In this document: positions 1 to 64,000 of the stretch, piece after piece
Layout of the letters: each line of letters starts with the position of its first letter
Numbering within the stretch: the stretch's first letter is position 1
Assembly (NCBI GenBank): GCA_030608565.1
Contig: JAUWDY010000005.1
Span: forward strand, 5,359 to 69,358
DNA from: Candidatus Bathyarchaeota archaeon
GTDB lineage: Archaea; Thermoproteota; Bathyarchaeia; Bathyarchaeales; Bathyarchaeaceae
Direction: 5' to 3'
Length of the DNA: 64,000 bases
The notes under the pieces: generated by a model
The model's database searches: none
What the model was told of the DNA's origin: nothing
The model's input: only the letters and a program-made list of their open reading frames with translations
Translations under genes and position numbers: made by a program

Positions 1-343
1 TGGTGTTTTGGGTATGGCTGTTGTCAAAGGGGTTGCTATGGTCATATCCTTTGTTCTGACGGTTGTTGTTCTCCGGAAGCGTATGCCGATAAGATTTGAC
101 GGAGAAGCGGTGTGGAAAAGCTGGGCTGCTGCTATTGGGATGTTTGTAGCCGTGTGGTTGGTGGAGTATGTGTATTTTAGTCCGTATCTGCTACCTCTCT
201 ATGTGGTTGTGGGCGGAGTCGTATATGCGGTTGCTTTGAGGCTTTTGGGAGCTGTGAACGAGAATGATATGAGGCTCATCCGGAATCTTTTGGGAAAGAA
301 GGGCACAGTAATAGTGAATGTTGTTGAAAAAGTTCTTGTTTAG
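1..343 (+). CDS. C-terminal fragment of a polytopic membrane protein, possibly a Wzx/MOP-type glycan flippase (5' end outside window)
   Basis: The frame is open to the window edge, with no in-frame stop upstream of track ORF 8..343. Three hydrophobic helices are followed by a short basic tail (NENDMRLIRNLLGKKG). The family call rests on resemblance and context only. Confidence 0.35.
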   Translation, partial: GVLGMAVVKGVAMVISFVLTVVVLRKRMPIRFDGEAVWKSWAAAIGMFVAVWLVEYVYFSPYLLPLYVVVGGVVYAVALRLLGAVNENDMRLIRNLLGKKGTVIVNVVEKVLV

Positions 344-631
344 TTGGTGCATGCATGCTAGAAAGCCCTGAAGCTATGGCCGAGTTACTACGTGATGAAA
401 TCAAGCGTAAGCTGGGTGTAAACGGTGGCCGGAGGGAATAGAAGATAATCAATGAGGATAACCTTGCTAGCTACCTTAGTGAAGGATGGCGATACGTGAA
501 TTCCTTGGAGACACTTAGAAGTCTCAGCTGTTTTCCTATGCTATTTATCCTAGTTTCCCTAGCGCACTAGACTGTGCGAATTTACCTTGGGTTAATTCGA
601 TCTACCTGTGCCAATTGCATGTCTAAGTCGG

Positions 632-647
632 TTCATGCATGCATGAA
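632..647. promoter_or_regulatory. Perfect 16-bp palindrome TTCATGCATGCATGAA (member of the recurrent intergenic TGCATGCA motif family)
   Basis: Read directly from the sequence. The reverse complement is identical. It is intergenic, 5 nt downstream of the stop of the minus-strand gene ending at 652. Its function is unknown. Confidence 0.3.
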
Positions 648-651
648 GTTA

Positions 652-1173
652 TCATAGAGTCATATATATGCCAATGGATGCCCATATTTTTACAGATGGA
701 GAACCGTTCGTTATGCTTATGCTTACGAAAGGCGATGGAATGTTATAGGTTCTACTGGTGTAAGATGTGGAAACCTCCCACGAAGGTTCTTCCATGAAGA
801 ACCAGTGTGTCTCACCCTCAGCCATAGGAAATTCACCCGTTACCCACACATATATCTCTGGCAATTGTGCCCTAATTACAACAGTCATTTGTTTGTACCC
901 TTGCGTTGCGTTGTATATGTCCAAGCGTGTTGCTGGGCTTATCCATAGCCATTCTGCCCACCAATACGTGCTATACTTCGTGTATACTGTTCTTGTTGGA
1001 TCTCCTGAACTGCCATATTCTCCTGCCAATATATACAGGTCGTCAGTGTCTACGTCGCCGTCTTCATCGTGGTCAAGTCAAGGATCATATCCTGTGCTTG
1101 CAGCTATGAAGAGTGTAGAAGTCAAACAGAAAGCCAAAGCAAGTACCAATATGTGTCTTTTCTTTGGCATCAT
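652..1173 (-). pseudogene. Small secreted protein with an N-terminal single dockerin-like Ca-loop; frame interrupted by an in-frame TGA at 1080..1078
   Basis: A GAGGTGAT box precedes ATGATG at 1173. The signal peptide MMPKKRHILVLALAFCLTSTLFIAASTGYDP runs into TGA. The same frame continues LDHDEDGDVDTDDLYILAGEYGSS... into track ORF 652..1029. Antisense track ORFs 767..1207 and 906..1109 look like shadow ORFs. Confidence 0.4.
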
Positions 1174-1223
1174 ATCACCTCTTTTCCTGCCACTCGTAGT
1201 GAAGTAGTTGCCAGGATCACTCG

Positions 1224-2045
1224 TTACAGGGCGGTTCTTCCTAGATTTCTTGCCACTATAACTAGGTCTCGCATATCCACTATTCCATCCTCGTTCAAGT
1301 CGGCATCAGGGTTGTATCCGGGCTCTCCCTGAAAGCAACCGTACGAGAGTGAAACTATGGTCAAGTCAAAGATGTTTACAATGCCATCGTCGTTGACATC
1401 ACCTGTAGGAGCAATATTTGTGAAGTAACCGTCTACTACTGTGAAAGTTATGGTTTCACCAGTGCTATCAAGCAGCTTTGTTGGCAGAGTTCCGTTGAGA
1501 CGTATCGTTAGGTCGGTGGAGCCGTAATCCACAATGAGAAACTCTATCGTGACGAGTTGACCACTTCCATTAACGCCAGAGTAGTCTCCGAGGACTGATT
1601 CGGCAACTGTTGCGTGTCCTGTTTCATTGCTTACGCGCATGATGTCAGCGATGCGAGAAGTGCCAAACGGCGAAGTGGTTTGAGCTAACAGATCACCGTA
1701 TGCGACGATTCTTGTGAAGTTCAACACAGTGGGGTTCCAAGTCAAATTGACATTCCAAGTATACAAGTCCGTCACATCTGAGATGTTTGCGTGAACCTGA
1801 AACGTATCGCTGATGTTGAAACCTAGGTCCCACCCGTAATTCCCAGAGATTTTCGAAGGGTCTACAAAGACGTTAGGCGTTTGCTGAGCTGTTTGCGTTG
1901 AAGCTGCATTTTCCATTGAGAACTTCGGAGTATCAATAAGACCTGAGCTGAGAACTAGTGGAACAGCCAACAAAACGAAGCAAATAGCTGTAATGCTGAA
2001 GATCTTCATGTTCTTTTTCATGTTCTTATCACCCTGTGCATACAT
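1224..2045 (-). CDS. Secreted cohesin + dockerin (adaptor-type) protein
   Basis: It has a signal peptide. The probable true start is the ATG at 2021, preceded by GGTGAT. Residues ~58-210 are cohesin-like (DVTDLYTWNVNLTWNPTVLNF ... GVNGSGQLVTIEFLIV ... VVDGYF). The C-terminus is a two-segment dockerin, GDVNDDGIVNIFDL...DADLNEDGIVDMRDL (nt 1227-1406). Confidence 0.75.
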   Translation of the reverse strand: MYAQGDKNMKKNMKIFSITAICFVLLAVPLVLSSGLIDTPKFSMENAASTQTAQQTPNVFVDPSKISGNYGWDLGFNISDTFQVHANISDVTDLYTWNVNLTWNPTVLNFTRIVAYGDLLAQTTSPFGTSRIADIMRVSNETGHATVAESVLGDYSGVNGSGQLVTIEFLIVDYGSTDLTIRLNGTLPTKLLDSTGETITFTVVDGYFTNIAPTGDVNDDGIVNIFDLTIVSLSYGCFQGEPGYNPDADLNEDGIVDMRDLVIVARNLGRTAL

Positions 2046-2050
2046 GCAGC

Positions 2051-4396
2051 TTATCTTGGTTGTTTCCGTTTTTTGTACGTGTGGAGTCCTGCTACTGCCA
2101 CGATTCCGCCTAGGCTTAGTAGGCTGAAGGTTTTGCCGTAGTTTCGGCCGATTATATACAGGTCTTTGTTGTCTACTACGCCGTCCATGTTGATGTCACC
2201 ATAAATCCAAGAAGGCTCCTTTATCAGCCATATGCGGACGCGAATGTAGTTCCAGTAGGGGTCGGTTTTGCCGCGATACAGGATGATTGTATTTTTTGTT
2301 AAGCCAGTCATAGTGAAGCCCATCTCAACATCAGTCTTAACCAGCCAAAAATCACCGCCGCCAGCGCCATAGGAGAGGGTGTAGCCCGCTAAAGCATATC
2401 CTCCATCACTCGTCTGAACCACAGAATATGCATAGTCATCGCTTTTCCCTCCATATGTTCGGCTCCACTGCGTGACTCCAAACGCATCAGTTCTAACCAA
2501 CCAGAAATCATAGCCACCAGCACCGGAGGAATTTGTGTAGCCCGCTAAAGCGTATCCTCCATCACTCGTCTGAACCACGGAATGGGCAACGTCGCTACCT
2601 GCTCTTCCGTATGTTTTGTTCCACTGCAAGGTTCCAACCGAATCAGTCTTTACTAGATAGAAATCATTGCTGCTAACACCGTAGGGGCTTGTGTAGCCTG
2701 CCAAGGCGTATCCTCCGTCGCCAGTTTCAATCACAGAAGCGGCAAAGGCGTCGGTTCCGTATGTTTTGTTCCACTGCGGAATACCCCAAATGTCAGTCTT
2801 AAGCAACCAGGAAGGAGCACTGTACGAGAGGAGTTGTCCTGCCATGGCGTATCCTCCGTCACTCGTTTGAATCACTGAAGAGGCAAAGTCATAGCCCATT
2901 CCCCCGAATGTTCGATTCCATTCCATATTGCCAACGGAATCGGTCTTAACAAACCAGAAATTAGAGTAGGTAGGAGTGCCAGTGCCATAGGAGAAGGTGT
3001 AGCCAACTAATGCGTATCCTCTATCAACAGTTTGGACAACAGAAACGGCATAGTCATTGTATGCTCCTCCGTACGTTTTTTTCCACTGCAGGTCTCCAGC
3101 GGAGTCTGTTTTAACCAGCCAAAAATCAGCGTCACCAGCACCAGAAGAATTTGTGTAGCCCGCTAAAGCGTATCCTCCATCACTCGTCCGAATCAAAGAA
3201 TTGACAGCGTCCTCGCTTGCTCCTCCATAAGTTCTGCTCCATCCAACAATGAGATTTACTCCACTGAAATTCCTTCGGTGTCCCACATTCATCTCACCAG
3301 TTATCTTAACCAGCCAGAAATCATTGGAATTAGGAGCGTCAGAAGCATAAAAGTAGGTGTATCCAGCTAACGCATATCCTCCGTCACTCGTCTCAACCAC
3401 AGAATAGGCAAAATCGTTCCACACTCCTCCGTACGCTCGGCTCCACTCCATATTACCAACTCCGTCGGTCTTGACCAGCCAGGAATTAGAGGCGGTAGGA
3501 GTGCCAGTGCCATAGGAGTAGGTGTAGCCAACTAATGCGTATCCTCCGTCACCTGTCTCAACCAAAGAGTAGGCAAAATCATCGCCTACGACTGCGTCTC
3601 CGTAGGTTTTATTCCACTGCGCGTTTCCAGCCAAATCGGTCTTAACAAGCCAGGCAGCAGAACCTGTGGAACCAGTCAAAGCGTAGCCTTCATCACCTGT
3701 CTGAACCAAAGAATAGGCAAAATCATCAGAGCCTGGTCCTGTGTATGCTCGACTCCACTGCATATTGCCCGCAGAGTCAGTCTTAACCAACCAGAAATTG
3801 CGGTATGTAGGAGTGCCAACACCGTAAGAGTAGGTGTAGCCTACCAAGGCGTATCCTCCGTCATCAGCTAGAACCACAGAATAGGCACGATCGCTGTACG
3901 TTCCTCCGTAGGTTCCATTCCACTGCACGTAACCAGCGGAGTCTGTTTTAACCAGCCAAAAATCAGCGTCACCAGCACCATAAGAGCTGGTTAGGCCTGC
4001 TATGGCGTATCCTCCATCACTCGTCTTAACCACAGAACGGGCATAGTCACCGCTTGCTCCTCCATAAGTTCTGGTCCATTCAATTGCGCCACCTATAGGA
4101 TCAAGACTCACTTTTCCACTGACATCCACAACCACATCAGTCGTGTTCAAACCGTGATTCAAAGTCACATACTGCCCACACTTCGTCGTAATGTCCACCC
4201 AGCCACTATCATAGCTCGGCGGATTCGTGAAATGCCCTACAGACTCAGAAGGCGACTCCTGCTGCGGTGCAGGTCCGCTCTCCTCCGCTAATGGCGGCGC
4301 AACCGTTCCAGCCAAGCCGAACACCACAGCAAAGATAGCCAGTAAAACCACTGCAACCAAATACTTACTACTCGCTCTCAAAGAATCTCTCTCCAA
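2051..4396 (-). CDS. Secreted beta-propeller repeat protein (SBBP-like repeats) with a single dockerin-like segment and a C-terminal TM anchor
   Basis: It has an N-terminal signal anchor. About 11 repeats of ~47 aa follow (W-x-[RK]-T-Y-G-G ... D-x-A-x-S-V-[VI]-Q-T-S-D-G-G-Y-A-L-A-G-Y-T ... D-F-W-L-V-K-T-D), spanning nt ~2327-4084. The C-terminus reads YGDINMDGVVDNKDLYIIGRNYGKT and then SLLSLGGIVAVAGLHTYKKRKQPR. Confidence 0.75.
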   Translation of the reverse strand: MERDSLRASSKYLVAVVLLAIFAVVFGLAGTVAPPLAEESGPAPQQESPSESVGHFTNPPSYDSGWVDITTKCGQYVTLNHGLNTTDVVVDVSGKVSLDPIGGAIEWTRTYGGASGDYARSVVKTSDGGYAIAGLTSSYGAGDADFWLVKTDSAGYVQWNGTYGGTYSDRAYSVVLADDGGYALVGYTYSYGVGTPTYRNFWLVKTDSAGNMQWSRAYTGPGSDDFAYSLVQTGDEGYALTGSTGSAAWLVKTDLAGNAQWNKTYGDAVVGDDFAYSLVETGDGGYALVGYTYSYGTGTPTASNSWLVKTDGVGNMEWSRAYGGVWNDFAYSVVETSDGGYALAGYTYFYASDAPNSNDFWLVKITGEMNVGHRRNFSGVNLIVGWSRTYGGASEDAVNSLIRTSDGGYALAGYTNSSGAGDADFWLVKTDSAGDLQWKKTYGGAYNDYAVSVVQTVDRGYALVGYTFSYGTGTPTYSNFWFVKTDSVGNMEWNRTFGGMGYDFASSVIQTSDGGYAMAGQLLSYSAPSWLLKTDIWGIPQWNKTYGTDAFAASVIETGDGGYALAGYTSPYGVSSNDFYLVKTDSVGTLQWNKTYGRAGSDVAHSVVQTSDGGYALAGYTNSSGAGGYDFWLVRTDAFGVTQWSRTYGGKSDDYAYSVVQTSDGGYALAGYTLSYGAGGGDFWLVKTDVEMGFTMTGLTKNTIILYRGKTDPYWNYIRVRIWLIKEPSWIYGDINMDGVVDNKDLYIIGRNYGKTFSLLSLGGIVAVAGLHTYKKRKQPR

Positions 4397-4649
4397 CCAA
4401 TACTCGTCACCTTAATCAATAAAGCCTTTATGGATCACAATTCTATACGAAAACTAGCATGAACAGCATCGATTCCAAACAGGAAACGGCTCTAATGTAG
4501 CGGTTGGGGTTTGGGGCTAAACGTTTAAGAAAGAGAGCTCTAAGCACGCATAAGGGTTTAACATACTTCGTGGACCTTTCTTATACACTTCATCATTTGA
4601 CGCCCAACTCTGACATGCATGCATTGGACTAGGTCTAAGCGATTAATAT

Positions 4650-4886
4650 ATGAAGAAGGGCAGCTTAGTGGTCATGAGGATAATGCACAAGATTAGCTTG
4701 TCTGTGTCTGCTCTGAAGAGTAGGATTAATTTTTTTTATGTTCTGGCTTTTGTGCCGCTTGTGCTAATTGGGTATTACAAATACGTTAGTGGATATAGCA
4801 TCCTTGGTGCATTGATTCCTTTCTATGGGTTTCTTCTTCTTTTCTCCAAAAGAGACAAGTTATCTCTATTCCCTGATGCTGGCTAG
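4650..4886 (+). pseudogene. Truncated archaeosortase/exosortase-like N-terminal fragment (78 aa)
   Basis: The fragment ...LKSRINFFYVLAFVPLVLIGYYKY...IPFYGFLLLFSKRDKLSLFP aligns by eye with the N-terminus of the full-length gene at 6223..7086 (...FKERINTFYLLAFIPFLLLTYYHI...IPIYGFILLLIKKQKLQLCHP). It stops after two helices, and no continuation is seen in any frame. Confidence 0.4.
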
Positions 4887-5010
4887 TTCTTTGGGTATGT
4901 CTCTCTCTTTAGACCCCCCCTATAATTTTTTTGTTCTTCACAAAGCTTGTTTCTCGTTTGTTTTTTGGAAATAAGCTTGAAAACGGTTTATCTCACGTCT
5001 GGAATTGACG

Positions 5011-5050
5011 GGAAAAGGCTGGAAAAGGTTGAAAAAGGTTGGAAAAGGCT
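5011..5050. repeat. 4 x 10-bp tandem repeat GGAAAAGGYT
   Basis: The sequence ggaaaaggct ggaaaaggtt gaaaaaggtt ggaaaaggct was read directly. It is intergenic, between the truncated archaeosortase remnant and the 3' end of the epimerase gene. Confidence 0.8.
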
Positions 5051-5163
5051 CGAATCGACAGCGGCTGTATTGGAGGACGCGGGGTTTCATGTGATGCTGC
5101 AAACGCGCGCGGGCTCCTTAACCGCAGGTTCCCTACCTAGGGGGGTGTTGAGTTGTATGATCG

Positions 5164-6135
5164 TTAGTAGCGCCATGGCCATCCGTGTTTTTCGTATCCC
5201 CACAGTTTGCCGTTTTTGAGGTACCATTGAATCATTTTTTTGATGCCTTCTTCGAATGTTGTTGTGGGTTTCCATTTCAGGAGTTTTTTGGCTTTTCTGT
5301 TTTCGGTGATGAGTGTGTCGACGTCTTTTGGTCTTAATCTGCTCTCCTCAATGACAACTTCTTTTTCTTGGGTGTTTGTTTCTTTTTTTATCAGGTTTAG
5401 TATGTCTTTCATTTTCCATGTTTTGCGTGTTCCGATGTTTATTATTTCGCCTTCTACGTTGGGTGTTTGAAGGGCGGCTATCATCGCCTCTACTGTATCT
5501 TCTACGTAGGTGAAGTCTCGGCTTGTTTCCAGGTTTCCAACATGTATAGTGGGTTCTTTGAGGCATTGTCTTATCATTTCTGGTATGAAGTAGGGTAGGC
5601 TTTCTCGTGGTCCGAAGGTGTTGAAGGGTCGTAGTATGACTACTGGGAGTTTGTGTTCCCAGTGGAGGGTTTGGGCCCACATGTCAGCGGTGGCTTTGGC
5701 TACTGCATATGTGCTATGAGGGTGTAGGGGGTGTTGTTCGTTCATAGGTGTATTTTGCGCGGTGCCGTAGACTTCGCTGCTACTTATGTGAATTAGTCGG
5801 TTGACGTTGTTGTCTAGGCAGGCTTTGAAGATGTTGAGGCTTCCTGTGGCGTTTACTTGTGCCGTTTGGAGTGGCAATTCGTAGCTTAGGGGCACGAAGG
5901 CTTGGGCGGCTAAATGCATTATGTATGGGTGCTTGTGAATTGCTGAGGAGACGGCTTTGAAATCTCTCACATCACCTTGTATGAACCTTAATTTTTTGTT
6001 CTTTGGCAGGTTGTCGCGTAGCCCTGAACTCAAGTCGTCAAAAACTGTTACTTCAAATTGTTCTTTGAGCAGTTTTCGAACTAGGGTGCTGCCTATGAAG
6101 CCTGCTCCCCCGGTTACCAAAACTTTCTTGTCCAT
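5164..6135 (-). CDS. NAD-dependent sugar-nucleotide epimerase/dehydratase (extended SDR, RfbB/GalE/UXS-like)
   Basis: It has the Rossmann motif VTGGAGFIGS and the catalytic S...YxxxK pair (SSSEVYG ... YAVAKATAD). The ~320-aa layout fits an extended SDR. Confidence 0.85.
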   Translation of the reverse strand: MDKKVLVTGGAGFIGSTLVRKLLKEQFEVTVFDDLSSGLRDNLPKNKKLRFIQGDVRDFKAVSSAIHKHPYIMHLAAQAFVPLSYELPLQTAQVNATGSLNIFKACLDNNVNRLIHISSSEVYGTAQNTPMNEQHPLHPHSTYAVAKATADMWAQTLHWEHKLPVVILRPFNTFGPRESLPYFIPEMIRQCLKEPTIHVGNLETSRDFTYVEDTVEAMIAALQTPNVEGEIINIGTRKTWKMKDILNLIKKETNTQEKEVVIEESRLRPKDVDTLITENRKAKKLLKWKPTTTFEEGIKKMIQWYLKNGKLWGYEKHGWPWRY

Positions 6136-6222
6136 TCAGAACCCCCGTGATAGTTTAGTTGTGTAACGGTTTTTGTTTATATGTGGGTTTCTGAGTGATA
6201 AAACTCTGTGGGGTTGTTCTGT

Positions 6223-7086
6223 TCACGTTTGACTGGTTTTCTTGGAGTATAGGTAGAGGAATGTGGTGAGCCATGTGATGAAGATGGCGTATCCTATAAC
6301 GTAGTGGATTTGTCCTCCTACTTCGGCTCCGTAGAAGTAGTCGGTTATGAGTATGATGAGGACTCGCAGAATGTTTAGGACAAGTACTCCTGACACGCCG
6401 ACTAGAGACCATGTTATTTTTGATTTTAGGTTGCCGGGTTCTTCAATTAGCAGAATCACTAATATTATGGAAAAGATTAGGACGCTGGAAATGCCTACAC
6501 AATACCAGTTAAAAACTGCTGTGATCGTTCCTCCTTGTATTGTGGGAAAACTGATTATGGGAAGATGATTTGGGAAGTAAATGGTTGCTTGGACACCAAA
6601 TGCGTTTAGAATGCCTTGTATAAGGTATGCGAATTGAGAAGTTATAAGGGGGGAGAGATGGGGCTCTAACCATTCTGAAATGAAGGAACTTGAGGTTGCG
6701 GCTATGATTAGAAATATGGATGAAGACGTTTCTTTTAGGGCTGAAGCTTCGAAGAATGTGAGGCATAATCCAAGAAGGTAGATGGCGTAGTTTGCTGCTG
6801 TATAGAAGCTGGCAGAAGGGAAAAACGGGACTAATGCGTAATAGATGAAAAAACTTCCGATTACTATAAGGAGGCCTAAGGCTTTTTGTATGGGTTTCGC
6901 CGGGTGACAAAGCTGTAGCTTTTGTTTTTTGATTAGAAGGAGAATGAAACCGTATATGGGGATGATTATGGCGAATGGCCATACGATGTGGTAGTATGTG
7001 AGCAGTAGGAACGGGATGAAAGCCAGTAGGTAGAAGGTGTTGATTCTCTCTTTGAATGTGGACAGAATTGTGTGGAATTTCAACAT
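6223..7086 (-). CDS. Archaeosortase/exosortase-family transpeptidase (polytopic membrane protein)
   Basis: The 287-aa product has ~8 hydrophobic helices. Candidate Cys/Arg/His residues occur in the order and context of exosortase/archaeosortase families: FNWYCVGISS ... LNILRVLI ... IHYVIGY. The gene is embedded in a glycan cluster. Confidence 0.65.
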   Translation of the reverse strand: MLKFHTILSTFKERINTFYLLAFIPFLLLTYYHIVWPFAIIIPIYGFILLLIKKQKLQLCHPAKPIQKALGLLIVIGSFFIYYALVPFFPSASFYTAANYAIYLLGLCLTFFEASALKETSSSIFLIIAATSSSFISEWLEPHLSPLITSQFAYLIQGILNAFGVQATIYFPNHLPIISFPTIQGGTITAVFNWYCVGISSVLIFSIILVILLIEEPGNLKSKITWSLVGVSGVLVLNILRVLIILITDYFYGAEVGGQIHYVIGYAIFITWLTTFLYLYSKKTSQT

Positions 7087-7101
7087 GGTTTCTTATTTCC
7101 T

Positions 7102-8217
7102 CTAAGGTTTGGTCAATGCTTTCCTTAGTGTGGATGCCATGTACTCCAGTTCGCTTTGGGTGAGTTGGGGAGAGTTTGAGACGTAAAAGCCGTTTTGGTT
7201 GGCTTCTTGGGCCACCGGACACTCGTTGATGTTGTATCCAAGGTGTTGGTAGGGTGGTTGTGTTGGTATAAAGGATAAGAGAGGTCTGGTTTCGATTCCT
7301 TGGTTTTCTAGGTATTCAACGGCTTTCTCTTTCTGTTTTCTTCTTTTCGTGATGATGTGATAGACGTAGTATACGTTGAAGGCGTAGCTTTTTGTGGTTG
7401 GCAATTTTACTTCCAAATCATTGAGTTGTTTGTTGAGGTATTCAACGTTTTTTCTCCTTTTTTGAATGTACGTATCCAGCTTTCGCATCTGCACGATGCC
7501 TATTGCTGCGTGGATATCAGACATTTTATAGTTGTAACCCAAGATTGGATGATGGAATTTACGGTGTCTGTCCATCCCATGATTTCGAAGCACCCGCATT
7601 TTTTCAGCTAGTTCTTTATCGCTTGTGAGTACGATGCCTCCTTCTCCTGTGGTGATCATTTTGTCTCCATAGAAGCTGAAGCAGGCGATGTGTCCGAGGG
7701 ATCCTGTCTTTCTGCCTTTGTATTTTGCTCCGAGAGCGTGAGCCGCATCTTCAACTACGTAAATGCCGTGTTTTTCAGCGGTCTCCATGATGGGGTCCAT
7801 GTCAATGGGATGACCAAACATATGGACTGGTAGTATGGCTTTTGTTCTTTTAGTGATCTTTTTTTCGACGATGGATGGGTTGACGTTTAGGGTTGTGGGT
7901 TCCACATCTGCGAATACTGGTTTTGCGTGGAGGTAGAGTATGGGGTTGGCAGTGGATACGCAAGATAGGGGCGTGGTTACCACTTCGTTGTCGTTTTGTA
8001 CGCCGATGGCGGCTAATGCTGTGTGGAGAGCGGTTGTTCCGCTTGTGGTGGCTATTCCGTATTTGGCATCGCAGTAGTTGGCGAATGATTTTTCAAATTC
8101 CTCAACTTTTTTGCCTTGTGTTATCCACCCGCTTTTCATCGTTTTTACTACCGCTTCTATTTCCTTAGTTCCTATGTCGGGTTTTGCGATTGGTATTTTC
8201 ACGTTAGGGTTCCTCAC
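7102..8217 (-). CDS. DegT/DnrJ/EryC1/StrS-family PLP-dependent sugar aminotransferase
   Basis: Motifs seen: GWITQGKKVEEFE, TSGTTALH, the PLP-lysine box FSFYGDKMITTGEGG, and LRNHG. The 371-aa length fits the family. Confidence 0.85.
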   Translation of the reverse strand: MRNPNVKIPIAKPDIGTKEIEAVVKTMKSGWITQGKKVEEFEKSFANYCDAKYGIATTSGTTALHTALAAIGVQNDNEVVTTPLSCVSTANPILYLHAKPVFADVEPTTLNVNPSIVEKKITKRTKAILPVHMFGHPIDMDPIMETAEKHGIYVVEDAAHALGAKYKGRKTGSLGHIACFSFYGDKMITTGEGGIVLTSDKELAEKMRVLRNHGMDRHRKFHHPILGYNYKMSDIHAAIGIVQMRKLDTYIQKRRKNVEYLNKQLNDLEVKLPTTKSYAFNVYYVYHIITKRRKQKEKAVEYLENQGIETRPLLSFIPTQPPYQHLGYNINECPVAQEANQNGFYVSNSPQLTQSELEYMASTLRKALTKP

Positions 8218-9323
8218 AACAGTGATTGATAAATGGCTTCCATCTTGTCAACGCATTTTTCCCATGAGGCTTTTTGCTTGACTATGTGAATGCATCGTTC
8301 GCCGAAATGCTTTCTAGTATCCTCATTCTCTATAAGCTGTATTATTTTTTCTGCTAGCATTTGGGAGTTTCGTGGTGGAAATAGAAAGCCGTTTGTTCCA
8401 TTTTCTATCCATTCTCTGTTTCCAGATATATCAGTGACTATTGGCGCAACACCGCAAGCCATGGCTTCTAAGAGGGAAACGGAAGTGGAGTCGATGAAGG
8501 GTGTGGAGACGTAGATGTCGGATGCAGCGAGATATTGTGCTACTTCAGGATGAGGGACTAACCCTACGAAGCGTACATGTTCACTAACACCTAATGCATC
8601 AACCAGATTTCGCAACTTACTTTCCAATGGTCCTACACCTTTGATTATGAATTTGACGTTTCCACATTTTTCTAATACGATCGGAATAGAGTGAAGTAAG
8701 CATTCTACATTGTAATGATCATTAAAGAGGGCCCTCGTGCTTATTATCACAGTGTCGTTTTCTTTGATCCCTAGTTTTCTCCGCACATTGGACCCATCTA
8801 CATCTGGACCAAAGATGTTGAGATCAACCCCGAACGGTATTACTTCAATTTTGTCTTGGGGAACCCCCGTTCTCATCCATATGTCTTTGAGGCAGTGAGC
8901 ATCCACTATAATCCGATGGGCCTTCATGCTTGTCATTCTTGCTAGGCTTCTTGTGAGAATATCGGCATCTGGAAGCGATAGTACTTCAGCACCCCAAGAG
9001 GTTAATATGTATGGGTGGCCGCTTAGGACGATAGGCAAACTATAATGGTGTTGAACGTGAAGGTGAATGAAGTCTGGGTTGACCCGTTTGAGAATTCTTA
9101 CGATTCTTAAGCTGTTAGGTATGAATTGTTGTGCAAAATTGGCTTTACGTAATGTTGGGAGAGCATACGCTTGTATGGACTTTGTTTTGGGAGCAACCCA
9201 GGCTCGGCTATCAGTTATTAACGATACGCTGTAGCCTCGTTGAACGAACGCCTTCATCCATCGGTGGGCGTGGATGGAAAGAGGGCTCACGTGGCACACT
9301 GTTGCCTTCGTCAAATGATCCAA
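8214..9323 (-). CDS. Glycosyltransferase, GT-B fold, family 4-like
   Basis: The C-terminal half shows the Glycos_transf_1 pattern with E-x7-E (SLLEAMACGVAPIVTDISGNREWIENGTNGFL). There is a 4-nt overlap with the downstream gene. Confidence 0.8.
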   Translation of the reverse strand: MDHLTKATVCHVSPLSIHAHRWMKAFVQRGYSVSLITDSRAWVAPKTKSIQAYALPTLRKANFAQQFIPNSLRIVRILKRVNPDFIHLHVQHHYSLPIVLSGHPYILTSWGAEVLSLPDADILTRSLARMTSMKAHRIIVDAHCLKDIWMRTGVPQDKIEVIPFGVDLNIFGPDVDGSNVRRKLGIKENDTVIISTRALFNDHYNVECLLHSIPIVLEKCGNVKFIIKGVGPLESKLRNLVDALGVSEHVRFVGLVPHPEVAQYLAASDIYVSTPFIDSTSVSLLEAMACGVAPIVTDISGNREWIENGTNGFLFPPRNSQMLAEKIIQLIENEDTRKHFGERCIHIVKQKASWEKCVDKMEAIYQSLL

Positions 9324-9413
9324 CCTTAACTCGAAGCTACGGTGATATAATCATAGTATGGTGAACCTCGTAGTTCTTAAAAATTATAGCATAACTGAGT
9401 AGTTGCATGTCTT

Positions 9414-11351
9414 TCAGGTAGATGTGCTCCTCTTATAGTGGAAAATGCAAAGTTTTTCTTTGTCTTTATAATCGAAGACCTGATAGGTTTCAAGATTGTT
9501 TTGTTGGGCTTGTGATTTTATGCGGTTGTATTCGTCTGTGCCTAGTCTTGGTTTTTCTATGATGAAGTAGGCGGTGGTGGCGTTGTTGATTTCCATGGCT
9601 TCAATTAGGGTTTCGTTTGAAGGATTGTGTTTCATTTTAATAAATAGCGTTACTCCGTGTGGATCTGCAGGGGAGAAGTAGAAGGCACGTTGATTTTTGA
9701 TTCCGACGAACATTATTCCAGCGAATATCATCCATTGGTCACAGATAACGATGTATGTTCCGTTTGTGGTTTCGTCTATGTATTTTGCGGCTTCGAGTTC
9801 GTATGAAGTTGTCTGTAAGGGACCCCAATGTGGATAGGCATAGTATACTGAGGCTGTAACCCAGCCAGAAACGATTGTGAAAACTAAGATGTACGCTGAA
9901 ACTGACCGCAAGTTTGCACTGCTAACAAGGTGACTTCGCGTGAATACTGAAGATACTTTGGAGAACATACGTGCGAAGAATGTTTTGCGTAAAAATGCTA
10001 TGGTGTTTTTGGGCAAGGTGATGAAGAGGTCCTGCATTTTCTGGATACCAGATCCAATGATTAGGGCTGTGAATGAGACGAGGAGAAAGTCTCTGAAGAG
10101 CCAAAGTCTTTCAAACTCAAGGAAAGGAACGTTTACCATGAATAGTTTCACGATTCTGTCGTCAATTATGATCATAAGCAATCCTAGAGAGAGAAGCAAC
10201 ATAGGTGGTTTGATGCTTCTCTTTGGTGATTTTTTTACACTTCTTATTAGAACATATGTTAATGCGATGAGGCCGAGAAGGGTGGGTGCCCCGAAAATCA
10301 GTGTGGTGATATATGCCTCGCGTGATATAAGGTCGAAGTAGCTTCCGAACAGGAGAGACAAGACCATCTCTATAGGTGAGTATTCGTAAAGTTTTTGTAT
10401 ACTGAAATATGTGTTTGCCGTAGGGAAGAAAAATCGGCGGTAAACTAAAGTAAAAGGCATGATGCTAATACAGAAGATGAAAGACAGAAGCAACACTAAT
10501 CTTGCACTTATTGGCGAATCCCATTTTTGTTTTTCATAGGTTTTGACGCTGTACGCTAGTATGAGGATGGAAAATGCTATGACCCCAGCTAAGTAGTGAG
10601 ACACGAATGAGACGAAAAAGAACGCTGCAACGAGGAAAAGGTCTTTTACTTCATTGGACTTCATATATTTCAAGAAAAAACATATGAACCCGAAGAAAAA
10701 AAGGTAGCTTAAACCGTTTGGGATAGATACTGCACCCCAAATAATGTTGGCTGGAAATAACGAGACTATAAGACCTGATAGTGCCGAAATGTTCTCGCTT
10801 CCGCCTAATGCTCTGGAGGTCATGAAAGCTATTATGGGAACAAATATTCCCCATAATAGCGGCAAAAGCAAGAGGTGTGTCCAATAAACGTCAATGCCAA
10901 GCATGCGAGCGAAAACCACGCTGAAGGACGCTTGAAAGTTTTCTCCTCTAAGCGAGACGTATAATTGCGAGGGAAGACTCCCTCGAGCCCAGCCGAGTCC
11001 ATGGAAAATTATGTTGTCAAAGACGAGTCGTGTCTGGCCTAACATTGTTTGTTGTGTGCCCACATTACCGGCAGGAAACATGATTACCATGAAGGAGTGA
11101 GAAATAATCGAGTGGAGAATTGTGAACAAGAGCTTGTATTCAATTTTTTCAACAGAGAGAATTATGGTCATTAAGAGAAAAGTTGCGATGATAAAGGTTG
11201 GCAGGAATGCCGGGTTGATGACGCCCCATACAGTGTATATCTCACCGGCACGCGATAGGTAAAGCAGGTAAAGTGAGAGAGTTATGGCGATTAGGTATAG
11301 TAGTCTGGCTATATGTAGTTGGGTAGGGCGTTTTTTTTCATTTGGCGGCAT
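9414..11351 (-). CDS. Large polytopic membrane protein with a C-terminal soluble domain; candidate glycan polymerase/GT-C-like enzyme (function unproven)
   Basis: The 645-aa product has >12 hydrophobic helices and then a ~160-aa soluble tail. It is paralogous to 13764..17303 (DVYWTHLLLLPLLWGIFVPI vs DMYWTYVFLVPVLWGIFVPV; ELEAAKYIDETTNGTYIV vs ALEVEVVKYIDEHTSSQYVV). No STT3 WWDYG motif was seen. Confidence 0.6.
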   Translation of the reverse strand: MPPNEKKRPTQLHIARLLYLIAITLSLYLLYLSRAGEIYTVWGVINPAFLPTFIIATFLLMTIILSVEKIEYKLLFTILHSIISHSFMVIMFPAGNVGTQQTMLGQTRLVFDNIIFHGLGWARGSLPSQLYVSLRGENFQASFSVVFARMLGIDVYWTHLLLLPLLWGIFVPIIAFMTSRALGGSENISALSGLIVSLFPANIIWGAVSIPNGLSYLFFFGFICFFLKYMKSNEVKDLFLVAAFFFVSFVSHYLAGVIAFSILILAYSVKTYEKQKWDSPISARLVLLLSFIFCISIMPFTLVYRRFFFPTANTYFSIQKLYEYSPIEMVLSLLFGSYFDLISREAYITTLIFGAPTLLGLIALTYVLIRSVKKSPKRSIKPPMLLLSLGLLMIIIDDRIVKLFMVNVPFLEFERLWLFRDFLLVSFTALIIGSGIQKMQDLFITLPKNTIAFLRKTFFARMFSKVSSVFTRSHLVSSANLRSVSAYILVFTIVSGWVTASVYYAYPHWGPLQTTSYELEAAKYIDETTNGTYIVICDQWMIFAGIMFVGIKNQRAFYFSPADPHGVTLFIKMKHNPSNETLIEAMEINNATTAYFIIEKPRLGTDEYNRIKSQAQQNNLETYQVFDYKDKEKLCIFHYKRSTST

Positions 11352-11727
11352 TTTTGGATTTCATCCCTTTGTTTAGGACTGAAGCGATGAAAGTTGTGAT
11401 ACAGAGAACTATTGCTGATCGTAGATTGTCGAGGTTGTAGATTATCATAACTGCCAATCCGGTTAGGCCTAGGATCACAATGAGAAGTAGGGTTCCTAAG
11501 AGGAGTTTTACAAGGAGGTTTTCGTTTTGAAAGAGGGCCATTCCAATGAAAGTTGAGTTTATTAGGAAGTATATGATGGTAGCTGGCACTCCTATAATTG
11601 GTGTAGAAGTGAGGTTTAGGTTTATGAAGATCATGAGGATGGATATGTAGGAGAGCATGGTGAAGGAGAGCTTTTTATCTAGTGTTATTGATTGTATTAG
11701 ATTTGTGAATAGAGATTTGTGTTCCAA
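11338..11727 (-). CDS. Small 4-helix membrane protein, homologous to the N-terminal region of the 1179-aa membrane protein (split-gene partner of 9414..11351)
   Basis: IFINLNLTSTPIIGVPATIIYFL...LLLIVILGLTGLAVMIIYNLD aligns by eye with IFANSLTLNSPFVGLFALMVYLG...FVFLVVLALAGILAVFVLQSE in 13764..17303. It overlaps the start of 9414..11351 by 14 nt. Confidence 0.55.
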   Translation of the reverse strand: MEHKSLFTNLIQSITLDKKLSFTMLSYISILMIFINLNLTSTPIIGVPATIIYFLINSTFIGMALFQNENLLVKLLLGTLLLIVILGLTGLAVMIIYNLDNLRSAIVLCITTFIASVLNKGMKSKNAAK

Positions 11728-11844
11728 TGTTTTGTCACTGTTTTGTTTTTAGTTAGTGGGATTTGACGGGCTTTATTTAATGCTTTTTGGATATTTGTTA
11801 TAGAATTTTGTTTCTGCATGTTTTATAAGTTGGGCGGTTAATAG

Positions 11845-12855
11845 TTGTTTATCGTTTGGAAGGAGAGGGGTTTGTTGAAGAGAAGATTTGCGACTATTTT
11901 GTTGGTTGTGGTTTTTTCCGTGTGGATTTCTATTGCTTTATTTGCTCAGCTCTCGGCGTCATCTCGGAAGAATCCACCTGGTAAGGTTTCGCCTGTTTCA
12001 GAGGCGTCGTTTATTGTTTTTACGGATGGTTCTTTGGTTTATGCTAGGAATGGGGAGACTGGTTTAGTGGATTTTTGGGGGTCTAATGCAAGTGAGGTGA
12101 TTCAGGCGACGATAGATGGATTGGGATTACATGGTGGAATGGTTTTGATTAAGGAGGGGTCTTATGTGATTTCTAGGACTATTAGGGTTCCTGGAAATGT
12201 TACGTTAAGTGGAGTTGGTTTCGCTACTCGGCTTGTTTTGGCTGATTATGCTGATCAAGAGGTTATTGAGAATAAGCATCCTGATGTGTCTGTGGATAGT
12301 AATATTGTGATTAAGGATTTACAGATTGAAGGGAACGGTAAACGGCAGACGGGTGGGGCGCTAGTTAGTGCGATTTTCTTTTCTAGGGTGAGTGATAGTC
12401 GGGTTGAGGGTTGTTGGATTCATGATGTGTCTCCCGGAAGTCCGGGGGCTCCTGCGATTCATGTTGTTTTTGGTAATAATCTCGTGGTGAGAGGGAATGT
12501 GATTTATGATAATCGTTATGCCGGGGTGTTTCTTTCTTTGGGCAGGTATGCTATCGTGTCGGATAATGTATTTGTTAATAATCATCGTGGGGTTTATCTT
12601 GCTAATCATGTGAGTGGTGTGGTTAGGGGAAATCAGATTCTTTCGGGCGATGAGGGTGTACGTATGTACGTTACGGCGTCGTATAATTTGATTGAAGGTA
12701 ATATGATTAGAGATAATCGAGAGGAGGGGATCATTGTGACTCATTCATCATGTGTGGGTAACTATTTGGTGAATAACTATTTGATCAATAATGTTGTTCA
12801 GATTTTGGATGATGGTACTGATACCGTTGTCAGCGGTAATGTGGAATCGCCCTGA
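11845..12855 (+). CDS. Membrane-anchored/secreted right-handed parallel beta-helix (PbH1) repeat protein
   Basis: It has an N-terminal signal anchor. PbH1 repeats seen: IVIKDLQIEGNG, VEGCWIHDV, VRGNVIYDNRYAGVFL, VSDNVFVNNHRGVYL, VRGNQILSGDEGVRMY, IEGNMIRDNREEGIIV. It is the only plus-strand gene inside the glycan cluster. Confidence 0.7.
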   Translation: MFIVWKERGLLKRRFATILLVVVFSVWISIALFAQLSASSRKNPPGKVSPVSEASFIVFTDGSLVYARNGETGLVDFWGSNASEVIQATIDGLGLHGGMVLIKEGSYVISRTIRVPGNVTLSGVGFATRLVLADYADQEVIENKHPDVSVDSNIVIKDLQIEGNGKRQTGGALVSAIFFSRVSDSRVEGCWIHDVSPGSPGAPAIHVVFGNNLVVRGNVIYDNRYAGVFLSLGRYAIVSDNVFVNNHRGVYLANHVSGVVRGNQILSGDEGVRMYVTASYNLIEGNMIRDNREEGIIVTHSSCVGNYLVNNYLINNVVQILDDGTDTVVSGNVESP

Positions 12856-13022
12856 GAATTAAGATTTGACCATTGCCAAAAATGGTTTGGCGACTGAGCC
12901 ACAGTGTGTGAGCTGAGCGCTTCTGCTGAGAGAGTTATGGCTGTTTTGTTCAAGAAATCAACTCACACTCAAGTTGAATTATGGTTTTGCATGGAGCGGA
13001 ATGCATGTAGTCCTCATGTTCC

Positions 13023-13721
13023 CTAATTGGAACGTACATTCGGGCCTGACCCCTTTCTGATCTGACTAATAAACCAAGAGGGTTTCATAGCTGGTAACAT
13101 TCGACCGAAGTTGTCCACAATTTTCCAGAGTCTAGTTGGAAGAAAGGCGAAAAGGGGGTATGCTGCTAGCACCGTGCCAGCATAAATGTGCCGTATTGTC
13201 CACAGATTTCTAGGCAACAAAGAGGATAGTCTTTGCTCATCGAAACTATGAAGATGCCCCCAAAGTGGCGTCAGCTTACCGCAATGGATGCATCGAGTTG
13301 CCACAATACGCTCTCTATAGGGCACTGATACAACAAGTGTCCCAGCCTCTTTCATTACCGACTCAATCTCCTCAAGAGTTTTACGAGGATTGCTCAAATG
13401 CTCAAGAAGTTCAAGGCAAGTAACCTTGTCAAAAATTTCGAATCGAAATGGAAGTTTATCTGAACTAGCATGAACAAAATCTGCATTCTTGATTCTTCTC
13501 TTCGCTTTCTTCAATCCATCTTTCGATATGTCTATTCCAACAATAAAGGTGGCAGGTCTGACCATGTAGCTTGTTTGGTAGCCACCACCACAACCCACAT
13601 CGAGGATCAGATCACCACTTTGTGGTTTCAGAAGGTTTGCCGTGATCTCTGCTCTTCTCCGTTCTCCCTGTACGCGGATAGGGTCTTTGATCTCCCAGAT
13701 CACACCTTTGGCTTCACACAT
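13023..13721 (-). CDS. Class I SAM-dependent methyltransferase
   Basis: It has SAM motif I (ILDVGCGGGYQT), the post-I motif (VGIDIS) and CLELLEH. It also has a Cys/His cluster, CIHCGKLTPLWGHLH. Confidence 0.8.
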   Translation of the reverse strand: MCEAKGVIWEIKDPIRVQGERRRAEITANLLKPQSGDLILDVGCGGGYQTSYMVRPATFIVGIDISKDGLKKAKRRIKNADFVHASSDKLPFRFEIFDKVTCLELLEHLSNPRKTLEEIESVMKEAGTLVVSVPYRERIVATRCIHCGKLTPLWGHLHSFDEQRLSSLLPRNLWTIRHIYAGTVLAAYPLFAFLPTRLWKIVDNFGRMLPAMKPSWFISQIRKGSGPNVRSN

Positions 13722-13763
13722 GGTAAACCTTCTACCTAGTCAATGACATTTTCATTCAATTTT

Positions 13764-16700
13764 TCACTCAATTGCATCGGGTATTCCGTCTCGATCCAGA
13801 TCTGTTGTCGTTTCTACTTCTTTTCTGCCAAAAAGCGATAATTGTGCGTCAGGTGGCAGAGTTATGAGAAGTGAAGTCATCTCGCCATATTCATTTTCTA
13901 CTACTATAAGTGACGATGGCTTCTCCGTCGCTTCTAAGCCCCCAACATACTCTGAGCCGCCATAGTTATAAAATGTAACCAAACTTCTATTCATGTTCCG
14001 TAGTCCATAGTCAATATCATCAGAATCTCTAAAAACATAACTCATCTCTAGCGGTTGGATATACCAAGCTGAGCAACCTAGCCTCACAAGAATCTTGTCT
14101 TTTTCGGGCAGATAGAAACCAAAGAACATTCGGTTCTGTGCGCCTCCTGAATATGTATAGTAATCTGGGAGACTGGGGGAGCCACCATCAGCCTCTTCAA
14201 AAGACCACCACTTGACCGGAGTTTCGCTTAGAGTTTTCGGTTTTGTAAACACCCAGTTAACGTCATCCCCGCCAAGTGTCCGTATAGCCTGGCTACCACC
14301 CGTTTCTACATTATATATTGTGTTGATCCAAGTTTTTCCGTTATCTATGCTATGACGTAGAGGTGGGAATGCCCCCGCGTAAACTTCATCGGGAAGCCAC
14401 ACTTCAACATAAGCCCACTGACTTCTATTCGCGGTGTTTTCGAGGTACAAGTCATACCGGAAATGTCCTTGCTCGCGAGTGAAATTGCAGTATTTCACAA
14501 TTTCATCATAGGTAAGAGAAGAGCTGCCAAGGCTTTGATTCAGAAGAGGTTGAAGCACAATGTTGTCTGTACGGCTCTGGGTGTAGAGGAATCCGTAGTT
14601 TCGAGAATTCACGTCATAGGAATCTTGGCCACCAACCAAGCCCGGGATGTAAAGTCGTCGGAAATCTCCGATTCTTAGGCTCCAGGTAGATTCTTGACCA
14701 ACTTCCCACTGTAGTTTGACAGAAGGGCTACCACTCTCAACAGCACCAATTAGAGAACTGTTTTCAAAATGCAGCCTGAACTGGAACCGTTCGCTGGGGA
14801 CCAACTCAGTTTCACGAGTCCATTCAATCCACCTGCTATTTGTGTAGTTGAAATATTCGATTGAAGTCAGGGTTCCTACGGGATTTCCATCAACAAATGT
14901 GGCATTGAAGTTCACGCTTTCGTAGAGGTCGCCCCAGAAGTCAACTATATCAAGAGTCCCAGTCTCTTGATTAATCATGACCCTCAGCAAATCGTTTTGC
15001 ACATAATAGGCAGCCGGAGTCTCCCAATAGAAAGCAGCTACGTCAGATCCTGTGGGCAAAGGTGGAATCTTGTAGTAGAAAACGTATAGTTCATTACCAC
15101 TATCATCTCTGAACTCTTTGTACAGACCGAACACTCTGGATGCTTGGCTCACAATCCGATCAAAGTCGACCCCCAATCTAAACGACGGTGCAATAAAATA
15201 TCCGATGTCTGCCCCACCCATCTCCATATATTCAAACATCTCTCTGGCTGAAGGCTCTACAGGGCCCCCTCTACCGACAGTAAAATACCATTTTTCAGGG
15301 TTGGGAATACCTAAAAATCCCCAACTGATCACAGTGGTGGCCTGTGGGGCCAGCACAACATACTGACTGCTCGTATGCTCGTCAATGTATTTCACGACCT
15401 CTACCTCAAGAGCCGTTGGCAACAGACCCTTTGTATAGTAATCATAGGTTTCGTAAGTTGACGCAACAACCCAAGCAGACAGCGAAACACATATCAATGT
15501 TCCCCCAAGAAACTTCTTCCTCGACAAAACCAGACTTCCTTTCGAGGTTGCGACAGTACCAACTATAAAAAAGATGGCAGACGCCACAACTAGAGCGGCA
15601 AACGGGAGGGCAAGCATATCTATGAATACTCTCAATCTGTCCGCCGAGAATAGACCACCCACGACAGCATACTTCAAAATCCTATGCTCAGCCAAGAGCG
15701 CCATGAAAGCCAGAAACAGGAACTTGCAAAATGTCCTATTGAATCTCTTCTTGCTTTTCAGAACATATACTAGTCCTATCAAACCGAGAACAGGATAGAT
15801 CTCATATAACACGGCATTAAGAACTGGGAGGTCTTCGGGTATTCCGAAAATTAGTGCCCAGGGGCTCGTTTCAAGAAGTTTACTAAGGCTGAATGCAGAG
15901 GTTCCTAGCATGGGGAGAAGTATACCCCTCAATATAACCAGAGAAGGCACTATGAATAGTGAAACAAGAAATGAAATAGCGAGCAAAGCGTAACTCGTTC
16001 TCGGATACTTGATCTTGAAGCGTCTGTTTCCTTTAAATCCAAAAGCCAGCACAAGGAGAGAGAGAGAAACAAGTGCAGGCACAAAGTGCGTGACCCCAAT
16101 AGCCACCAGCATCACCATAATCAGAAAATATATTCTCTTAGTTTTGCGTGTTGAGAACGAAAGCAAGAGTAAGTAGAGGAATAAGAAAAAGAAAAGAACA
16201 CCCAGAGAGTTAGCTTCTGTCAGTTTTCCCCAAGCTAAGAAATAGAGATTGGGGATTGATAGAAACGCCACTAGAATGGATGATCTTCTGGTCAGTCCTA
16301 CCATCTCAGCTATTCTATACGAAGTTACGGGGACGAATATTCCCCACAACACGGGCACTAGGAACACATAAGTCCAATACATGTCAACGCTCAGAGCGCC
16401 AGCGAAGGTTGCAATGAGTACGTGCTCAGTCACGCCTCTGAGAAACATGTTCAACAATCGGACAAGTGTTAATGTTGCTGGAGATGCCCAAAACACAGAT
16501 ATGGATCCTTGCGACGCTGTCTGCCAAACAAGCTGCACAACTGTCAATATTGTTCTTGCTCTACCCAAGTCGTACCATGGATCGTAGAAGATTATGCCTG
16601 GATACGAAACAATAACAATAAACAAGAGAGAAAAGATGGAGTGGATAATGGTGGCAAACAATTTCGTTCTAATCTTCCCGGGCACAAGAAGAAGCCATAC

Positions 16701-17303
16701 AAGAAAAGCTGTGGCAACGAAGTAGACTCTTAAGAAGGCAGGAGGTATGACATTCCATATAGGTCCTCTAACCCATCCAGATCTCACGCTGAACAAGAGA
16801 TAAAGGCCCCAGAGAAGCAAAACAAAGTAGATGCCCCAAAAGACATATGAAACATCAAAAGACAACTTCTTCCTCCAATTCTCCTTCACTTCAACCCTCT
16901 CATATCTCACAAAAAACAAGCTCAAGATAGAAGAGAAGCTAGTTGCGAGAACCATCCCTAACATATACCACAACTCACTCTGTAGAACAAAAACCGCCAA
17001 AATCCCAGCCAAGGCTAACACAACTAGAAAAACAAACAAACCAAAAACTATTCTGAAGAAGGGTTTCTCCTCCGAAAAGAAAACTCGACCCAAAACATCC
17101 CCATTCATGCCCAAATACACCATTAACGCAAAAAGCCCAACAAAAGGAGAGTTCAACGTAAGCGAGTTGGCGAAAATCAGAAGAACGGCTGCAAGAGGAA
17201 TAACTGTGAGAACGAGTCTTCGGTCCCTAACTATTCTCTCAAACATCTTCCAAACTCGTAGCCCAAATCTCCGAATACACGACACCATGGTGACCATTCT
17301 CAC
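13764..17303 (-). CDS. Giant (1179 aa) polytopic membrane protein with a ~480-aa extracytoplasmic C-terminal region; fused paralog of 11338..11727 + 9414..11351
   Basis: The first ~640 aa contain ~18 hydrophobic helices, followed by a long soluble region rich in N-x-S/T sequons. The protein ends DLDRDGIPDAIE. The start is a GTG in a GTGA overlap with the upstream stop. Paralogy motifs are listed under 9414..11351 and 11338..11727. Confidence 0.65.
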   Translation of the reverse strand: MRMVTMVSCIRRFGLRVWKMFERIVRDRRLVLTVIPLAAVLLIFANSLTLNSPFVGLFALMVYLGMNGDVLGRVFFSEEKPFFRIVFGLFVFLVVLALAGILAVFVLQSELWYMLGMVLATSFSSILSLFFVRYERVEVKENWRKKLSFDVSYVFWGIYFVLLLWGLYLLFSVRSGWVRGPIWNVIPPAFLRVYFVATAFLVWLLLVPGKIRTKLFATIIHSIFSLLFIVIVSYPGIIFYDPWYDLGRARTILTVVQLVWQTASQGSISVFWASPATLTLVRLLNMFLRGVTEHVLIATFAGALSVDMYWTYVFLVPVLWGIFVPVTSYRIAEMVGLTRRSSILVAFLSIPNLYFLAWGKLTEANSLGVLFFFLFLYLLLLSFSTRKTKRIYFLIMVMLVAIGVTHFVPALVSLSLLVLAFGFKGNRRFKIKYPRTSYALLAISFLVSLFIVPSLVILRGILLPMLGTSAFSLSKLLETSPWALIFGIPEDLPVLNAVLYEIYPVLGLIGLVYVLKSKKRFNRTFCKFLFLAFMALLAEHRILKYAVVGGLFSADRLRVFIDMLALPFAALVVASAIFFIVGTVATSKGSLVLSRKKFLGGTLICVSLSAWVVASTYETYDYYTKGLLPTALEVEVVKYIDEHTSSQYVVLAPQATTVISWGFLGIPNPEKWYFTVGRGGPVEPSAREMFEYMEMGGADIGYFIAPSFRLGVDFDRIVSQASRVFGLYKEFRDDSGNELYVFYYKIPPLPTGSDVAAFYWETPAAYYVQNDLLRVMINQETGTLDIVDFWGDLYESVNFNATFVDGNPVGTLTSIEYFNYTNSRWIEWTRETELVPSERFQFRLHFENSSLIGAVESGSPSVKLQWEVGQESTWSLRIGDFRRLYIPGLVGGQDSYDVNSRNYGFLYTQSRTDNIVLQPLLNQSLGSSSLTYDEIVKYCNFTREQGHFRYDLYLENTANRSQWAYVEVWLPDEVYAGAFPPLRHSIDNGKTWINTIYNVETGGSQAIRTLGGDDVNWVFTKPKTLSETPVKWWSFEEADGGSPSLPDYYTYSGGAQNRMFFGFYLPEKDKILVRLGCSAWYIQPLEMSYVFRDSDDIDYGLRNMNRSLVTFYNYGGSEYVGGLEATEKPSSLIVVENEYGEMTSLLITLPPDAQLSLFGRKEVETTTDLDRDGIPDAIE

Positions 17304-18466
17304 AATTCGTCCTCAACATACTTGTATCGAGACTTTCTGTATCTCTGCATCTCATAAACCTTCTGAAGGCCATCAGTTAGGAAGGAGGGAAACGTAGCAC
17401 TACTCACAAACATATAGTTATACCGCGACATTAGCCATTGTAGAAACTTTCCTGAACGAGAAAGCCCTAGAGTATAAACCCTCATAGGGCGCTCCTCAAA
17501 GCCATGCTCAAACTTAAACCTTCTCAGCGACCTATGAAGACTCGGTTTATCAGCCTCATAGCTTACTCTATCAAAAGAATAGTATATCCAAGCGAAACCG
17601 CCACCACAAGCATGACGAATCAAATACTCCAGCAACGCGTCATTAGGACACTTGGGCATTGACTCAGACAACGACATCATCAGCATCAATAGAATAAGCT
17701 CGTTGAACTCTAACGTTGCCGAATAAGCTATCAATCGCCCACGAAAGAATGCGCCATAAATCCTGAAGCTTTCTCCCAAGAGTTCTTTATGCTTATTCAA
17801 ATAGACCAAAAAAGCGTCCTCATCTGAATGTGGATAGCGAGGATAACGTCTCTGCCGAAGAAAAGACGACATGTTGCACAGATACATGTCAGATATCCAC
17901 TTCTCATAGGACTTAATTTCACGTACAGACACCCCCTCTTTTTCAGCCTTCCTTGTTCTATTCCTAGCATGTTTGGAAAAGCCCGTCTTCCAGATCTCTT
18001 CAAACGGTTTTCTATCACTATTAAGAACATCCATAAAGAGCGGCTGAACAGAAGCATTCCTCTTCTCAAGCCAAATATCCATGAGACGCTCATACCTTTT
18101 GGGAAGAAGAAAAGGAGCGCTTATCGTCAACAAATCGACATGATTCTCCTTCAGGGTATTTACAACCGAATCAAGCGCCTCAGGTATCATAGAAATAGCT
18201 TCAGGGCTATTAGGAAGAACAGAAGCGATGTCGTAGACAGGAACCGTGACCGATCTCAAACCAAACGATCTTTCCAAAGTAAATGGAAAAAGGAGACGGT
18301 TTTTCCCTTTCTCAAAGACCAATGGTAGAACATGTTTACCACTAAAGGATAGCACTTCATATTTGTGATGAGAAACTGCGTAGGGACTCGCTTGCACCAT
18401 CTTGTTCCACACAAGGGGGTTTCTTTCGACATAAAGTCTCATAATCACCACACACCCGTGTAGCAT
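17300..18466 (-). CDS. FemAB/CelD-like GNAT-fold (aminoacyl/acyl)transferase, divergent copy
   Basis: The central box FSKHARNRTRKAEKEGVSVREI matches LNKRARWGVRKAERVGLKVKV and LDKKCRNAIRKAMKSGVRIKEV in the two clearer paralogs. The probable start is the ATG at 18466, in a TAATG overlap with the upstream stop. The track ORF extends to 18523. Confidence 0.55.
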   Translation of the reverse strand: MLHGCVVIMRLYVERNPLVWNKMVQASPYAVSHHKYEVLSFSGKHVLPLVFEKGKNRLLFPFTLERSFGLRSVTVPVYDIASVLPNSPEAISMIPEALDSVVNTLKENHVDLLTISAPFLLPKRYERLMDIWLEKRNASVQPLFMDVLNSDRKPFEEIWKTGFSKHARNRTRKAEKEGVSVREIKSYEKWISDMYLCNMSSFLRQRRYPRYPHSDEDAFLVYLNKHKELLGESFRIYGAFFRGRLIAYSATLEFNELILLMLMMSLSESMPKCPNDALLEYLIRHACGGGFAWIYYSFDRVSYEADKPSLHRSLRRFKFEHGFEERPMRVYTLGLSRSGKFLQWLMSRYNYMFVSSATFPSFLTDGLQKVYEMQRYRKSRYKYVEDEL

Positions 18467-19698
18467 TAAACTATGGAGTTTAGCACTTCTTCTAACCTCA
18501 TGATTAAAACGTCCCAACTGCACATCTTCTCAATGTAGCTTCGGGCGTTGCGTGCAATCGATTGGGAGAAACTCTTGTCTCTAATTACCTTGAGAATAGC
18601 TGAAGAGAGCCCATTAATGTCGCCAGGTTCTACGCGCACTCCAGTATAACCATCAACAATAATGCTTTCTGAAACCGCACCACGACAGACTACGACTGGT
18701 TTCTCGCACGCCATGTATTCCAAAACGGTTAGAGGAGTGGAACCGTAGATTGTTGGGTAGGAGGTCGTAGACAGAGGACCAATTGTAACATCTGCCAAGG
18801 ATATCAACTCTGGAACAGATGAATGTTCCACACTATCTACAAATTTTACAAAATCGCTCACGCCTAAGCGCTCTGCTAGAGATGTCAACTTTGGCTGTTC
18901 AGGTCCTTCACCTACGAACAACATCACTAAATCCTTCATTTCCTTTATAATCTGAGGTAACGCTTTAATCAGTAATTCTGGATGCCTTTGTCTATAAAGA
19001 CCGCCGAGAAACAGCACAACAGTTTTATTTTCTAAGTCTAATCTTTTGCGAAGTTCATCGCATTTTATGCCGGGTTTGAAAAGTTTTGTATCTACGCCGT
19101 TCGGAAAAACTACTAGCCTTCTGTCCTCTATCCTGCCTTCTCTCTTTATAACGTCTCTTAACTCTGGACTTTGCACCAAAATGGGGCTGTCACCTCTTTT
19201 CAATACTTCCACGTTTATTTTGCCTAATGCTAAGTGATAGAGTCTTTTCAGTTTTTGGGGTTCGATGGTTTCAACTATGAAGTCGTAAATCTTCACAACT
19301 AATGGTATTTTCAGAATGCGACACAGGAGATATGCAGAAACTGTGGCTAAGTGGGTGGGATGATACATGGATATTATTGCGTCGAATTTCTCAGCGGTTC
19401 GGCTCTGATTTAGAAGTAGGGCATTCGCGATTAGTGGAACATGAGCAATTGTGTGGGTGAATAATGTTGTAAAGCCATCATACCACTGTGTAGTCAGTGG
19501 TGGAATTGGAAGCGAATTAATGATTTGAAGGTTGTTCGCTTTTTCTCTATATATTCTTGCGGTTCCGGGACAGTCAGCAGAGACAACGGTCACTGTGTGG
19601 CCTCTCTGGGCAAGTCTTCTGACGATTTCATATGTGGTAACTGTAGAGGCGTGAGTTGGTTCTGTTGAGAAGTATTGCGTTACGTAAAGCAGTTTCAT
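18466..19698 (-). CDS. Glycosyltransferase, GT-B fold, family 4-like
   Basis: The N-terminus MKLLYVTQYFSTEP...RLAQRGHTVTVV is typical of GT4. The C-terminal pattern is LTVLEYMACEKPVVVCRGAVSESIIVDGYTGVRVEPGD. Confidence 0.8.
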   Translation of the reverse strand: MKLLYVTQYFSTEPTHASTVTTYEIVRRLAQRGHTVTVVSADCPGTARIYREKANNLQIINSLPIPPLTTQWYDGFTTLFTHTIAHVPLIANALLLNQSRTAEKFDAIISMYHPTHLATVSAYLLCRILKIPLVVKIYDFIVETIEPQKLKRLYHLALGKINVEVLKRGDSPILVQSPELRDVIKREGRIEDRRLVVFPNGVDTKLFKPGIKCDELRKRLDLENKTVVLFLGGLYRQRHPELLIKALPQIIKEMKDLVMLFVGEGPEQPKLTSLAERLGVSDFVKFVDSVEHSSVPELISLADVTIGPLSTTSYPTIYGSTPLTVLEYMACEKPVVVCRGAVSESIIVDGYTGVRVEPGDINGLSSAILKVIRDKSFSQSIARNARSYIEKMCSWDVLIMRLEEVLNSIV

Positions 19699-20687
19699 TC
19701 GTTGTACCCTCTCGGCAACTCAGACATCGTTTTGACCACGAGTTTGCTTTCGTCTCTTTTACTCTTAACGTACGAAAGAACTTTCTCGAAGTTTGAAAAA
19801 AAATTTCCGTTCGCACCAAAGTCTCTAAGATGCGTATACATCGTGAAAACTTTTCCTTTTTGTATGGCCTTGTTTATTCCTTGTATTGCTTTGAATGTCA
19901 CTAATTTGAGTGGAATCATCGGCTTTTTGCCGTAAGCTAGGCATCCTGGTGTGCCAACAAGCCCATGAAGGGTCTCTTTTGGAGTTACAACGTGTGGAGG
20001 AAAAAGAAAGTAATAGGACAAAAGTTGCAGTGCTAGAGAGGAGTAGGTTTTCAGGTAGTTAGAGGGTGTCTTTTCTAATTTTGTACACGGGTACAGTTTT
20101 GGGGGCACATCTCTGAATGAGACAAAACCGTGTTTTTTTAACTCATCCAAATGTCCTACATAGTCTCTGGGAAAAGCAAAGGTTTTCGGAGAAATGTTGT
20201 ATTCGGCTTTCATGAGGTCTATACATTTGGTTATTTCCGCTTTTGCTAACTCCTCTGTACATTCAGGGTCTCCAAATTGTTGATGAGAGAAGGAGTGGCA
20301 CCCAATCTCGTGATGAACCTTGCTTCTTCTAACGTAATGGACGATTTTGTCCACAATGTCTTTGCCGTACCACGCAGGGTCTTCATTAACGTTTGTGCAA
20401 GGATCATATTTGTACCAGTCGCCGTTTAACCAAGAATATTTCGGATGCGGCATGTCAGAGTGAGGCAGTTCATTTGGGTTTTCTTTGCTGCACTGGTTTA
20501 AAATGAGATGCCCCAATATGTTCCATGTAGCAGCAACTTCGTAGTTTTCAAGTAAGGCAAAAACATTGTTTATGGCTTTCCTAACGTTTATCGAAATGCT
20601 TGTCACTTTTGTTAGATCGATTTTCTTTCTGTGTACAAAGGCCCATGCTAATTCTACGTCTATGCTTAGTGAAAAAACTCCTGGCAT
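19695..20687 (-). CDS. Polysaccharide deacetylase-like (CE4/NodB-related) protein, divergent
   Basis: Motifs seen: SLSIDVE (variant of motif 1), ATWNILGH, and HEIGCHSFSHQQF (metal-binding H-x-x-x-H-type motif). Confidence 0.6.
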   Translation of the reverse strand: MPGVFSLSIDVELAWAFVHRKKIDLTKVTSISINVRKAINNVFALLENYEVAATWNILGHLILNQCSKENPNELPHSDMPHPKYSWLNGDWYKYDPCTNVNEDPAWYGKDIVDKIVHYVRRSKVHHEIGCHSFSHQQFGDPECTEELAKAEITKCIDLMKAEYNISPKTFAFPRDYVGHLDELKKHGFVSFRDVPPKLYPCTKLEKTPSNYLKTYSSLALQLLSYYFLFPPHVVTPKETLHGLVGTPGCLAYGKKPMIPLKLVTFKAIQGINKAIQKGKVFTMYTHLRDFGANGNFFSNFEKVLSYVKSKRDESKLVVKTMSELPRGYNE

Positions 20688-20709
20688 GTTCTCACAGCGG
20701 TTTGTGTGT

Positions 20710-21741
20710 CTAAACGGCTTTCAGGTTTCTTGCATGGCGAAATAGTGTCCATGCGAGACTGCTTGTTCTCACCATATGTAGACCAGCGTAAAGAAGTCTT
20801 CGGTTTAGGTAATAGTAGTACCATTGGACATCGCCGTTCCACCGTCTTTTGTAGTGATAGACTCCAAGTAGGTATGGAACTTGTCTTGGAGGAAGCCCGT
20901 TCATATCGTAAATTGTCACGCCGTTCTCTTTGGCCCACTCTATGCTTTTCCATTGTAGTAGGTTGTTTGGATTGTATGAACGGAAGGCACTTTCAGAGGC
21001 GTTTTGAAGGAAAATCATGTTTTGGTTATAAATGAGGAATAATGAGCCTGCTATTGTGCGTTTCTGGTGTTGGGCTAAGAAAAGGCGTGCCATGTTCTTG
21101 TGATGCAGCTTGAACATTTCTCGGAAGAATTCTAGGGGTTCGGGAGGATATTGTTTCTCTTTACCATGGACCGAGAATATGTGATAGAATTGTTCCCATT
21201 CTTTCCAAACAGTCGCTACTTTCACTTTCAGTCCAACACGCTCGGCTTTTCTGACGCCCCATCTTGCTCTTTTATTGAGTGCTTGCCAAATATCTTGGAG
21301 TGGCCTGTCAAGGTTGATGATTATTGTTCGGAAAGGGTAGCAGAAGTAGCCTTCACTCTTGAACGTCTGTTCAAAACTGTTGTTTATTGGAGGAAACGGA
21401 ACAAACAGGAGGTTCAGAGCTCTCTTTTTTTTCTTGTTCAAAATCTTCAGTATGCTTCTCATCACAGCTTCCCTGTTTCCCTTAAGGTAGAGGGGACCTC
21501 CTCGGATTTCATAGGAATCAATCAGCCCCATCATCTTCTTTTTGAAGAACATCACCCCTCCAATCGCATTCCCATCGTCATAGACTATTGAGAAAAATGG
21601 CTTCATACCTAGACCATTTCTTTGCACTTGAGCCCATTCATAAGTCTGGAAAGCGTCACAAACTTCACTTTTCATCAACAATTCATTCCACTGTTGGACG
21701 TCAAGGTTATCGATATCAACTATCTTTACGTCGTACGCCAA
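20710..21741 (-). CDS. FemAB/CelD-like GNAT-fold transferase
   Basis: Motifs seen: FQTYEWAQV..., LNKRARWGVRKAERVGLKVKV, AGSLFLIYNQNMIFLQNASESAFRSYNPNNLLQWKSIEWAKENGVTIYDMNG, GVYHYKRRWNG. This pattern fits FemAB (PF02388) / Acetyltransf_6 (PF13480) proteins. Confidence 0.7.
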   Translation of the reverse strand: MAYDVKIVDIDNLDVQQWNELLMKSEVCDAFQTYEWAQVQRNGLGMKPFFSIVYDDGNAIGGVMFFKKKMMGLIDSYEIRGGPLYLKGNREAVMRSILKILNKKKKRALNLLFVPFPPINNSFEQTFKSEGYFCYPFRTIIINLDRPLQDIWQALNKRARWGVRKAERVGLKVKVATVWKEWEQFYHIFSVHGKEKQYPPEPLEFFREMFKLHHKNMARLFLAQHQKRTIAGSLFLIYNQNMIFLQNASESAFRSYNPNNLLQWKSIEWAKENGVTIYDMNGLPPRQVPYLLGVYHYKRRWNGDVQWYYYYLNRRLLYAGLHMVRTSSLAWTLFRHARNLKAV

Positions 21742-21750
21742 AACTTCACC

Positions 21751-22263
21751 TCAACTGACACTCGTTCTCTGACGAACCAATCCAACAACACTCATTAATA
21801 ATAAGACAATGCGATGTAAGAAACTTCCTGGCAATCTAGAACATAGTTCATGCAAAAAAGTATACACAAGTTTACCTTTAACATTCAACGGAATCATCAT
21901 AAGTACATAACCAAAATCTCTAAACTGTACAACTTCTCTGTACCCTACCTTTGAGGCTACATGTAAAGCTGGCAAATTCCAAAGATGTATGGCTCCAGCC
22001 ACGAAGTCCAGACCTCGTCTACGTGCTTCACTATAAGTTTTCGCCTCAAGTTTTGTGCCCAACCCTCTGCCACGATATTCTTCCTTTAGATAAGCTAGAG
22101 CGTAGTTAGATATTTTTGCAATACTACAACCACCTACTACCTTATTATCACTCGTAACACAAATAACCAATATTTGAGAGGATGAAAACGCATCCTTATA
22201 CTTCTTAGGGAACGTTTCAAGTTTATCTCTTAACTGTTCCCCACTACCTACAATAAATTTCAT
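21751..22263 (-). CDS. GNAT-family N-acetyltransferase with a hydrophobic C-terminal extension
   Basis: The acetyl-CoA-binding motif is EEYRGRGLGTKLEAK. It is paralogous to 24430..24963, sharing GEQLR, YRGRGLG, MMIPLN.KG and a C-terminal ...F/LH..CS.LP..FL.R tail. Confidence 0.7.
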   Translation of the reverse strand: MKFIVGSGEQLRDKLETFPKKYKDAFSSSQILVICVTSDNKVVGGCSIAKISNYALAYLKEEYRGRGLGTKLEAKTYSEARRRGLDFVAGAIHLWNLPALHVASKVGYREVVQFRDFGYVLMMIPLNVKGKLVYTFLHELCSRLPGSFLHRIVLLLMSVVGLVRQRTSVS

Positions 22264-22342
22264 GCAAGTCTTCCCTTCAGCCGTTCAGCTCACTTGAGAC
22301 AAAAATCATTCGCATCCACCAATCAATTAACAACCCGAACAT

Positions 22343-23317
22343 TCACCTACTCTTTAGAAAGTTAAAGAATCCTATAGCGAGTCCTATAAGCCAAGCAAAG
22401 TATCTAACATTAAAAGCAATAGGAAAAAGAAGCATACTCCAATCCTTATGTTTTTGGATTATCCTAATAGCCTGAGGCGTATGGTACAGGACAAGACAGA
22501 GAAAGGCCAGAAGCGACACCCAAACGACATTCAAAAGAAACCACAAGGGCGTAAGCACTATCAAAGATGCCAACATCAAGGGAACATACAGACTTGGTGG
22601 ATGCTGCTCCTTCCCACGCAAAAGCTCAGGATGCTGAAGAAAATTATTGATTTCATAAACCACAGTTGCGACTTGATTCTTGAAATACTTTCGCAACGAA
22701 GGAACCCATTCATGATAACATACAGCGTCCTTCTGTAAAACAACCTTCCAACCGGCTTCAAAAGCTCTATGGGCTAAGTCTTCATCGCTATTCCGTTTCA
22801 GTTTCTCATCAAAAAAACCAATCTCCTCGAGCATTTTCCTTCGATATGCTGTGGAGGCACTCGTGATGTAATCGACGTACTTCGACTCAAGTCTATCATA
22901 TCGATCCTCAGACTCGAAACCGACAACCTTCGCCCAAAAACTGGCATTGGATTTTGTGGCTAGATACCCGCTTACAATTCCAACTTTAGGATCGTTGAAC
23001 TCCCTCACTATTATGTCTAGCCAATCTCCCTTCAGGTAAATATCTGCGTCTATGATGACTACGATTTCTCGTTTGGCAACCCTTACTCCAGCATTCATCG
23101 TTGACGGGTAGCCACTATGTTCTTTCGCAATCAACTTCACAGGGTACTCTTTGACTATTCGAACCGTTTCATCCACAGAACCGTCATCCACTACGATTAC
23201 TTCAAGTTTATCATCTGGATAATTCAGCTTGGATATATGCTGGAGAACATCAGAAATAGTTAATTCACCATTGTAAACAGGAACAACCAAAGAAACGAAA
23301 GGTAAACGATTTTTCAT
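22343..23317 (-). CDS. Glycosyltransferase family 2 (GT-A) with C-terminal TM helices
   Basis: Motifs seen: VSLVVPVYNGE...VVDDGSVDET...IIDADI (DxD). Three C-terminal hydrophobic helices follow. Confidence 0.85.
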   Translation of the reverse strand: MKNRLPFVSLVVPVYNGELTISDVLQHISKLNYPDDKLEVIVVDDGSVDETVRIVKEYPVKLIAKEHSGYPSTMNAGVRVAKREIVVIIDADIYLKGDWLDIIVREFNDPKVGIVSGYLATKSNASFWAKVVGFESEDRYDRLESKYVDYITSASTAYRRKMLEEIGFFDEKLKRNSDEDLAHRAFEAGWKVVLQKDAVCYHEWVPSLRKYFKNQVATVVYEINNFLQHPELLRGKEQHPPSLYVPLMLASLIVLTPLWFLLNVVWVSLLAFLCLVLYHTPQAIRIIQKHKDWSMLLFPIAFNVRYFAWLIGLAIGFFNFLKSR

Positions 23318-23341
23318 TTTTCGCCCTCCATCCGGACACTT

Positions 23342-24463
23342 CTATGTTGCTATCGCACTAATTATACTTGGACCAACCTGCCTAACGAAAACTTGAGGCA
23401 ACAGAGACCACAATCGTGACAAAATCAAATATTTCCTTTGAAGAGGATCAGGAACCTCCGCATTTTTCATCATTAAGACATGGTTTTCTAACGGAACCTT
23501 GCAACCGCCCCAACCACTCTTAAAATGATATATTCCCCCATCTTCAGGTCTGGTTTGACCCAAATCCAAGGTTGCAAAATCGTTTTCCATCCCCCATTTA
23601 ATAAGGTGCCATAACAGAAGATTCGTCGGATTTAGCCTCGAATATTTTCGATCCATAACGTTGTTAAACCAGTACAATTTGTTCCCAAAATAAAACACGG
23701 TTATACCACCTATAGCCTTACCGTCAGACAACGCCAATATCATGCGCAACCCCTTTTGTTGAAACACGTCAAAAACGTTTCTAAAGAAAACCTCCGAATG
23801 CGGCGGAGAACCATGCCTGCTTTCAGTATCCAAGTGTAAACGATAATATTGCCCGATATCATCGAAGTCAACTTCCTTAATCCTAACACCCGACTTCATG
23901 GCTTTACGAATGGCATTTCTGCATTTCTTATCTAAACTTCCCCAAAGCTCAGACTCGCCTTTCGTCAGGTCCACCTCAAAGGTTAGATATCTTCGCATAG
24001 GTCTAAAAACCGAAGTTGGAAACGTCAGGGAAAGAGAAAATCTAGGTTGCCTCAATTCCACGTAGTCTACCCCAAGAGCCCTAGCTAAGGCACTGAGACG
24101 CTTAGAAAAAATAGCTAAAGTCAATTTCACATCTGAAGAATCAATTGAATTCGCTAAAAGTGGACCACCATACTCCGCAAAGGGAAGCGAAACAAGTTTG
24201 TCAGCGAATATCCTGCTTCTGATGTAGATCAGCGGTAGAACTCCTACGATCTCCTCACCTCGTTTCACAGCAAAATAATATCGCTGATACCGATACGTCT
24301 TGCAAAGAACATCGCCCCATTCCCACAGATGGTAGAAACTGGCCCAAGGATTAGACGTAACCCATTCATTCCACAAATCTTTATCATCGCCAAAAAACGG
24401 AACTATCGAAAAACTCAACTCAAGCCCGCCTAATCTTCTTGAACAGTCCTCTTGTAGAACCAC
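23342..24463 (-). CDS. FemAB/CelD-like GNAT-fold transferase
   Basis: Motifs seen: FYHLWEWGDV..., LDKKCRNAIRKAMKSGVRIKEV, IGGITVFYFGNKLYWFNNVMDRKYSRLNPTNLLLWHLIKWGMENDFATLDLGQ, GIYHFKSGWGG. The real start may be internal, because the track ORF overlaps the upstream gene by 34 nt. Confidence 0.7.
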   Translation of the reverse strand: MVLQEDCSRRLGGLELSFSIVPFFGDDKDLWNEWVTSNPWASFYHLWEWGDVLCKTYRYQRYYFAVKRGEEIVGVLPLIYIRSRIFADKLVSLPFAEYGGPLLANSIDSSDVKLTLAIFSKRLSALARALGVDYVELRQPRFSLSLTFPTSVFRPMRRYLTFEVDLTKGESELWGSLDKKCRNAIRKAMKSGVRIKEVDFDDIGQYYRLHLDTESRHGSPPHSEVFFRNVFDVFQQKGLRMILALSDGKAIGGITVFYFGNKLYWFNNVMDRKYSRLNPTNLLLWHLIKWGMENDFATLDLGQTRPEDGGIYHFKSGWGGCKVPLENHVLMMKNAEVPDPLQRKYLILSRLWSLLPQVFVRQVGPSIISAIAT

Positions 24464-24963
24464 CCATGGACACGCGTTAAGAATAAGTCAGGCAGAAAGG
24501 AGCACACATCCTTCAAAAACTCACATACAAATCTACCTTTGAGGTTTAAAGGAATCATCATTAAAATAAGATTGGGTTTTCTAAGGTATGCAACCTCTTT
24601 GAACCCGCACTTGGAATAAAGGTGAAATGCCGTTATATTATCAGAAGAAACAGACAAGGTTACGAAATTGAGCCCCCGCTTCTGCGCTACATCAATTGTT
24701 TTCGCCAAGACTTCTGAGCCCAATCCTCGACCACGATAACCTTCTTCAACATACAAAACAAGAACATTGAATATGCTCCTTATGCCACAAGCAGCTACTG
24801 CGTCATTATCGTTGACTATGAAAACGACCAGTAACCCAGAAGAAGCAAGTTCGCTTGCCAACGGAAACCCTTGCACTTTTCCTCTCAATTGCTCGCCATG
24901 ACCACAAAGAAACTTCACGTATGGTTCCCCAAACAATTGATATGCTAGGCTATCAACCATCAT
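24430..24963 (-). CDS. GNAT-family N-acetyltransferase (paralog of 21751..22263)
   Basis: Motifs seen: EEGYRGRGLGSEVLAK, HLYSKCGFKEV, MMIPLNLKG. See the paralog notes under 21751..22263. Confidence 0.7.
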   Translation of the reverse strand: MMVDSLAYQLFGEPYVKFLCGHGEQLRGKVQGFPLASELASSGLLVVFIVNDNDAVAACGIRSIFNVLVLYVEEGYRGRGLGSEVLAKTIDVAQKRGLNFVTLSVSSDNITAFHLYSKCGFKEVAYLRKPNLILMMIPLNLKGRFVCEFLKDVCSFLPDLFLTRVHGWFYKRTVQED

Positions 24964-25823
24964 ATATTTATCCCATAAGCTTCTTCAAGCATGCTCATCA
25001 CGGGCACTCTCTTGCAATCGCTGAAAGTTTTTAGAATATGTTCGATAGCTTTAAGCGTATATTCTCCACATCGCCTAGTAACATGAAAAGGAATCCCATC
25101 AAATTTTGGAACGTTCGAGTCTACATCTAATGGATGGAAGTAAAGAACGACAGGTAAGCCCTTACGTAATAGAAGCCTAACCGCTGTCTTCACATAGTCC
25201 ACACCTAAATTCCTCAAAAACCACCCTCCTCCTGCCGGCAGACGAATGTGTGGAAAAACCGCAACAGGAACCTCAAAAAAATCCCTGTGCTCAGACTGCT
25301 TCACAAGGTTTTGCCTGCTTGGACGGTACGGATGAAGCGGAGCACCGTAGTAGCCAAACCACCCAGGTATTTTGATGGACGGCGCGACGGAAGAATCATA
25401 TAGATACCCAATCCTCTCAAGCACATCAAGAACCTCCGTGTTAATTTGAAAATTCGGAGCTCGAAAACCCTTAGGCGTCTCTCCAGTTATCTTTTCTAAC
25501 AAACTTCGATTCCTTTTCTCCATCTTTTCTAACTCATCAAAGGGAATCTTAGTGAAGTCCCGGTGCATGTACCCATGAGAAGCTATCTCGTGACCTAAAT
25601 CATGAATTTCTTCAACAATTTCTGGAAAGGCCTCGGCAACTTCGCCTAACACGAAGAAAGTTGAGCTTACGTGATAATCTTCAAATATCTTCAAAATGCT
25701 CCGAAGAGGTTTAAAGAAGGTTCCCTTAGGAAGCTTATAATCATAGTATTTTAGGATCTCCTCTTCTCCAGGAGGCCACAAGTCATGATAGATTTCTTCA
25801 ACATCAACGGTGAGGCTCATCAA
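24960..25823 (-). CDS. Polysaccharide deacetylase (CE4), exosortase-locus-like subtype
   Basis: Motifs seen: LTVDVEE...SSTFFVLGEVAEAFPEIVEEIHDLGHEIASHGYMH. This resembles the deacetylase family found in PEP-CTERM/exosortase loci (from memory). Confidence 0.8.
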   Translation of the reverse strand: MMSLTVDVEEIYHDLWPPGEEEILKYYDYKLPKGTFFKPLRSILKIFEDYHVSSTFFVLGEVAEAFPEIVEEIHDLGHEIASHGYMHRDFTKIPFDELEKMEKRNRSLLEKITGETPKGFRAPNFQINTEVLDVLERIGYLYDSSVAPSIKIPGWFGYYGAPLHPYRPSRQNLVKQSEHRDFFEVPVAVFPHIRLPAGGGWFLRNLGVDYVKTAVRLLLRKGLPVVLYFHPLDVDSNVPKFDGIPFHVTRRCGEYTLKAIEHILKTFSDCKRVPVMSMLEEAYGINI

Positions 25824-25848
25824 TACTCTTAACCACTAGTTTCCACTT

Positions 25849-26856
25849 CTATCTATGCGCCGCACATCTTCCATTTACAATTTCAAATATGGCTTCTTTT
25901 GGGCTCTTCAACGCTTCAATTTTGAAGAAGCCTTTGATATCTCCAATGTCAGTATGCATGGCACGCTTATCTCCGACGCTGAAAAGGATGGGCAATCCCT
26001 TGTCGACGACCTTGATCTCGGGATTAACTTTTCCGGTCGTATGAAGGATAATAGCCTCCTTAACGATTTCTGCCAACTCTAAAATTGTTATTGGCTTAGG
26101 ATGGAACAAATTGAAGATGTGCCTTTCTGAAGTTTCTGTGCCTGTTCCTTCATCCATGATTTCTTTTATGCGCGAATGAAAAGCTTTGCAAACGTCGTCT
26201 ATAGCTATGTAGAGCATGGGTCGATACATGCTGTGCAGGTATGGTGTTATCGGTTTTCCTTTCAGTCCATTTGTTATGAAAATGTTGGCCGCAGCTTTTT
26301 CGGGCATATGCTCACCTAGGACGGTGCCCAACCTCATTATATTATAGGTCTTTTCGCTAGCTATATCATCATAAAAGCGCATAAGCCCTTCCTGAATCAT
26401 TTTAGACACAACGTAGAGTTTGGCCCTATCCTCCACCTTGTCTGGACGATAACCAAACGAAACGTCTATTACTCCGCCGTATTCTCGCTCACCGAAAACG
26501 TGCCAAGTACCAGTGAGAATGAGTGCTGAAGTTTCAGGAGTCTCTTTAACAAGCCTGCATAGGTTCTGGGTGCCAAGAACATTCACTTCATACGCTCGCT
26601 CCTTCACCTCATCGATAGCTGGAATCTGAATGATAGCCGTGTGAATCACAACCCTCGGCTTTCCAAGCTTATCTCTAACCTCGTCAAATCGTGTTATGTC
26701 ACAGGTTCTATGCTCAACATCAACATCCTTCAACAACGGAGGAGCAGGAACAACATCAAACGTAACCACATCATAATAACGACTCAAATGCCCGGCAAGT
26801 GCTGATCCCACAAAGCCAGCGCCAATAATGGCTACGTCATAAGGCCTCAATCTCAC
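25849..26856 (-). CDS. NAD(P)-dependent epimerase/dehydratase/oxidoreductase (SDR-like)
   Basis: It has the N-terminal Rossmann motif VAIIGAGFVGSALAG and a YxxxK motif (YVVSKMIQE). It is 335 aa. Confidence 0.7.
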   Translation of the reverse strand: MRLRPYDVAIIGAGFVGSALAGHLSRYYDVVTFDVVPAPPLLKDVDVEHRTCDITRFDEVRDKLGKPRVVIHTAIIQIPAIDEVKERAYEVNVLGTQNLCRLVKETPETSALILTGTWHVFGEREYGGVIDVSFGYRPDKVEDRAKLYVVSKMIQEGLMRFYDDIASEKTYNIMRLGTVLGEHMPEKAAANIFITNGLKGKPITPYLHSMYRPMLYIAIDDVCKAFHSRIKEIMDEGTGTETSERHIFNLFHPKPITILELAEIVKEAIILHTTGKVNPEIKVVDKGLPILFSVGDKRAMHTDIGDIKGFFKIEALKSPKEAIFEIVNGRCAAHR

Positions 26857-26865
26857 CGCCTCAAA

Positions 26866-27636
26866 TTAGTCTTTCACAAACGAGCGAGCTTGTAAACTTT
26901 GTGGATACTTCCATCCAGGAGACTTGAGCAACGCAAGGTTTTGAGGCAACGCCTCACCAAAGCTCGTGTATTCAACGTCAAACGTGAAGGCTATCCCATT
27001 GGCGCTCAACAATTCATGGGCTCTAACAAAGGTCATGCCACTTTCCAACAAAGGCTCCAATATTGCTTTAATGTATTTTTTTCGCCCCATTCTCCAAACA
27101 TGCATGCAGATCGCAGCCCCCACTGATTTACTGCATTCTGACGTCCATTTAGCAACAAGCTCCTCGGGTTTAAAGTGCATAAGATCCAGCCCATGGGTAT
27201 CCAAAGGAGATACAACAGGAATGACCAGAGCCCTGAACCCGTTTGGACGATACTTCACCAAACCATACTCAGAACTGTCATAATCCATGTTTAGATCTTC
27301 GCAAGCTAAGTAGGTCGCCCTATTCCGAACCAAGAATGGAGCCCGAAAGCCTCTAATTTCTTGGTATTTACTGAGAACCGTGATACTTTTTAGGATGTCT
27401 TCTTTCGCTTCTGCACGACTCACTTCAGAGAAGTCACCGTGAGCATAACTGTGGGAACCGATTTCATGGTCATGTTTACATATTTTCTGAAGTATTTCCG
27501 GATGCTTTTCAGCAACTCTACCAGTGATAAAAAAGGTTGCGTGGACACCATGCTCAGAAAGTGCTTCTAAAATGTTATCAATATGCTTGTGAACATTAAA
27601 CGAAAGCCTTTCGCTCACTCCTCTTATAATCCACAT
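26866..27636 (-). CDS. Polysaccharide deacetylase (CE4)
   Basis: Motifs seen: HATFFITGRVAEKHPEILQKICKHDHEIGSHSYAHGDF. This is the NodB-type H-x-x-x-H motif in a TFF...G context. Confidence 0.75.
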   Translation of the reverse strand: MWIIRGVSERLSFNVHKHIDNILEALSEHGVHATFFITGRVAEKHPEILQKICKHDHEIGSHSYAHGDFSEVSRAEAKEDILKSITVLSKYQEIRGFRAPFLVRNRATYLACEDLNMDYDSSEYGLVKYRPNGFRALVIPVVSPLDTHGLDLMHFKPEELVAKWTSECSKSVGAAICMHVWRMGRKKYIKAILEPLLESGMTFVRAHELLSANGIAFTFDVEYTSFGEALPQNLALLKSPGWKYPQSLQARSFVKD

Positions 27637-27650
27637 TTCTAACCCTCAAA

Positions 27651-28400
27651 TCATTCCCAGTTTGCCATCGAGGTAACGTATTTCTCGATTTCTTTATCCT
27701 TCTGAAAAGCCTTGATTTCCGCCGGGACTCCGTAAGCCACCGCTTTAGGTGGTATGTCTTTTGTAACTACTGATCCTGCGCCTATTAGCGCGTATTTTCC
27801 TATGGTTACGCCTGGTAAGATCTTTGTTCCCGCACTTATTCGAACATAATCCTCAATTGTAGCTCCGTTGAGACCTTGTCCGAGAATTATCTTTTTGTTG
27901 TCAAGAAATACGCATCCGGGTGCTATGAACACCCCGTTTCCTATCCTCACCGACTGAGCAACGTAACATTGACTTTGTATCATCGACCCGCTTCCCACCC
28001 TGATGTATCCATCCAGAATCGCTTGTGTTCCAACGATGCAGTTATCTCCAATGGTTACATGCTCCCTAATCAATACGCTATGCCCGGTGCGTAAGTTCTT
28101 CCCGACGACCACATGTCTGTAAATAGTTGAGCCAGACCGTATTATTGACCCTTCGCCTATCTTTGTAACAGGTTCCTTTACTATCAAGTCTGAAACCTTT
28201 GGGCTGGTTGCAGAAAAATCCGCTTTCTGAAGTTCAAGTTTAGATGGATGCCCGATTATGCAGCGGCTACCTATGACGCAATTGTCTCCTATAACTGAGC
28301 CGGACAAGATTTCAGCAAATCGACCTATGCTAACGTTATTGCCTATCTTCGCCTCATCGTCCACGTAAGCTTTAAATCTCATTCCCGGTTTTCCGCCCAA
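27651..28400 (-). CDS. Left-handed beta-helix (hexapeptide-repeat) sugar N-acetyltransferase
   Basis: Many [LIV]-G-x-x-x-x hexapeptide repeats are present ([53 protein letters not shown]). Confidence 0.8.
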
Positions 28401-28419
28401 GCTAAAATCTCACTGCTCG

Positions 28420-29565
28420 CTATCCTAGATTTTCAACGAAGTCCCTGACACCAGTTACAATGTGGTCCATTTCATCCTTCGTTAGCGATGCGTACATAGG
28501 TAAAGTAAGAACTTGCTTAGAAATTTTTTCGGTCATCGGCAGTTCTCCACCTTGAAACCCAAATTTCTCTTTATAGAACCCTGTTAAATGCACTGGAGAG
28601 AAATACACCTTGGTCATCACACCTTTTTCAGCCAAGTAGCCTTTAAGACCGTCTCTAGTTTTCTCTCCATCCCTAGCCCTTACAGTATACATTTGATAAA
28701 CGTGGAAAAATCCCTCAGGAGGATTAGGTGGCTCAATCTTGCTCAGGTTCGACAGGCTCTTCGACATGTAAGCGGCGTTTCTCCTCCTCATCGCTATGAC
28801 CTTGCCCAGCTTTTCAAGTTGGGAGACTCCGAGAGCCGCAATTATGTTGCACATGCGCCAGTTGTATCCTAAAGCCACATAATCCATAACCTTTGCTGAC
28901 GTGAAATAATTCTCTGTTTCAAGCCTGCCATGAGACCGTATAAGCTTTAACCTTTCGTAGACGTCACGTTGGTCGGTCGCGATCATCCCGCCCTCTCCCG
29001 TGGTAATCACCTTGTTCCCACAAAAACTGAACATAGCTGCATCACCAAACGACCCTACACGCTTTCCATCGACTTTAGCCCCAAGAGATTCAGCAGCATC
29101 CTCCAAAAGCAACAGCTTATGATCTTCAGCTATTTCCTTCAGCTCCCTGATTTGGCAAGCTGAACCTCCATAATGGATTGGCATTATAGCCTTCGTCTTC
29201 CCCGTAATTCTCTCTTTCACATCTTCAGGATCCAAACCACACGTTTTCTCCTCTATGTCCGCAAACACCGGTTTAGCATTTACGAAAAGCACCGAGTTGG
29301 CCGTAGCTATGAAAGTGAAGGAAGGAACAATCACCTCGTCACCTTCCTTTATTCCGTAGGCCAATAACATAGCATGCAAGGCGGAGGTGCCTGAGTTGAA
29401 AGCTGCCACGTATTTCTTTCCAATGTACTCTGCAAGCATGGTTTCAAACTTTTCCACGTTAGGCCCAATCGCCCAGTACGACCCTTGCATAATAACCTCT
29501 AACACGTGATTAACGTCTTCTTCATCCCAGTAAATCTTGTAGAAGGGGACTCTCCAGCTCCGCAT
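28420..29565 (-). CDS. DegT/DnrJ/EryC1/StrS-family PLP-dependent sugar aminotransferase
   Basis: Motifs seen: NSGTSALH, the PLP-lysine box FSFCGNKVITTGEGG, and IRSHGR. It is 381 aa. Confidence 0.85.
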   Translation of the reverse strand: MRSWRVPFYKIYWDEEDVNHVLEVIMQGSYWAIGPNVEKFETMLAEYIGKKYVAAFNSGTSALHAMLLAYGIKEGDEVIVPSFTFIATANSVLFVNAKPVFADIEEKTCGLDPEDVKERITGKTKAIMPIHYGGSACQIRELKEIAEDHKLLLLEDAAESLGAKVDGKRVGSFGDAAMFSFCGNKVITTGEGGMIATDQRDVYERLKLIRSHGRLETENYFTSAKVMDYVALGYNWRMCNIIAALGVSQLEKLGKVIAMRRRNAAYMSKSLSNLSKIEPPNPPEGFFHVYQMYTVRARDGEKTRDGLKGYLAEKGVMTKVYFSPVHLTGFYKEKFGFQGGELPMTEKISKQVLTLPMYASLTKDEMDHIVTGVRDFVENLG

Positions 29566-29566
29566 C

Positions 29567-29986
29567 TTAGGTTTTCACTTTTCGCCTATTTTTCCGCTTG
29601 CTTTTTCCCTTTTTCCCAGGGTTCCCTGATACTATATCACTCGCTCCGCTTTGTTTCTGACCATATTTGGCTACCGAAATTTCCATAGTCAGCTTCATCA
29701 ACTGGCTATGTAGCTCAGATATTCGATAAGAAATATAGAAAAACGCGAGTATGAAGAAGAAGAATCCTGTTGCCATTACAGCAGATACTAGTTCTTCCGT
29801 GCCAAATAATATTAGAAACAGTGAAAACAAAGCCGGCACCCCAGAGAACAAGCCTAAGACAACTCCAGTTATGAACCAGAAAACGAAACCTTTGCCCTCA
29901 ATCTTTCGTTTTTTCAAGAGGTAAAAATCCATAGCTAATATGAATAGGGCGAAAAAAAGACCGATTAACGAGTAATTGCTTACCAT
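29567..29986 (-). CDS. Small membrane protein, DUF2304-like GT2 partner
   Basis: Four hydrophobic helices are followed by a helical segment (ISELHSQLMKLTMEI) and a Lys/Arg-rich tail. It lies immediately downstream of a DPM1-like GT2, a pairing I recall for DUF2304. Confidence 0.5.
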   Translation of the reverse strand: MVSNYSLIGLFFALFILAMDFYLLKKRKIEGKGFVFWFITGVVLGLFSGVPALFSLFLILFGTEELVSAVMATGFFFFILAFFYISYRISELHSQLMKLTMEISVAKYGQKQSGASDIVSGNPGKKGKSKRKNRRKVKT

Positions 29987-29995
29987 TTGACTCCG

Positions 29996-30718
29996 TCACC
30001 CACTGATTTGTGCAAGTAGGGTAGTTATAAGCCTTAAGGGGTAAACCAGCAGTTTGCCCAACGGGTAACTCTTAGACCGCCCATATCTCCGCGGAAGCAC
30101 CTCAATAGGCACCTCCTTCATCCTTAGGCCATTCTTTGATGCAAGCAATGTTTCTACGACCCAAAAAACTGAATCCTCTATGTATCTTCTTTCCAAATAA
30201 ATCGGCAACAAGGTTTCAATGGCCTTCCGATTCCAAGCTCGCATCCCCGAAGTGATATCTGTTATCTCCATCTTCCGCAATAAAGACACAAGCGTCGAAG
30301 AAAATACTCTTCCACTCTCCTTTACTAATGAGCAGTTCTCACTGTTGATCGTTAGGTAACGCGAACCCACAGTCATATCCACCCCATCATCAACCAGTGG
30401 ATCCAGCAGTTTCGAAATTTCCTCAGGTTTATGCTGCCCATCCGCATCTATCTTCACCGTGCAATCATAGCCTTGCCGTGCAGCAACCAAATAACCAGTC
30501 TGTATGGCGATGCTGCCCCCGCAGTGGAATGGTAGCGAGACTACGTCTGCCCCTGCTTCCCTAGCTTTTTGCGCAGTTCCGTCTTCGGAACCGTCGTCGA
30601 TAACAACAACCTTGAAGCTTGGGTACAAGGCAAGCGTGGACTCTACAACTTCCCCCACTGTTTTCTCTTCATTGTACGCGGGGATCATAACCAAAACTTT
30701 ACGTGACACCCTACGCAC
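29996..30718 (-). CDS. Glycosyltransferase family 2, polyprenyl/dolichyl-phosphate sugar synthase-like
   Basis: Motifs seen: VLVMIPAYNEE...VVVIDDGSEDGT...KIDADGQH. The ~240-aa soluble GT-A layout fits the family. Confidence 0.85.
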   Translation of the reverse strand: MRRVSRKVLVMIPAYNEEKTVGEVVESTLALYPSFKVVVIDDGSEDGTAQKAREAGADVVSLPFHCGGSIAIQTGYLVAARQGYDCTVKIDADGQHKPEEISKLLDPLVDDGVDMTVGSRYLTINSENCSLVKESGRVFSSTLVSLLRKMEITDITSGMRAWNRKAIETLLPIYLERRYIEDSVFWVVETLLASKNGLRMKEVPIEVLPRRYGRSKSYPLGKLLVYPLRLITTLLAQISG

Positions 30719-31649
30719 TAGCCATCAACAGTTTTCTTTTCTCAGTGAGTTTGCACTTTTCAATGAACCTGGGTACACCCACCCTTGGATCCATCGCCTT
30801 ACAACCTAACAGATTCCTCATCTCTGAAACATCCGCAAAAATCCCATACTCCCCGTTCTGCGAAGATTTGTGGACAACTTCAGTACGTGGAAAACTTTCA
30901 CAAACCATCTTGGCAACTTTGTTGATGGATAAGCCTACTCCCGAACCCACATTAATAACCTTATGATAAGCCGCAACATTACCCAACGACTTGATGAAGG
31001 CGTCCACAACATCATTCAAATGCACAAAATCTCGGAGCTGCCCGCCCCCATTTATGACCAAAGGCTTACCTTCAAACGCCATCCTAACAAACGCAGAAAT
31101 GACGCCTTGCTCCATCAAAAAATCTCCATAAACATTAAAGACCCTAAGAACCGTTGTGCTGATGCCATAATCCTCCGCATACCCACGAATAAGCGACTCA
31201 GCAGCCAACTTGTGCCACCCATAAATATTCGTAGGCCTCGGCTCCACCCCCTCATCAACCTCCGGCTCCACAACATCACCATAAACCGCCGCAGTAGACG
31301 GAAAAACCAAGTGCTCAGCATCAACAATTCTCATCGCTTCTAACACGCTGTGAACACTTGAAACATTTAGACTGAAGCTCCTGTTCGGATTTTTTCTACA
31401 ATCTGAAATTGACGCTAACCCAACCATGCTAATGACTTTGGAAACCTCTTCTTTTCGCATAACGTTCAAAAGCCTGTCAGAGTCAAAAACATCTCCCTTA
31501 AAACTCACAACATTTCCAACTCTCTTATCCGTAGCATTAACATCATAAACCACAATTCTAGGCAGAGCAGTTTTCGCCAAAGTCTCCACAATATGTGAAC
31601 CTATGAAACCAGCACCACCCGCAACGAGTATGTTCTCAGTCAACGCCAT
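30711..31649 (-). CDS. NAD-dependent sugar-nucleotide epimerase/dehydratase (extended SDR)
   Basis: Motifs seen: VAGGAGFIGSHIV, S...YxxxK (PSTAAVYG ... YGWHKLAAE). It is 312 aa. Confidence 0.85.
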   Translation of the reverse strand: MALTENILVAGGAGFIGSHIVETLAKTALPRIVVYDVNATDKRVGNVVSFKGDVFDSDRLLNVMRKEEVSKVISMVGLASISDCRKNPNRSFSLNVSSVHSVLEAMRIVDAEHLVFPSTAAVYGDVVEPEVDEGVEPRPTNIYGWHKLAAESLIRGYAEDYGISTTVLRVFNVYGDFLMEQGVISAFVRMAFEGKPLVINGGGQLRDFVHLNDVVDAFIKSLGNVAAYHKVINVGSGVGLSINKVAKMVCESFPRTEVVHKSSQNGEYGIFADVSEMRNLLGCKAMDPRVGVPRFIEKCKLTEKRKLLMASA

Positions 31650-31664
31650 TCACCTGAATACACT

Positions 31665-32099
31665 TCATCCTTGGTTGACCGCCGTCACACCGAGAAAACG
31701 TACGAAGCCTAAATCATGCTTCCATCTCGAAGCACTCACGTTTCCCAATTTCTCAGCAATCCCACAAACTTCATCAGCGATTTCGCGGCCAATTCTCATC
31801 GCAGCTTCCAAGAAACTAGGCTCAAGGGTCTTCAAGATCTTAGCAAGAATATTTGAGATTATTTTGGCGAGAATGCGGCTTCTAACCTTCTCTACGCAAC
31901 GTATGGTCAGGTCTACGATGCTTCGTTCTACCTTCGATAAAGTTTTGAACCAAAGCCTCTGTCTGACGGCTTTAGCCCTAGTTTTCATTAACCCCTGCCT
32001 AGTCAGCAATGAACCGTTTCTCCTCTCACTCTTCAGCAAGATTCCCGCAGCAACGAGAATCCAACCACTTGTAATTAGAAACGGGCGTAATTTAAACAT
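31665..32099 (-). CDS. Hypothetical protein with an N-terminal TM helix
   Basis: This is the track ORF on the operon strand. It has one hydrophobic helix and then a basic helical region. I recognise no motif. The competing plus-strand ORF 31603..32130 looks like a shadow. Confidence 0.3.
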   Translation of the reverse strand: MFKLRPFLITSGWILVAAGILLKSERRNGSLLTRQGLMKTRAKAVRQRLWFKTLSKVERSIVDLTIRCVEKVRSRILAKIISNILAKILKTLEPSFLEAAMRIGREIADEVCGIAEKLGNVSASRWKHDLGFVRFLGVTAVNQG

Positions 32100-32363
32100 T
32101 ACTTCAGAAGATTATATAACTAAGTTCTAGTGTGTCAGAAACGGGTTCCGTTGTATTCTACGTTGTTGTGCATCGTTTGATTCAAACCTTCCTCTTTTCA
32201 TATTTAACAACTAACTTCTATTCCAAAACACCCGCAACCTGAAACACGATTCTGAACCACAGAGAAAAACACACATGCATCAGAGAAAGATTAGATGAGG
32301 TAGAAAAAAAAGATAGGATGTTCCCGGCTGGCAGTTCACCAACACAGGCTCGCATCTGCGTTA

Positions 32364-32810
32364 CTAGGGGACAGAGAAACTACCACTGTCAATCGTTTTT
32401 CCCTCTTTATTAGTAGTCCACCAAACTCCTGAATAGCTTGGTAAGTCGGTTATTATGGCGAAATCAGCGTTCCACTCTCCATCCCATATCGGCTTATTCC
32501 TTGTCTGCCAAATGATCCCAGTCGGCTTCGGATCCCACAAACAACGCCAACCCTTCGGTTTGATAATTCGCCTTATCCTTGCTCCAAAGACTGACACATG
32601 AAAATCATATATTCCATCAGTATTGTTTCCACTGTTGGTGACATTAAAAAATGTCCGGTATCCCTTCCACCTCTTCTCATATTCAGGCTTGCTAATCTCC
32701 ACGGAATCAGCAAACACCGGCTGAACAACGAACGCTTCAACCACAAGCAAAGACAGCAACACAAGGACAGAGAACGCTGTAACACGTAGCATTTTTCTCA
32801 TTTCTCTCAC
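32364..32810 (-). CDS. Small secreted protein of unknown function
   Basis: It has a signal peptide (LRVTAFSVLVLLSLLVVEAFVVQPVFA/DS), a Trp-rich ~115-aa mature region and no recognised domain. Confidence 0.55.
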   Translation of the reverse strand: MREMRKMLRVTAFSVLVLLSLLVVEAFVVQPVFADSVEISKPEYEKRWKGYRTFFNVTNSGNNTDGIYDFHVSVFGARIRRIIKPKGWRCLWDPKPTGIIWQTRNKPIWDGEWNADFAIITDLPSYSGVWWTTNKEGKTIDSGSFSVP

Positions 32811-33008
32811 CTCCGTTACCTTAGAACATTAGCTCTCGTTTTCTTCAATTCTACTTTTAACTCTTTATAGATGATAGTTCTAGAAAAAACCTAAAGCAAA
32901 CACGAAGAGTCCCACTACAATCTTTGCATACATGCCTCTTTTTTGAAGCTTTTGCGTTCGCGCACATAGAAAAAAGGGGGAAGTAACCTGAGGAAGTGTT
33001 TCAGTTGT

Positions 33009-33497
33009 TTATGGCAAATACCAGACTGCCCATTGATATACAAATGAACTCCAGTTGCCTACACCCACCCAGAAATTCGTCACGGCTTTCCTCGAGTGCC
33101 CAGGCTTGATGGTGCCCAGCCATGTAACATAACTGTCTTGCCACATTTCATCCGAGTTCCGGATGCACACAAGTTGCGCAAGCTCAACTGGATCTGTCAC
33201 AGTATGCAGGACGCCCCCTTCATCATAATACCGGAGCTGCAACACTTCGACTAGGTAAACTGCTTCAGTCAATGGAATACCTCCGATGTTTTCAATATCC
33301 CAATGGTTAAGAACCATCCAGGCGGCTCCACCTTCAATCTTATGCCAGTTGGCGTGCGTCCAATCTCCCTCCTGATAATGCGTGTTATAGACGGCCTTAA
33401 CATACCCTGAAAAGTCTGTAGCGCTTGCAGGAATTATGTTTATGGCAAACAGTGCAATCAACACTCCTGAGAGAAGACAAGAAAGTCTCAGTTTCAT
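33009..33497 (-). CDS. Small secreted protein of unknown function
   Basis: It has a signal peptide (MKLRLSCLLSGVLIALFAINIIPASA/TD), a Trp/His-rich mature region and no recognised domain. Confidence 0.55.
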   Translation of the reverse strand: MKLRLSCLLSGVLIALFAINIIPASATDFSGYVKAVYNTHYQEGDWTHANWHKIEGGAAWMVLNHWDIENIGGIPLTEAVYLVEVLQLRYYDEGGVLHTVTDPVELAQLVCIRNSDEMWQDSYVTWLGTIKPGHSRKAVTNFWVGVGNWSSFVYQWAVWYLP

Positions 33498-33771
33498 AGA
33501 TCTTTCACCTCCTTTCTCCTTCTAAAATGCACATCTGGTGTATCAAGCAATATACGCTTAAGACTTGTGAAACTATCTTCTACTGCATGCACCTATTTTC
33601 CGAACTTGTAGGATTACCTGCAGGATTTTTAATGTTAAAAGCAACAAATTCAACATCAAAATAATCTATGCATGCAAAGTAGAACTATTTTACATAAGAA
33701 TATATCAGCAACAGAAATATTGATTATCCTCCACAACAATACTAAGAATCAAAGAGAATGGAGAGAATTAA

Positions 33772-34236
33772 ATGCGCAAATACTCAGTGTTAATGATGTT
33801 AGGGCTCCTTTCAATGCTACTGATTGGATTGCAACTCTCAGCTTCACCAACAACCGCGTCAGCAATAGAGGCTGGACAAGTAAAGTTCGAACCCAAATTC
33901 TTCCGCCTTGACAACCCAGAACCAGTCATAGTCCACGTAAAGTTTCCGCAACCATACGAAAGAAACACAACGGATATAGACCCATCCACAGTTCGGTTAG
34001 AAGGCTCTATTCCACCATTGAACACTTGGACAACACGTGCTCCCCCGGAATTCATCGCTGAGTTCAACGGAGGTGCAGTGGCATCTATAATCTGGGCAAA
34101 AATATACCACATGGGAATAACAACACCAAAACCTTGGGCTCCCACGAAAGTAGAACTGGAGATTTCCGGCAAACTCTTCGACGGAACCGAATGGCACGGC
34201 ATCGGCGAAATCAAAATACTGATACCAGAAACCTAG
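33772..34236 (+). CDS. Small secreted beta-sandwich-like protein, tandem paralog A
   Basis: It has a signal peptide. It shares blocks with 34420..34887: KFEPKFFRLD / KFNPNRIDLS, STVRLEGSIPP / STILLEGSLPP, FIAEFNGGAVASIIWAKIYHMG / LVAEFDGTGVVNIIWGKITHMG. Confidence 0.6.
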   Translation: MRKYSVLMMLGLLSMLLIGLQLSASPTTASAIEAGQVKFEPKFFRLDNPEPVIVHVKFPQPYERNTTDIDPSTVRLEGSIPPLNTWTTRAPPEFIAEFNGGAVASIIWAKIYHMGITTPKPWAPTKVELEISGKLFDGTEWHGIGEIKILIPET

Positions 34237-34419
34237 ACAGCAACCGACACTTCAATAATAGACCTCTATCATGAAAGGAAAACGCAGACAACGACACGAT
34301 AAAGGCAATATTTCCCTAATCTCTAACCTAAACAACATCCGTATACATGCATCTGTTTTATAGAATTTAATACGATAACTTTTATATGGTCGCACGGTTA
34401 GACTATAGGATGAGCGAAA

Positions 34420-34887
34420 ATGAGAAAGGGGACTCTTGTCTATTCAGTGATTCTTCTCGCCATTCTGACAAGTTTAGTAGCATTTTCGCCAGCAGGCGCA
34501 ACAACCATAACTGGTAGCGCTAAATTCAACCCGAACAGGATAGATTTGTCTCTGCCCGCTCCGAGTGTGGTAAAGGCATCAATAAGATTTGAGAGCGGCC
34601 AGGATGCACAGGTAAGATGGATAAATGTTTCCACTATATTACTCGAAGGTTCGCTTCCTCCTGACAACACCTACTTTAGCACAATTAACACTCTCGTTGC
34701 CGAGTTCGACGGAACTGGAGTTGTAAACATCATATGGGGCAAAATCACTCACATGGGAGCCCTTGCACCACCCTATAAGATCTGGCTCACAATAACCGGA
34801 AATCTGGAAGACACGTATGGTGGAACACCTTTCTCAGTTACAGGCACCATCAGAATCGAAGTTCACCATTCTCCGCCGCCACCCTAG
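34420..34887 (+). CDS. Small secreted beta-sandwich-like protein, tandem paralog B
   Basis: It has a signal peptide. Paralogy is described under 33772..34236. It ends HHSPPPP. Confidence 0.6.
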   Translation: MRKGTLVYSVILLAILTSLVAFSPAGATTITGSAKFNPNRIDLSLPAPSVVKASIRFESGQDAQVRWINVSTILLEGSLPPDNTYFSTINTLVAEFDGTGVVNIIWGKITHMGALAPPYKIWLTITGNLEDTYGGTPFSVTGTIRIEVHHSPPPP

Positions 34888-35039
34888 ATCAAGAGTTCAT
34901 CTGCTCTTACAATCTCTAATTAAGTTCGATGCATCATAGTGTTATAGAACATAGTTACTGTAAGGTTAATCTGAATGTTATAGAGAATAGTTAATACAAG
35001 GTTTATCTGCATGCATAGTGAGAGGAGGGAGACTAGCGT

Positions 35040-36749
35040 ATGCGCTGTCAACGATTTCTACTGACTCTGCTGCTTCTAACGTTGTTCTCAGCAACGCTCA
35101 TAGCATGGCTTATTGTTCCAGCTGCAGCAGACACCCTCCAAGTGCCGCATGAATACCCAACTATACAAGCCGCTGTGAACGCAGCTGGAACTGGAGACAT
35201 AATAGAAGTTGATGCTGGAACGTACCTTGAAAACGTCGTAGTAAACAAAACAGTAACCATAAAGGGCGACAGCGCCACGAGTACTGTCGTTGATGGCGGC
35301 GGCAACGATGTAGTCTTCAACATACAGGAAGATAATGTGGAATTATGTGATTTGACAATTCGTAACGGGGGAAGCTACAGCGGCGTCACCATTTACTATC
35401 CTTTCAACGGTTTGACAATCTGCAATACCCGAATTATAGATAATGTTGTTGGCGTCGTCGTATCCGAGGCAGACGGCAATGTAATCGAAGACAATGTTTT
35501 CATCAACAATCAGATGTATGGCATCGATGTGACATATTCAATCAACACCATTATTAGAGATAACCAGATATCAGAAAGTGCTTATGGCATTGAAATTTCT
35601 GACACTTCAGGCAGTCAAGTTGTCAACAACACCATTTCTGATACTTCATATGGCGTATATGTGCCCTTCTCAAACAACAATAACATAAACACAAACACAC
35701 TCGCCAGCAATTCTTGGAACATCTACCTCACATACTCAAACAGTAACATCATAGAATACAACAATGTGTCAGGAGGCACAGTAGGCATCCAAGTCATGTA
35801 CTCAGAAGGCAACTCAGTCTTGAACAACACTGTAAGCAGCAGCTCTTACGGCATCTATCTAGGATATTGTGGTGCCAACACTGTCATCGGCAACACAGCA
35901 TCACTGAACGATTGGAGCATCGAACTCTACAGTTCCGCCGGAAGCACAATCATTGAAAACCTCATAAACGATAACACTTGGGGCGCCTGGGTAGCAGAAA
36001 ACTCTGATGGAAACAGTATCTACCACAACAACTTCATCAACAACGCGAAAGGAGCCTTCCAAGACCTGACCAGCTCAAACACTTGGAACACTCCCACAGC
36101 ACCTTACCAAGGAAACTACTGGGACGACTACAAAGGCACAGACACTGACGGCGACGGCACAGGCGACACCTACCTGCCCTGGGAAGGCGTAGACTGGCAC
36201 CCTTTAATGAAGCCTCTTGGAGTCTACCGTGACGTTGCTGTAATAAGTGTCACACCCTCCGACACTCAAGCATACGTTGGAGAAATGGTTAATATCACAG
36301 TCGTTGCAGAAAACCAGGGAACATCGGCAGAAACCTTCAATGTCACCGCAAAGTACGAAAACGTTACCCTCGGAATCTTTGGAACCATTGGAACACAGGA
36401 AGTTACAAACTTGGATCCTGAGCAAGACATTACTTTAACATTCATCTGGAATACCACAGACGTACAACCATGCGTTCACTATACAATCAAAGCTGAAGCA
36501 AGCCTTGTTCCTGATGAATTCGACACGTCGGATAACACTTACACCGACGGCACAGTGAAAATCAAAATGGAGGGAGACGTAAACGGCGACGGTTCCGTAG
36601 ATGTTATGGATCTATCTATAGTTTCTTTGGCTTACGGAAGCTTCGAGGGAGAACCAGACTATAATCCAGATGCGGACTTGAACAAAGACGGAGTCGTGGA
36701 CATGCGCGACCTAGCAACAGTAGCTATGAACCTAGGAAACACGTGCTAG
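35040..36749 (+). CDS. Secreted NosD-like parallel beta-helix protein + CARDB-like domain + C-terminal dockerin
   Basis: It has a signal peptide. Then come VPHEYPTIQAAVNAAGTGDIIEVDAGTYLENV and >10 PbH1 repeats, followed by GNYWDDYKGTDTDGDGTGDTYLPW. A CARDB-like module follows (RDVAVISVTPSDTQAYVGEMVNITVVAENQG). The dockerin is GDVNGDGSVDVMDL...DADLNKDGVVDMRDL (nt 36567-36746). Confidence 0.8.
   Translation: MRCQRFLLTLLLLTLFSATLIAWLIVPAAADTLQVPHEYPTIQAAVNAAGTGDIIEVDAGTYLENVVVNKTVTIKGDSATSTVVDGGGNDVVFNIQEDNVELCDLTIRNGGSYSGVTIYYPFNGLTICNTRIIDNVVGVVVSEADGNVIEDNVFINNQMYGIDVTYSINTIIRDNQISESAYGIEISDTSGSQVVNNTISDTSYGVYVPFSNNNNINTNTLASNSWNIYLTYSNSNIIEYNNVSGGTVGIQVMYSEGNSVLNNTVSSSSYGIYLGYCGANTVIGNTASLNDWSIELYSSAGSTIIENLINDNTWGAWVAENSDGNSIYHNNFINNAKGAFQDLTSSNTWNTPTAPYQGNYWDDYKGTDTDGDGTGDTYLPWEGVDWHPLMKPLGVYRDVAVISVTPSDTQAYVGEMVNITVVAENQGTSAETFNVTAKYENVTLGIFGTIGTQEVTNLDPEQDITLTFIWNTTDVQPCVHYTIKAEASLVPDEFDTSDNTYTDGTVKIKMEGDVNGDGSVDVMDLSIVSLAYGSFEGEPDYNPDADLNKDGVVDMRDLATVAMNLGNTC
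36649..36746 (+). repeat. ~98-nt near-identical dockerin 3' cassette, copy 1 (partner 40662..40759)
   Basis: The string gagaaccagactataatc[c/t]agatgcggacttgaacaa[a/g]gacggagtcgtggacatgcgcgacctagcaa... was read in both genes. Confidence 0.8.
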
Positions 36750-36764
36750 TTGCATTCGCGCCTT

Positions 36765-37898
36765 CTATTTTCTCGAGGATTTGTATCTCCAAAAACCAAA
36801 TACGATAATGATTATGGCTCCTGCACCGAATCCAACAACAGGAATCCACCATAAAGGCACGTTAGCTTCAGAAGGTTCTTGCTCATAGACACTCATAAGC
36901 GGATGGTAATCTATGCCTTGCCATGGCAGGTAGGTGTCACCTATTCCGTCGCCGTCAGTGTCTTCACCAACATAGTCACTCCAGTAATTGCCCTCCTGAG
37001 CCGCGTTGTGCCAACTATTCTGTGAAATCTCTATGTACACTTGATCTTTGTTATTGATGAAGTTATTATGATAAAAGGTGTTCCCGCTGGAATTTTGAAT
37101 TGACAAGCCATATGTGCAGTTGAGCAGTGTGTTTTCATAGAAAGTGTTGTTGTGAGAGCTTTCGAGGTAAATGGCTCGCCAGTTGATTGAGAGTAACCGG
37201 TTTTTTCGGATGATATTGTTGTGAGACATGCGTATATCCATTCCCTCATCATTTCCTAAGATAGTTACGTTTTCTATGACGGAATGTGTTGTGGAGACTA
37301 GCAATATGCCTTGTTCATTACTGGTTAAATTCATGTTCTTTGCCATTATGTTCGTGGAATTAATCAACGCCACGTATCCTGCGTCATCTGGCACTTGTTT
37401 TTCATGCTGATTCACCCAGAAATACATGGGTTTTCCATCAACTATGTTAGAAGAATCTATGTCGTGGACGAAATGCGAAATGGAATCGCCCCACACCGCA
37501 AAATTCCACTTGTTGCCTGACATTTCATTGTTTTCAAGCAAGACATTTTGGGAATACCATAAAACTATTCCATATGTACCGTTCTGTACGCTGAAACCTC
37601 TGATTTCCACGTTGTCAGCTTCTACGCGGATAACAGTTCTGGTCTTGGCAACAACAGTCTTATCGGGTCCTTCACCAATAAGCTTGAGCGACTTTTTTAT
37701 TATCAGGTTTTCAAAGTATGTTCCAGCTGCCACTTGTATGATGTCGCCCGGACCCGCATTGTCTATTGCCTGCTGAATTTGCACGTAGTCTTCGGGAACT
37801 CTAATTACATTTGGTTCTGCTGCCAAAGAAGACGTACCTGCAAGCCAAACAACTAGTAGGATACTTGCTGTCAACGCCATGAAGCAGTTAGGTTTCAA
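36765..37898 (-). CDS. Secreted NosD-like parallel beta-helix protein with a C-terminal TM anchor
   Basis: It has a signal peptide. Motifs seen: VPEDYVQIQQAIDNAGPGDIIQVAAGTYFENL, PbH1 repeats, and GNYWSDYVGEDTDGDGIGDTYLPW. The tail is PLWWIPVVGFGAGAIIIIVFGFWRYKSSRK. Confidence 0.75.
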   Translation of the reverse strand: MKPNCFMALTASILLVVWLAGTSSLAAEPNVIRVPEDYVQIQQAIDNAGPGDIIQVAAGTYFENLIIKKSLKLIGEGPDKTVVAKTRTVIRVEADNVEIRGFSVQNGTYGIVLWYSQNVLLENNEMSGNKWNFAVWGDSISHFVHDIDSSNIVDGKPMYFWVNQHEKQVPDDAGYVALINSTNIMAKNMNLTSNEQGILLVSTTHSVIENVTILGNDEGMDIRMSHNNIIRKNRLLSINWRAIYLESSHNNTFYENTLLNCTYGLSIQNSSGNTFYHNNFINNKDQVYIEISQNSWHNAAQEGNYWSDYVGEDTDGDGIGDTYLPWQGIDYHPLMSVYEQEPSEANVPLWWIPVVGFGAGAIIIIVFGFWRYKSSRK

Positions 37899-38086
37899 TT
37901 TTTTCCGCCCTCTGATACTGCAGAGTATTTAGCTTTCTTAAAGATGCTTCCACTTTAGGATAGAAAAGCTATTTGCTTTGCACAAATGTAAACTCCGCGA
38001 TTATTCGCGTTTGGTTTCATAGAAGATTGTTCTAACAAGATTTATACTCTTGAATTCTTCATGCATTAGATGATAAGTGGTTTAAT

Positions 38087-40765
38087 TTGAAGATGAAACG
38101 TGTTGCTCAAACCGTTTATTTTATGACTATGATTCTAATTTTGTCAGCGCCGGCGATTCTATTTTCTTGTGCTGACGAAACGCGCAGTGTTAATGTGGTT
38201 AGCCTCCAAAACGCCGAATCTTCAGGAGATTTTGTTGAGCCTGTTATTTATCACGTATACTCTATAGATCGAGATTTCAACAACATTCAGGATCGTCTCG
38301 AAAGCTTGATTTTGCAAACGTTGCAGGTCAACGAGAGCGCGGTTTTACCTGTTGTAGTTACTCTGTATGGTTCTGTTTCGTCTCAAGACTTGGAATATTT
38401 CAGAGAGCTAGGTGGGAATATACAGCATGTCTACGATCATGTGACATATGGTTTTGCAGGAGAAATTCCTGCGTCTAAGATATCATTGTTTGCAAGTCTG
38501 GAAAGAGAGAAACTTTCTATGATTGAATATGACTTGCCTCTTCGCTATCATTTGGACGTCAGTACTCCTCTCATTCGGGCAAGGCCTACTGTGTGGAACA
38601 CGTATGGCTACATGGGATCTCCAAACCAATCTATCGCCATCCTTGACACAGGCATTGATGACTCCCATCTCGACCTTGGGCCATATCAAAACCTAAATTT
38701 TTCAAGCAAGATGGTGGGCTGGTATGATGCAACCTCTGATAATTCGTTGACGCCGGAAGACTATGGAGAACATGGAACCCACGTTGCAGGCATAGCAGCT
38801 GGAACGGGAACGACAAACAATCTGCAAGGATCGGGTAATATACAAACCACATTCACGTATGTTTTGCCCCCGGTTGGATATGGCTACATGGACATTATTG
38901 ATGTAATGAACCCAGGAGTTATCGAATTAAATGTTAGGTGGGATGGAACCAACGACGTGTTGCTAAGGTTGTATGATCCTTCTGGAGAATGGGTTACACA
39001 AACTAGTGGAAAAAGCCAGCCGTTAATCTTAACTTACAACACGACTGACACGCCTTATCCGACAGGACGTTACGAAGTTCTTGTGGGCAACTTGGCGGGT
39101 CCATCGGGCACTCCGTTTTCATGCATAGAAACCTATCCTTATGAAGGACGTAGCGACGGCTATAACCTCTTCAGCGGAGTTGCACCCAACTCCAAGCTTG
39201 TGGGTGTTAAAGTGTTTGATAACACAGGTTCTGGAACATTTGCAACTCTTTTGGATGCAATGGATTGGATAATTGAAAATCGCCAAACTTATCACATAGT
39301 TGTTGCCAGCATGAGCTTATCACTAGAAGATGGCGCAACTGATACCACGCTTGACCTGAAAGCAGACACTATGGTGCAGAATGGAATTGTAACTGTAGTT
39401 TCAGCGGGCAACGATTATCCAGATTATACTGTAGGCTCGCCTGGAACTGCTGCTTATGTCATAACAGTTGCGGCTACTAATGATCTAAACGGCGTTACCT
39501 CGTATAGTAGTAATGGAGACCAAGCAAAAAATGAGTATGGATTAGTTAAGCCTGATGTTGCTGCTCCGGGTGGAACTTTTGATCCAGCCTATGGAAATCG
39601 TATTATTTCAGCTGATAGTAATGATGTAGACGGCGCGTACAGTGGTTTTTCGGATCAGAATGTAGATGATTATCAACAGATGGGGGGCACATCTATGTCT
39701 GCACCTCATGTTGCTGGGTTGGCTGCCTTGGTTGTTCAAGCCTTGGGCAGTTGGAACTGGACTTTTGAAGAGGCGTTGAAGGTGAAAATGTTGATTGGTA
39801 TGACTGCTTCTGAAACGCAGAAAGGAGAGGGTTCAAACGTGCCTCTGTTAAATCGTGGAGAAAAGGATAGCAAGGAAGGGTATGGGCGGGTTAACGCGGA
39901 TGCTGTTATAGAAGCTGCAACTATGAACTATAGCGTAGGGGAGGAAGTTAATGGCACGTTTGGTTCTGGATCTTCAGATAAGAAAGTTTGGGCTCGACAA
40001 GTTCATTTAACAACAGGCTCCAAATATGTGTTCAATTTGACTGTTCCAGTTGACGCAGATTATGACCTTTTTGTATATAATGGTACGGCAGACAGTTACG
40101 GGCAACCAGTTATCTTGACCAAAAGTGTTAATGCTTCTTTGGGTGCAGACGAGATTATGCAGTTTGCTCCTAACGCTTCAGGCACCTATTATATAGTGGC
40201 TAAGTGGGTGAGCGGTGAAGGTACATTCACCTTGTCCAGTGCCACATCTATTTTGCGTGATGTAGCTGTGACCGATGTAACGGTGTCGGATACGGCGGTG
40301 TATGTCGGGGAAACCGTGAACATTACCGTGGCTGTACAGAATTATGGAGGTGTCCCTGAAAGTTTTGATGTAACGGTTTTTTACAATAGTACTGTTATTG
40401 AAGTGAGAAATGTAAGTGATCTTGCGGTTGGAGCATCTGAAGTTTTAACCTTTAGCTGGGGCACTTCTGGAGTGCAGCCTTGTACCAAAAACTACACAAT
40501 AAAAGCTGAAGCTAGTGTCGTGTCTGACGAGTCTAATATATCTAATAATGTCCTGATCGACGGAGATGTTAAAGTTAAGATGCAAGGAGATGTGAACGGT
40601 GATGGCATTGTGAACGTTTTAGATTTGTCTGTTGTTTCTATGTCCTATGGGAGTTTTGAAGGAGAACCAGACTATAATCTAGATGCGGACTTGAACAAGG
40701 ACGGAGTCGTGGACATGCGCGACCTAGCAAAAGTGGCCATGAACCTTGGAAACACTTGCTCATGA
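38087..40765 (+). CDS. Secreted subtilisin-family (S8) serine protease with an inserted beta-sandwich, PPC-like domain, CARDB-like domain and C-terminal dockerin
   Basis: The catalytic triad contexts are AILDTGIDDSH (Asp), GEHGTHVAGIAAG (His) and GGTSMSAPHVAGLAA (Ser). A ~100-aa insert follows the His. A DYDLFVYNG-type pre-peptidase C-terminal-like domain is present, then a CARDB-like RDVAVTDVTVSD...NITVAVQNYG. The dockerin is GDVNGDGIVNVLDL...DADLNKDGVVDMRDL (nt 40580-40762). Confidence 0.9.
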   Translation: MKMKRVAQTVYFMTMILILSAPAILFSCADETRSVNVVSLQNAESSGDFVEPVIYHVYSIDRDFNNIQDRLESLILQTLQVNESAVLPVVVTLYGSVSSQDLEYFRELGGNIQHVYDHVTYGFAGEIPASKISLFASLEREKLSMIEYDLPLRYHLDVSTPLIRARPTVWNTYGYMGSPNQSIAILDTGIDDSHLDLGPYQNLNFSSKMVGWYDATSDNSLTPEDYGEHGTHVAGIAAGTGTTNNLQGSGNIQTTFTYVLPPVGYGYMDIIDVMNPGVIELNVRWDGTNDVLLRLYDPSGEWVTQTSGKSQPLILTYNTTDTPYPTGRYEVLVGNLAGPSGTPFSCIETYPYEGRSDGYNLFSGVAPNSKLVGVKVFDNTGSGTFATLLDAMDWIIENRQTYHIVVASMSLSLEDGATDTTLDLKADTMVQNGIVTVVSAGNDYPDYTVGSPGTAAYVITVAATNDLNGVTSYSSNGDQAKNEYGLVKPDVAAPGGTFDPAYGNRIISADSNDVDGAYSGFSDQNVDDYQQMGGTSMSAPHVAGLAALVVQALGSWNWTFEEALKVKMLIGMTASETQKGEGSNVPLLNRGEKDSKEGYGRVNADAVIEAATMNYSVGEEVNGTFGSGSSDKKVWARQVHLTTGSKYVFNLTVPVDADYDLFVYNGTADSYGQPVILTKSVNASLGADEIMQFAPNASGTYYIVAKWVSGEGTFTLSSATSILRDVAVTDVTVSDTAVYVGETVNITVAVQNYGGVPESFDVTVFYNSTVIEVRNVSDLAVGASEVLTFSWGTSGVQPCTKNYTIKAEASVVSDESNISNNVLIDGDVKVKMQGDVNGDGIVNVLDLSVVSMSYGSFEGEPDYNLDADLNKDGVVDMRDLAKVAMNLGNTCS
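40662..40759 (+). repeat. ~98-nt near-identical dockerin 3' cassette, copy 2 (partner 36649..36746)
   Basis: See copy 1. Confidence 0.8.
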
Positions 40766-40818
40766 TTTTATTTAATGGTTGTATAGAATATTTTTCGAGC
40801 TAGTTAGTTGTTTGCTGC

Positions 40819-43800
40819 TTATAGGTTATCCAAAACATGTTGAGCATCTGTGAGGAGGATGTCTGCGGCTTCAATGGTTATATGCTTGCCAGATTGGGCT
40901 TTTAGCTGATTAATGAATGCTTTGAGCATTTTCTTTGCCACTTCGGGTTTTCCTTGTTCAATCTTCTTTTGGGCAGCGTACAGCTTGTCTATTAGACCTG
41001 ACGCAACGTCCTCTTCATCAATATAGCCTAAGTCATAGAACTTTTCTACAAGGCCGATCAAGCTGTCGATTGTCGCTATTACGTTGAATTCGACTGTTTC
41101 AGTGGCGGAGTTTCCAGCGTTATCTACAGCAGTAACGGTCAATGTGTGTAGTCCCAAGCTGAAGGTGAAAAGCTCAATTAAGTCACCGTTCTCAACAGTT
41201 ATTCCGTCTAACGTTGCGGAGATTGATGCTACTCCAGATTCTGTGTCAACAGCGTTGAAATCAAGAGTTATACTCTCTGAATGTAGGTAATCTCCGGCTA
41301 CTGGTTCGTTGATTGTGATTGTTGGTGGTGTCACATCTACTCCTGAAATCTCGGTGAAAACAGCCGTTAACGAGTGATCGTCATTCATGGTAACTGTGTA
41401 GGGGTCGGCTGAACCAACATCAACACCATCTAGAAGCCAGTGGTCCAGCAGCCAACCACCATCAGGAATAGCATCAACAGGAACCCCTAAACCCTCATCA
41501 TACAGGTGAACGCCAGGAGCAGGAACAGTAGTACCAGAACCAACAACGCTGATGGTCAAAGTATATTGGGTTGGAGGAATCTCAGTAAAGACGGCAGTTA
41601 ACGTGTGATCGTCATTCATAGTGACCGTGTAGGGATCAGCGGAACCGACGTCAACACCATCAAGAAGCCAGTGATTCAGCATCCAACCACTATCGGGAAT
41701 AGCGTCGACGGGAACCCCTGAGCCCTCATCATGTTGGTAGGTGCCAGGGGTGGGAACAGTAGTACCCGAACCAACAACACTAATGGTTAGAGTGTACTGG
41801 GTTGGAGGAAGCTCACCAAAGACAGCTGTCAACGTATGATCAGTATTCATGGTAACCGTATAGGGATCAACCGAGCCAACATCAACACCATCGAGCAACC
41901 AGTGATCTAGCATCCAGCCACTGTCGGGAATTGCATCGACTGGAACTTCTGAGCCTTCATCATAGAGGTAAGTGCCGGGAGAAGGCTCGGTAGTACCTGC
42001 CCCAACAACATCGATAGTCAATTCATACTGAGTTGGAGGAAGTTCGACGAAAACAGCGGTTAGGGTGTGATTGGCATCCATGGTAACCGTGTAAGGGTCA
42101 GCAGAACCAACATCAACACCATCCAGAAGCCAATGACTCAACTCCCAACCACTATCAGGAATAGCGTCAACTGGAACCTCCGAGCCCTCATCATAGAGGT
42201 GAACGCCAGGAGCAGGAACAGTAGTACCAGAACCCACAACGTCGATAGTTAAGGTATATTGTGTCGGCGGAGGCGTGGAGAAGTATCCGCCTGTCGTGTC
42301 GTGAGATATCGGATCTCCACTAGAATCTAGGAGAATGGAATCGTATAAGGGTAGGTCGGATTCTCCGGTGTCTAATACGTTGAAGGTTACGGTGAAAAGG
42401 TTTCCGCTACCGCTCACTCCAGGATACTTGCCTAAGGTGACACAGGCAACATAAGCATAATCGTCGTCGATGATGTATGTGAAGTATGTTCCCACAGGGG
42501 ACGTAGTTTGATCTTTTATGAAAGGGCCTTCTTCGACATCAAATGGTCCCAGAACAGTCTTGTTGAAGCCCAGTTTAACCTCATACGCGAAGAGATCCTC
42601 AACGTTTTGGATATTTATGTTGAGGGTGAAGGAATCACCAGGACCAGCACTGACCACAGAAGGATCAACATACATCAGAACCGCTGAAACCTCAGTAAAG
42701 ACAGCGGTTAACGAGTGATCGTCATCCATAGTAACCGTGTAAGGATCCGCTGAACCAACATCAACACCATCAAGCAACCAGTAATCCAACATGTAACCAC
42801 TGTCGGGAATAGCATCAACAGGAACCCCTAAACCCTCATCATGCAGGTAGCTGCCGGGAGAAGGATCAGTAGTGCCTGACCCGGTAACACTGATAGTTAG
42901 AGTGTACTGAGTTGGAGGAATCTCAACAAAATAGGCAGTTAAAGCATGATCAGCATTCATAGTAACCGTATAAGGATCACCAGAACCAACATCAACGCCA
43001 TCCAGAAGCCAATGACTCAACTCCCAACCACTATCGGGAATAGCATCAACAGGAACCCCTAAACCCTCATCATACAGATGGGTGCCAGGAGCAGGATCGG
43101 TGGTTCCGGAGCCAACAACCCCAATAGTTAGTTCATACTGGGTTGGAGGAATCTCAGTAAACACTGCAGTCAAAGTGTGATTGTCATCCATGGTGACTGT
43201 ATAGGGATCAGCGGAACCAACATTAACACCATCCAGAAGCCAATGGTTCAACTCCCAACCACTATCAGGAATAGTGGCAACAGGAACCTCCGAGCCTGCA
43301 TCATACTGGTGGGTGCCAAGAGAAGGATTAGTAGTGCCTGATCCAACAACCTCAATCGTCAAAGTATACTCAGTTGGCATCTCAACGAAGACAGCTGTTA
43401 AAGTGCGATTATCATTCATGATGACCGTGTATGGGTCAGCAGAACCAACATCAACACCGTCAAGAAGCCAATGACTCAACTCCCAACCACTATCAGGAAT
43501 GGAGGCAACCTCAACTTCTGTCCCTGCGTCAAAGGTGTAAGTGTCTGGGGATGGAACAGTGGTTCCAGAGCCGACAACGCTGAGGGTTAGAGTGTATTGG
43601 ATTGGAGGAATCACAACAAAATAGGCGGTTAACGTGTGATCAGCATTCATGGTAACCGTGTACGGATCAGCAGAACCAACATTGACGCCATCAAGCAACC
43701 AGTAATCCAACATGTAACCACTATCAGGAATGGCATCAACAGGAACCAGCGTACCCTCATCATACAGGTGAACGCCAGGAGCAGGAACAGTAGTACCAGA

Positions 43801-44874
43801 ACCAACAACGCCAATCGTGAGCTCATACTGAACTATTGTCTCAATAAAGACGGCGGTTAAAGTGTGATCATCATCCATAGTAACTGTATAAGGGTCAGCC
43901 GAGCCAACGTTAACACCATCCAGAAGCCAATGACTCAACTCCCAACCACCATCAGGAATAGCATCAACAGGAACCCCTAAACCCTCATCATACAAGTGAG
44001 TGCCGGGAGCAGGATCGGTAGTACCAGAACCAACAACGCCGATAGTTAAAGTGTACTGGGTTCCACCGATGTTGCTGAAGAATCCGCTTTCCTTGATTAG
44101 CTCTCCTTCCGCATCTCCCTTAGTTTCTCCTATGCCGTTTATGATGTATGTGAATGACCAGTCAATGTCCAAAGTTGTCTCCGCTTCAGCTTGTACATGG
44201 AATGTGAATGTGGATAGCCAACCGTTGCCTTGGGCACCGGGTGCGGGTCCACTGCTTGTTGTACCAGCCATGATGTCTCCCCAATCCTGATCTATGAGTG
44301 CTGTTGGCGTGAGGTTAGGCTGGGGATAAGCCCCCCCATTCGCAGCCACAGTATAGGTGTTCACAAGGTTGTCCTTCATAGTTAGCTGGGTACCTAAAAC
44401 AGAAGCAACCTGGTTCTCCTCGCTATTACTGTCATCTTCAATCAAAACTGCGTAACCTGCCGTAAACTTTGATCCATCAGCAACGTTCACTATTTTCTGG
44501 CCTGAAGCAGCATCCGCAGTTAGAAGACCCCATGGTCCTACTCTAGGAGCAACTAGGAAGTCACCCCATATAACCGTGGCATCTATGTCCAACACAGAGG
44601 GCTCCCACTTCATGTAAACCTGCCAGGCATAAACATCAGTGCCTTCATTAAAGTCGGCGTCAGAAATCATTATGTCAACTGTGAAGCTGTTGCCTGGCGT
44701 CAAGCCTGAATCAATAACGCTTGGAGGGTCCACATATATGGTTGGGAGGACGGCAGCTTGTGCCAAGTTTGTGTGGGGCAAGGGGCTGCTGGCAAATATA
44801 TTGATGAAAACGAATGTAAGGACTAGAAAGAGTAGGGGCCATTTTAGGAGACGAAGTTTCAATTTTGTTACCAC
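40819..44874 (-). CDS. 1351-aa scaffoldin-like secreted protein: insert-bearing cohesin-like module, 6 repeats, second cohesin, 4 repeats, Ig-like domain, helical C-terminal domain
   Basis: It has a signal peptide. Residues 41-267 form cohesin-like module 1, which carries a ~100-aa insert. Residues 273-729 and 871-1176 hold ten ~78-aa repeats (QYTLTI.VVGSGTT.P.PG...YDEG..VPVDAIPDSGW.L.HWLLDGV.VGSADPYTVTM...H.LTAVF), resembling InlB-B/Listeria-Bacteroides-type repeats. Residues 731-866 form cohesin 2 (EGPFIKDQTTSP subtype). The C-terminal helical part (KMLKAFINQLKAQSGKHITIEAADILL) resembles FIMAH-type domains. There is no dockerin and no TM tail. Confidence 0.8.
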   Translation of the reverse strand: MVTKLKLRLLKWPLLFLVLTFVFINIFASSPLPHTNLAQAAVLPTIYVDPPSVIDSGLTPGNSFTVDIMISDADFNEGTDVYAWQVYMKWEPSVLDIDATVIWGDFLVAPRVGPWGLLTADAASGQKIVNVADGSKFTAGYAVLIEDDSNSEENQVASVLGTQLTMKDNLVNTYTVAANGGAYPQPNLTPTALIDQDWGDIMAGTTSSGPAPGAQGNGWLSTFTFHVQAEAETTLDIDWSFTYIINGIGETKGDAEGELIKESGFFSNIGGTQYTLTIGVVGSGTTDPAPGTHLYDEGLGVPVDAIPDGGWELSHWLLDGVNVGSADPYTVTMDDDHTLTAVFIETIVQYELTIGVVGSGTTVPAPGVHLYDEGTLVPVDAIPDSGYMLDYWLLDGVNVGSADPYTVTMNADHTLTAYFVVIPPIQYTLTLSVVGSGTTVPSPDTYTFDAGTEVEVASIPDSGWELSHWLLDGVDVGSADPYTVIMNDNRTLTAVFVEMPTEYTLTIEVVGSGTTNPSLGTHQYDAGSEVPVATIPDSGWELNHWLLDGVNVGSADPYTVTMDDNHTLTAVFTEIPPTQYELTIGVVGSGTTDPAPGTHLYDEGLGVPVDAIPDSGWELSHWLLDGVDVGSGDPYTVTMNADHALTAYFVEIPPTQYTLTISVTGSGTTDPSPGSYLHDEGLGVPVDAIPDSGYMLDYWLLDGVDVGSADPYTVTMDDDHSLTAVFTEVSAVLMYVDPSVVSAGPGDSFTLNINIQNVEDLFAYEVKLGFNKTVLGPFDVEEGPFIKDQTTSPVGTYFTYIIDDDYAYVACVTLGKYPGVSGSGNLFTVTFNVLDTGESDLPLYDSILLDSSGDPISHDTTGGYFSTPPPTQYTLTIDVVGSGTTVPAPGVHLYDEGSEVPVDAIPDSGWELSHWLLDGVDVGSADPYTVTMDANHTLTAVFVELPPTQYELTIDVVGAGTTEPSPGTYLYDEGSEVPVDAIPDSGWMLDHWLLDGVDVGSVDPYTVTMNTDHTLTAVFGELPPTQYTLTISVVGSGTTVPTPGTYQHDEGSGVPVDAIPDSGWMLNHWLLDGVDVGSADPYTVTMNDDHTLTAVFTEIPPTQYTLTISVVGSGTTVPAPGVHLYDEGLGVPVDAIPDGGWLLDHWLLDGVDVGSADPYTVTMNDDHSLTAVFTEISGVDVTPPTITINEPVAGDYLHSESITLDFNAVDTESGVASISATLDGITVENGDLIELFTFSLGLHTLTVTAVDNAGNSATETVEFNVIATIDSLIGLVEKFYDLGYIDEEDVASGLIDKLYAAQKKIEQGKPEVAKKMLKAFINQLKAQSGKHITIEAADILLTDAQHVLDNL
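41347..42264 (-). repeat. Four in-frame tandem coding repeats (~231-234 nt each) in the scaffoldin gene
   Basis: These are protein repeats 7-10 (aa 871-1176), the same family as 42688..44058. Confidence 0.85.
42688..44058 (-). repeat. Six in-frame tandem coding repeats (~231-234 nt each) in the scaffoldin gene
   Basis: These are protein repeats 1-6 (aa 273-729). Recurrent nucleotide strings such as ccatccagaagccaatgactcaactcccaaccactatc are visible. Confidence 0.85.
44084..44640 (-). repeat. ~555-bp dispersed direct repeat, copy 1 (insert-bearing cohesin-like module), roughly 90% identical by eye to 46412..46968
   Basis: The two copies align with a constant offset of 2328 nt. For example, cccccccattcgcagccacagtataggtgttcacaaggt and agaagcaacctggttctcctcgctattactgtcatcttcaatcaaaactgcgtaacctgcc occur in both. 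Confidence 0.8.
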
Positions 44875-44948
44875 TCTCCTTATCTCTTCAAGTTACATCT
44901 TATTAGGGGGCGATTTAAGGATTTCTCTGTAAAAGGAATATTCTGCTT

Positions 44949-46091
44949 CTATCTCGCAAACGCTAGCTTCGCAGGGTACTTCGGTTGTTTTCGTTTGTGT
45001 TTGCTCCACCAGATGTAGATGATGACTCCTATTAGAGCGATTTCTAAGGCAGCTCCAAAGGGAAACTCTGGTACAGCGCTGATGGTTACTGAGCCGTCAG
45101 TGGTGGTGTGCTCCATTCTATTGGCTAATCGTTTGTTGGTGAAGTCGTATCCGACAAGTTTTGTATCTGTGAGGTTTAGGCCTGTTGTTCCTGAAGTTCC
45201 ATCTACAGTGAAAGTGATTGTGGCCAAGGTTCCGCTGCCTGATGCTCCTGCGGTGTCTCCGGTGAGAGTGCATGTGACCCAATATCGTCCGTGGGTTGCA
45301 TTGTAGGTGTCGGTGTTGTTTAATACGCTGAAGAAAGTTGTGCCCGCGGATGACAGGAAGGTTCCTTGAGTAACGCTGCCATTGGTTAAGATGTTGTTTT
45401 TGTAGTAGAGTTTGAACTCCCAGCCGTAGAGGTCATCTACGCTGGCGATGTCTATGTCAACAGTAAATGGTGAAGAAGGATCAGATAAACTGGATGGACT
45501 CACACTCATTGTGCCCTTCTGATAAGCGGTTACGGTCACCCAAGCCTCGTACTCGTAGAAGTAGGCGGCGCCTCCACCGCCAGTACCACCTTCAACACGT
45601 AACCTAATGTCTGTTATGTCTGTCCAGCTCCACACTCCATCATTAGGTTCACTTTGGCTAAGCCACACCCTCTCTGGGCTCGTGTAGTCATAGTCTACAC
45701 CAGACCCGATCCAATCCTGCAATACAACCGGGCCGGCAGTTCCTACGTAATAAACAATCCTGTAATTCTCCCCTGTGCCACCCTTTCCAGATTTATAATT
45801 CATCTTGAAGTCGACGAAGGCTATACCCTTTGTTGTAGGTGCTCCGCTTATGCTAAATGTTTTTACTTCTTCATATTCGCTTTTGTCATATGCTATCCGC
45901 GCATAAGTAGCGGTACTGCCATCGTAGGCATCTGCTGGATCATCAACGCCAGCATCTGCAACATGAGCCGTTGGACTAGAATCATATGTAGCCATTGCTG
46001 GGCTTGCGTAAGCTACGTTAAGGAATAGAAGCGTTAATGTTCCATAAAGAACAAGTAAAAAGATTAAACATTTTTTGATCTTATTCAACAC
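44949..46091 (-). CDS. Surface-anchoring cohesin protein: unknown N-terminal domain + cohesin + PEF-CTERM-like sorting tail
   Basis: It has a signal peptide. Residues 193-338 are a cohesin (VDDLYGWEFKLYYKNNIL ... ASGSGTLATITFTV ... TDGSVTIS). The tail is AVPEFPFGAALEIALIGVIIYIWWSKHKRKQPK. Confidence 0.75.
   Translation of the reverse strand: MLNKIKKCLIFLLVLYGTLTLLFLNVAYASPAMATYDSSPTAHVADAGVDDPADAYDGSTATYARIAYDKSEYEEVKTFSISGAPTTKGIAFVDFKMNYKSGKGGTGENYRIVYYVGTAGPVVLQDWIGSGVDYDYTSPERVWLSQSEPNDGVWSWTDITDIRLRVEGGTGGGGAAYFYEYEAWVTVTAYQKGTMSVSPSSLSDPSSPFTVDIDIASVDDLYGWEFKLYYKNNILTNGSVTQGTFLSSAGTTFFSVLNNTDTYNATHGRYWVTCTLTGDTAGASGSGTLATITFTVDGTSGTTGLNLTDTKLVGYDFTNKRLANRMEHTTTDGSVTISAVPEFPFGAALEIALIGVIIYIWWSKHKRKQPKYPAKLAFAR
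44952..45077 (-). other. PEF/PEFG-CTERM-like tripartite sorting signal (motif, TM helix, basic cluster), putative archaeosortase substrate site
   Basis: The signal reads VPEFPFG + AALEIALIGVIIYIWW + SKHKRK. Related tails occur at 49633..49743 (LPEAPFG...KMKKSK) and 52710..52808 (SEPFP...YMRRKRT). Confidence 0.55.
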
Positions 46092-46225
46092 TTATCCTCT
46101 CTCTCTTTCGTAATGTTATTAGGGAAAAATCACATAAAAACGTTATGCAGATCAGTTCTATGTCTCTCTCCTATTCAGCACAAAGTTGTCTTCTTACAAA
46201 AATAAAAAAGGGTATTGGGGTTTTA

Positions 46226-47164
46226 CTAGTAGTTTGCGTAGACTCCGTATTGAAGGGACACCAACGTTAAGTCGATGACGTTAACATAGCCATCGTTGTT
46301 TATGTCTTCTGGGCCTTCATATCCGGGTCCAGACTCGACTTTTAGCGCTACAGAAGACAGGTCGAATATGTCAACAGCGCCATCTGCATTCAAGTCTTCA
46401 TCCTTCGGTAGAAGGAAGTAGCCGCTTTCCTTGATTAGCTCTCCTTCCTCATCTCCCTTAGTTTCTCCTAAGCCATTTATGAGGTATGTGAATGACCAGT
46501 CAATGTTCAAAACTGTCTCCCCTTCAGCTTGTACATAAAATGTGAATGTGGATAGCCAACCGTTGCCTTGAGCACCGGGTGCCGGTCCATGACTTGTTGT
46601 ACCAGCCATGATGTCACCCCAACCATGATCTACGAGCGCCGTTGGCGTGAGGTCAGGCTGAGGATAAGCCCCCCCATTCGCAGCCACAGTATAGGTGTTC
46701 ACAAGGTCGTTCAACATAGTTAGCTGGGTACCTAAAACAGAAGCAACCTGGTTCTCCTCGCTATTACTGTCATCTTCAATCAAAACTGCGTAACCTGCCG
46801 CGAACTTTGATCCATCAGCAACGCTCACTATTTTTTGGCCTGAAGCAGCATTCGCAGTTAGAAGACCCCACGGCCCCACTCTAGGAGCATCCAGAAAGTC
46901 ACCCCATATAACCGTGTCATCTATGTCCAACACCAGAGGATCCCACTTCATGTAAACCTGCCAAGCAAAAACATCAGTGTGTAAATCGTAATCCGCATCA
47001 TAAACATAGATATCGACGTAGAAGATCCCACCCGTTCTTCCAGTATAGTACGTAGGTTCAACTTTGAAGGATGGTGTGGTGTCTGTTGAACCGAAATTTA
47101 TGAAGACTAGACTTAAGAGTAGTGAAAGAAGTAATGATATCCATAGGTTTTTAGTTACTTTCAT
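46226..47164 (-). CDS. Secreted insert-bearing cohesin-like module + divergent dockerin (adaptor-type)
   Basis: It has a signal peptide. Its module is near-identical to scaffoldin module 1 (DVFAWQVYMKWDPLVLDID...GNGWLSTFTFYVQAEGETVLNIDWSF). The dockerin is DLNADGAVDIFDL...EDINNDGYVNVIDL (nt 46229-46405). Confidence 0.75.
   Translation of the reverse strand: MKVTKNLWISLLLSLLLSLVFINFGSTDTTPSFKVEPTYYTGRTGGIFYVDIYVYDADYDLHTDVFAWQVYMKWDPLVLDIDDTVIWGDFLDAPRVGPWGLLTANAASGQKIVSVADGSKFAAGYAVLIEDDSNSEENQVASVLGTQLTMLNDLVNTYTVAANGGAYPQPDLTPTALVDHGWGDIMAGTTSHGPAPGAQGNGWLSTFTFYVQAEGETVLNIDWSFTYLINGLGETKGDEEGELIKESGYFLLPKDEDLNADGAVDIFDLSSVALKVESGPGYEGPEDINNDGYVNVIDLTLVSLQYGVYANY
46412..46968 (-). repeat. 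~555-bp dispersed direct repeat, copy 2 (see 44084..44640)
   Basis: The alignment is the same as described for copy 1. Confidence 0.8.
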
Positions 47165-47240
47165 TCATTCGTCACCTACTATTTTATTCATGTTCCCGTC
47201 CTTAAATAGATTTACCCAAAAAAAATTTGGGGGCTTCGCT

Positions 47241-48137
47241 TTAAGGTACAACGGCGAAGCTGAAGGTTTTCACCTTCTCTCCTGGCGACCAATAGGTTCC
47301 ACTCCAACTATACCAAGCTTTAGCGCTCACATAGTATTTCCCAGCATCCGCAGGTACCAATGGCCCGAAATCCGCTGACAACTCAACTATTACAAGAGGT
47401 GTAACGACAACCTCATCCGTGCTCACAGTGGTCAACAACGTATCGTCGCGCATAATGTCGAACACTACCTTAACGTAGAGGTCAAGGTGGTCAAGGTTTT
47501 TCACCTTAGCATTAAGCGTCTGAATCGCATCTTCGTCTTTTGATACAACAAAGTGGTGGTGTTCTGGCCATGCGCTTCGTCTTACTACGTCAGCACGTGC
47601 AGTTGTATAGAAGTATCCGCCCGCTGTGTCGTGAGACATCGTTGTTCCAGTAGAATCTAGGAGAATAGTATCGTATAGAGGTAGGTCGCACGCTCCAGCA
47701 TCCATGACATTAAAGGTTATACTGACCAGGACTCCGCTGCCGCTAATTCCAGGATATTTCCCTAAGGTGACGCAGGCAACATAAATGTAGTCGCCGCTGA
47801 CGATATACGTGAAGTATGTTCCCATGGGAGATGTGGTCTGATCCTTTATGAAAGGTCCCTCGTCGACACTAACTGGCGTCAGAAGATTGTCATTAAAGCC
47901 TAGTTTAACTTCGTAGGAGAACAGGTCGACAACATCTTGAATGTTTACGGTGATTGTGAAGGAGTCGCCTGGATTCGCAATGTTTTCTTCAAGGTCAACG
48001 GAAAGCAGAGGCAAAGTGACGGGTGCAAATGCTGTGCTCACACTGGATAGAACCATAAGAGACAACAGGAGTAAAGGAAGCCATCTAAGATTTTCCTTTC
48101 TCAAACTCTCACCTTCTCGTGTTGATAATTTACACAC
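47241..48137 (-). CDS. Secreted cohesin (EGPFIKDQTTSP subtype) + C-terminal Ig-like domain
   Basis: The probable start is the TTG at 48104, after GAAGGTGAG. It has a signal peptide. Residues 43-178 are a cohesin (nt 47604-48011). The C-terminal ~115-aa domain ends KTFSFAVVP. There is no dockerin and no TM tail. Confidence 0.7.
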   Translation of the reverse strand: MCKLSTREGESLRKENLRWLPLLLLSLMVLSSVSTAFAPVTLPLLSVDLEENIANPGDSFTITVNIQDVVDLFSYEVKLGFNDNLLTPVSVDEGPFIKDQTTSPMGTYFTYIVSGDYIYVACVTLGKYPGISGSGVLVSITFNVMDAGACDLPLYDTILLDSTGTTMSHDTAGGYFYTTARADVVRRSAWPEHHHFVVSKDEDAIQTLNAKVKNLDHLDLYVKVVFDIMRDDTLLTTVSTDEVVVTPLVIVELSADFGPLVPADAGKYYVSAKAWYSWSGTYWSPGEKVKTFSFAVVP

Positions 48138-48203
48138 ATTGCTATTTTATTCTTTTGGTATTATCTTCTATTACAAAATTACAGATAAGGTACTATCAGC
48201 CAC

Positions 48204-49457
48204 TCATGTAGCCCCAAGGTTCATAGCGACCAACACGAGGTCACGCATATCAACAACGCCATCAGCATTAATGTCGCACTCAGGATCATATTCTGGCTCA
48301 CCTTCAAAAGAGCCAAAAGCAATCGACACCAACGTGATGTCAACCACATTGACAACTCCATCACTGTTGACGTCTCCTACGAGGGAGGTCTTGTAGTAAA
48401 TGTCATAGTTTCCCCAATCTGGTTGGTCTGCCCTATCTGAGGTCCACACTACCCAGATTTTGACAAGATGTGTCTGAACCACTGAGGGCCATATGTCATC
48501 GTACTTGTCTGTGGTGAATTGAAAAATATCTAACCATGTAACACCATCGTCAGATGAGTGCATGTAGTAGATGTCATCGGTTGCTGTTTCCGCGGGTTCA
48601 CGTTGTGACCAGAAAATCCGTATTTTTCTATCTATAGTTTGGAGAACATATGGGTTTGAATCGATCCTTGGGCCACTTGTTATTTGGGTGTCCTCAGACC
48701 ATGAAGCACCAAAGTTAGAAGAGGTTTTATGGTATAAGTCGTAGTTGCCGGTTCTATCAGAGGCCCAGACAACCCAAATCGTATTATCGGACGTTTCTGT
48801 GAGAGAAGGCATTTTGTCGAGACTTGAATCCGTAGTGAGTCGTATGTCGTCAGACCAAGAGGTTTCGTTGTTGTAAGAAAGTTTTCGATACAAATCGTAG
48901 CCTCCACTTCTATCAGAGGCCCAGACAACCCAAATTGACTCATCAGACATCTGGTGGATAGCGGGTTTTAGGTCGTGACCAGAATAGAAAGTTAGTTGAG
49001 TATCGTTAGACCATGAAGCACCAAAGTTTGGGGAAGTCTTGTAGAAAATCTCGTAGTTGCCGGTTCTATCAGAGGCCCAAACAACCCAAATTGTGCCATC
49101 TGAAGCTTGACAAGCGGAAACCCCTGAATTAGCGGTGCCATTTATAGTTAACTGGGTTTCTTGTGACCAGCTAACTCCCCAATTAGTTGAAGTTACATAG
49201 AAGAGATTATAACTGTCAATTATTTTTCTGGTCCAGAAAATCCACAATGTTCCATTATGTGTCTCAATGATGGCTGGAATTCCATCGAAATCCACGTAAG
49301 TGGTTAATCTAACTTCATCATCTGACCATGTTACGGCGCCAACGAGAATTGTTGATACGATTAGTAACAATGTAAACAAAACTGATGCGATAAGTCTCAT
49401 TTTGAAATCTATTTCTACTTGAAAAAGCTGCCCCAGATTCTTCCTCCCTCCTCTCAA
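48204..49457 (-). CDS. Secreted BNR/Asp-box beta-propeller (sialidase-like fold) + C-terminal dockerin
   Basis: Asp-box-like repeats seen: STNWGVSWS, SPNFGASWS, SYNNETSWS, SSNFGASWS, SSDDGVTWL. IWVVWASDR strands recur. The dockerin is GDVNSDGVVNVVDI...CDINADGVVDMRDL (nt 48207-48380). Confidence 0.8.
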   Translation of the reverse strand: MRGGRKNLGQLFQVEIDFKMRLIASVLFTLLLIVSTILVGAVTWSDDEVRLTTYVDFDGIPAIIETHNGTLWIFWTRKIIDSYNLFYVTSTNWGVSWSQETQLTINGTANSGVSACQASDGTIWVVWASDRTGNYEIFYKTSPNFGASWSNDTQLTFYSGHDLKPAIHQMSDESIWVVWASDRSGGYDLYRKLSYNNETSWSDDIRLTTDSSLDKMPSLTETSDNTIWVVWASDRTGNYDLYHKTSSNFGASWSEDTQITSGPRIDSNPYVLQTIDRKIRIFWSQREPAETATDDIYYMHSSDDGVTWLDIFQFTTDKYDDIWPSVVQTHLVKIWVVWTSDRADQPDWGNYDIYYKTSLVGDVNSDGVVNVVDITLVSIAFGSFEGEPEYDPECDINADGVVDMRDLVLVAMNLGAT

Positions 49458-49629
49458 CAGTCTAATGTTAAGTGAACCATTTTACCTTTTCGCTTCTACT
49501 TCCAACGAATGCATGTGCACTGTTTAGCATGCCGTCCAGAATTGTTTACGCTTCTTCAAAATCTCTCCTGTTCAAACCATTTTAGATGTAGCCCACACAC
49601 AAAAAAAGGAGACGCGTGAAAACCCTAGA

Positions 49630-52578
49630 CTAGACTGGTTTGGATTTCTTCATTTTCACCAAGTAAACTGCCATTACTGCGATTACTATTGCCATTCCGA
49701 TAGTCGTGTAGTGAAAGATGCCGAAAGGCGCCTCCGGCAATTCTTGTATGAGAACTCCAATGGTTCGCGAATTGTCCACACTATAGGTTTCTCCAGGTAA
49801 AGGTTCGGCTAATGCTTTGACTGTGTAAATGCCGGCCGCTATATTTCGTGTATCCCACGTAAGGCTTATTGTCTCATTTACGCCTGTAGCTAAAGGCGCG
49901 GTGAGGGCTCGTGTAAGTCGAGTGTTGTTATAGTAAATTGTCACATTAAACGATTCTATTGCAGTGCCCTTGTTCAAGGCGATCACATTTATTGTTAGCA
50001 ATTCTCCTTTGGTTGCTTTGATTTTTGATACTTCAATGTCGAGAATAGCTATGTCTTGGATCGCCACGTTCACGCTCAGTTCAGGACTTTCAGCTGAAAG
50101 AGTTATTGAATCGCCTTTCCAAGAGGCTTTGATTTGGTAGATGCCAGATTCTGTTGGCATCCAATCAAAGGAGTATTGACCGTTTTGACTTGTTGAGACA
50201 TTTGCAAGAGACATCCAAGCGGTCTCCTCAACACGTGTATATTCAATGGCCACAATCACGCTAGCACGAGCAGGTGAAATGGACCCGCTGATAGTTGTGT
50301 TGAAGCCAAGGGGAACGGTTGTAGGCGAAGTGGATATGGCAATTGTGCTAGACGATTTTGGCACTATTACAGTCTCTGTTTTCGTATGGTCTAAGCCGTC
50401 GTCGTCAACTACCTTCAATTTCACAGCGTAGGTGCCAGGCATACTGTAAGCATGGGTTGCAGTCACGCCCGTGGCGTTTGCCTCATCACCAAAATCCCAT
50501 ATGTAATTCATGATCTCTCCTTCAGGGTCTCCTGGTGCATAGCTGGCTGACGCGTCAAAAGTGACTACTTCGCCCATGTTTGGCTCACTGGGCGAGAAAG
50601 TGAAAAAAGGTACAGGGAGCAACCGAATCAGAACAGTCAAGTTTTGCACGTTGTTCGTCGTATTAGCTTCGTCAACAACAGGGGGTACATATGCAGTTAC
50701 ATTGTATACACCTTCAACAGTGGAGTTCATTGCCCTAAACCAACTGAAGCTCAATGTTGTGGTGGCTCCGGCTGACAGTGTTACCGCAGTCTGATTTGCT
50801 ATAGGTTCGGTTGAATTGGCATAAACAAACACGTCGAAAGTGTCGTCTATATTGCCTTTGTTTTCAATCTCAACTTCTATGGTTGAAATTCTTCCTACAA
50901 CGATGTCGGTTGGACTGACTTCTATATTGGTAATTGCTATATCGTGTACAGGAACTTCGGTGGCGACTATTGGATCGCCAAAAAGTGTGTTGTCGACTGT
51001 GTTTTTCTCTTCGCTGGGACGAAAAACATGAGGTTTGATAAAATCGACTAAGTAGGCGTTTGCCCATATAGCGTAAGATCCTGGTGTAATGTCTCTTGGT
51101 TGAAGAGGGTTGATTCTCACTGGAAGCCAATCAACATAAATTGGCGTTGCGTTGACTCCAACCTGGATGTACCTTATACGAACCCTTGTTTTATTCATCA
51201 GGCTGGGCTCCCATAAGAGGCTGCCAGTTACGTCAACCCAGAAAAATGCATCGGTTACAGATGTGATGTTATAGACGATATCTTCGCTCCAAGTCTTTCC
51301 GTTGTAAACGCTCATGTTTAACTGATCATCTCCGCCTACATCAGTTTTCACTTCTATTCCAACTTCCACTTTGGATACGCAAGTCCACCCGATGGTGTCA
51401 AATTCGTAGCCTCTAAATTCTTGATATGTGTTATTGGTGCTGGTGTAGGTATAGAGATCATCTGAAGTGGAAGCGTTGAGCGGATAAGTCCACGCTCCAA
51501 CACCTTCTATAGAAGGACTCAACATTGTTTGATTGATATACGTATTCCAAAGGAACGTAAGGGTTTCATTGTCTCCGGGACTTAAACCGTCCACAAATTC
51601 AGTGTTTATCGGTATACTGTTGTAGAAGGCGGTCACGTTGAATGTGTCGTGGTGACTACCATTGTTCAGAACGGTCACATCGATTCTTGCTATTTCACCC
51701 GTGTGAACTTCGTCTGGGGTTTCTATCTCCAAGATGGCTATGTCATGGAATTTAACGTCCACCTCAAGCGAGACGGTGTTGTTTTCGCCATCGTCGTCAG
51801 TGATTGAAAGCGTCACATTGTATGAGGTAAGAAGAGTAGTAGATACGTTGTAAGCATGAGTTGTGATCACGTCCGTTCCATTTGTTCCATCATCAAAATC
51901 CCATACGTAACTGACTATGCTACCTCCATCAGGGTCGTAGCTGGCAGAGGCGTCAAAAGATATAGTTTCACCAACTATTGGACGCCCATAGGTATCAGGG
52001 GTAAAGGAGAAAGCAGCCACGGGTGCAGTTGTGTGGAAATCTCCGTCAGATGTGCTATGTGAAATTTCAACAACAGAAGAATCCAACAATATTGTGCCAT
52101 AGAGGTGTAGAGTGGATTCTCCTGCGGCTTTTACAGTGAAGGTTACGGTGAAAAGGTTTCCGCTGCCGCCTACTCCAGGATACTTGCCCAAAGTGACGCA
52201 GGCAACATAAACATAATCGTCAGCGATTGTGTATGAAAAGTATGTTCCCATCGGAGACGTAGTTTGATCTTTTATGAAAGGCCCTTCCTCAACATCAGTT
52301 GCTTCCAGAACGTTCTTATCGAATCCTACTCTAGCCTCATACGAGAAGAGATCTGTGACATCGGCGACGCCGATCTCAATGATAAAAGATTCAGTAGGGT
52401 TCGCCACATTGTTCGCAGGATCTACCGCAATTGTTGTGTCAGGAGAAGCTGATGCATGTAATGGAAAGGGTAAAATCACGCCTAGTGCAGCTACAAGTAC
52501 TATTGACAGTAAAAGAAAAGTTATGCTGAACCTTTTGGGATGATGTAACTTACGTAATCTCATAAGCCCTCTCTCCAA
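49630..52578 (-). CDS. 982-aa surface protein: cohesin + PKD + CARDB-like domains + unknown domain + PKD + Ig-like domains + PEF-CTERM-like tail
   Basis: The probable start is the ATG at 52563, after GGAGAGAGGG. The cohesin spans aa 48-183 (nt 52030-52437). PKD motifs are present (FDASASYDPDGGSIVSYVWDFDDGT; FDASASYAPGDPEGEIMNYIWDFGDE). Several CARDB-like modules occur (HDIAILEIE..., HDIAITNIE..., QDIAILDIE...). The tail is LPEAPFGIFHYTTIGMAIVIAVMAVYLVKMKKSKPV. I counted >20 N-x-S/T sequons by eye. Confidence 0.8.
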   Translation of the reverse strand: MERGLMRLRKLHHPKRFSITFLLLSIVLVAALGVILPFPLHASASPDTTIAVDPANNVANPTESFIIEIGVADVTDLFSYEARVGFDKNVLEATDVEEGPFIKDQTTSPMGTYFSYTIADDYVYVACVTLGKYPGVGGSGNLFTVTFTVKAAGESTLHLYGTILLDSSVVEISHSTSDGDFHTTAPVAAFSFTPDTYGRPIVGETISFDASASYDPDGGSIVSYVWDFDDGTNGTDVITTHAYNVSTTLLTSYNVTLSITDDDGENNTVSLEVDVKFHDIAILEIETPDEVHTGEIARIDVTVLNNGSHHDTFNVTAFYNSIPINTEFVDGLSPGDNETLTFLWNTYINQTMLSPSIEGVGAWTYPLNASTSDDLYTYTSTNNTYQEFRGYEFDTIGWTCVSKVEVGIEVKTDVGGDDQLNMSVYNGKTWSEDIVYNITSVTDAFFWVDVTGSLLWEPSLMNKTRVRIRYIQVGVNATPIYVDWLPVRINPLQPRDITPGSYAIWANAYLVDFIKPHVFRPSEEKNTVDNTLFGDPIVATEVPVHDIAITNIEVSPTDIVVGRISTIEVEIENKGNIDDTFDVFVYANSTEPIANQTAVTLSAGATTTLSFSWFRAMNSTVEGVYNVTAYVPPVVDEANTTNNVQNLTVLIRLLPVPFFTFSPSEPNMGEVVTFDASASYAPGDPEGEIMNYIWDFGDEANATGVTATHAYSMPGTYAVKLKVVDDDGLDHTKTETVIVPKSSSTIAISTSPTTVPLGFNTTISGSISPARASVIVAIEYTRVEETAWMSLANVSTSQNGQYSFDWMPTESGIYQIKASWKGDSITLSAESPELSVNVAIQDIAILDIEVSKIKATKGELLTINVIALNKGTAIESFNVTIYYNNTRLTRALTAPLATGVNETISLTWDTRNIAAGIYTVKALAEPLPGETYSVDNSRTIGVLIQELPEAPFGIFHYTTIGMAIVIAVMAVYLVKMKKSKPV

Positions 52579-52706
52579 TCTCTATTTTGTCTAATACACT
52601 TTTAACTTAAAAGTTTCGCTATAGAAGAGTTCTCAAATAAAACTAGATAAATGACACATTAGCAGCTAGACGTGCAAAATAAAAAAGAAAAGGTTTGTTA
52701 GGTTTG

Positions 52707-54011
52707 TCAAGTGCGTTTTCTTCTCATGTAAAAGACTACGACGGCTAAGACTATGATTACGCCTATGGCGCCACCGATGACTAGGGTTGTTGGAAATGGT
52801 TCGGAAACCACGTTTACCGTAACAGTTCCGTCTTTGAACTCATTGTCGTCAGTGTCAACTTCGCCTTCGACTGTTGATGCAATAGCCTTTATCTGATAGT
52901 CTCCTTCAGCAACGCCTGTTGTGTCCCAGCTGAAAGTCAATGTTTCTTCGCTTCCAGGGCTCAAACCATCAACTTGCTGAGTGGCTATCGTGTTGGTGCC
53001 ATAGTATGTTGTTACGCCAAAGTCTTCTGATTCAGTGCCATCATTCCGAGCCGTTACATCAATGGAAACGGTTTCCCCAGCGTTAACTACTGCTTTCGAC
53101 ACTACAACGTTAGTTACTGCCACGTCATGAGCATAAGCGATACTCAGTGTTACCTCCTTTGTGCTGAAAAGTTCATACCAAATCCGCGGCATATCAGTAG
53201 TGTTGAATTGAGACTGCACAAGCGCAGACGCTGTGGCATCGTCGATGACAGTTAAAGAGGCAGTGAAAATTCCGCCAGTTGTGTAGGTATGTTCAGTAGT
53301 TGCCGTAGTGACCGAAGCATTTGTTCCATCTCCGAAATCCCAATAGTACTCAGCAATTTCCAATGGTGAGGTGGCACTGCTTGCTGAAGCGTTGAAGGTT
53401 GTCGGCTGATCTATTCCAGGAGGGTCAGGAGAATATGTGAAGTCAGCTACGGGTGGAATTAGAGTGTTGATAAAAAGACCGTTTTGGACAATGAGTTCAA
53501 GATCTTCAAAGTCGGGGGGAGGATTAGGGCTGTTCTGAGCTGTCAGATAAGTCAGATATATCTCTGTACCTGGGAGTGGATCGGTTTCAAACTTCAGGAG
53601 GGATTCTCCCTCAGCCACAACTTCAAACTCTACTGTCGCCAAAACTCCGCTGCCACTTATTCCTTGGTATTCACCGATTGTTGACCAGCCGAAAAGCGCT
53701 GAGGATTCTTCGATGTTCTGAACCCCAAATGTTCCATCAGGTTGCCACGCCAGGAAGTCTCCTTCTGTGACGTTGACAAAATTCAGTACGTCTGAATTGA
53801 AGGTTAGGTTTATCTGCCAAGCGTAGAGAAAATCGGCACCGGAAACAGTCACGTTGACTTTGAAGGATTCATCGACTGTTTTGTACACGATTGCTGGGTC
53901 AAAACTGATTTTTGCTGTAGCAGAAGAAGAGACAGTTTCAAGATTTATTAGAGTTGCTGCAAGAAGAAATGCCGAAAAGACAATTATGAGTAGCTTCTTT
54001 TTAAAGTTCAT
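52707..54011 (-). CDS. Surface protein: cohesin + PKD + CARDB-like domain + C-terminal TM/basic tail
   Basis: It has a signal peptide. The cohesin reads ADFLYAWQINLTFNSDVLNF ... GISGSGVLATVEFEVVAEGES. The PKD motif is FNASASSATSPLEIAEYYWDFGDGT. The CARDB-like module is HDVAVTNVVVSK...DVTARNDG. The tail is SEPFPTTLVIGGAIGVIIVLAVVVFYMRRKRT. Confidence 0.8.
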   Translation of the reverse strand: MNFKKKLLIIVFSAFLLAATLINLETVSSSATAKISFDPAIVYKTVDESFKVNVTVSGADFLYAWQINLTFNSDVLNFVNVTEGDFLAWQPDGTFGVQNIEESSALFGWSTIGEYQGISGSGVLATVEFEVVAEGESLLKFETDPLPGTEIYLTYLTAQNSPNPPPDFEDLELIVQNGLFINTLIPPVADFTYSPDPPGIDQPTTFNASASSATSPLEIAEYYWDFGDGTNASVTTATTEHTYTTGGIFTASLTVIDDATASALVQSQFNTTDMPRIWYELFSTKEVTLSIAYAHDVAVTNVVVSKAVVNAGETVSIDVTARNDGTESEDFGVTTYYGTNTIATQQVDGLSPGSEETLTFSWDTTGVAEGDYQIKAIASTVEGEVDTDDNEFKDGTVTVNVVSEPFPTTLVIGGAIGVIIVLAVVVFYMRRKRT

Positions 54012-54128
54012 ATTTCTCAGCTCTCAACATGGTTCTAGTATACTGTAGTTGTTGAACTAATGACGAGACATTTAAATTTATCTGTCTTACGATTTTCGTG
54101 CTAAAAAGGAGGATTTCACGTTGATTCT

Positions 54129-55751
54129 TCAAGTTTCTCCAAGATAATAGGCTACTATTCTGAGGTCTCGCATATCTACGATTCCATCTTTGTTTATGTC
54201 TGCACTCAAGTTGTAGCCAGGTTCACCCTCAAAGGTGCCGTATGCCAGTGAGACTAGTGTTAAATCTACAACGTTAATCTGACCATCCTCATTTACGTCG
54301 CCTGCCAGAGAGGTTCTGCAGAAAGCTTCCCAGTCCTCACCGAGGGGGTTTGACGTCCACACAACCCAGATTTTCGTATCTATGGTTTGCATGACGGCAG
54401 GCCACGTTTCATCGTCGTTGCTTGCAGCAAAATCAATCTCTCCAGACCATGAAGCGCCATCGTCAGAAGAGGACTTGTAGCAGATATCAGTGTTCCCCAA
54501 TGGTGCCCCAGAAGTATAGAATATCATTATGTTCTCGTCTATGGTCTGGAGGATTGCTGGGTGTACGTTGGTGTTTGTGTTGTTAGTTAGTGTTGTGTCA
54601 GCAGACCATGTGAACCCATTATAAATCTTGTAGAAAATATCATAGGTTCCTGTCCTCATTGAAGTCCAGGCTACCCATATATCTCCGTCTTTCATTTGAC
54701 CTACGCTTGGACCCTTGTCATGGGCAGGATCTGTCGTCAATTGGTTCGTTGGGGCATCTGCCCATGATTCGCCCTCTGCTATTATCTTGTAGCAGATATT
54801 ATGACTGCCTGACACATAGCTTTGCCACACGATCATAATTGTGCCATTAGCCAGCTGAATGATCGCTGGGCGCAAGTCATCGACATTATTATCAGTTAGC
54901 GGAAAATCTTTAGACCATGTTACTCCATTGTCATGCGAGGCTTTATAGTAGATATCATAATCCAAGGAAGGTGAAGAAGGCGAAGAAGCGGTCACGTGCG
55001 AGGTTTTGCTGGTCTGACTGGTTCCTTCAGTGACTACAATCTCCAAGTAGACGTCCACGATATGTATTGTATGGTCGCCTTTTCCCATTACAGTTAGAGT
55101 GTAATTTCCAGGTGTGGCTGTGGAATTCACTGTCACCATCAAGGTTGAGTTGGCTGTTCCATTGATTGGTGGCGTGACCTGAGTTGGAATGAGGGTTGTG
55201 CTTACGTTCGCTGGTTCAGGCGGCACAATCGAGAGGGTCACAGGATCGCTAAAATTATGTACTGAAGTCACAGTTATTGTTGAGTTGTCAGACCCCCCTT
55301 GTGGGATAGTCAAATTCTGAGGCAACGCGTCCATAATGAAGTTTGGGGTCGGAGGTGGAGGTGGTGGTTGCCTGCTTGAAGTCCATACAACCCATATTGT
55401 GCCGTTTTGAGCTTGCATAATTGATGGGTTTTGGTCGTGACCATCACAAAAATTATCTGTTAAGTTCATCGCTTCAGACCATGTACTACCTTGATCACTC
55501 GTGATATTGTAGTACAACGTAAGGTTACTATCGATCTCCTTTGACCAAACAAGCCACACTCTTAAGTCTTCTGTTTGTGCAAGTGTGGGAAAACTGTCCG
55601 CAATCAAGTTTGATGTGAGTTGTTTGGTGTTTGCAGACCATGATATGGCCTGCACTTGCATGAAAATTGAGGATGCAACGACTAGAATAAGGAAAGCGCA
55701 TGTGACGTTGATTGAGCGTTCACGACGCATTTTGATTATGTCTCCTGTCAT
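54129..55751 (-). CDS. Secreted BNR/Asp-box beta-propeller with an inserted Ig-like domain + C-terminal dockerin
   Basis: Asp-boxes seen: TSDQGSTWS, SHDNGVTWS, SSDDGASWS. A PPPPPPTP linker leads into a ~110-aa Ig-like insert. The dockerin is GDVNEDGQINVVDL...ADINKDGIVDMRDL (nt 54132-54305). Confidence 0.8.
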   Translation of the reverse strand: MTGDIIKMRRERSINVTCAFLILVVASSIFMQVQAISWSANTKQLTSNLIADSFPTLAQTEDLRVWLVWSKEIDSNLTLYYNITSDQGSTWSEAMNLTDNFCDGHDQNPSIMQAQNGTIWVVWTSSRQPPPPPPTPNFIMDALPQNLTIPQGGSDNSTITVTSVHNFSDPVTLSIVPPEPANVSTTLIPTQVTPPINGTANSTLMVTVNSTATPGNYTLTVMGKGDHTIHIVDVYLEIVVTEGTSQTSKTSHVTASSPSSPSLDYDIYYKASHDNGVTWSKDFPLTDNNVDDLRPAIIQLANGTIMIVWQSYVSGSHNICYKIIAEGESWADAPTNQLTTDPAHDKGPSVGQMKDGDIWVAWTSMRTGTYDIFYKIYNGFTWSADTTLTNNTNTNVHPAILQTIDENIMIFYTSGAPLGNTDICYKSSSDDGASWSGEIDFAASNDDETWPAVMQTIDTKIWVVWTSNPLGEDWEAFCRTSLAGDVNEDGQINVVDLTLVSLAYGTFEGEPGYNLSADINKDGIVDMRDLRIVAYYLGET

Positions 55752-55829
55752 AATTGTTAAATAAGATAAAAAAAAAGAGGGGATTGGATTTTCCCTACGA
55801 TTGTTTTGCTATTTTTGCTAGTCTGGTTC

Positions 55830-57224
55830 TTAAGGTACAATCCAGAAGTGCATTGTCTTCTGGGTTGATCCCCAAGAGTTCCATTTGAAGCCTTCGCTAG
55901 TGTATTCGATGGTTGCTGTGAGTTCGTATGTGCCGATGTGGTCTTCGCCTGAAAGCCATGTGACAGGGTCCAACTCAAGCTCCATGCCTGGGTTAACCAC
56001 GAATTCAGGTGGAGTAACAGGCGTTATAGCTGCAAACTCAACCTTCAATCGCACGCTGTCTATCTGCATAACATCAGGTGCGTCACCGTGGTAGTTGTAG
56101 ACGAGCATCTCAATATCGTTGAGGTCTGCTTCATTAGCTAGGTTTGGTTCTTGTTGTAGGACGCTTTCGCCGTCGATCCACCTAGTTCCGTACCAACCCC
56201 AGTCGGTAGTTCCCCAGCTGGATCCCCACCATGCAAACGCGGGCAGACCGTAAAGGTCAATGTCCACGTTCTCGGTGAAGCCATTTGGGAATCGCGAGTA
56301 GGTTTCTACCCATATGTTTGCGATCTCTTTGCCTCCAAGAGTAATATCTTCGAAGCCGAATAGAGATGCCCACTGGGCGTTAGCGTCGCCTTCAATGTAG
56401 TTGCCGTCGGGTTCTCCGAACAGGTTGGTTGGATCACCGTTGAATTCATAGTACCATTCGTTGAACTCGTTAACGTATAGGTATTCGAATGGTAGTGGTT
56501 CTCCAAGGCCACCGCCGGAGTAGGTTTGTCCAGCGTATATTCGGATGGTCCTGCTGTCTTCCAGTCGGGTTATGTCATAGCGTACCCTAACAGTTAGGGG
56601 AATGTCACCTTCGTTTATTACCTTGGCTTGGATTGGGAACACTGTTCCCGCTTTAACCTTGCGACCTTCAGGCATGTTTGCCCTGATCAGCCGTGCGGTT
56701 GGGCCTTGGTAGAAGGCGTCGGAAGTCTTGTGTGGCAGATAGTTGCCCTCTGGGTCCAACATAATGGTGTCCATCAGTGTTACTGGGCTTTCTCCAGATT
56801 CCACGACGAACAACTTGAATGTTGCCAGTATTCCGCTGCCAGATGCACCTACTCTTGGTGGGGTGCTCATCCTCATTATGACAACGGTGAATGTTCCTTC
56901 GAAAGAGTCAGTTGTGTATGTGAAGTAGGTCAGATGTGATCCACCATCATTCATGAAGCTTCCTTCTAGAATGTTGGATGCTGTTAGCACGGACACATAT
57001 GGCTGAACCTTCACAGTGAACTGAACTGCCCAAAGGTTTTCAGCATTGTCTATATTGACGGACATAGCGAATTCGTCGCCAGCGTGACCTTCCAGTTTAT
57101 CTGGCGTAATAGATATGGTGGTTGCGGGCGCTGCAGTCGTTGGGTTGATGCCAACCATCATGACGGTGAGCATCATTGCAATCAAGGATAGCAATAATAT
57201 GTTTTTTCCTCTCACTCTAATCAC
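55830..57224 (-). CDS. Secreted cohesin + uncharacterised ~300-aa C-terminal region
   Basis: It has a signal peptide. The cohesin reads AENLWAVQFTVKVQPYVSVL ... GASGSGILATFKLFVVESGES. The C-terminal region is Trp-rich and ends KTMHFWIVP (compare KTFSFAVVP in 47241..48137). The gene starts 9 nt after the stop of the binding-protein gene. Confidence 0.7.
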   Translation of the reverse strand: MIRVRGKNILLLSLIAMMLTVMMVGINPTTAAPATTISITPDKLEGHAGDEFAMSVNIDNAENLWAVQFTVKVQPYVSVLTASNILEGSFMNDGGSHLTYFTYTTDSFEGTFTVVIMRMSTPPRVGASGSGILATFKLFVVESGESPVTLMDTIMLDPEGNYLPHKTSDAFYQGPTARLIRANMPEGRKVKAGTVFPIQAKVINEGDIPLTVRVRYDITRLEDSRTIRIYAGQTYSGGGLGEPLPFEYLYVNEFNEWYYEFNGDPTNLFGEPDGNYIEGDANAQWASLFGFEDITLGGKEIANIWVETYSRFPNGFTENVDIDLYGLPAFAWWGSSWGTTDWGWYGTRWIDGESVLQQEPNLANEADLNDIEMLVYNYHGDAPDVMQIDSVRLKVEFAAITPVTPPEFVVNPGMELELDPVTWLSGEDHIGTYELTATIEYTSEGFKWNSWGSTQKTMHFWIVP

Positions 57225-57233
57225 CTCAATATT

Positions 57234-59372
57234 TTATGGGTATTCCTTTTGCCAGAGCAAGTGGTAGGCTGCGATGTATATGTCTCTCATGTCTACGATC
57301 TCGTCTGAGTTAAAGTCTGCAGCAGCGTTGTAGCAGGGTTTTATTATAGTACATCCGTAAGCGAAGCTCACGAAAGTCAAGTCGATGACGTTTACGACAC
57401 CGCTTTTGTCGTAGTCACCAACTTCCCAGAACATATCTGCCTTTAGAGTCGCTATAGCAGCAGTTGACATGAAGTAGTTCTCGTTCTTCCACATGTCGTC
57501 ATACATGTTCACTGCATCATAGAATTGGAATATCCATGGACCTGTTCCGAACAGGTTTGTTGGAGTTGGGTTTGGACCATCTGTGTAGCCAGATGCAACA
57601 TTGTAAGCCTCAGTTGGATCATAGTCTAGAACAGCCGCTCTCTCAAGTGGATCACTTGAGCTGCCAAACCGATTCCAAATGTGTTCTGGAATCAATGGGG
57701 CGAGACCAGAATAGTCATAGAATAGACCGATACCCTCTTCACTAGCTTCTATAGTGACATGTGTGTTATTTGTTACGACAACATCATCAAGTGTCATCCA
57801 TGTTGCGGCATACCTAGGCACTTGGTAGTCTCTGAGGAATTCTAAACAGAATTCGACATCGTAAGCCGTGAACGGCTTGCCGTCTTGCCAATCAACATCG
57901 TTCCTTAGAGTGAAATCTATATCCATTCCACCCACGGTCGACGTGATTGTCCAGTCTGACGCGATCCATGAAATGTCATTATGGTTGTACGGGTTCACAG
58001 CCGTCAAACCATCCTGGGTCTGTCCTATAATGTTCCATTCGTATACTGTGGTAGCATAGCATGGGTTGAGTGAGCCTGGATCGTCACCGTTAATGTAGAC
58101 TACGACATTCTTTGTGCCTTCTGTCCTTTCATATCCTGCTTCCCAATTGAGATTGAAGAACGTCCAACTGTTGTCTGAGCCGTAACCAGGCGATTTAACG
58201 ATGCCTTCAAGGTGTTCAGCGAACACGTTGAAATATGACCTGGAATACAGCAACATGTATGCCAACGCGAAGTTATCTGCGTTAGGATACGTGACTTCGT
58301 CATCAGTATACAGCATCTCTTGGACTTCTTTGGCGGCAGTTTCTATGTCGTCCGTGTCAAGGCTGAACTTAACTGTCTCAACGAGTGCATCGATGGCTGC
58401 ATCATGGAGTCCAGTAGCACCATCTGCTCCGGATAAGATCATGCAGTCTTGGCTTGAGTGAAGGAACGAATACAGTTGGTCAGGTATCCTTCCCATACCG
58501 TAGAAGACCATGTAAGCGTCGAAGTGGGCATAGTCGTACACATCTTCTAGGTATTCGCTGAAGTCTCGGCCAAGGCTTTCGAAGCCGCTGTTACCGTTGT
58601 CTGCAGTTGCTGCCAGTCCTATATTGCGTAGGTCTGCAACAAACTCTTGACCATGCTGGTAGGATGTTGGTGCAACTCCTATGAGTGGCGTCCATATCTC
58701 CAAGTGTGGTATAGGGGAGTTGTCGGGGGACCTCCAGAAGTCGTCATCCGTGACGGTTCCGCTGCTGTCGTCGTCAACAAAGGTGTAGCCAGCGTCCATG
58801 AGTATACCGCATGACGTGCCGTCACCGGCTGTAGACGTGAATGGGTTGCCTGGGTTATACGGATGCTCTGGAACACCAGGGTTGTAGTATTTGCTTTGAG
58901 CAGGTGGAACAAGTGAACGAACAGGTGTTACAATGTAACCATAGATTGGAGGGATAATCCCCAATTGGTCATAGCAATGGATAAGCGCATGTCTAAATTC
59001 CATATCCTGAAGAGGCCAATAAGTTATGTCAGTCCTCCAAGTATAGTTTGCCGCTATGGCCTCAGCGCTTTCACCTCGAATAGTGGCTGTGTCCCTGATG
59101 TTGTAGGCGATGAAGCCCATGTGAAAACCTAGGTCTTCTGTTACAGTCATACCATCGGCATCTTGCTTTTCAATATCTCCTGTTCTTATCTGGTCAGGTG
59201 AAAAGTCAGCTATACCAGTCTGCATTGCAATCAAAGCTGCGTCAGGTGATCTAATCACCATGTGACGTAGGATATCCATCTCCGGACCATTTTGCGAAAA
59301 GGTCGTTGAAACCATCAGAATCGGCGCAAGCATTGAAACTAGCATTATAGCTAATATAACTTTAGATTTCAA
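57234..59372 (-). CDS. ABC transporter substrate-binding protein, family 5 (OppA/DppA-like), apparently circularly permuted, with a C-terminal dockerin
   Basis: It has a signal peptide without a lipobox Cys. SBP_bac_5-type motifs seen: INGDDPGSLNP...DGLTAVNP...WIASDWTI...DFTLRNDVDWQDGKPFTAYDVEF, FGTGPWIF, and PLQDMEFRHALIHCYDQ. The C-terminus is a dockerin-like module (next feature). Confidence 0.8.
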   Translation of the reverse strand: MKSKVILAIMLVSMLAPILMVSTTFSQNGPEMDILRHMVIRSPDAALIAMQTGIADFSPDQIRTGDIEKQDADGMTVTEDLGFHMGFIAYNIRDTATIRGESAEAIAANYTWRTDITYWPLQDMEFRHALIHCYDQLGIIPPIYGYIVTPVRSLVPPAQSKYYNPGVPEHPYNPGNPFTSTAGDGTSCGILMDAGYTFVDDDSSGTVTDDDFWRSPDNSPIPHLEIWTPLIGVAPTSYQHGQEFVADLRNIGLAATADNGNSGFESLGRDFSEYLEDVYDYAHFDAYMVFYGMGRIPDQLYSFLHSSQDCMILSGADGATGLHDAAIDALVETVKFSLDTDDIETAAKEVQEMLYTDDEVTYPNADNFALAYMLLYSRSYFNVFAEHLEGIVKSPGYGSDNSWTFFNLNWEAGYERTEGTKNVVVYINGDDPGSLNPCYATTVYEWNIIGQTQDGLTAVNPYNHNDISWIASDWTITSTVGGMDIDFTLRNDVDWQDGKPFTAYDVEFCLEFLRDYQVPRYAATWMTLDDVVVTNNTHVTIEASEEGIGLFYDYSGLAPLIPEHIWNRFGSSSDPLERAAVLDYDPTEAYNVASGYTDGPNPTPTNLFGTGPWIFQFYDAVNMYDDMWKNENYFMSTAAIATLKADMFWEVGDYDKSGVVNVIDLTFVSFAYGCTIIKPCYNAAADFNSDEIVDMRDIYIAAYHLLWQKEYP
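57237..57422 (-). other. Divergent two-segment dockerin module at the C-terminus of the ABC binding protein
   Basis: The module reads GDYDKSGVVNVIDLTFVSFAYG ... ADFNSDEIVDMRDIYIAAYHL. Both 12-residue loops keep D/N/S at positions 1, 3, 5, 9 and 12, and each is followed by a helix. The same layout is seen in the six other dockerins in the window. Confidence 0.65.
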
Positions 59373-59548
59373 GTTCTCTCTTTTCTCCTTTCTTTTTTAT
59401 CAGCAGAGAAAATATACGGATGTCGCACAATATAAAAGTTGCCCACTGACACATATATAACAAAGATATAGAAATTTGTTCTACAAAGAAGTAGATAACT
59501 TTAAATGGTCTTGAAGAAAACGACTTATGGAGTAAAGGATGTGAGCAG
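59373..59548. promoter_or_regulatory. Divergent promoter region between the dockerin-SBP gene and the permease/ATPase genes
   Basis: This is a 176-bp A/T-rich spacer. It contains TATA-like boxes (cacaATATAAAAGttg near 59430, acaTATATAAca near 59455, aacTTTAAATgg near 59500). SD-like boxes face both ways (AAGGAG for the minus gene, GGAGTAAAGGATG for the plus gene). The transcription start sites are not determinable from sequence. Confidence 0.4.
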
Positions 59549-60547
59549 ATGCGAGAGTATCTACTCAAGAGGATTATAATCTCGATTTTTATCTTGTGGG
59601 TGGTTGCCACCTTAAATTTTGTCATATTCCAAGTCGTTTCTCCACTCAGTCCAGAAGACACATACGCTCCTTTGAATCTTGATATCCCACCAGAAACGCT
59701 AGAACTTATAAGAGAGCTATACGGCCTCAACGAGCCCATGCACATGCGATACATCAAATACATAAAAAACATGTTCACCTTCGACTTTGGAATATCATTC
59801 GTGAGCAGAAAACCAGTAGTCGTAGAAATGTCACAAAGGCTTCCGGCGACAGTGTTGCTTCTCGGTTCTTCAATGGTTGCAACTATTCTCATAGGCACTC
59901 CTATAGGAATACTTGCTGCTTCAAAGAGAGGATCTAAGAAAGATATAGTCACAATCGGCGCTGGTCTCTTCACGTGGGGCGTCCCAGTCTTCTTCATCCA
60001 ACTCTTGTTCATGCTGTTCTTTTCTTACTACTGGATGAAAATCTTCGGCGTCCCGCTTTTCCCTGTTAGGGGACTCTACAGCATTCCCCCGCTTGCCAAT
60101 CCTTTGGCATTTATGGCTGACGTAGCGTGGCATATAGGATTACCGCTTATAACCCTAGTAGTTGGTGGTTTCGGAGCTTGGGCGTTATACACAAGAAACA
60201 TCTTGTTGGACGCTCTTACACAAGACTATATAATCACAGCTAGGGCAAAAGGACTAAGTGAAAGAACCGTACTATACAGACATGCGTTCAGAAGCACACT
60301 TCCACCAATAGTGACCATAATAGCCCTCTCGATTCCTGGAATAATCACGGGAGCAATGATAACAGAATGGATATTCACACTGCCGGGAATCGGAAGGTGG
60401 TACCTAGACGCCTTAACAGGCTCGGATTATCCGGTACTTCAAGCAGTGCTCTTCATGTTCGCCATTCTAACAATACTCTGCAATCTAATCGCAGACCTTT
60501 TATATGGAATCCTAGACCCTCGAATACGAGTAGGCGTGAGAAGATAA
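59549..60547 (+). CDS. Opp/Dpp-type ABC transporter permease (OppB/DppB-like)
   Basis: The 332-aa product has 6 hydrophobic helices. It has the binding-protein-dependent transport signature region ITARAKGLSERTVLYRHAFRSTLPPIV and a C-terminal DLLYGILDPRIR. Confidence 0.9.
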   Translation: MREYLLKRIIISIFILWVVATLNFVIFQVVSPLSPEDTYAPLNLDIPPETLELIRELYGLNEPMHMRYIKYIKNMFTFDFGISFVSRKPVVVEMSQRLPATVLLLGSSMVATILIGTPIGILAASKRGSKKDIVTIGAGLFTWGVPVFFIQLLFMLFFSYYWMKIFGVPLFPVRGLYSIPPLANPLAFMADVAWHIGLPLITLVVGGFGAWALYTRNILLDALTQDYIITARAKGLSERTVLYRHAFRSTLPPIVTIIALSIPGIITGAMITEWIFTLPGIGRWYLDALTGSDYPVLQAVLFMFAILTILCNLIADLLYGILDPRIRVGVRR

Positions 60548-60560
60548 GGAGAAAGCAAAA

Positions 60561-61985
60561 ATGGCTTCAATCTTTTCTAAAGACAAAAGAATCATATACA
60601 CAAGAAGAATCCGAGAATTCTGGTTTGAATTCAAAAGCAAAAAAATTGGTCTGGCAGGTCTTGCACTAATCATAATCTACGTCCTAGTAGCAGTCTTTGC
60701 TCCTTTTCTAACACCGTACAATCCGATCACCCAACCTCGACTGGCTCAAGCCACTGCAATGCCTGAATGGATAACCGTTTTCCCAGGATACCAAGACTAT
60801 GGAAAAACCCAAAGAGAAATCCTCAACTGGAACGTGGAAAAGGGCTCCGAATTTGTTGAGGGATGGGGAAGCTCTGCTGAAATACAATACGAAGCAGGAA
60901 AACCTCAACTAGTTCAAGTAGAGTTAAGCAGCCAATTTTCGTATATGCAAATGGCTCCAAACGAGTTTTTCACACTATTCAGGTATGAAGTAGCAAACAT
61001 CAAAGACATAGAGTGTTCCATTGCACTATCACTTATCCCTCCTGAAGCAAACAGTTCTTACATCTTTTGGAGATCAGAAACACTGACTGCCGAAAAATCA
61101 CAAGATGTCACCGTAGACTCCAAGGACCCCATATTCATAAAGAGACTAGGATTTAAACTTCAAGAAAACCTTGGCAACATAATCTTCTCCCAAAAAGGAG
61201 ACTACACATTTATTCTGCTAATACAATTCAGGCCATTGTCAAATGATGCAATGGCTAAAGTGGTTATAAAAAACAGCCAAATCGTCCTATTGGGCCGCGT
61301 ACATGGAATTCTAGGGACAGACTACCTAGCAAAGGACATCTGGTCACACCTTGTTTGGGGTAGTCGAATTTCCTTGTCAATAGGCTTACTTGCAGCCCTC
61401 GTGGGAACCGTTATAGGTATATTCGTGGGAGTCACATCCGGATATCTCGGCGGATTGACAGACGAGGTACTTATGCGCACAGTTGATATACTCTTGTGCC
61501 TACCACTACTACCACTATTGCTAGCACTTGTCCACCTCTACGGAAGAAATGTGTACTACATAGTTCTGTTCATAGGAATCTTTGGTTGGCAAGGTCTAGC
61601 CCGAGTAATAAGGTCTCAGACCTTATCCATCAGGGAAACACCATACATCGAATCAGCTAGAGCCTCGGGCGCTAGCGGCTTCTACATAATGCAAAAACAC
61701 ATAGTCCCAAACATAATCCCAGTAGCCTTTGCATCCATGATCCTCGCAGTCCCAAGTGCCATTCTTTTCGAGGCGGCATTAAGCTTTCTTGGCTTTGGTG
61801 ATCCTAGGGTAGTAACATGGGGAATGATGCTTCAACACGCCTTTGGATTTGGAGGATTCAGTCAACTAGCTTGGTGGTGGATAGTACCTCCTGGACTAGC
61901 CATCATAGGCTTATGCATGGCCTTCGTATTCATTGGACACGCCTTCGACGAGATTGTAAATCCAAGGCTGAGGAGAAGACGATAA
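60561..61985 (+). CDS. Opp/Dpp-type ABC transporter permease (OppC/DppC-like) with a ~180-aa extracytoplasmic insertion after TM1
   Basis: TM1 spans aa ~30-50. A non-hydrophobic stretch then runs to aa ~245. The canonical core follows: GILGTDYLAKDIWSHLVWGSRISL ... YIESARASGASGFYIMQKHIVPNI ... DEIVNPRLRRR. Confidence 0.85.
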   Translation: MASIFSKDKRIIYTRRIREFWFEFKSKKIGLAGLALIIIYVLVAVFAPFLTPYNPITQPRLAQATAMPEWITVFPGYQDYGKTQREILNWNVEKGSEFVEGWGSSAEIQYEAGKPQLVQVELSSQFSYMQMAPNEFFTLFRYEVANIKDIECSIALSLIPPEANSSYIFWRSETLTAEKSQDVTVDSKDPIFIKRLGFKLQENLGNIIFSQKGDYTFILLIQFRPLSNDAMAKVVIKNSQIVLLGRVHGILGTDYLAKDIWSHLVWGSRISLSIGLLAALVGTVIGIFVGVTSGYLGGLTDEVLMRTVDILLCLPLLPLLLALVHLYGRNVYYIVLFIGIFGWQGLARVIRSQTLSIRETPYIESARASGASGFYIMQKHIVPNIIPVAFASMILAVPSAILFEAALSFLGFGDPRVVTWGMMLQHAFGFGGFSQLAWWWIVPPGLAIIGLCMAFVFIGHAFDEIVNPRLRRRR

Positions 61986-62954
61986 ATGGCATTGCTAGAT
62001 GTTGAGAACCTCAAAATGTATTACGGGACATTGAGAGGACAAGTCAGAGCAGTTGATGACGTAAGCTTTCAAGTAGCCTCAAAAGAATCCCTAGGACTAG
62101 CAGGCGAATCTGGATGTGGAAAAACAAGTGTAGCTCTCACTATACTTAGGTTGTTACCATGGAACGCCAAAATAGTAGGTGGAAGCATAAAGCTAGCAGG
62201 CGAAGACATCGTAAAGATGAGTGAATCGCAGCTCCAGAAGGAAATCCGTTGGAAAAGAATCTCCATGATATTCCAAGGCGCTATGAACGCACTGCACCCA
62301 ACATATACCGTAGGCGCCCAAATAACAGAGGCCATACTCACGCATGAAAAAGTTGGAAAAGAAGAAGCTTTGGAGAGAGCCACCAAGCTTATAGAACTCG
62401 TTGGAATGGAACCCTCAAGAGTCAAGCGATATCCCCACGAACTCAGCGGAGGAATGAAACAACGAGCCGTAACTGCTATGGCCTTAGCTTGTAATCCAGA
62501 TCTAGTTATAGCAGACGAACCCACCACCGCATTAGACGTAATTGTGCAAGCACAAGTATTGGAAGTCATGAAAGACCTACGAAACCGACTCGGCATATCT
62601 ATGTTAGTAATTTCACATGACCTAGCACTAATTGCGGAAACCTGCAACAAGATTGCAATCATGTATGCAGGCAAGATAATAGAAAACGGAGATGTAACCT
62701 ACATCTTCAAAGAACCACTGCACCCTTATACGCAAAAACTAATCACGGCTTTTCCAAGTGTCATAGGACCCAGAACCGAACTTTCATCTATCCATGGATT
62801 TCCACCAGACCTGTTAAAGCCTCCACCTGGATGCAGATTTCACCCAAGATGCGAACATGCAATGGAAATCTGCCGCAAGAAAGAACCACCACTCATAGAA
62901 GTTGGTAACAATAGATATGTAGCATGTCACCTTCATGAAGGGAGAAAAACTTGA
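61986..62954 (+). CDS. Opp/Dpp-type ABC transporter ATP-binding protein (OppD/DppD-like)
   Basis: Motifs seen: Walker A GESGCGKTS, signature LSGGMKQR, Walker B LVIADEPTTALD, H-loop ISHDL. The C-terminal oligopeptide-ABC motif is PPPGCRFHPRC. Confidence 0.92.
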   Translation: MALLDVENLKMYYGTLRGQVRAVDDVSFQVASKESLGLAGESGCGKTSVALTILRLLPWNAKIVGGSIKLAGEDIVKMSESQLQKEIRWKRISMIFQGAMNALHPTYTVGAQITEAILTHEKVGKEEALERATKLIELVGMEPSRVKRYPHELSGGMKQRAVTAMALACNPDLVIADEPTTALDVIVQAQVLEVMKDLRNRLGISMLVISHDLALIAETCNKIAIMYAGKIIENGDVTYIFKEPLHPYTQKLITAFPSVIGPRTELSSIHGFPPDLLKPPPGCRFHPRCEHAMEICRKKEPPLIEVGNNRYVACHLHEGRKT

Positions 62955-63946
62955 AAGACATAACAATCGAAACCCGCGATTTAGTAAAACATTTCCCAAT
63001 AAAAATGGGTTTCTTTCAAACCCTACGTACAAAAGAAGCACCAAAAGTCCACGCAGTAGATGGAGTAAGCCTACACATAAAGAAGGGGGAAATCCTCGGA
63101 CTTGTAGGCGAAAGCGGCTGCGGAAAAACCACCACTGGAAAGGTACTAGTTGGACTGCTTGAACCCACTGGAGGGCAAGTGTTCTTTGGAGGTACTGACT
63201 TGGCAAGCCTTCCTGATAAAGAAATGCGGAAGCTACGACGAAAAATACAAATAATATTCCAAGATCCGTACGAATCCTTAGACCCAAGAATGAGTGTCTA
63301 CGACATTGTTGCAGAGCCTGTGCGAATCCAAAAAGTCGTGAAAAGTGAAAGAGAAGTAGGCGAGAAAGTGAGAAAAGCCCTGGAAGAGTTTGACCTAGTT
63401 CCCCCAGAAGAATACATGTACAGATTTCCTCATGAACTAAGCGGCGGCCAAAGACAACGAGTATCCATAGCCAGATCTTTCGTTCTAGATCCCGAGTTTC
63501 TCGTAGCCGACGAACCCGTGTCAATGCTCGATGCTTCCATCAGAAGTGAAGTCTTAAAGCTATTGCTAACAATGCAGAAGAAACTACACACATCATTTCT
63601 CTACATAACCCATGACATAGCGTTAGCTCGACACATGTGCAATCGAATTGCAGTCATGTACCTAGGCAAAGTTGTCGAAAAAGGACTCACTGAAGACGTG
63701 ATACACAAGCCACTTCACCCATACACAGATGCCCTAATCGCTGCAGTGCCAGTTCCAGACCCAACAGCAAGACGCATCAGAGTTACTATACAAGGAGAGG
63801 TCCCCAGCGCAATCAATCCCCCGCCTGGATGCAGATTTAGTACACGATGCCCCCACGTCATGGAAATCTGCCGCAAGAAAGAACCACCACTCATAGAAGT
63901 TGCTGAAAACAGACAAGTAGCGTGCCATCTACACACAAAAAAATAG
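62951..63946 (+). CDS. Opp/Dpp-type ABC transporter ATP-binding protein (OppF/DppF-like)
   Basis: Motifs seen: Walker A GESGCGKTT, signature LSGGQRQR, Walker B LVADEPVSMLD, H-loop ITHDI. The C-terminal motif is PPPGCRFSTRCP. It overlaps the upstream gene by 4 nt. Confidence 0.92.
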   Translation: MKDITIETRDLVKHFPIKMGFFQTLRTKEAPKVHAVDGVSLHIKKGEILGLVGESGCGKTTTGKVLVGLLEPTGGQVFFGGTDLASLPDKEMRKLRRKIQIIFQDPYESLDPRMSVYDIVAEPVRIQKVVKSEREVGEKVRKALEEFDLVPPEEYMYRFPHELSGGQRQRVSIARSFVLDPEFLVADEPVSMLDASIRSEVLKLLLTMQKKLHTSFLYITHDIALARHMCNRIAVMYLGKVVEKGLTEDVIHKPLHPYTDALIAAVPVPDPTARRIRVTIQGEVPSAINPPPGCRFSTRCPHVMEICRKKEPPLIEVAENRQVACHLHTKK

Positions 63947-64000
63947 ACTGCCTCCTTTTCCTCCTAGAAAAAACGCAAACATCCAGACAAATTTATCTAG

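Follow-up and report, generated by a model that had tools for sequence, protein, structure and literature searches.

To our knowledge, ArtA of Haloferax volcanii is the only archaeosortase to have been studied experimentally, and the predicted hosts of the ArtC/PEF-CTERM system are Euryarchaeota, ANME-2 and Methanosarcinales among them. ArtA recognizes and proteolyses a tripartite signal, after which a lipid is added at the C terminus, and its activity depends on a catalytic Cys and Arg (PMC9263693, PMC6098224, PMC7157517). In the proposed mechanism a thioester is resolved by an amine nucleophile (PMC7157517), and the residues mapped experimentally in the Haloferax enzyme are Cys173, Arg214 and Arg253 (PMC9263693). 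ArtC is paired with the PEF-CTERM signal (PMC5244752).

Here we analyse a stretch of 64,000 nucleotides from a Candidatus Bathyarchaeota archaeon (contig JAUWDY010000005.1; hereafter the window) that carries an archaeosortase-family gene (hereafter the sortase gene). From the enzyme, its neighbours and the tails of nearby secreted proteins, we think it probable that this archaeosortase trims and re-anchors surface proteins with a PEFPxG tail, including one cohesin protein. 

Superfamily membership and signature residues

The gene and the codons of its signature residues are as follows.

6223..7086, minus strand: archaeosortase-family gene, 287 aa, about 8 transmembrane (TM) helices, from a Bathyarchaeia-specific clade
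6499..6501, minus strand: codon of Cys196, the predicted catalytic nucleophile, in the context FNWYCVGISS
6364..6366, minus strand: codon of Arg241, N-x-x-R motif, in the context LNILRVLI
6304..6306, minus strand: codon of His261, in the context IHYVIGY

An earlier note on this DNA had described a 287-aa reading frame for a protein of about eight helices, carrying ordered Cys, Arg and His candidates and resembling exosortases, and our analysis agrees on each point. The reading frame lies as described, with an ATG start and a GAGG-like ribosome-binding site 12 nt upstream. Its product is a member of the exosortase/archaeosortase superfamily, matching PF09721 (49.6 bits, cutoff 25.7, E = 4.5e-13, residues 38-280) and TIGR04178 (44.6 bits, cutoff 23, E = 1.3e-11, residues 194-280) above both curated cutoffs and far beyond chance. 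All three sequence contexts are present, and Cys196, Arg241 and His261 fall on the conserved columns of the superfamily, the mapping being made through superfamily-wide columns. Cys196, Asn238, Arg241 and His261 are invariant within the sortase family (Cys196 counted in 32 of 32 members). Among 74 distant superfamily members the Cys196 position is Cys in 67 and Ser in the other 7, the columns of Asn238, Arg241 and His261 are each kept in all 74, and the Cys-45-Arg-20-His spacing is nearly invariant across the sample.

An AlphaFold2 model of the sortase (pLDDT 83.9) is almost all helix, residues 168-191 forming a small beta region. Its helices and the distribution of Lys and Arg fit a predicted topology of 8 TM segments with both termini inside, in which 13 of 14 Lys/Arg residues are cytoplasmic and follow the positive-inside rule, the sole exception being Arg241. 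Cys196, Arg241 and His261 are predicted to lie at the outer membrane face. A Kyte-Doolittle count gave only 4 segments and was not adopted, the AlphaFold2 helices and charge distribution being preferred. The PDB yielded no match to the protein by sequence search and none to its model by Foldseek at E <= 0.001.

The enzyme belongs to a discrete group of relatives. Searching with the family HMM revealed one copy in the window, one per related locus and no second copy, and a scan of genome contigs returned a single sortase locus, in Candidatus Bathyarchaeum sp. E44_bin4 (94% identity). Few of the 158 homologues are named by organism, and those that are come from Bathyarchaeota or Bathyarchaeum; some are already annotated as 'exosortase/archaeosortase family protein'. 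In an exhaustive HMMER search full-length family members cluster at 226-454 bits and the next full-length proteins reach 94 bits at most; on these scores the clade is discrete and known so far only from Bathyarchaeia. A tblastn search against plasmids with an acidic, possibly haloarchaeal, relative gave no match.

Among the NCBIfam models the protein reaches no cutoff for a named subfamily. Its best named archaeosortase subfamily is ArtC (TIGR03762), at 25.6 bits against a cutoff of 100, exosortase X scoring slightly higher at 28 bits. ArtC is likewise the best model for the nearest outgroups of the clade (96.6, 87.6 and 85.9 bits), and by this measure archaeosortase C is the named subfamily nearest to it. 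The ArtA model gives no match to the protein at E <= 10, and no ArtA-type protein occurs among 20 superfamily neighbours scanned with NCBIfam.

Candidate substrates and their C-terminal tails

The earlier note had also pointed to secreted proteins in the window with a C-terminal TM helix followed by a basic cluster. We count five, three of which have Cohesin domains that exceed the Pfam gathering score.

44949..46091, minus strand: secreted single-cohesin protein, 380 aa, the best candidate substrate (Pfam Cohesin 35.5 bits, cutoff 24.1)
44952..45071, minus strand: PEFPxG-type C-terminal signal, residues 341-380 of the 44949..46091 product
49630..52578, minus strand: Cohesin-PKD-CARDB protein (Pfam), 982 aa, tail PEAPFG
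52707..54011, minus strand: Cohesin-PKD-CARDB protein (Pfam), tail VVSEPFPTT, TM helix and RRKRT
36765..37898, minus strand: NosD/beta-helix protein, tail NVPLWWIP, TM helix and RYKSSRK, without a PEF motif
2051..4396, minus strand: repeat protein, 781 aa, dockerin-like segment, TM helix and KKRKQPR, without a PEF motif

The product of 44949..46091 begins with a signal-peptide-like segment and ends with the tail AVPEFPFGAALEIALIGVIIYIWWSKHKRKQ, in which VPEFPFG is followed by a TM helix and then a basic cluster. PEF occurs in the tails of 67 of its 91 homologues; in these 67, Pro stands at +3 in 64, Gly follows at +5 in 62 and basic residues occupy +22 to +26. PEFPFG is among the most conserved hexapeptides of the protein, with a conservation of 0.90 compared with 0.62-0.70 for the domains, 0.76 for the helix and 0.23 for the residues beyond the basic cluster. 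Read from these alignments, the end of 44949..46091 is a strongly conserved PEF-type tripartite tail. A Glu lies inside the tail helix, 9 residues after PEF, in 61 of the 67 PEF tails, and tails of this type run on for 8-25 residues beyond the basic cluster. An intrahelical Glu, a well-kept helix and a C-terminal extension are unusual for a segment that is cleaved and discarded.

The same kind of tail recurs on other proteins. PEFPxG is found on P0334 and P0336, with PEF-only variants on P0338, P0339 and P0349, and on ORFs of four related loci (L001, L002, L023 and L045), at a distance of 5-9 kb from the sortase gene; in L001, L023 and L045 the helices of these ORFs are otherwise different and lack the Glu. 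Sortase gene and PEF-tailed protein share one contig in the window and in the 90-kb contig Ga0209991_10000010. At the level of contigs, proteins that end in motif, TM helix and basic cluster are co-located with the enzyme gene.

The earlier note had proposed all three cohesin proteins as substrates, and the tails of their relatives separate them: the proposal is supported for 44949..46091, not supported for 49630..52578 and uncertain for 52707..54011. Three syntenic orthologues of 49630..52578 have SAPPPS, SSGASLD or VPTVN in place of PEAPFG (tails SAPPPSIFFYTTIGL, SSGASLDIFLYATIGL and VPTVNLFLYVTVGL), and on this account PEAPFG was rejected as a sorting signal; because this motif is not conserved, the protein probably has a plain C-terminal TM anchor. 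Syntenic orthologues of 52707..54011 end in AAEAFPIW, ASEPFPTIW and APAPFPLEY, and its status as a substrate is left uncertain because they retain only the F-P pair (EPFP, EAFP, APFP). Against the PEF-CTERM model (cutoff 23) it scores 13.4-16.4 bits, with alignments confined to the TM and basic portion. As for the remaining two proteins, a PLW tail like that of 36765..37898 also occurs on a protein at 8516..10609 of locus L049, and a Pfam search of 2051..4396 gave no match, its dockerin-like segment having been read from the sequence.

Searched as full proteins and as isolated tails, none of these sequences reaches the cutoff of a curated CTERM model; matches are sub-threshold, mostly TM-driven and spread over many different CTERM families. 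The PEF-CTERM, PEFG-CTERM and Loki-CTERM models align to PEF tails at 13-21 bits against cutoffs of 20-25, and the PEF-CTERM and PEFG-CTERM alignments begin at model position 1 or 2. For PEF-CTERM (TIGR03024, cutoff 23), tails from the window either go unmatched or score 13.4-16.4 bits with just the TM part aligned, and those of relatives, in which the P-E-F tripeptide is present, give 8-15 bits from model position 1. The best PEFG-CTERM (TIGR04296) tail is that of the relative P0338, at 20.7 bits against a cutoff of 25, and PGF-CTERM matches no tail.

These scores bear on an alternative that we consider unlikely, namely that the archaeosortase is a working enzyme whose real substrates are encoded at other sites in the genome (such as an S-layer or other envelope protein) and that the cohesin proteins are held by their helices. 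PEFPxG and the intramembrane Glu of 44949..46091 would then serve membrane packing or partner binding, as the conservation of the whole tail, helix and Glu included, might suggest. Textbook sorting signals lie at the extreme C terminus, and the variable extension after the basic cluster differs from them; the tails also score below curated CTERM cutoffs, and the 64 kb of genome in view leave room for further substrates. Against this alternative, PEFPxG recurs on ORFs of L001, L023 and L045 with differing, Glu-less helices, and four contigs have such PEFPxG ORFs no farther than 5-9 kb from the sortase gene. PEF is moreover the signature of the signal paired with ArtC (PMC5244752), the nearest named subfamily.

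We therefore favour trimming and re-anchoring of PEFPxG proteins by the sortase, which could proceed as follows. The product of 6223..7086 would be a polytopic enzyme working as a cysteine transpeptidase or peptidase. Proteins exported by Sec and anchored at their C terminus would present the PEF motif at the outer membrane face, level with Cys196, Arg241 and His261; the likeliest substrates would carry (V/I)PEFPxG followed by a hydrophobic helix, in many cases closing with Y-x-W-W/R, and a Lys/Arg cluster. The clear example encoded in the window is 44949..46091, with its single cohesin. If Haloferax ArtA is a guide, the chain would be cut at or near PEF via a thioester on Cys196, and its new C terminus handed to an amine-bearing membrane component, so that cleavage would be followed by lipid anchoring. 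The cohesin module would then be fixed directly at the cell surface, where it could bind the dockerin proteins encoded nearby, which include an S8 protease, NosD-like proteins, BNR-repeat proteins and an OppA-like binding protein. In this way the sortase may provide the membrane-attachment step of the whole cohesin-dockerin system, as the earlier note had proposed.

The surface-glycan neighbourhood

The sortase gene is embedded among genes for sugar and glycan metabolism.

7102..8217, minus strand: DegT/DnrJ/EryC1 sugar aminotransferase, upstream of the sortase gene (PF01041, 402.9 bits)
5164..6135, minus strand: SDR sugar 4,6-dehydratase/epimerase, downstream of the sortase gene (PF16363, 254.5 bits)
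8214..11727, minus strand: GT4 glycosyltransferase, PMT_2-like GT-C glycosyltransferase and small membrane protein, upstream of the sortase gene in the same orientation (Pfam)
17300..31649, minus strand: remaining glycan cluster, with FemAB-like proteins, GNATs, polysaccharide deacetylases, glycosyltransferases, a second DegT and a second SDR

Pfam identifies both flanking genes as the sugar aminotransferase and dehydratase that the earlier note had named, and the tie to glycan genes that it had proposed proves to be deeply conserved. Of 30 related loci with at least 400 bp of upstream sequence, 26 have a DegT gene immediately upstream of the sortase gene. In the window 15 nt separate the stop codon of 7102..8217 from the sortase gene, whose ribosome-binding site falls inside that gap, and the two genes are probably co-transcribed. 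The best NCBIfam matches of the aminotransferase are of LegC/PseC type (about 310 bits, under their cutoffs), and that of the dehydratase/epimerase is LegB (252.8 bits, cutoff 475). The latter gene was rejected as a conserved partner: it adjoins the sortase gene in 4 of 34 loci, all within the close clade of the window. The GT-C gene and the small protein accompany the sortase gene in eight loci (L003, L004, L006, L007, L033, L037, L038 and L052), and a PMT_2-like GT-C gene is its neighbour in more divergent loci as well.

Several genes of the cluster have XrtA/PEP-CTERM accessory families as their best NCBIfam matches, all below curated cutoffs. The product of 23342..24463 matches TIGR03019 (FemAB family, XrtA/PEP-CTERM-associated) over its full length at 192.5 bits (cutoff 260), 24960..25823 matches TIGR03006 (XrtA system polysaccharide deacetylase) at 149.6 bits (cutoff 276), and TIGR04063 (PEP-CTERM/XrtA system glycosyltransferase) is matched at 124.1 bits by 18466..19698 and at 128.6 bits by the GT4 of 8214..11727 (cutoff 442). 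Judged by these sub-cutoff matches, the locus resembles the bacterial XrtA/PEP-CTERM exopolysaccharide (EPS) loci. Since the sortase and aminotransferase genes appear to be co-transcribed within such a surface-glycan locus, protein sorting and glycan synthesis are probably coupled.

This neighbourhood also suggests a different acceptor. The acyl-enzyme thioester may be resolved by an amino sugar belonging to a glycan, lipid-linked or polymeric, that the neighbouring genes produce. The sugar could sit on a polyprenyl-linked glycan or a surface polymer, and PEFPxG proteins, the cohesin anchor among them, would be covalently attached to surface glycan rather than phospholipid. The tight and deeply conserved aminotransferase-sortase pair (26 of 30 loci, 15-nt gap) is consistent with this idea, as are the GT-C (PMT_2-like) gene beside the sortase gene in more divergent loci, the several deacetylases of the cluster, which would free amines, and its FemAB-like proteins. 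A precedent exists in artA, whose synteny with the genes for its proposed amine nucleophile led to the finding that it depends on PssA/PssD (PMC7157517). Nonetheless, bacterial exosortases with genes in EPS loci are not known to attach proteins to glycan, and the aminotransferase may merely provide a sugar for glycosylation of the sorted proteins; we regard a glycan acceptor as improbable. Less probable still is that peptidase activity was lost or never present and that the protein is a membrane part of glycan assembly or export using these residues for other chemistry, because although the operon link with sugar-modifying genes is conserved, no exosortase structure has been solved, the PDB offers no match by sequence or fold, and a 2018 review describes exosortases as not yet analysed experimentally (PMC6098224), the Cys, Arg and His signature and its spacing are strictly retained and nearby genes carry a matching tripartite signal.

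Significance and relation to known systems

Bathyarchaeia are abundant sediment archaea whose cell surface is little known. If the sortase does act on PEFPxG proteins, the pairing would define how at least one cohesin anchor is attached to the cell, an anchor that could in turn hold dockerin-tagged proteases, binding proteins and other exo-proteins. Archaeosortase sorting would also be extended to Bathyarchaeia, with a signal of their own, PEFPxG, which current annotation models miss, and a new HMM for the enzyme clade together with another for the signal would improve prediction of surface proteomes from Bathyarchaeia genomes. The sortase-aminotransferase operon offers a handle on the old question of what glycan-locus exosortase-type enzymes attach their substrates to. 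Were the acceptor a glycan, the system would be an archaeal counterpart of sortase A joining proteins to lipid II, and would provide the first defined acceptor for any glycan-locus exosortase-type enzyme.

ArtC/PEF-CTERM shares with the window the superfamily, the Cys/Arg/His signature and a signal that opens with P-E-F before a helix and a basic cluster. By contrast, the window enzyme scores 25.6 against the ArtC cutoff of 100 and the tails 13-16 bits against 23, the Bathyarchaeal motif is extended to PEFPxG with a helix whose inner end is often Y-x-W-W/R, the gene is fixed beside a DegT aminotransferase, and the host belongs to Bathyarchaeia (Thermoproteati) whereas ArtC hosts are Euryarchaeota. 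ArtA/PGF-CTERM of Haloferax volcanii, from the same superfamily, is the mechanistic template for the window enzyme but differs in its signal (PGF rather than PEF), in its third critical residue (Arg253, where the conserved third residue here is His261, as compared by description) and in its genomic partner (pssA/pssD in Methanosarcina, a sugar aminotransferase in the Bathyarchaeal clade). The thaumarchaeosortase/PEFG-CTERM system belongs to Nitrososphaeria, a sister lineage of the host in the same kingdom, and its signal is likewise based on PEF, the P0338 tail aligning to it from model position 1 at 20.7 bits (cutoff 25); that signal match is sub-cutoff, however, and the window enzyme has no match to TIGR04297 at E <= 10.

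XrtA/EpsH and PEP-CTERM provide the parallel of a sortase gene inside a glycan locus, with FemAB-like, deacetylase and GT4 genes in the window matching TIGR03019, TIGR03006 and TIGR04063 best, all below cutoff, whereas the XrtA model itself does not match the window enzyme, the Bathyarchaeal signal is of PEF rather than bacterial PEP type and the archaeal host lacks an outer membrane. The sortase-anchored scaffoldins of cellulosomes offer a functional likeness, in that a cohesin anchor is fixed at the surface through a C-terminal sorting signal and dockerin proteins assemble on it (PMC9012536). The two differ in their unrelated enzyme folds (class A sortase versus polytopic archaeosortase), in signal (LPXTG versus PEFPxG), in acceptor (peptidoglycan versus an archaeal membrane or glycan component) and in dockerin partners, which in the window are proteases, beta-helix and BNR proteins and a solute-binding protein rather than cellulases. 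Set beside these systems, the sortase and its PEFPxG tails are most likely an addition to a known kind of system, not a new one.

Family membership and signature residues

The sortase gene lies in a glycan cluster spanning about 5.1–31.6 kb of the window.

5164..6135, SDR dehydratase gene flanking the sortase gene
6223..7086, minus strand, sortase gene, 287 aa
7102..8217, DegT aminotransferase gene flanking the sortase gene

The sortase ORF opens 15 nt past the upstream gene's stop codon, and a GAGG-like ribosome-binding site falls inside that gap. Profile searches confirm the exosortase-superfamily assignment proposed in the earlier note: Pfam Exosortase_EpsH matches residues 38–280 with 49.6 bits (gathering score 25.7), and the NCBIfam signature model TIGR04178 matches residues 194–280 with 44.6 bits (cutoff 23). 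No NCBIfam subfamily model reaches its cutoff (exosortase X, 28 bits against 170; archaeosortase C (ArtC), 25.6 against 100; cyanoexosortase C, 22.6 against 225; ArtF, 21 against 150). The family is already automatically annotated at superfamily level, and several of the 158 homologues returned by a word-indexed search (top identity 94%) are labelled 'exosortase/archaeosortase family protein'. The few homologues with an organism name derive from Bathyarchaeota or Candidatus Bathyarchaeum, and the sole species-representative genome found to carry a relative is Candidatus Bathyarchaeum sp. E44_bin4. In an exhaustive HMMER search of 1.84 billion representatives with a 32-sequence family profile (478 hits), full-length clusters of the family scored 226–454 bits and the next full-length proteins at most 94 bits, a gap that marks the family as a discrete clade. 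Among 20 of these next-scoring proteins scanned with NCBIfam, ArtC is the best named subfamily for most (top scores 96.6, 87.6 and 85.9 bits, cutoff 100) and ArtA for none. We rate the clade as lineage-specific archaeosortases with a PEF-type signal of their own; our literature search found no paper that connects archaeosortases with Bathyarchaeia or with the cohesin anchors of this group.

The sequence motifs quoted earlier as catalytic candidates do occur in the protein. They supply Cys196, Arg241 and His261, which together with Asn238 are invariant within the family. When the query and 14 family members were aligned with 74 distant superfamily members, Asn238, Arg241 and His261 were each conserved in 74 of 74 distant proteins, and the Cys196 column held 67 Cys and 7 Ser. 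These columns and the almost constant Cys-45-Arg-20-His spacing across the alignment therefore identify the candidates as the superfamily signature residues. The seven distant proteins with Ser (P0177, P0188, P0204, P0213, P0234, P0248 and P0253) all show a W-P-S-x-G context, keep the Arg and His, and may form a Ser-nucleophile or inactive clade. An AlphaFold2 model of the sortase is confident (pLDDT 83.9, pTM 0.71) and nearly all helical, and no related solved structure was found by sequence or by fold comparison. If the helices are read as eight TM segments and both termini as cytoplasmic, 13 of 14 Lys/Arg residues are predicted to lie in cytoplasmic segments; Arg241 alone among the basic residues is then directed outward, and Cys196 and His261 come to lie where two adjacent helices end on the outer side. 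The predicted position of the three residues matches that expected for the motif of an exported protein anchored by its C-terminus.

Gene neighbourhood of the sortase

Among 52 related loci fetched for comparison, 43 contain a usable sortase match, 30 of them preceded by 400 bp or more of sequence. An aminotransferase gene lies directly upstream on the same strand in 26 of these 30, even at 48–54% sortase identity to the query; in the four exceptions the sortase neighbours a GT-C gene, with an aminotransferase fragment remaining in L052. The SDR dehydratase adjoins the sortase in only 4 of 34 loci, and the nearest outgroup examined lacks this kind of gene context.

Farther upstream than the aminotransferase, the window encodes a GT4 and a PMT_2-like GT-C enzyme. 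Two GT-C-like membrane proteins (9414..11351(-), 645 aa; 13764..17303(-), 1179 aa) and a 129-aa membrane protein (11338..11727(-)) have no NCBIfam match; the small membrane protein and GT-C together accompany the sortase in more divergent loci and form one fused gene in locus L003. Within the glycan cluster, 17300..27636(-) contains two tandem pairs of FemAB-like and GNAT genes (20710..22263 and 23342..24963), one further FemAB-like ORF (17300..18523) and genes for three or four polysaccharide deacetylases.

A conserved PEFPxG tail and other exported tails

A helix followed by a basic cluster closes five exported proteins encoded in the window, and three of these have cohesin domains.

44949..46091, minus strand, secreted single-cohesin protein, tail VPEFPFG
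49630..52578, minus strand, cohesin-PKD-CARDB protein
52707..54011, minus strand, cohesin-PKD-CARDB protein
36765..37898, minus strand, beta-helix (NosD-like) protein
2051..4396, minus strand, 781-aa repeat protein

All three cohesin proteins had been named as candidate substrates. We retain 44949..46091, whose homologues carry P-E-F in the tail in 67 of 91 cases, down to about 31% identity. The PEAPFG of 49630..52578 has nothing similar in its orthologues, the syntenic orthologues of 52707..54011 keep only F-P (EPFP, EAFP, APFP), and PEF is absent from the remaining two tails, leaving one clear candidate substrate in the window. The 67 PEF-bearing tails have Pro at +3 in 64 and Gly at +5 in 62, and an aromatic Y-x-W at the inner helix end followed by basic residues. 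Scored on 44949..46091 and 49 full-length orthologues, conservation of PEFPFG is 0.90, exceeded only by the cohesin core motif; the domains average 0.62–0.70 and the stretch past the basic cluster 0.23. PEFPxG tails also occur on other proteins (P0334 and P0336), with PEF-only forms on P0338, P0339 and P0349. In loci L001, L002, L023 and L045, PEFPxG-tailed ORFs with otherwise different helices lie 5–9 kb upstream of the sortase gene, and the enzyme gene again occurs together with a PEF-tailed cohesin protein on a 90-kb contig that shows synteny to the window.

No tail reaches the cutoff of any CTERM model. Window tails give only TM-driven matches to many unrelated models; relatives' tails align from model position 1 or 2 to PEF-CTERM (8–15 bits, cutoff 23) and PEFG-CTERM (up to 20.7 bits, cutoff 25), and from position 4 to Loki-CTERM (up to 18.3 bits, cutoff 19.9). 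The signal thus resembles PEF yet is missed by existing models.

A P-L-W motif, TM helix and basic cluster are common to 36765..37898 (NVPLWWIP...) and another beta-helix (NosD-like) protein, encoded in locus L049 (8516..10609; FNPLWIWF...), and may define a second class of tail. In 2051..4396, which has no Pfam match, a dockerin-like segment runs directly into a TM helix and KKRKQPR; with this order it would be a dockerin tethered to the membrane. In a 1351-aa secreted protein (40819..44874(-)), ten InlB B-repeat (Flg_new_2) units are combined with one cohesin and a C-terminal FIMAH domain, without dockerin or TM tail; in L047, L049 and L050 its counterparts adjoin the gene for the PEF-tailed cohesin protein. 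Many dockerin-bearing partners are encoded in the window, including NosD-like, S8 protease, BNR-repeat and OppA-like proteins.

Proposed processing and comparison with known systems

The best-supported reading is an archaeosortase that would recognise and cut PEFPxG tails at the outer membrane face and move the protein onto an amine-bearing anchor, after the model proposed for ArtA, in which a Cys thioester is resolved by archaetidylethanolamine (PMC7157517). The sequence data themselves establish the family membership, the conserved residues, the synteny and the conserved tail; from these we infer that the sortase pairs with 44949..46091, cleaves it and anchors it in this way. The cohesin domain runs to residue 337 and PEF begins at 341, so that the processed form would hold its cohesin module almost flush against the membrane. 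A permanent anchor would also suit this tail, which is conserved throughout, has a nearly invariant intrahelical Glu (44952..45071(-) and homologues P0270–P0331; 9 residues past PEF in 61 of 67) and runs on for 8–25 poorly conserved residues past the basic cluster; this Glu and the extension are unusual for a discarded sorting signal. Attachment of the proteins to glycan, through an amino-sugar acceptor provided by the fixed aminotransferase partner, is improbable.

In Haloferax ArtA the critical residues are Cys173, Arg214 and Arg253 (PMC9263693); the third of these is an Arg, and the third conserved candidate of the sortase is His261. The P-E-F signal and the position of the sortase near ArtC fit the pairing of ArtC with PEF-CTERM (PMC5244752). 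The remark in the earlier note that bacterial exosortase genes sit in exopolysaccharide loci applies in some detail: several glycan-cluster genes find their best NCBIfam matches, all below cutoff, in families defined by association with bacterial XrtA/PEP-CTERM systems, namely a full-length FemAB-like protein (TIGR03019, 192.5 bits, cutoff 260), a polysaccharide deacetylase (TIGR03006, 149.6 bits, cutoff 276) and two GT4 enzymes (TIGR04063, 128.6 and 124.1 bits, cutoff 442). The OppA-like solute-binding protein (SBP_bac_5), whose weak C-terminal dockerin match scores 20.3 bits (gathering score 22.9), is encoded next to Opp permease and ATPase genes (57234..59372(-) and 59549..63946(+)), the same arrangement as reported for ANME archaea (PMC9012536).

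Follow-up and report, generated by a model that had tools for sequence, protein, structure and literature searches.

Deacetylase and FemAB-like genes in an archaeosortase-linked surface-glycan cluster of a Bathyarchaeia archaeon

Three genes for FemABX-fold proteins, three for CE4 deacetylases and two for paralogous acetyl-CoA-type GNAT proteins lie at positions 17300-27636 in a Bathyarchaeia archaeon, which raises the question of what kind of glycan they modify, which group they attach to it and whether the archaeosortase encoded in the same window (the complete stretch of 64,000 nucleotides analyzed here) is part of the answer. A first-pass annotation had described duplicated GNAT-FemAB-deacetylase modules in a locus built like bacterial exosortase/exopolysaccharide loci. 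The underlying observation is confirmed, since open reading frames as well as Pfam and profile matches agree with it for all eight genes, and the interpretation is supported in part.

Gene content of the cluster

The eight genes, all on the minus strand, occupy the middle of a cluster of about 27 kb for the biosynthesis of a surface glycan. The string from g26 to g08 (31991..13023, minus strand) is densely packed with gaps of at most 79 nt and 4-nt overlaps. The genes are listed below, where "below cut-off" denotes a profile score under the model's own Pfam or NCBIfam threshold.

31665..31991 (longest ORF to 32099), minus: g26, small conserved protein (about 108 aa, recognized by conservation) heading the GT2-CE4 core
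30711..31649, minus: g25, SDR-family sugar-nucleotide epimerase or 4,6-dehydratase (PF01370, 155.7 bits; GalE and dTDP-glucose 4,6-dehydratase models below cut-off)
29996..30718, minus: g24, GT2 polyprenyl-phosphate sugar synthase, PpgS/AglJ/ArnC-like (PF00535, 82.8 bits; NF058614 PpgS 113.5, AglJ 87.1, ArnC 54 bits, all below cut-off)
29567..29986, minus: g23, DUF2304 small membrane protein, GT2 partner (PF10066, 47.9 bits; three hydrophobic segments)
28420..29565, minus: g22, DegT/PseC-type sugar aminotransferase (PF01041, 389.7 bits)
27651..28400, minus: g21, hexapeptide-repeat sugar N-acetyltransferase, NeuD/PglB/VioB type (PF00132, 125.5 bits; TIGR03570, 114.4 bits, below cut-off)
26866..27636, minus: g20, CE4 deacetylase, circularly permuted subtype with C-terminal Asp motif (PF01522, 76.9 bits)
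25849..26856, minus: g19, SDR-family epimerase or reductase (PF01370, 58.2 bits)
24960..25823, minus: g18, CE4 + DUF3473 predicted de-N-acetylase, core, related to TIGR03006 and VimE (profiles)
24430..24963, minus: g17, small acetyl-CoA-type GNAT (PF00583, 51.2 bits; RGRGLG motif)
23342..24463, minus: g16, FemABX-fold transferase, core copy, related to TIGR03019 and VimA (profiles, AF2 model)
22343..23317, minus: g15, GT2 glycosyltransferase with two C-terminal hydrophobic segments (PF00535, 96.8 bits; MftF, PgaC and HpnI-like models below cut-off)
21751..22263, minus: g14, small acetyl-CoA-type GNAT, accessory cassette (PF00583, 36.3 bits; RGRGLG motif)
20710..21741, minus: g13, FemAB-family transferase, accessory cassette (PF02388, 91.5 bits)
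19695..20687, minus: g12, divergent CE4-like deacetylase, accessory cassette (PF01522, 28.7 bits; cut-off 23.1)
18466..19698, minus: g11, GT4 glycosyltransferase (PF00534, 99.3 bits; best NCBIfam match the XrtA-system GT TIGR04063, 124 bits, below cut-off)
17300..18523, probable start 18442, minus: g10, highly divergent FemAB-like protein (hhalign, orthologues)
13764..17303, minus: g09, membrane protein of 1179 aa (N-terminal domain with about 14 TM, C-terminal domain of about 430 aa)
13023..13721, minus: g08, SAM-dependent methyltransferase (PF08241, 74.6 bits)
9414..11727, minus: g06 (11338-11727) and g05 (9414-11351), split GT-C-fold, GT39/PMT_2-like glycosyltransferase (PF13231, 26.0 bits)
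8214..9323, minus: g04, GT4 glycosyltransferase (TIGR04063, 128.6 bits, below cut-off)
7102..8217, minus: g03, DegT-type sugar aminotransferase, conserved archaeosortase neighbour (LegC and PseC models, about 310 bits)
6223..7086, minus: g02, exosortase/archaeosortase-family protein of no named subfamily (TIGR04178, 44.6 bits; cut-off 23)
5164..6135, minus: g01, SDR 4,6-dehydratase-like, LegB-like (TIGR04180, 252.8 bits, below cut-off)

The GT2 gene g15 indeed sits between the two GNAT-FemAB pairs, as had been noticed at first pass; to call these pairs duplicated is an overstatement. The GNATs g17 and g14 are 44.7% identical over 152 residues (E 1e-43) and the three FemAB-like proteins share 22-27% pairwise identity, so that on sequence comparison the modules are ancient paralogs and not the product of a recent duplication in place. 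The GNAT-FemAB-CE4 cassette at 19695-22263 (g14, g13, g12) is missing from the related archaeal contig L017, even though core FemAB-like proteins are 75-76% identical between the compared contigs (75% for L017), and is judged from this comparison to be an accessory, mobile unit whose presence differs from one related archaeon to the next, in the manner of serotype-variable glycan genes. The core of the system consists of GT2, CE4 and one Fem enzyme. It is headed by g26, which finds no match in Pfam and NCBIfam searches and is 56-70% identical in L002, L017, L018, L021, L023 and L024, each time directly upstream of the GT2-CE4 genes; orthologues of g24 adjoin a CE4 gene in every related locus.

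FemAB-like transferases and CE4 deacetylases

Sequence and profiles, and for g16 also the predicted fold, relate g16, g13 and g10 to FemABX proteins and not to ordinary acetyl-CoA GNATs. The core protein g16 matches PF13480 (68.1 bits) and PF02388 (66.1 bits), and in a PDB sequence match its F314-K315 pair, invariant across 28 homologues, aligns with F304-K305 of FemX, where Lys305 is the catalytic residue (PMC12945691). In a Foldseek search of the PDB with the AF2 model of g16 (pLDDT 88.3), the top 11 matches (E 4e-17 to 1.5e-13) are all aminoacyl-tRNA-dependent enzymes, namely FemX, FemA and Sba18/Sbb17, the latter bound to an amino-sugar substrate. The accessory copy g13 is 24% identical to g16, matches FemX in the PDB at 1e-8 to 2e-7 and aligns with the g16-family profile with an hhalign probability of 99.8%. 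For g10, which scores under the Pfam cut-offs (19.6 and 18.5 bits) and is without a match in NCBIfam, the family assignment made at first pass holds through hhalign against the same profile (probability 94.8%, E 4.9e-8, 289 columns), an F336-K337 motif and orthologues in L017 and L018 that have PF13480; the start is suggested by orthologue alignments to be 18442 rather than 18466. This gene always accompanies a large GT-C protein; in L017, L018 and L025 its orthologues are followed by a gene for a protein of roughly 1150 aa. Being strongly divergent, g10 may have another function than g16 and g13.

All three CE4 proteins match PF01522, and alignments indicate that their catalytic and metal-binding residues are intact, in permuted order in g20. 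In g18 (PF01522 79.3 bits, DUF3473 58 bits) D7, E9, H83, H87, R121 and H230 are conserved (at least 90%) among 16 homologues, which come from archaea, CPR bacteria and Poribacteria. In g20, H62, H66, R98 and H179 are invariant among the aligned homologues and a C-terminal TFDVE motif (218-222) swaps with the N-terminal TFD motif of relatives, while orthologues of g12 keep a SIDVE motif together with H131, H135, R174 and H286.

Among characterized systems the Wbp/Vim "linking sugar" pathway comes closest, with VimE, a CE4 enzyme, and VimA, which matches TIGR03019 (PMC7468200). TIGR03019 and TIGR03006, the models named at first pass, are correctly numbered and are the best NCBIfam matches of g16 and g18, both over the full length; the scores of 192.5 bits (cut-off 260.35) and 149.6 bits (cut-off 276.2) place the two proteins, as far as profiles tell, as relatives in a sister clade of the XrtA-locus families and not as members. 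Both stay under the equivalog cut-offs and any transfer of function from the XrtA or Vim families, including the relation of g18 to VimE and of g16 to VimA, is therefore indirect. Adjacent CE4 and Fem genes are found in Bathyarchaeia, Promethearchaeota, Woesearchaeota, CPR bacteria and Poribacteria as well as in a bacterial XrtA locus (PMC3684757), and the numbers of the two gene types co-vary from locus to locus.

Likeness of fold does not settle which donor the FemAB-like proteins use. By analogy, an amino acid from aminoacyl-tRNA is most likely, as for Orf11 of BD-12 biosynthesis. They could instead be acyl-CoA- or acyl-carrier-dependent N-acyltransferases of the kind proposed for HfsK and BcsL/CelD-type PF13480 proteins, in which case the amines would receive a non-amino-acid acyl group such as hydroxybutyryl or a further acetyl. 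PF13480 bears the label of a GNAT acetyltransferase domain, the FemX-like HfsK (FemX being its closest solved relative) is just a "putative N-acyltransferase" acting after the deacetylase HfsH (PMC5362036), VimA was formerly annotated as an acetyl-CoA transferase (PMC7468200), and the fold search with g16 also returns CoA-dependent tandem GNATs, at about E 5e-10. We consider acyl transfer of this kind unlikely, because the first of these GNATs (E 4.5e-10) follows well behind the 11 aminoacyl-tRNA-dependent enzymes, the Q/RxxGxG/A motif for binding the CoA pyrophosphate is present in the small GNATs and missing in g16, g10 and 25 of the 28 homologues, the catalytic Phe-Lys pair of FemX is invariant, and there are already three conventional acetyltransferases in the cluster. 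Furthermore, swapping vimA between species turns the linking sugar from N-seryl to N-glycyl; direct transfer is inferred in that work, in which aminoacyl-tRNA is unmentioned (PMC7468200). In L023, an ATP-grasp ligase takes the place that the Fem gene has in other loci, behind the CE4 gene and ahead of a GT4 gene. The ATP-grasp family includes amino-acid and carboxylate ligases. Together with the VimE/VimA precedent, this replacement backs the earlier idea that amino sugars are de-N-acetylated and then re-acylated or aminoacylated; probably, acetyl groups are replaced by amino acids, as the analogy with the Vim pathway suggests.

Proposed action on a lipid-linked sugar

Signal peptides and TM segments are missing from the CE4 and the Fem proteins alike, and all six are thus predicted to be cytoplasmic in character. 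The combination of a PpgS/ArnC-like GT2 (g24), its DUF2304 partner (g23), cytoplasmic CE4 and Fem enzymes and GT-C proteins points to modification of a lipid-linked sugar and not of a finished exopolysaccharide, an architecture resembling that of ArnC/ArnD/ArnT. The split protein g06+g05 occurs in fused forms of about 760 aa in L020, L022 and L026, PF13231 is found in many of its homologues, and the AF2 model of g05 (pLDDT 79.5) matches GT-C structures only (STT3, ArnT, DPY19, AftA, PglB). The N-terminal domain of g09, a protein without a Pfam or NCBIfam family match or a PDB sequence match, is paralogous to it (31% identity to g05 over 616 aa, E 9e-48).

That the CE4 enzymes partly de-N-acetylate a finished exported polysaccharide, yielding a polycationic exopolysaccharide as PgaB, IcaB and PelA do, appears highly improbable. 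Such CE4 enzymes are well known and g15 weakly resembles PgaC/IcaA (81.8 bits, below cut-off), but the CE4 proteins here lack export signals, their genes are interleaved with those of enzymes needing cytoplasmic cofactors, and the GT-C enzymes and the PpgS-like GT2 speak for lipid-linked intermediates. The polymer envisaged at first pass also fails to find its machinery: Pfam and NCBIfam profiles detect no Wzx, Wzy, Wza, PgaA-type or other synthase-type export or polymerase genes in the window.

Our explanation, deacetylation followed by aminoacylation of an amino sugar carried on a lipid, has in our estimate a little better than an even chance of being correct as a whole. SDR enzymes, a DegT aminotransferase and the hexapeptide N-acetyltransferase would produce an N-acetylated (di)amino sugar, and g24 with g23 would load a HexNAc-type sugar onto polyprenyl (dolichyl) phosphate at the cytoplasmic face. 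Up to three CE4 enzymes, which could also work on nucleotide sugars instead, would then remove specific N-acetyl groups and the three FemABX-fold enzymes would form new amide bonds on the exposed amines, most likely with amino acids from aminoacyl-tRNA as in the proposed parallel to VimE/VimA and Orf11. The two GNATs would acetylate one resulting amine, perhaps the alpha-amine that the added amino acid brings with it, GT2 and GT4 enzymes would extend the glycan, and g09 and g06+g05 would transfer the lipid-linked product at the outer face of the membrane.

Linkage with the archaeosortase

The archaeosortase gene g02 lies outside the span first noted. Its best subfamily model is ArtC (25.6 bits, cut-off 100), C196, R241 and H261 are invariant in 22 homologues, and the protein is 94% identical to one from a Candidatus Bathyarchaeum MAG. 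Three candidate substrates are encoded in the window:

44949..46091, minus: cohesin protein (PF00963), VPEFPFG followed by a TM helix and a K/R-rich tail
49630..52578, minus: cohesin/PKD/CARDB protein, LPEAPFG followed by a TM helix and a K-rich tail
52707..54011, minus: cohesin/PKD/CARDB protein, SEPFP followed by a TM helix and RRKRT (TIGR03024 PEF-CTERM, 13.4 bits, under the cut-off of 23)

The co-location is borne out in related Bathyarchaeia. The GT2-CE4 core shares a contig with the archaeosortase in seven of nine cases and lies only 1.4-4 kb from it in four lineages (L021, L023, L024, L027), the archaeosortases of which are only about 50% identical. A sugar aminotransferase of the g03 type adjoins the archaeosortase in eight of the nine contigs, and the triad DegT-archaeosortase-SDR is kept in L019, L022 and L026. 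Because the cluster travels with the archaeosortase gene, amino or aminoacyl sugars may also be the amines to which the archaeosortase attaches its substrates, which is the least certain step of the proposal. Amine acceptors have been proposed or shown for related sorting enzymes, archaetidylethanolamine for ArtA (PMC7157517) and an aminoacyl linking sugar for PorU (PMC7468200).

The chances are even that this is instead an archaeal locus of the ordinary kind, for N-glycosylation or an S-layer glycan, in which the sugar is a decoration (charge, serotype) and not an anchor, and the proximity of the archaeosortase is devoid of biochemical meaning. Envelope genes tend to cluster, and the archaeosortase gene resides in its own string, which a gene on the opposite strand separates from the Fem and CE4 genes, at least 10 kb away. 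In the Bathyarchaeia loci L002 and L004 an archaeosortase is missing from the 10 kb around the CE4-Fem pair, L022 and L026 have an archaeosortase with no CE4 gene in view, and the pair's occurrence in CPR bacteria and Woesearchaeota and the serotype-like variation of the accessory cassette fit the same picture. The small GNATs, too, could cap the amine, and an aminoacyl amine acetylated in this way would be unable to act as nucleophile. Against mere decoration stand the conserved linkage of core, aminotransferase and archaeosortase genes and the amine acceptors of ArtA and PorU. If deacetylation and aminoacylation proceed as proposed, this would be an archaeal locus for a glycan with amino-acid-bearing sugars beside an archaeosortase, and such sugars may serve as anchoring sites for surface proteins.

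Genes and enzymes of the glycan cluster

The first-pass annotation had read this locus as duplicated modules of GNAT, FemAB-like and CE4 deacetylase genes, laid out like a bacterial exosortase-EPS locus and acylating an amino-sugar polymer. It was right in its biochemical core, i.e. de-N-acetylation followed by Fem-type re-acylation, carried out by relatives of exosortase-locus enzymes and linked to an archaeosortase; more specifically, we lean slightly towards de-N-acetylation and then aminoacylation of an amino sugar. The eight genes that it had named are borne out by the ORF listing, in which they belong to a long minus-strand run, and by Pfam and NCBIfam scans, with the exception that g10 falls below Pfam cut-offs and was recognized by profile alignment:

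17300-18523, minus strand: divergent FemAB-like protein (g10)
19695-20687, minus strand: divergent CE4 deacetylase (g12)
20710-21741, minus strand: FemAB/Acetyltransf_6-type protein (g13)
21751-22263, minus strand: small GNAT (g14)
between the two GNAT-FemAB pairs: GT2 glycosyltransferase (g15)
23342-24463, minus strand: FemAB/Acetyltransf_6-type protein (g16)
24430-24963, minus strand: small GNAT (g17)
24960-25823, minus strand: CE4 deacetylase with DUF3473 extension (g18)
26866-27636, minus strand: CE4 deacetylase (g20)

On the 5' side of these genes, in the order of transcription, an SDR, a PpgS/AglJ/ArnC-like GT2, a DUF2304 membrane protein, a DegT aminotransferase and a NeuD/PglD-type hexapeptide acetyltransferase are encoded. 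Gaps between genes g26 to g08 (31991..13023) amount to at most 79 nt and there are several 4-nt overlaps. A 1.3-kb interval with a beta-helix gene on the opposite strand separates this string from a second one, g06 to g01 (11727..5164), which encodes a GT-C protein, a GT4, a further DegT aminotransferase, the archaeosortase and an SDR. Neither tRNA genes nor housekeeping markers were found in the window. The protein encoded by g26 (31665-31991, about 108 aa) yielded no Pfam or NCBIfam match even at permissive thresholds; its gene is always located 5' of the GT2-CE4 core in comparison loci L002, L017, L018, L021, L023 and L024, and its identity across these loci (56-70%) exceeds the conservation of the enzymes themselves. 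In the region 32364-34887, between the glycan cluster and a NosD gene, four short ORFs (32364-32810, 33009-33497, 33772-34236 and 34420-34887) encode proteins of 148-162 aa whose N-termini look like signal peptides, and the first two have no NCBIfam match. To judge from sequence termini only, the stretch 59549-63946 resembles a standard ABC transporter operon of the Opp/Dpp type, in which two permeases and two ATPases are encoded.

The family numbers given in the first pass, TIGR03019 and TIGR03006, are correct, as they denote the best NCBIfam matches of g16 and g18, respectively. The proposed relationship to exosortase-locus families holds on this basis; true membership does not, because g16 scores 192.5 bits (model positions 2-328 of 330) against a TIGR03019 cut-off of 260.35 and g18 149.6 bits (positions 3-243 of 272) against a TIGR03006 cut-off of 276.2. 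We therefore refrained from filing the two proteins as members and, going by sequence, regard them as a sister clade of the XrtA-locus families. All 28 homologues in our g16 alignment match TIGR03019 (best E-value 8.8e-69), and no score obtained for this clade reaches the cut-off. The cassette protein g13 gives 47.5 bits with the same model and g10 no match. With PF02388 (gathering threshold 24 bits), g13 scores 91.5, g16 66.1 and g10 19.6 bits, the last value being below threshold; hhalign nevertheless matches g10 to a profile built from g16 homologues (289 aligned columns, probability 94.8%), and its orthologues in other loci carry PF13480. As regards the genomic setting of TIGR03019, a CE4/DUF3473 gene is located upstream of g16 with one GNAT gene in between, the place of the exosortase is taken by an archaeosortase-family gene (6223-7086) and not by XrtA, and the C-terminal signals are PEF-like, not PEP-CTERM. 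A profile scan was needed to find the closest GTDB species with g16 relatives, which are Bathyarchaeia (42-51% identity) and a Promethearchaeota MAG (44%), as a single-protein scan of GTDB genomes returned no close ones.

PDB sequence searches match g16 and g13 to staphylococcal and Weissella FemX. Residues F314-K315 of g16, invariant in the 28 homologues, align with F304-K305 of Weissella FemX, and the equivalent pairs are Y296-K297 in g13 and F336-K337 in g10. Lys305 is the catalytic residue of FemX, and in DhpH-C Phe328 and Lys329 contribute to activity, with Lys329 being essential (PMC12945691). The best 11 PDB matches of the g16 AlphaFold model (pLDDT 88.3) are all aminoacyl-tRNA-dependent enzymes (E-values 4e-17 to 1.5e-13), namely FemX, FemA and Sba18/Sbb17 bound to the amino-sugar substrate streptothrisamine, and CoA-dependent tandem GNATs enter the list only from 4.5e-10. 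The acetyl-CoA motif RGRGLG is present in both small GNATs; no motif of this type occurs in g16, g10 and 25 of the 28 g16 homologues. The alternative that the FemAB-like ORFs are ordinary acetyl-CoA-dependent GNATs unrelated to FemAB/CelD, which had been pointed out along with the original proposal, is contradicted by the FemX matches, the Phe-Lys pair, the fold and the missing CoA motif. As to the donor, structural neighbours and the absence of a CoA-binding motif give aminoacyl-tRNA what we consider an even chance.

All three deacetylases exceed the PF01522 gathering threshold of 23.1 bits (g18 79.3, g20 76.9, g12 28.7); with TIGR03006, g20 scores 75.4 and g12 16.2 bits. The CE4 motifs of g18 (D7/E9, H83/H87, R121 and H230) are conserved to at least 90% in 16 homologues from archaea, CPR bacteria and Poribacteria. 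In g12, an acidic SIDVE motif with D10/E12 is found and H131/H135, R174 and H286 are kept. The third enzyme, g20, has just three relatives at E-values of 1e-30 or better among the 1.8 billion representative proteins searched. Its residues H62/H66, R98 and H179 are invariant in the alignment of its subfamily; the N-terminus reads SFNVH, PDB alignments start past the motif-1 region, and an Asp motif (D220/E222) resides at the C-terminus. In this alignment TFD(V/I/L)(E/D) is present at the C-terminus of members without the N-terminal TFD motif, and three members with the N-terminal motif do not have the typical C-terminal one, one of them featuring a weak GFDT. The alternating pattern suggests an apparent circular permutation of the motif-1 Asp strand from the N- to the C-terminus, with which the catalytic set of g20 would be complete. 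That g20 is a dead enzyme devoid of motif-1 aspartates was rejected, since the C-terminal Asp motif is found exactly where the N-terminal one is missing. The possibility that the deacetylase-like genes lack catalytic residues, likewise raised at the outset, is dispelled by the metal-binding and catalytic residues of g18, g12 and, in permuted form, g20.

How the modules arose can be judged from an all-against-all BLAST comparison. The GNATs g17 and g14 share 44.7% identity, the Fem proteins g13 and g16 24%, g10 and either of these 22-27%, and g18 and g20 35% across 108 residues. The idea that a GNAT-FemAB module was recently duplicated in tandem was discarded, because identities among the Fem paralogs lie at only 22-27% and different subfamilies are represented. 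The repeated architecture noted in the first pass is thus real, and duplication in place is not: given the low identities, the modules are best understood as ancient paralogs. One of them is a mobile cassette.

Probable site and route of sugar modification

The six CE4 and Fem proteins are all devoid of membrane segments and of a hydrophobic N-terminus, which points to cytoplasmic action. Extracellular deacetylation of a polymer was rejected because the CE4 proteins do not have export signals. The proposed EPS polymer itself did not stand up for the same reason and because Pfam and NCBIfam scans revealed neither Wzx, Wzy and Wza nor synthase-type export genes in the window. We take the target to be a lipid-linked sugar and not an EPS polymer.

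The donors of GT-C enzymes are linked to polyprenyl phosphate and are used on the outside of the membrane. In the window, the GT-C protein (9414-11727) is split into g06 (129 aa) and g05 (645 aa), the genes overlapping by 14 nt. Split (about 640 aa) and fused (about 760 aa) forms are both common among g05 homologues, and a frameshift artefact was dismissed because the form of about 640 aa is the commonest. The best 19 PDB matches of the g05 AlphaFold model (pLDDT 79.5, pTM 0.80) are all GT-C proteins (STT3, ArnT, DPY19, AftA, PglB, AftD and ALG9); g05 homologues contain PF13231 and one of them is named a GT39 protein at NCBI. A second protein, g09, is assigned to GT-C solely via its paralogy with g05. 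It represents the fused form and is extended at the C-terminus by a domain of about 430 aa without match to any family or solved structure. Neither half of g09 matched Pfam or NCBIfam at permissive thresholds, and as PDB sequence searches with g09 and the g05 profile returned nothing useful, it was the fold search that identified g05 as GT-C.

In the ArnC/ArnD/ArnT pathway and in mycobacterial PpgS with Rv3632 and its GT-C partner, a GT2 enzyme places an N-acylated amino sugar on polyprenyl phosphate. A CE4 enzyme of the cytoplasm then de-acylates the lipid-bound sugar, whose transfer at the outer face is due to a GT-C enzyme. The presence of GT-C proteins, a PpgS/ArnC-like GT2 and cytoplasmic CE4 enzymes leads us to suggest a scheme akin to ArnC/ArnD/ArnT that includes an extra re-acylation, and not one in which a polymer is deacetylated after export. 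A small DUF2304 membrane partner adjoining the GT2 gene is a further likeness. However, scores are far under the NCBIfam cut-offs (ArnC 54, ArnD 16 and PpgS 113 bits), and we know of no re-acylation or aminoacylation step in the Arn and PpgS pathways.

Conserved core, mobile cassette and linkage to the archaeosortase

Two contigs of related archaea, L017 and L018, encode core FemAB-like proteins 75-76% identical to g16. The architecture of L018 is exactly that of the window, while L017 has neither g17 nor the entire g14-g13-g12 cassette (19695-22263 in the window). In these contigs, the upstream block (g25 to g16) shares 70-86% identity with its window counterpart, and g11, g10 and g09 reach just 37-49%. 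The locus is thus modular, with a conserved core and a variable tail. More distant loci, from Bathyarchaeia, Promethearchaeota, Woesearchaeota, CPR bacteria and Poribacteria, have a core in common in the order PpgS-like GT2, CE4/DUF3473, g16-type Fem, aminotransferase or GNAT, GT4 and GT-C protein.

The archaeosortase g02 (6223-7086) scores 44.6 bits with TIGR04178 (cut-off 23), and PF09721 is found in its homologues. It has several hydrophobic segments, and all 22 sequences compared share C196, R241 and H261. None of the subfamily models ArtA to ArtF is matched above cut-off, the best being ArtC (TIGR03762; 25.6 bits, cut-off 100), and ArtF giving 21 bits (cut-off 150). The protein is 94% identical to one from a Candidatus Bathyarchaeum MAG, another protein of which matches g05, and further homologues are annotated as Candidatus Bathyarchaeota. 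The lineage is Bathyarchaeia; with no housekeeping markers at hand, the taxonomy is based on such near-identical MAG proteins.

We surveyed nine contigs with this archaeosortase subfamily, the window included. A DegT aminotransferase gene adjoins the archaeosortase gene in eight of them, and in seven the GT2-CE4/DUF3473 core or a Fem partner resides on the same contig, so that the co-location with an archaeosortase seen in the window extends to its relatives. In L021, L023, L024 and L027, whose archaeosortases are about 50% identical to that of the window, the GT2-CE4 core is only 1.4-4 kb away; the remaining three cases are the window, L017+L020 and L019+L025, the last showing only GNAT-FemAB at the contig start, with the CE4 gene presumed cut off. 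Counter-examples exist: L002 and L004 contain a CE4-Fem pair with no archaeosortase within 10 kb, and L022 and L026 are without a CE4 gene in the visible flanks.

What follows 3' of the CE4 gene differs among these loci. GNAT and Fem are found in the window, L021 and L025 (where the contig starts), Fem alone in L017, and in L024 and L027 the GT4 gene follows directly. CE4 and Fem gene numbers co-vary by locus (3:3, 3:3, 2:2, 2:1, 1:0 plus an ATP-grasp gene, 1:0 and 1:0). In L023 the position that the FemAB-like gene has in the window and L021, between CE4/DUF3473 and GT4, is occupied by a gene for a 408-aa ATP-grasp ligase (13204-14430) with weak similarity to CPSase, LysX, RimK and Ddl. This looks like a non-homologous replacement of the Fem gene. 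An unrelated ligase in the Fem position suggests that the step following de-N-acetylation is amide formation on the exposed amine, and we regard it as the strongest comparative argument for it, as the ATP-grasp family includes amide-bond-forming amino-acid ligases. It would thus be amino-sugar production that is constant near the archaeosortase, with aminoacylation as a frequent elaboration.

Two further observations concern related loci. In L020, a gene for a PIG-L/BshB1-type GlcNAc de-N-acetylase (8894-9520), i.e. a second, unrelated kind of amine-exposing enzyme, adjoins that for an archaeosortase 48% identical to g02, which is followed by a PMT_2-like GT-C gene. A DUF7411/QueC-like PP-loop ATPase is encoded in the glycan loci L025 (2245-3018) and L026 (3234-3986) and has no counterpart in the window; its function may be of the amidotransferase type, in which case the asparagine-synthase-like genes found in XrtA and Wbp loci would be comparable.

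Proteins with possible sorting signals are encoded in the same window, where regions 35040-59372 and 1224-4396 make up an archaeal cohesin-dockerin surface system:

40819-44874 and 47241-48137: cohesin/PKD/CARDB scaffold proteins
44949-46091, 49630-52578 and 52707-54011: cohesin/PKD/CARDB scaffold proteins and candidate substrates; C-termini with (V/L)PE(F/A)PFG or SEPFP, TM helix and K/R-rich tail
35040-36749: dockerin-tailed NosD beta-helix protein
38087-40765: dockerin-tailed S8 protease
48204-49457 and 54129-55751: dockerin-tailed BNR proteins
1224-2045 and 57234-59372: likely dockerin-tailed, judged by the C-terminal sequence alone

The tripartite tail with a PE(F/A)PFG or EPFP motif occurs in the three window proteins and in one protein of L024, which is encoded beside an archaeosortase 52% identical to g02 and ends with PIPEFPWG, a TM helix and RRK. 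None of the candidate substrates reaches the threshold of an NCBIfam sorting-signal model; the sole match to the PEF-CTERM model TIGR03024 (cut-off 23) is that of 52707-54011 with 13.4 bits. These tails can be considered as candidates only for archaeosortase sorting signals. Dockerin-bearing proteins of the region do not have them, the PEF-like C-terminal anchor being confined to cohesin proteins. A neighbourhood with NosD, S8 peptidase and dockerin proteins recurs beside the archaeosortase in L023 and L024.

Known systems and a possible archaeosortase acceptor

The closest parallel is provided by the Wbp/Vim pathway of Porphyromonas gingivalis and Tannerella forsythia, with VimE, VimA, VimF and the sortase PorU. 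There, as is predicted for the window, a DegT aminotransferase and a hexapeptide acetyltransferase make a di-N-acetylated amino sugar, a CE4 enzyme removes one N-acetyl group and a FemAB/TIGR03019-related protein determines the amino acid that takes its place, with both genes in one locus. The product provides the amine onto which a C-terminal sorting transpeptidase places surface proteins, a role that is conceivable in the window, too. The CE4 enzyme VimE has been proposed to take the 2-N-acetyl group off a di-N-acetyl uronic acid, VimA matches TIGR03019, a cross-species swap of vimA turns an N-seryl into an N-glycyl sugar, and T9SS cargo is joined via its C-terminus to the amine of the amino acid on this linking sugar (Veith et al., 2020, PMC7468200). 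The same authors speculated that VimA-like proteins of exosortase loci make the acceptor (PMC7468200). The likeness of VimA and VimE to the window proteins runs through TIGR03019 and CE4. The transpeptidase is PorU of the T9SS in one case and an archaeosortase-family enzyme in the other, and a single CE4/Fem pair stands against three CE4, three Fem, two small GNATs, a PpgS-like GT2 and GT-C proteins in the window. Genes of the WbpE (DegT) and WbpD (hexapeptide) type are present in the window; Pfam and NCBIfam scans revealed none of the WbpA and WbpB type there (UDP-sugar 6-dehydrogenase and Gfo/Idh/MocA oxidoreductase), which makes it improbable that the sugar is a 2,3-diamino uronic acid.

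XrtA/PEP-CTERM EPS loci share with the window TIGR03006 and TIGR03019 as the best curated families over full length, GT4 enzymes with TIGR04063 as best match, an exosortase-superfamily gene and tripartite C-terminal signals nearby. The order of CE4 deacetylase gene directly followed by FemAB-like gene also occurs in the XrtA locus of Rubrivivax (RGS1_10399/10400; PMC3684757). In contrast to these loci, the window scores below the equivalog cut-offs, stems from an archaeon without an outer membrane and features a PEF-CTERM-like signal; no genes for EpsH/XrtA, PrsK/PrsR, Wza/Wzc or asparagine-synthase-type proteins were found in it. The bacterial TIGR03006 and TIGR03019 families are themselves of putative function.

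FemX/FemA/FemB with sortase A and Orf11/Sba18 of BD-12 have the tandem-GNAT Fem fold, the Phe-Lys motif and several Fem paralogs per organism in common with our proteins. In Staphylococcus, the Fem-built glycine amine is the sortase nucleophile. Orf11 acylates an amino-sugar amine with Gly-tRNA (PMC12945691). FemX and Orf11 act on a peptidoglycan precursor lysine or an antibiotic intermediate, whereas the archaeal window has no peptidoglycan; sugar amines are the probable acceptors here because each Fem gene is accompanied by a CE4 gene. In the Caulobacter holdfast system, the CE4 enzyme HfsH is likewise combined with a FemX-like tandem GNAT, HfsK, proposed to re-acylate exposed amines, and both affect anchoring of a surface polysaccharide (PMC5362036); HfsK differs in being under c-di-GMP control via its C-terminal tail.

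Synteny of an archaeosortase with genes for a proposed amine acceptor is known from ArtA and PssA/PssD of haloarchaea and Methanosarcina, where the acceptor has been proposed to be the amine of archaetidylethanolamine from synteny of artA with pssA and pssD (PMC7157517). The active-site residue of ArtA is Cys-173, and the window enzyme has the invariant C196. It is not ArtA, as its best subfamily is ArtC, below cut-off, and its syntenic genes are predicted to make amino or aminoacyl sugars and not a phospholipid headgroup. In the literature searched, no paper linked archaeosortases or Bathyarchaeota to VimA/FemAB-type genes. By analogy, this kind of system is known already, with Wbp/Vim providing the mechanism; what is new is an archaeal variant that is archaeosortase-linked, triplicated and routed through GT-C enzymes.

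We know of no acceptor identified for exosortases and most archaeosortases since their description. It is conceivable, though rather improbable, that the (aminoacyl) sugar amine made by GT2, CE4 and Fem enzymes, residing on a dolichyl-phosphate-derived glycolipid or glycan, is the nucleophile of the archaeosortase. The latter would cut the cohesin scaffolds at their PE(F/A)PFG-TM-basic tail and link the new C-termini to the sugar-borne amine via an amide bond. If so, the archaea would have their own equivalent of two bacterial pairings, sortase A with the Fem-built pentaglycine and PorU with the Vim linking sugar; the locus would in effect provide a GPI-like glycolipid anchor for cohesin-dockerin surface display, and a concrete attachment point could be named for the substrates of exosortase-family enzymes. 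The N-aminoacyl linking sugar made by VimE and VimA for the T9SS sortase of Bacteroidota is the only experimentally supported analogue. The same gene logic, i.e. exposure of a sugar amine followed by amide formation through a Fem-like enzyme or an ATP-grasp ligase, or with that step omitted, travels with the archaeosortase in archaea, as seen in the window and related Bathyarchaeia contigs. Candidate substrates are encoded nearby. The predicted tRNA-dependent, non-ribosomal aminoacylation of sugars would also be extended to the archaea. Should the linkage be coincidental, the locus would still be a clear case of modular, cassette-wise diversification of archaeal surface glycans.

Follow-up and report, generated by a model that had tools for sequence, protein, structure and literature searches.

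The window, which is the whole 64,000-nucleotide stretch of DNA that was analyzed, belongs to a sediment archaeon of the class Bathyarchaeia. An earlier, sequence-only reading had named a probable archaeon as the host, and this was borne out by the archaeosortase-family protein encoded in the window, which shares 94% identity with a protein of Candidatus Bathyarchaeum sp. Ten co-directional minus-strand genes form one array at 40819-59372, measured at 18,554 bp (given as 18.5 kb in that reading). The array genes and selected genes outside the array are listed in Table 1.

Table 1. Array genes and selected genes outside the array, by position in the window
Position	Strand	Feature	Family matches
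1224..2045	-	Distant second adaptor: cohesin ~1410-1880, class-A dockerin ~1227-1409	Dockerin_1 33.2 bits
2051..4396	-	781-aa repeat (delta-60-like) protein: single dockerin-like segment, TM helix, KKRKQPR tail	NCBIfam delta_60_rpt
6223..7086	-	Archaeosortase/exosortase-family membrane protein	Pfam Exosortase_EpsH 49.6 bits; TIGR04178 44.6 bits vs cutoff 23
35040..36749	+	NosD-like right-handed beta-helix, class-A dockerin ~36564-36746	NosD 153, Beta_helix 82, Dockerin_1 37.7 bits
36765..37898	-	NosD-like beta-helix; C-terminal TM helix and basic tail in place of dockerin	Pfam NosD 99 bits
38087..40765	+	Secreted S8 subtilase: N-terminal pro-region, CARDB, class-A dockerin ~40577-40762	Peptidase_S8 164 bits, Dockerin_1 35.3 bits
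40819..44874	-	Scaffoldin-like, 1351 aa: insertion-type cohesin A ~44065-44754, six InlB B-repeats, cohesin B ~42241-42690, four B-repeats, Big/OmpL47-like domain, C-terminal FIMAH helical domain	Pfam Flg_new_2 x10 (313 bits), Cohesin, FIMAH
44949..46091	-	Membrane-proximal anchor: unnamed N-terminal domain, cohesin ~45072-45521, tail ~44952-45071	Pfam Cohesin 35.5 bits
46226..47164	-	Adaptor: cohesin with ~80-residue insertion ~46400-47080, class-B dockerin ~46229-46399	
47241..48137	-	Secreted cohesin ~47598-48023, then Ig-like beta-sandwich domain	Pfam Cohesin 47 bits
48204..49457	-	Second BNR/Asp-box propeller, class-A dockerin ~48207-48386	BNR_2 53 bits, Dockerin_1 38.8 bits
49630..52578	-	Long membrane anchor: N-terminal cohesin ~52021-52452, PKD/CARDB/Big Ig-like domains, TM helix and basic tail	Pfam
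52707..54011	-	Short membrane anchor: N-terminal cohesin ~53466-53921, PKD, CARDB, TM tail	Pfam Cohesin, PKD_4, CARDB
54129..55751	-	BNR/Asp-box propeller, C-terminal class-A dockerin ~54132-54311	BNR_2 46 bits, Dockerin_1 40.6 bits
55830..57224	-	Secreted; most divergent cohesin of the set ~56697-57134, 285-aa C-terminal region	
57234..59372	-	Array gene 1: secreted family-5 (Opp/Dpp/Nik-type) solute-binding protein, C-terminal dockerin ~57237-57431	SBP_bac_5 92 bits (Pfam)
59549..63946	+	oppB/C/D/F-like ABC permease and ATPase genes	Pfam BPD_transp_1, OppC_N, ABC_tran, oligo_HPY

Cohesin and dockerin modules

Cohesins and dockerins are the plug-and-socket modules that bacterial cellulosomes are made from. 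We found nine cohesin modules in eight proteins of the window with Pfam Cohesin (PF00963) and a local HMM, the number that the sequence-only reading had counted. PF00963 scored above its gathering threshold for one module of the scaffoldin-like protein, the three membrane anchors, and 47241-48137; it fell below threshold in 55830-57224 (21.2 vs 24.1 bits) and had no match in 1224-2045, 46226-47164, or the N-terminus of 40819-44874. The local HMM, trained on the five Pfam-positive modules only, recovered all four modules missed by Pfam (E 1e-26 for 1224-2045 and 4e-20 for 55830-57224), and a search of the six-frame translation of the window yielded no cohesin beyond the nine. A cohesin variant with an insertion of about 80 residues was observed separately, in the adaptor 46226-47164 and as cohesin A of the scaffoldin-like protein, both of which gave split matches to the local HMM. 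The previously reported module length of ~140 aa does not apply to these two modules, which are ~225 aa long. They are 78% identical to each other, and the insertion and dockerin of the adaptor are kept in about 20 homologues.

Seven proteins carry full dockerins, as claimed earlier; the local HMM and direct reading showed two 22-residue Ca-loop/helix segments in each of the seven, with intact Ca-loop residues. Dockerin_1 (PF00404) was above threshold in five of these proteins. It scored exactly at threshold in 46226-47164, where it covered half a module, and fell short in 57234-59372 (20.3 bits), whose dockerin the local HMM matched at E 8e-18. Ahead of the TM tail of 2051-4396 lies one more dockerin-like stretch, the eighth, with a single segment (E 2e-5, with half of the local dockerin HMM covered). 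Dockerin sequence classes are position-specific and are conserved by gene position among relatives: class A occurs on the BNR, NosD, and protease proteins, the class-B dockerin of the adaptor has two segments that resemble those of other dockerins in swapped order, and the dockerin of the binding protein is a divergent variant.

Profile searches of the PDB matched type II cohesins (E 4e-9) and, for a dockerin, 2y3n_B (E 1e-10). AlphaFold models of two cohesin proteins had cohesins as their best fold matches. The model of 46226..47164 (pLDDT 89.5) was closest to type II and type I cohesins, with TM scores of 0.75-0.79 to 4uyp, and the cohesin domain of 47241..48137 (pLDDT 91) aligned with the A. 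fulgidus cohesin 2xdh (TM 0.83, rmsd 2.5 A). HMM matching and fold prediction, which the sequence-only reading had proposed as checks, were both favorable. Every cohesin or dockerin protein has an N-terminal export-type segment, signal peptides being judged solely as N-terminal hydrophobic segments.

Gene features and conservation among relatives

The synteny sample consisted of 66 metagenome loci. All ten array genes recur colinearly in L005 and L007. L004 and L001 have part of the array, and a complete Bathyarchaeota genome shows the order in part. Every sufficiently long contig with at least 45% identity had its cohesins (C) and dockerins (D) arranged as D C D C C D C CD C C; of the 23 loci that were 7 kb or longer, 15 had at least 3 cohesin ORFs and a dockerin. 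The ten-gene array is a conserved unit.

The dockerin and gene position of the binding protein were kept in L005, L007, L018, L021, L022, and L050. The gene for 55830..57224 begins 9 nt past the binding-protein gene of the array, and orthologues in L005 and L007 follow the binding-protein gene with gaps of 1-18 nt, so that this tight arrangement recurs in three lineages. The 285-aa region of 55830..57224 had no Pfam match. As a side observation, the domain order of the binding protein appears circularly permuted, since residues 469-640 align to SBP_bac_5 profile positions 5-148 and residues 30-289 to positions 146-344. The oppB/C/D/F-like genes are divergent from the binding-protein gene; in L050, no permease genes were found in the 2.9 kb upstream of it. 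The position of the BNR gene 54129..55751 is conserved as well.

A TM helix followed by a basic tail forms the C-terminus of three cohesin proteins. The membrane-proximal anchor has 'SAVPEFPFG' right after its cohesin, ahead of the helix, and the motif VPEFP[FML]G is kept across four lineages, L004, L005, and L007 among them. We read this tail, from its sequence, as a putative PEF-CTERM-like sorting signal; the HMM search with TIGR03024 reported no match for this anchor, the one with the clearest motif. The short anchor ends in a 'SEPFP' motif, TM helix, and RRKRT tail, kept in L005 and L007, and has a weak PEF-CTERM match (13.4 bits vs cutoff 23). The long anchor also has a 'YVDWLPVR' domain of no named family between its cohesin and TM helix; its middle domain is 37% identical (E 3e-19) to an insert in the adaptor homologue P0263. 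A candidate processing enzyme for such tails is the product of 6223..7086, which matched no archaeosortase subfamily model at its cutoff. This gene is ~38 kb from the array, within a glycosylation/EPS-like cluster of roughly 25 kb that also has PEP-CTERM-system-type FemAB genes.

The scaffoldin-like gene contains 231-bp tandem repeats at 41360-42258 and 42707-44062, and its orthologues in L007 and L004 have 2-3 cohesins. For 47241..48137, 133 homologues were found, and its Ig-like domain carries a nearly invariant WPEHHH motif. Outside the array, the subtilase gene is convergent with it and apparently intact, with motifs around D187, H229, N442, and S536 of the translation. No subtilase gene was seen next to the array in the flanks fetched from syntenic relatives; a subtilase homologue with a dockerin is present in L002. 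NosD-type genes come after the array in L007 too. The adaptor gene 1224..2045 had been included in the system by the sequence-only reading; its cohesin and dockerin are present, but it lies, on the minus strand, outside the region which that reading described.

Proposed assembly, alternatives, and comparison with ANME archaea

Taken together, these data indicate that the array and its flanking genes are probably a cell-surface tethering system that is conserved in Bathyarchaeia and uses cohesin-dockerin pairs. Predicted Ca-dependent binding would hold dockerin-tagged proteins (the Opp-type solute-binding protein, two BNR propellers, the NosD-like beta-helix protein, and the S8 protease) on membrane-anchored cohesins. 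Cohesin-to-tail spacing differs among the three anchors (directly adjacent, 2 Ig-like domains, or about 8 domains), and the tagged proteins may stand at several levels in the space between membrane and S-layer. The dockerin of the binding protein would take over from the lipid or TM anchor normally needed by archaeal binding proteins. The product of the cohesin gene 9 nt downstream is the probable cognate partner of the binding protein. Branching could come from the two-cohesin scaffoldin and from the cohesin proteins that lack an anchor. However, four cohesin proteins (the scaffoldin, the adaptor, 47241-48137, and 55830-57224) have no recognizable anchor of their own, so the topology of the assembly is conjecture. 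Anchors, adaptors, a two-cohesin scaffoldin, and dockerin-only cargo had been described as four clean classes. All four exist, but 47241-48137 and 55830-57224 fit none of them, because they have neither TM tail nor dockerin; the scaffoldin also lacks both.

Pfam detected neither a glycoside hydrolase nor a CBM family in the cluster proteins, in agreement with the sequence-only reading, so the cluster is not a cellulosome. It is improbable that the cluster is a cellulosome analogue, acting on plant or algal polysaccharides or lignocellulose with catalytic beta-helix and BNR proteins. BNR_2 is a sialidase-type propeller family, the neighboring NosD-like protein has a weak Pectinesterase match (18.8 bits vs cutoff 27), and metagenomic studies link Bathyarchaeia to lignin degradation (PMC11697101). 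Yet glycoside hydrolase, polysaccharide lyase, and CBM families were below threshold in all proteins, the PDB matches of the BNR protein 48204..49457 cover its dockerin alone, and the top PDB match of the beta-helix protein 35040..36749 is NosD (7o0y, E 1e-11). Another reading is a catabolic 'proteolosome', in which protease and/or glycan-trimming enzymes sit beside an oligopeptide-binding protein and released peptides are captured at once. The subtilase shares its dockerin class with other cargo, and the binding protein is of the Opp/Dpp family and adjoins oppBCDF-like genes. The sequence-only reading had proposed such coupling, which is not conserved because the subtilase is outside the ten-gene core. 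The conserved cargo consists of the binding protein and two BNR propellers without assigned activity, neither BNR nor NosD proteins matched a glycosidase or lyase family above threshold, and nickel and oligosaccharides are also among the ligands of family-5 binding proteins (the PDB relatives here include peptide, nickel, and mannoside binders). We consider this reading rather unlikely.

A structural or adhesive role is possible but doubtful; here the pairs would build or decorate the envelope, sheath, or cell-cell contacts, with the BNR, beta-helix, PKD, CARDB, and InlB-type repeats as structural or adhesive parts instead of enzymes. Ig-like, repeat, propeller, and beta-helix domains without catalytic family assignment make up most of the cluster mass, and the window holds the glycosylation/EPS-like cluster with its archaeosortase-family and FemAB genes. 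Cultured Bathyarchaeum tardum has an S-layer and an outer sheath around chains of cells (PMC10477458), and an adhesion role has been proposed for the modules of ANME archaea (PMC5244752). However, the first gene of the conserved array encodes a solute-binding protein, a sign of uptake and not of structure. A protease gene whose product shares the dockerin class lies nearby, and searches of the cluster proteins gave no S-layer domain family. Finally, several modules score under Pfam thresholds, as evolutionary leftovers or chance look-alikes without binding function might. That reading is strongly disfavored by local HMM E-values to 1e-26 or better for sub-threshold modules, confident predicted folds, intact Ca-loop residues, and the conservation of both gene order and dockerin class in relatives with as little as about 45% identity.

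The tethering system that we favor is a well-defined further example of the cohesin-dockerin systems already reported from methane-oxidising archaea. The earlier statement that archaea have isolated modules only is outdated, since one ANME genome is reported to encode about 80 cohesin domains and about 150 dockerin domains (PMC5244752), and ANME scaffoldin-like proteins are reported to have up to five cohesins (PMC9012536). ANME OppA/NikA binding proteins are likewise tagged with dockerin, and experimental verification of archaeal cohesin-dockerin binding is cited in the same report (PMC9012536). Such multi-cohesin proteins and dockerin-tagged binding proteins of ANME archaea are a precedent for the tethering system proposed here.

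Cohesin and dockerin modules

All of the ORFs listed by the sequence-only reading, which had claimed nine cohesins and seven dockerins, are present in the window. The cohesin-plus-dockerin gene at 1224-2045 is among them, but it is a minus-strand gene and falls beyond the interval (35040-59372) that had been assigned to the system. The features of the locus are listed in the table, and the genes of the array are referred to by their numbers.

Genes and other features of the locus (window positions)
Feature	Position	Strand	Description
Array gene 1	57234-59372	-	Family-5 solute-binding protein (SBP) with dockerin
Array gene 2	55830-57224	-	Cohesin and a 285-aa C-terminal part without Pfam match; starts 9 nt downstream of gene 1
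Array gene 3	54129-55751	-	First BNR propeller with dockerin
Array gene 4	52707-54011	-	Cohesin-PKD-CARDB, TM tail
Array gene 5	49630-52578	-	982 aa; cohesin and about eight more domains, TM tail
Array gene 6	48204-49457	-	Second BNR propeller with dockerin
Array gene 7	47241-48137	-	Cohesin and Ig-like domain
Array gene 8	46226-47164	-	Adaptor with cohesin and dockerin
Array gene 9	44949-46091	-	Cohesin followed directly by VPEFPFG, TM helix and basic tail
Array gene 10	40819-44874	-	1351-aa scaffoldin-like protein; two cohesins, ten InlB B-repeats, FIMAH
S8 subtilase	38087-40765	opposite to array	Dockerin; intact D/H/S motifs; downstream of gene 10
NosD-like beta-helix protein	35040-36749	opposite to array	Dockerin; downstream of gene 10
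Second NosD-like protein	36765-37898		TM tail, no dockerin; between the subtilase and the dockerin-bearing NosD-like gene
oppB/C/D/F-like genes	59549-63946	divergent from gene 1	Upstream of gene 1; permease and ATPase genes
Second adaptor	1224-2045	-	Cohesin and dockerin
Delta-60-like repeat protein	2051-4396	-	781 aa; directly upstream of the second adaptor gene
Glycosylation/EPS-like cluster	5164-31649	mostly -	About 25 kb
Archaeosortase-family gene	6223-7086		In the glycosylation cluster
Large ORF	13764-17303	-	1179 aa, in the glycosylation cluster; zero Pfam or NCBIfam matches
FemAB-like gene	23342-24463		In the glycosylation cluster; 192 bits to TIGR03019
231-bp tandem repeats	41360-42258		In gene 10; 3.9 copies
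231-bp tandem repeats	42707-44062		In gene 10; 5.9 copies
Ig-like domain	47241-47600	-	Residues ~180-298 of gene 7 protein
YVDWLPVRI domain	51079-51561	-	In gene 5; ~130 residues, unannotated

Pfam Cohesin (PF00963) matched 5 modules, in 5 proteins, above its gathering threshold. The cohesin of gene 2 scored 21.2 bits against the threshold of 24.1, and there was no match to this model in either adaptor or in the N-terminus of the gene 10 protein. The nine claimed modules were aligned, and a local HMM constructed from only the 5 Pfam-positive modules was run against the six-frame translation of the whole window. This HMM recovered all 4 of the remaining modules and no additional cohesin beyond the nine. 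The cohesin of gene 8 and the N-terminal cohesin of gene 10 are 78% identical to each other, and each is split by an insertion of ~80 residues. A profile of seven of the cohesins was compared to the PDB and had its best match in 3l8q (E 4e-9), with the Archaeoglobus fulgidus cohesin 2xdh also among the matches.

AlphaFold models were generated from homologue alignments for 2 of the 9 cohesin modules and compared to PDB folds. The gene 7 model (pLDDT 91) matched the cohesin 2xdh with a TM score of 0.83 (rmsd 2.5 A, 22% identity), and the model of the Pfam-negative, insertion-bearing cohesin of gene 8 (pLDDT 89.5) matched 4uyp with a TM score of 0.75-0.79. Both modelled modules have the flattened beta-sandwich (jelly-roll) fold of cohesins, and cohesins were the best PDB fold matches for both. 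The sequence-only reading had proposed HMM searches and predicted folds as computational tests of its observation; with significant Pfam or local HMM matches for cohesins and dockerins and these two fold matches, both tests favor it.

The insertion spans residues ~95-180 of the gene 8 protein and ~105-190 of the gene 10 protein, both encoded on the minus strand, and has the sequence DGSKF...IEDDSNSE...TYTVAANGGAYP. It hides both cohesins from Pfam, is kept in about 20 homologues, and is predicted with high confidence as extra beta structure. When the whole insertion-bearing model was compared to PDB folds, some phage tailspike chains gave weak partial matches (85-100 aligned columns). The insertion may, as one example, alter the binding face.

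Dockerin_1 (PF00404) matched 5 dockerins above threshold, that of gene 8 at threshold, and that of the SBP at 20.3 compared to 22.9 bits, and a local HMM recovered 7 of 7 in the window at E 5e-11 or better. The closest PDB dockerin was 2y3n_B from Bacteroides cellulosolvens Cel48 (E 1e-10). Two segments of ~22 residues, each a calcium-binding loop (D-x-N/D-x-D-G-x-x-x-x-x-D) followed by a helix, are readable in all seven, with substitutions of S for D and E for G in the loops of the SBP dockerin. Six dockerins share the pattern GDVNxDGxVNVxDL...DADLNKDGVVDMRDL, of which the SBP copy is a divergent variant. The segments of the gene 8 adaptor dockerin resemble those of the others in swapped order and do not have the DMRDL signature; about 20 adaptor homologues keep both the insertion and this unusual dockerin. 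Among relatives, each position in the gene order keeps its dockerin class, and in one lineage the DMRDL signature is altered jointly in both BNR proteins. The 781-aa protein upstream of the second adaptor has delta-60-like repeats (YGG...DxAYSVVQTSDGGYALAGYT...DFWLVKTD) and, by the local HMM, a single dockerin-like segment at its C-terminus, followed by a TM helix and a KKRKQPR tail.

The ten-gene array and its relatives

Named homologues of two window proteins place the host. The archaeosortase-family protein is 94% identical to a Candidatus Bathyarchaeum sp. protein and its farther named matches are all from Candidatus Bathyarchaeota, and the gene 7 family includes a protein of the complete Candidatus Bathyarchaeota genome CP070683.1. 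The gene 7 protein itself has an identical counterpart on an NCBI contig of 81.7 kb. The host, previously called a probable archaeon, is therefore a member of class Bathyarchaeia, near its only cultivated genus.

Contigs with relatives of gene 7 at 51-61% identity have all ten genes with order and orientation kept; on these contigs the SBP retains its dockerin and the cohesin gene follows tightly. Of the array, the complete Bathyarchaeota genome retains the distal half, and its scaffoldin has three cohesins. A scan of metagenome contigs, in which cohesins (C) and dockerins (D) were marked by the local HMMs, yielded 66 loci. Every long-enough contig at 45% identity or more carried the string D C D C C D C CD C C on one strand, and loci at 30-38% identity had rearranged variants. 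At least three cohesin ORFs and a dockerin were present in 15 of the 23 loci of at least 7 kb; most of the others match only the Ig-like C-terminal domain. The ten-gene array is thus a conserved unit. The subtilase is outside its conserved core: it was absent from the retrieved flanks of the array-syntenic relatives, and a dockerin-bearing homologue was found only on a 1.4-kb contig (L002). The window's own subtilase matched Peptidase_S8 at 164 bits, with the motifs AILDTG, HGTHVAG and GTSMSAP in its translation.

Species-representative genomes were also scanned with the three closest cohesins, yielding two loci only. L002 (WVXJ01000022.1, 1375 bp) bears an Armatimonadota MAG label. On it, the S8-subtilase homologue is represented by its C-terminal portion with the dockerin, and a cohesin 60% identical to that of the window follows; the contig is probably a mis-binned Bathyarchaeia fragment. 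L003 is from the betaproteobacterium Aquincola tertiaricarbonis (NZ_JZUE01000045.1, 7691-11174). Its cohesin is 35% identical to the family, and the cohesin frame overlaps the start of an adjacent frame, whose 965-aa product carries a dockerin at its C-terminus. Related cohesin-dockerin pairs are therefore also present outside archaea.

A hydrophobic, export-type N-terminal segment is present in all of the cohesin and dockerin proteins of the window. The scaffoldin-like protein has two cohesins and no dockerin, and the proteins with both modules carry one cohesin each. The four clean role classes that had been proposed were borne out in that anchors, adaptors, a scaffoldin and dockerin cargo all exist; however, the classes are not exhaustive, since the gene 2 and gene 7 proteins have neither an anchor nor a dockerin and the scaffoldin has no anchor.

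Oligo-T tracts are located after most of the array genes, and A/T-rich TATA-like boxes and GGAG/GGTG-type ribosome-binding sites before them, for example at 55752-55829, 52579-52706, 47165-47240 and 46092-46225. These intergenic elements suggest that the array comprises several transcription units and not one operon. The one near-contiguous pair is the SBP gene and the cohesin gene after it, which are 9 nt apart.

Several domains of the array proteins were without annotation, and no Pfam match was found for the C-terminal and N-terminal regions in question. A single domain shared by gene 5, the N-terminus of gene 9 and the C-terminus of gene 2 was considered and rejected, as the three had no mutual similarity by phmmer. 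The Ig-like domain of gene 7 also has no Pfam family. In 55 homologues its SAWPEHHHF motif is nearly invariant and its KTFSFAVVP end is conserved, and the motif's three histidines point to a site for a metal or ligand. In several metagenome loci (e.g., L060, L061, L065 and L074) the domain is found with no cohesin. Of the three regions compared by phmmer, only the gene 5 domain, which ends in YVDWLPVRI, has a demonstrable relative: an insert between the cohesin and dockerin of an adaptor homologue (P0263) shares 37% identity with it (E 3e-19). The domain behaves as a mobile module inside the cohesin-dockerin system. The 231-bp repeats of gene 10 (73-77% matches) encode the InlB B-repeats on either side of its second cohesin, and their copy number varies in relatives.

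The gene 1 protein matched SBP_bac_5 at 92 bits but without the canonical N-to-C order. Positions 146-344 of the profile correspond to residues 30-289 and positions 5-148 to residues 469-640; Pfam and PDB alignments agree that the protein is circularly permuted. There were 99 cluster representatives at E <= 1e-30, and many among the best 150 were colinear over the full length; the permuted order is therefore characteristic of the family rather than a product of misassembly. To our knowledge, no permuted family-5 binding protein of this kind has been described.

Anchor tails and possible function

The tail of gene 9, VPEFPFG-TM-KHKRK, combines a PEF motif, a TM helix and a basic tail, and is kept in three related loci (L004, L005 and L007); the other two anchors have the looser variants PEAPFG and SEPFP. 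The PEF-CTERM model TIGR03024 scored 13.4 against a cutoff of 23 bits in gene 4 and had no match in genes 5 and 9, so an HMM-based PEF-CTERM assignment of the anchor tails failed. The archaeosortase-family protein scored 44.6 compared to a cutoff of 23 bits with TIGR04178, and only 25.6 compared to 100 bits with ArtC, which leaves its subfamily undefined. The PEF-like tail and the presence of this gene in the window suggest that at least one anchor may be processed, with the caveats that the PEF-CTERM cutoff was missed and that the enzyme belongs to no defined subfamily.

The glycosylation cluster that includes this gene also has GT2/GT4 glycosyltransferases, two DegT aminotransferases, epimerases and FemAB-like genes of the PEP-CTERM-system type. 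Its layout is like that of bacterial exosortase EPS loci, though it is archaeal.

We consider it likely that the system tethers proteins at the cell surface by cohesin-dockerin pairs. Between membrane and S-layer, the three anchored cohesins would capture dockerin-tagged proteins at three heights, depending on whether the cohesin adjoins the tail or is separated from it by two Ig-like domains or by about eight domains. Branches would be added by the adaptor, the scaffoldin and the cohesin proteins that have no anchor. The dockerin of the SBP would take the place of the lipid or TM anchor by which archaeal binding proteins stay near their permease. From adjacency and joint divergence, the likeliest partner of the SBP would be the divergent cohesin encoded 9 nt downstream.

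What the tethered proteins accomplish could be explained by more than one scenario. A structural or adhesive role for the system is a serious rival; it agrees with the neighboring glycosylation cluster and with the sheath seen in Bathyarchaeum tardum (PMC10477458), and we regard it as possible but rather unlikely. The coupling of proteolysis to peptide capture, which the sequence-only reading had favored, did not hold up well and is in our view more doubtful still: conservation of the array does not extend to the protease, and the ligands of family-5 binding proteins also include nickel and sugars. For these two reasons it is rated lower than tethering. The last alternative is a polysaccharide machine resembling a cellulosome. 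Family HMMs found no GH, PL, CE or CBM above threshold in any locus protein, in agreement with the earlier statement that no glycoside hydrolase or CBM could be recognized; with GH, PL and CBM families all absent, this alternative is unlikely.

Surface tethering can be extended to a fuller proposal, namely that Bathyarchaeia hold an uptake machine together with a dedicated, conserved ten-gene apparatus. A permuted Opp-type SBP would be plugged via its dockerin into a cognate cohesin protein, and accessory propellers and hydrolases would be stacked on anchors of three lengths. Docking, instead of a lipid or TM anchor, would hold binding proteins in place and would set the architecture of the archaeal pseudo-periplasm, and the insertion-bearing cohesin and segment-swapped dockerin would be a specificity pair not described before. 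With all of its parts together, this proposal is tentative, and we think it rather unlikely that every part is correct.

Bathyarchaeia abound in anoxic sediments worldwide and rank with the most abundant archaea of sediments. The class was considered deficient in extracellular proteases when its first cultivated member was described (PMC10477458). The locus shows that a secreted subtilase with a tag for docking at the surface is encoded in at least some close relatives of the cultivated Bathyarchaeum, and that the class has a compact, conserved cohesin-dockerin cluster with a transporter binding protein at its head. It bears on how Bathyarchaeia gain access to polymeric substrates. Since the array is small, syntenic and near a cultivated genus, it is a tractable and testable model for the role of non-cellulosomal cohesin-dockerin pairs and for archaeal surface organization. 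The divergent pairs may be mutually orthogonal and could serve protein-assembly engineering.

Comparison with known cohesin-dockerin systems

Cohesin-dockerin pairs assemble the cellulosomes of clostridia, such as those with CipA/SdbA of C. thermocellum and ScaA/ScaB of Acetivibrio cellulolyticus. The Bathyarchaeial locus draws on these two module families as well, with cargo, scaffoldin, adaptor and anchor arranged by the same logic; by profile, its cohesins are nearest to type II cohesins (e.g., 3l8q and 2b59) and its dockerin to that of B. cellulosolvens Cel48. However, the host is archaeal, the scaffoldin has two cohesins only and no CBM, and the cargo consists of a binding protein, propellers, a beta-helix protein and a protease. 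No SLH or LPXTG match was found in the locus proteins, in which anchoring is by TM helices and basic tails. The locus is not a cellulosome, as it fails the CAZyme, CBM and SLH/sortase tests. Assemblies that are not cellulolytic are known from the Ruminococcus bromii amylosome (PMC4611034) and the predicted mucinolysomes (PMC12997984), which likewise reuse the cohesin-dockerin scaffold for substrates other than cellulose. Those assemblies, however, are centered on glycoside hydrolases and belong to Firmicutes, whereas no such enzyme is encoded in the Bathyarchaeial locus.

Among archaea, cohesin-dockerin binding has been experimentally verified for A. fulgidus (Bayer 1999 and Haimovitz 2008, as cited in PMC9012536). 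Its cohesin is likewise archaeal and non-cellulosomal, and 2xdh is the closest single-domain fold match of the gene 7 cohesin. Archaea known by 2009 did not have multi-cohesin scaffoldins, according to Peer 2009 as cited in PMC9012536; in contrast to these early examples, including Archaeoglobus, nine cohesins, a scaffoldin and adaptors are found here in one locus.

The sequence-only reading had described the modules noted in archaea as isolated, which understates what work on ANME has reported. In one ANME-1 genome, cohesin domains number about 80 and dockerin domains about 150 (Timmers et al. 2017, PMC5244752). Some ANME proteins join a dockerin to as many as five cohesins, and dockerins are common on binding proteins of the OppA/NikA and TroA types (Chadwick et al. 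2022, PMC9012536). A dense archaeal non-cellulosomal system with a docked binding protein is, given this repertoire, an already known phenomenon. The Bathyarchaeial locus shares with ANME an archaeal host, the absence of a link to cellulose, many cohesin and dockerin proteins per genome (nine cohesins and seven dockerins in the locus), scaffoldin-like multi-cohesin proteins, and dockerins on ABC binding proteins of the OppA/NikA type, here the SBP of gene 1. In both, function has been deduced only from genome sequences, and the ANME papers leave the function of archaeal non-cellulosomal pairs open (PMC5244752, PMC9012536).

The Bathyarchaeial proteins were set apart from those of ANME by published descriptions. 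The phylum is Bathyarchaeota and not Halobacterota, and, unlike in ANME, the genes form one compact, syntenic ten-gene array conserved in many relatives. Anchors here have TM or PEF-CTERM-like tails, whereas those of ANME have S-layer domains; the scaffoldin has no dockerin but carries InlB B-repeats and FIMAH, and the SBP is circularly permuted. No cohesin-dockerin system for Bathyarchaeia was described in the full-text literature searched. Compared to these known systems, the host lineage, the compact syntenic array, the TM/PEF-type anchors and the insertion-bearing cohesin appear to be new.
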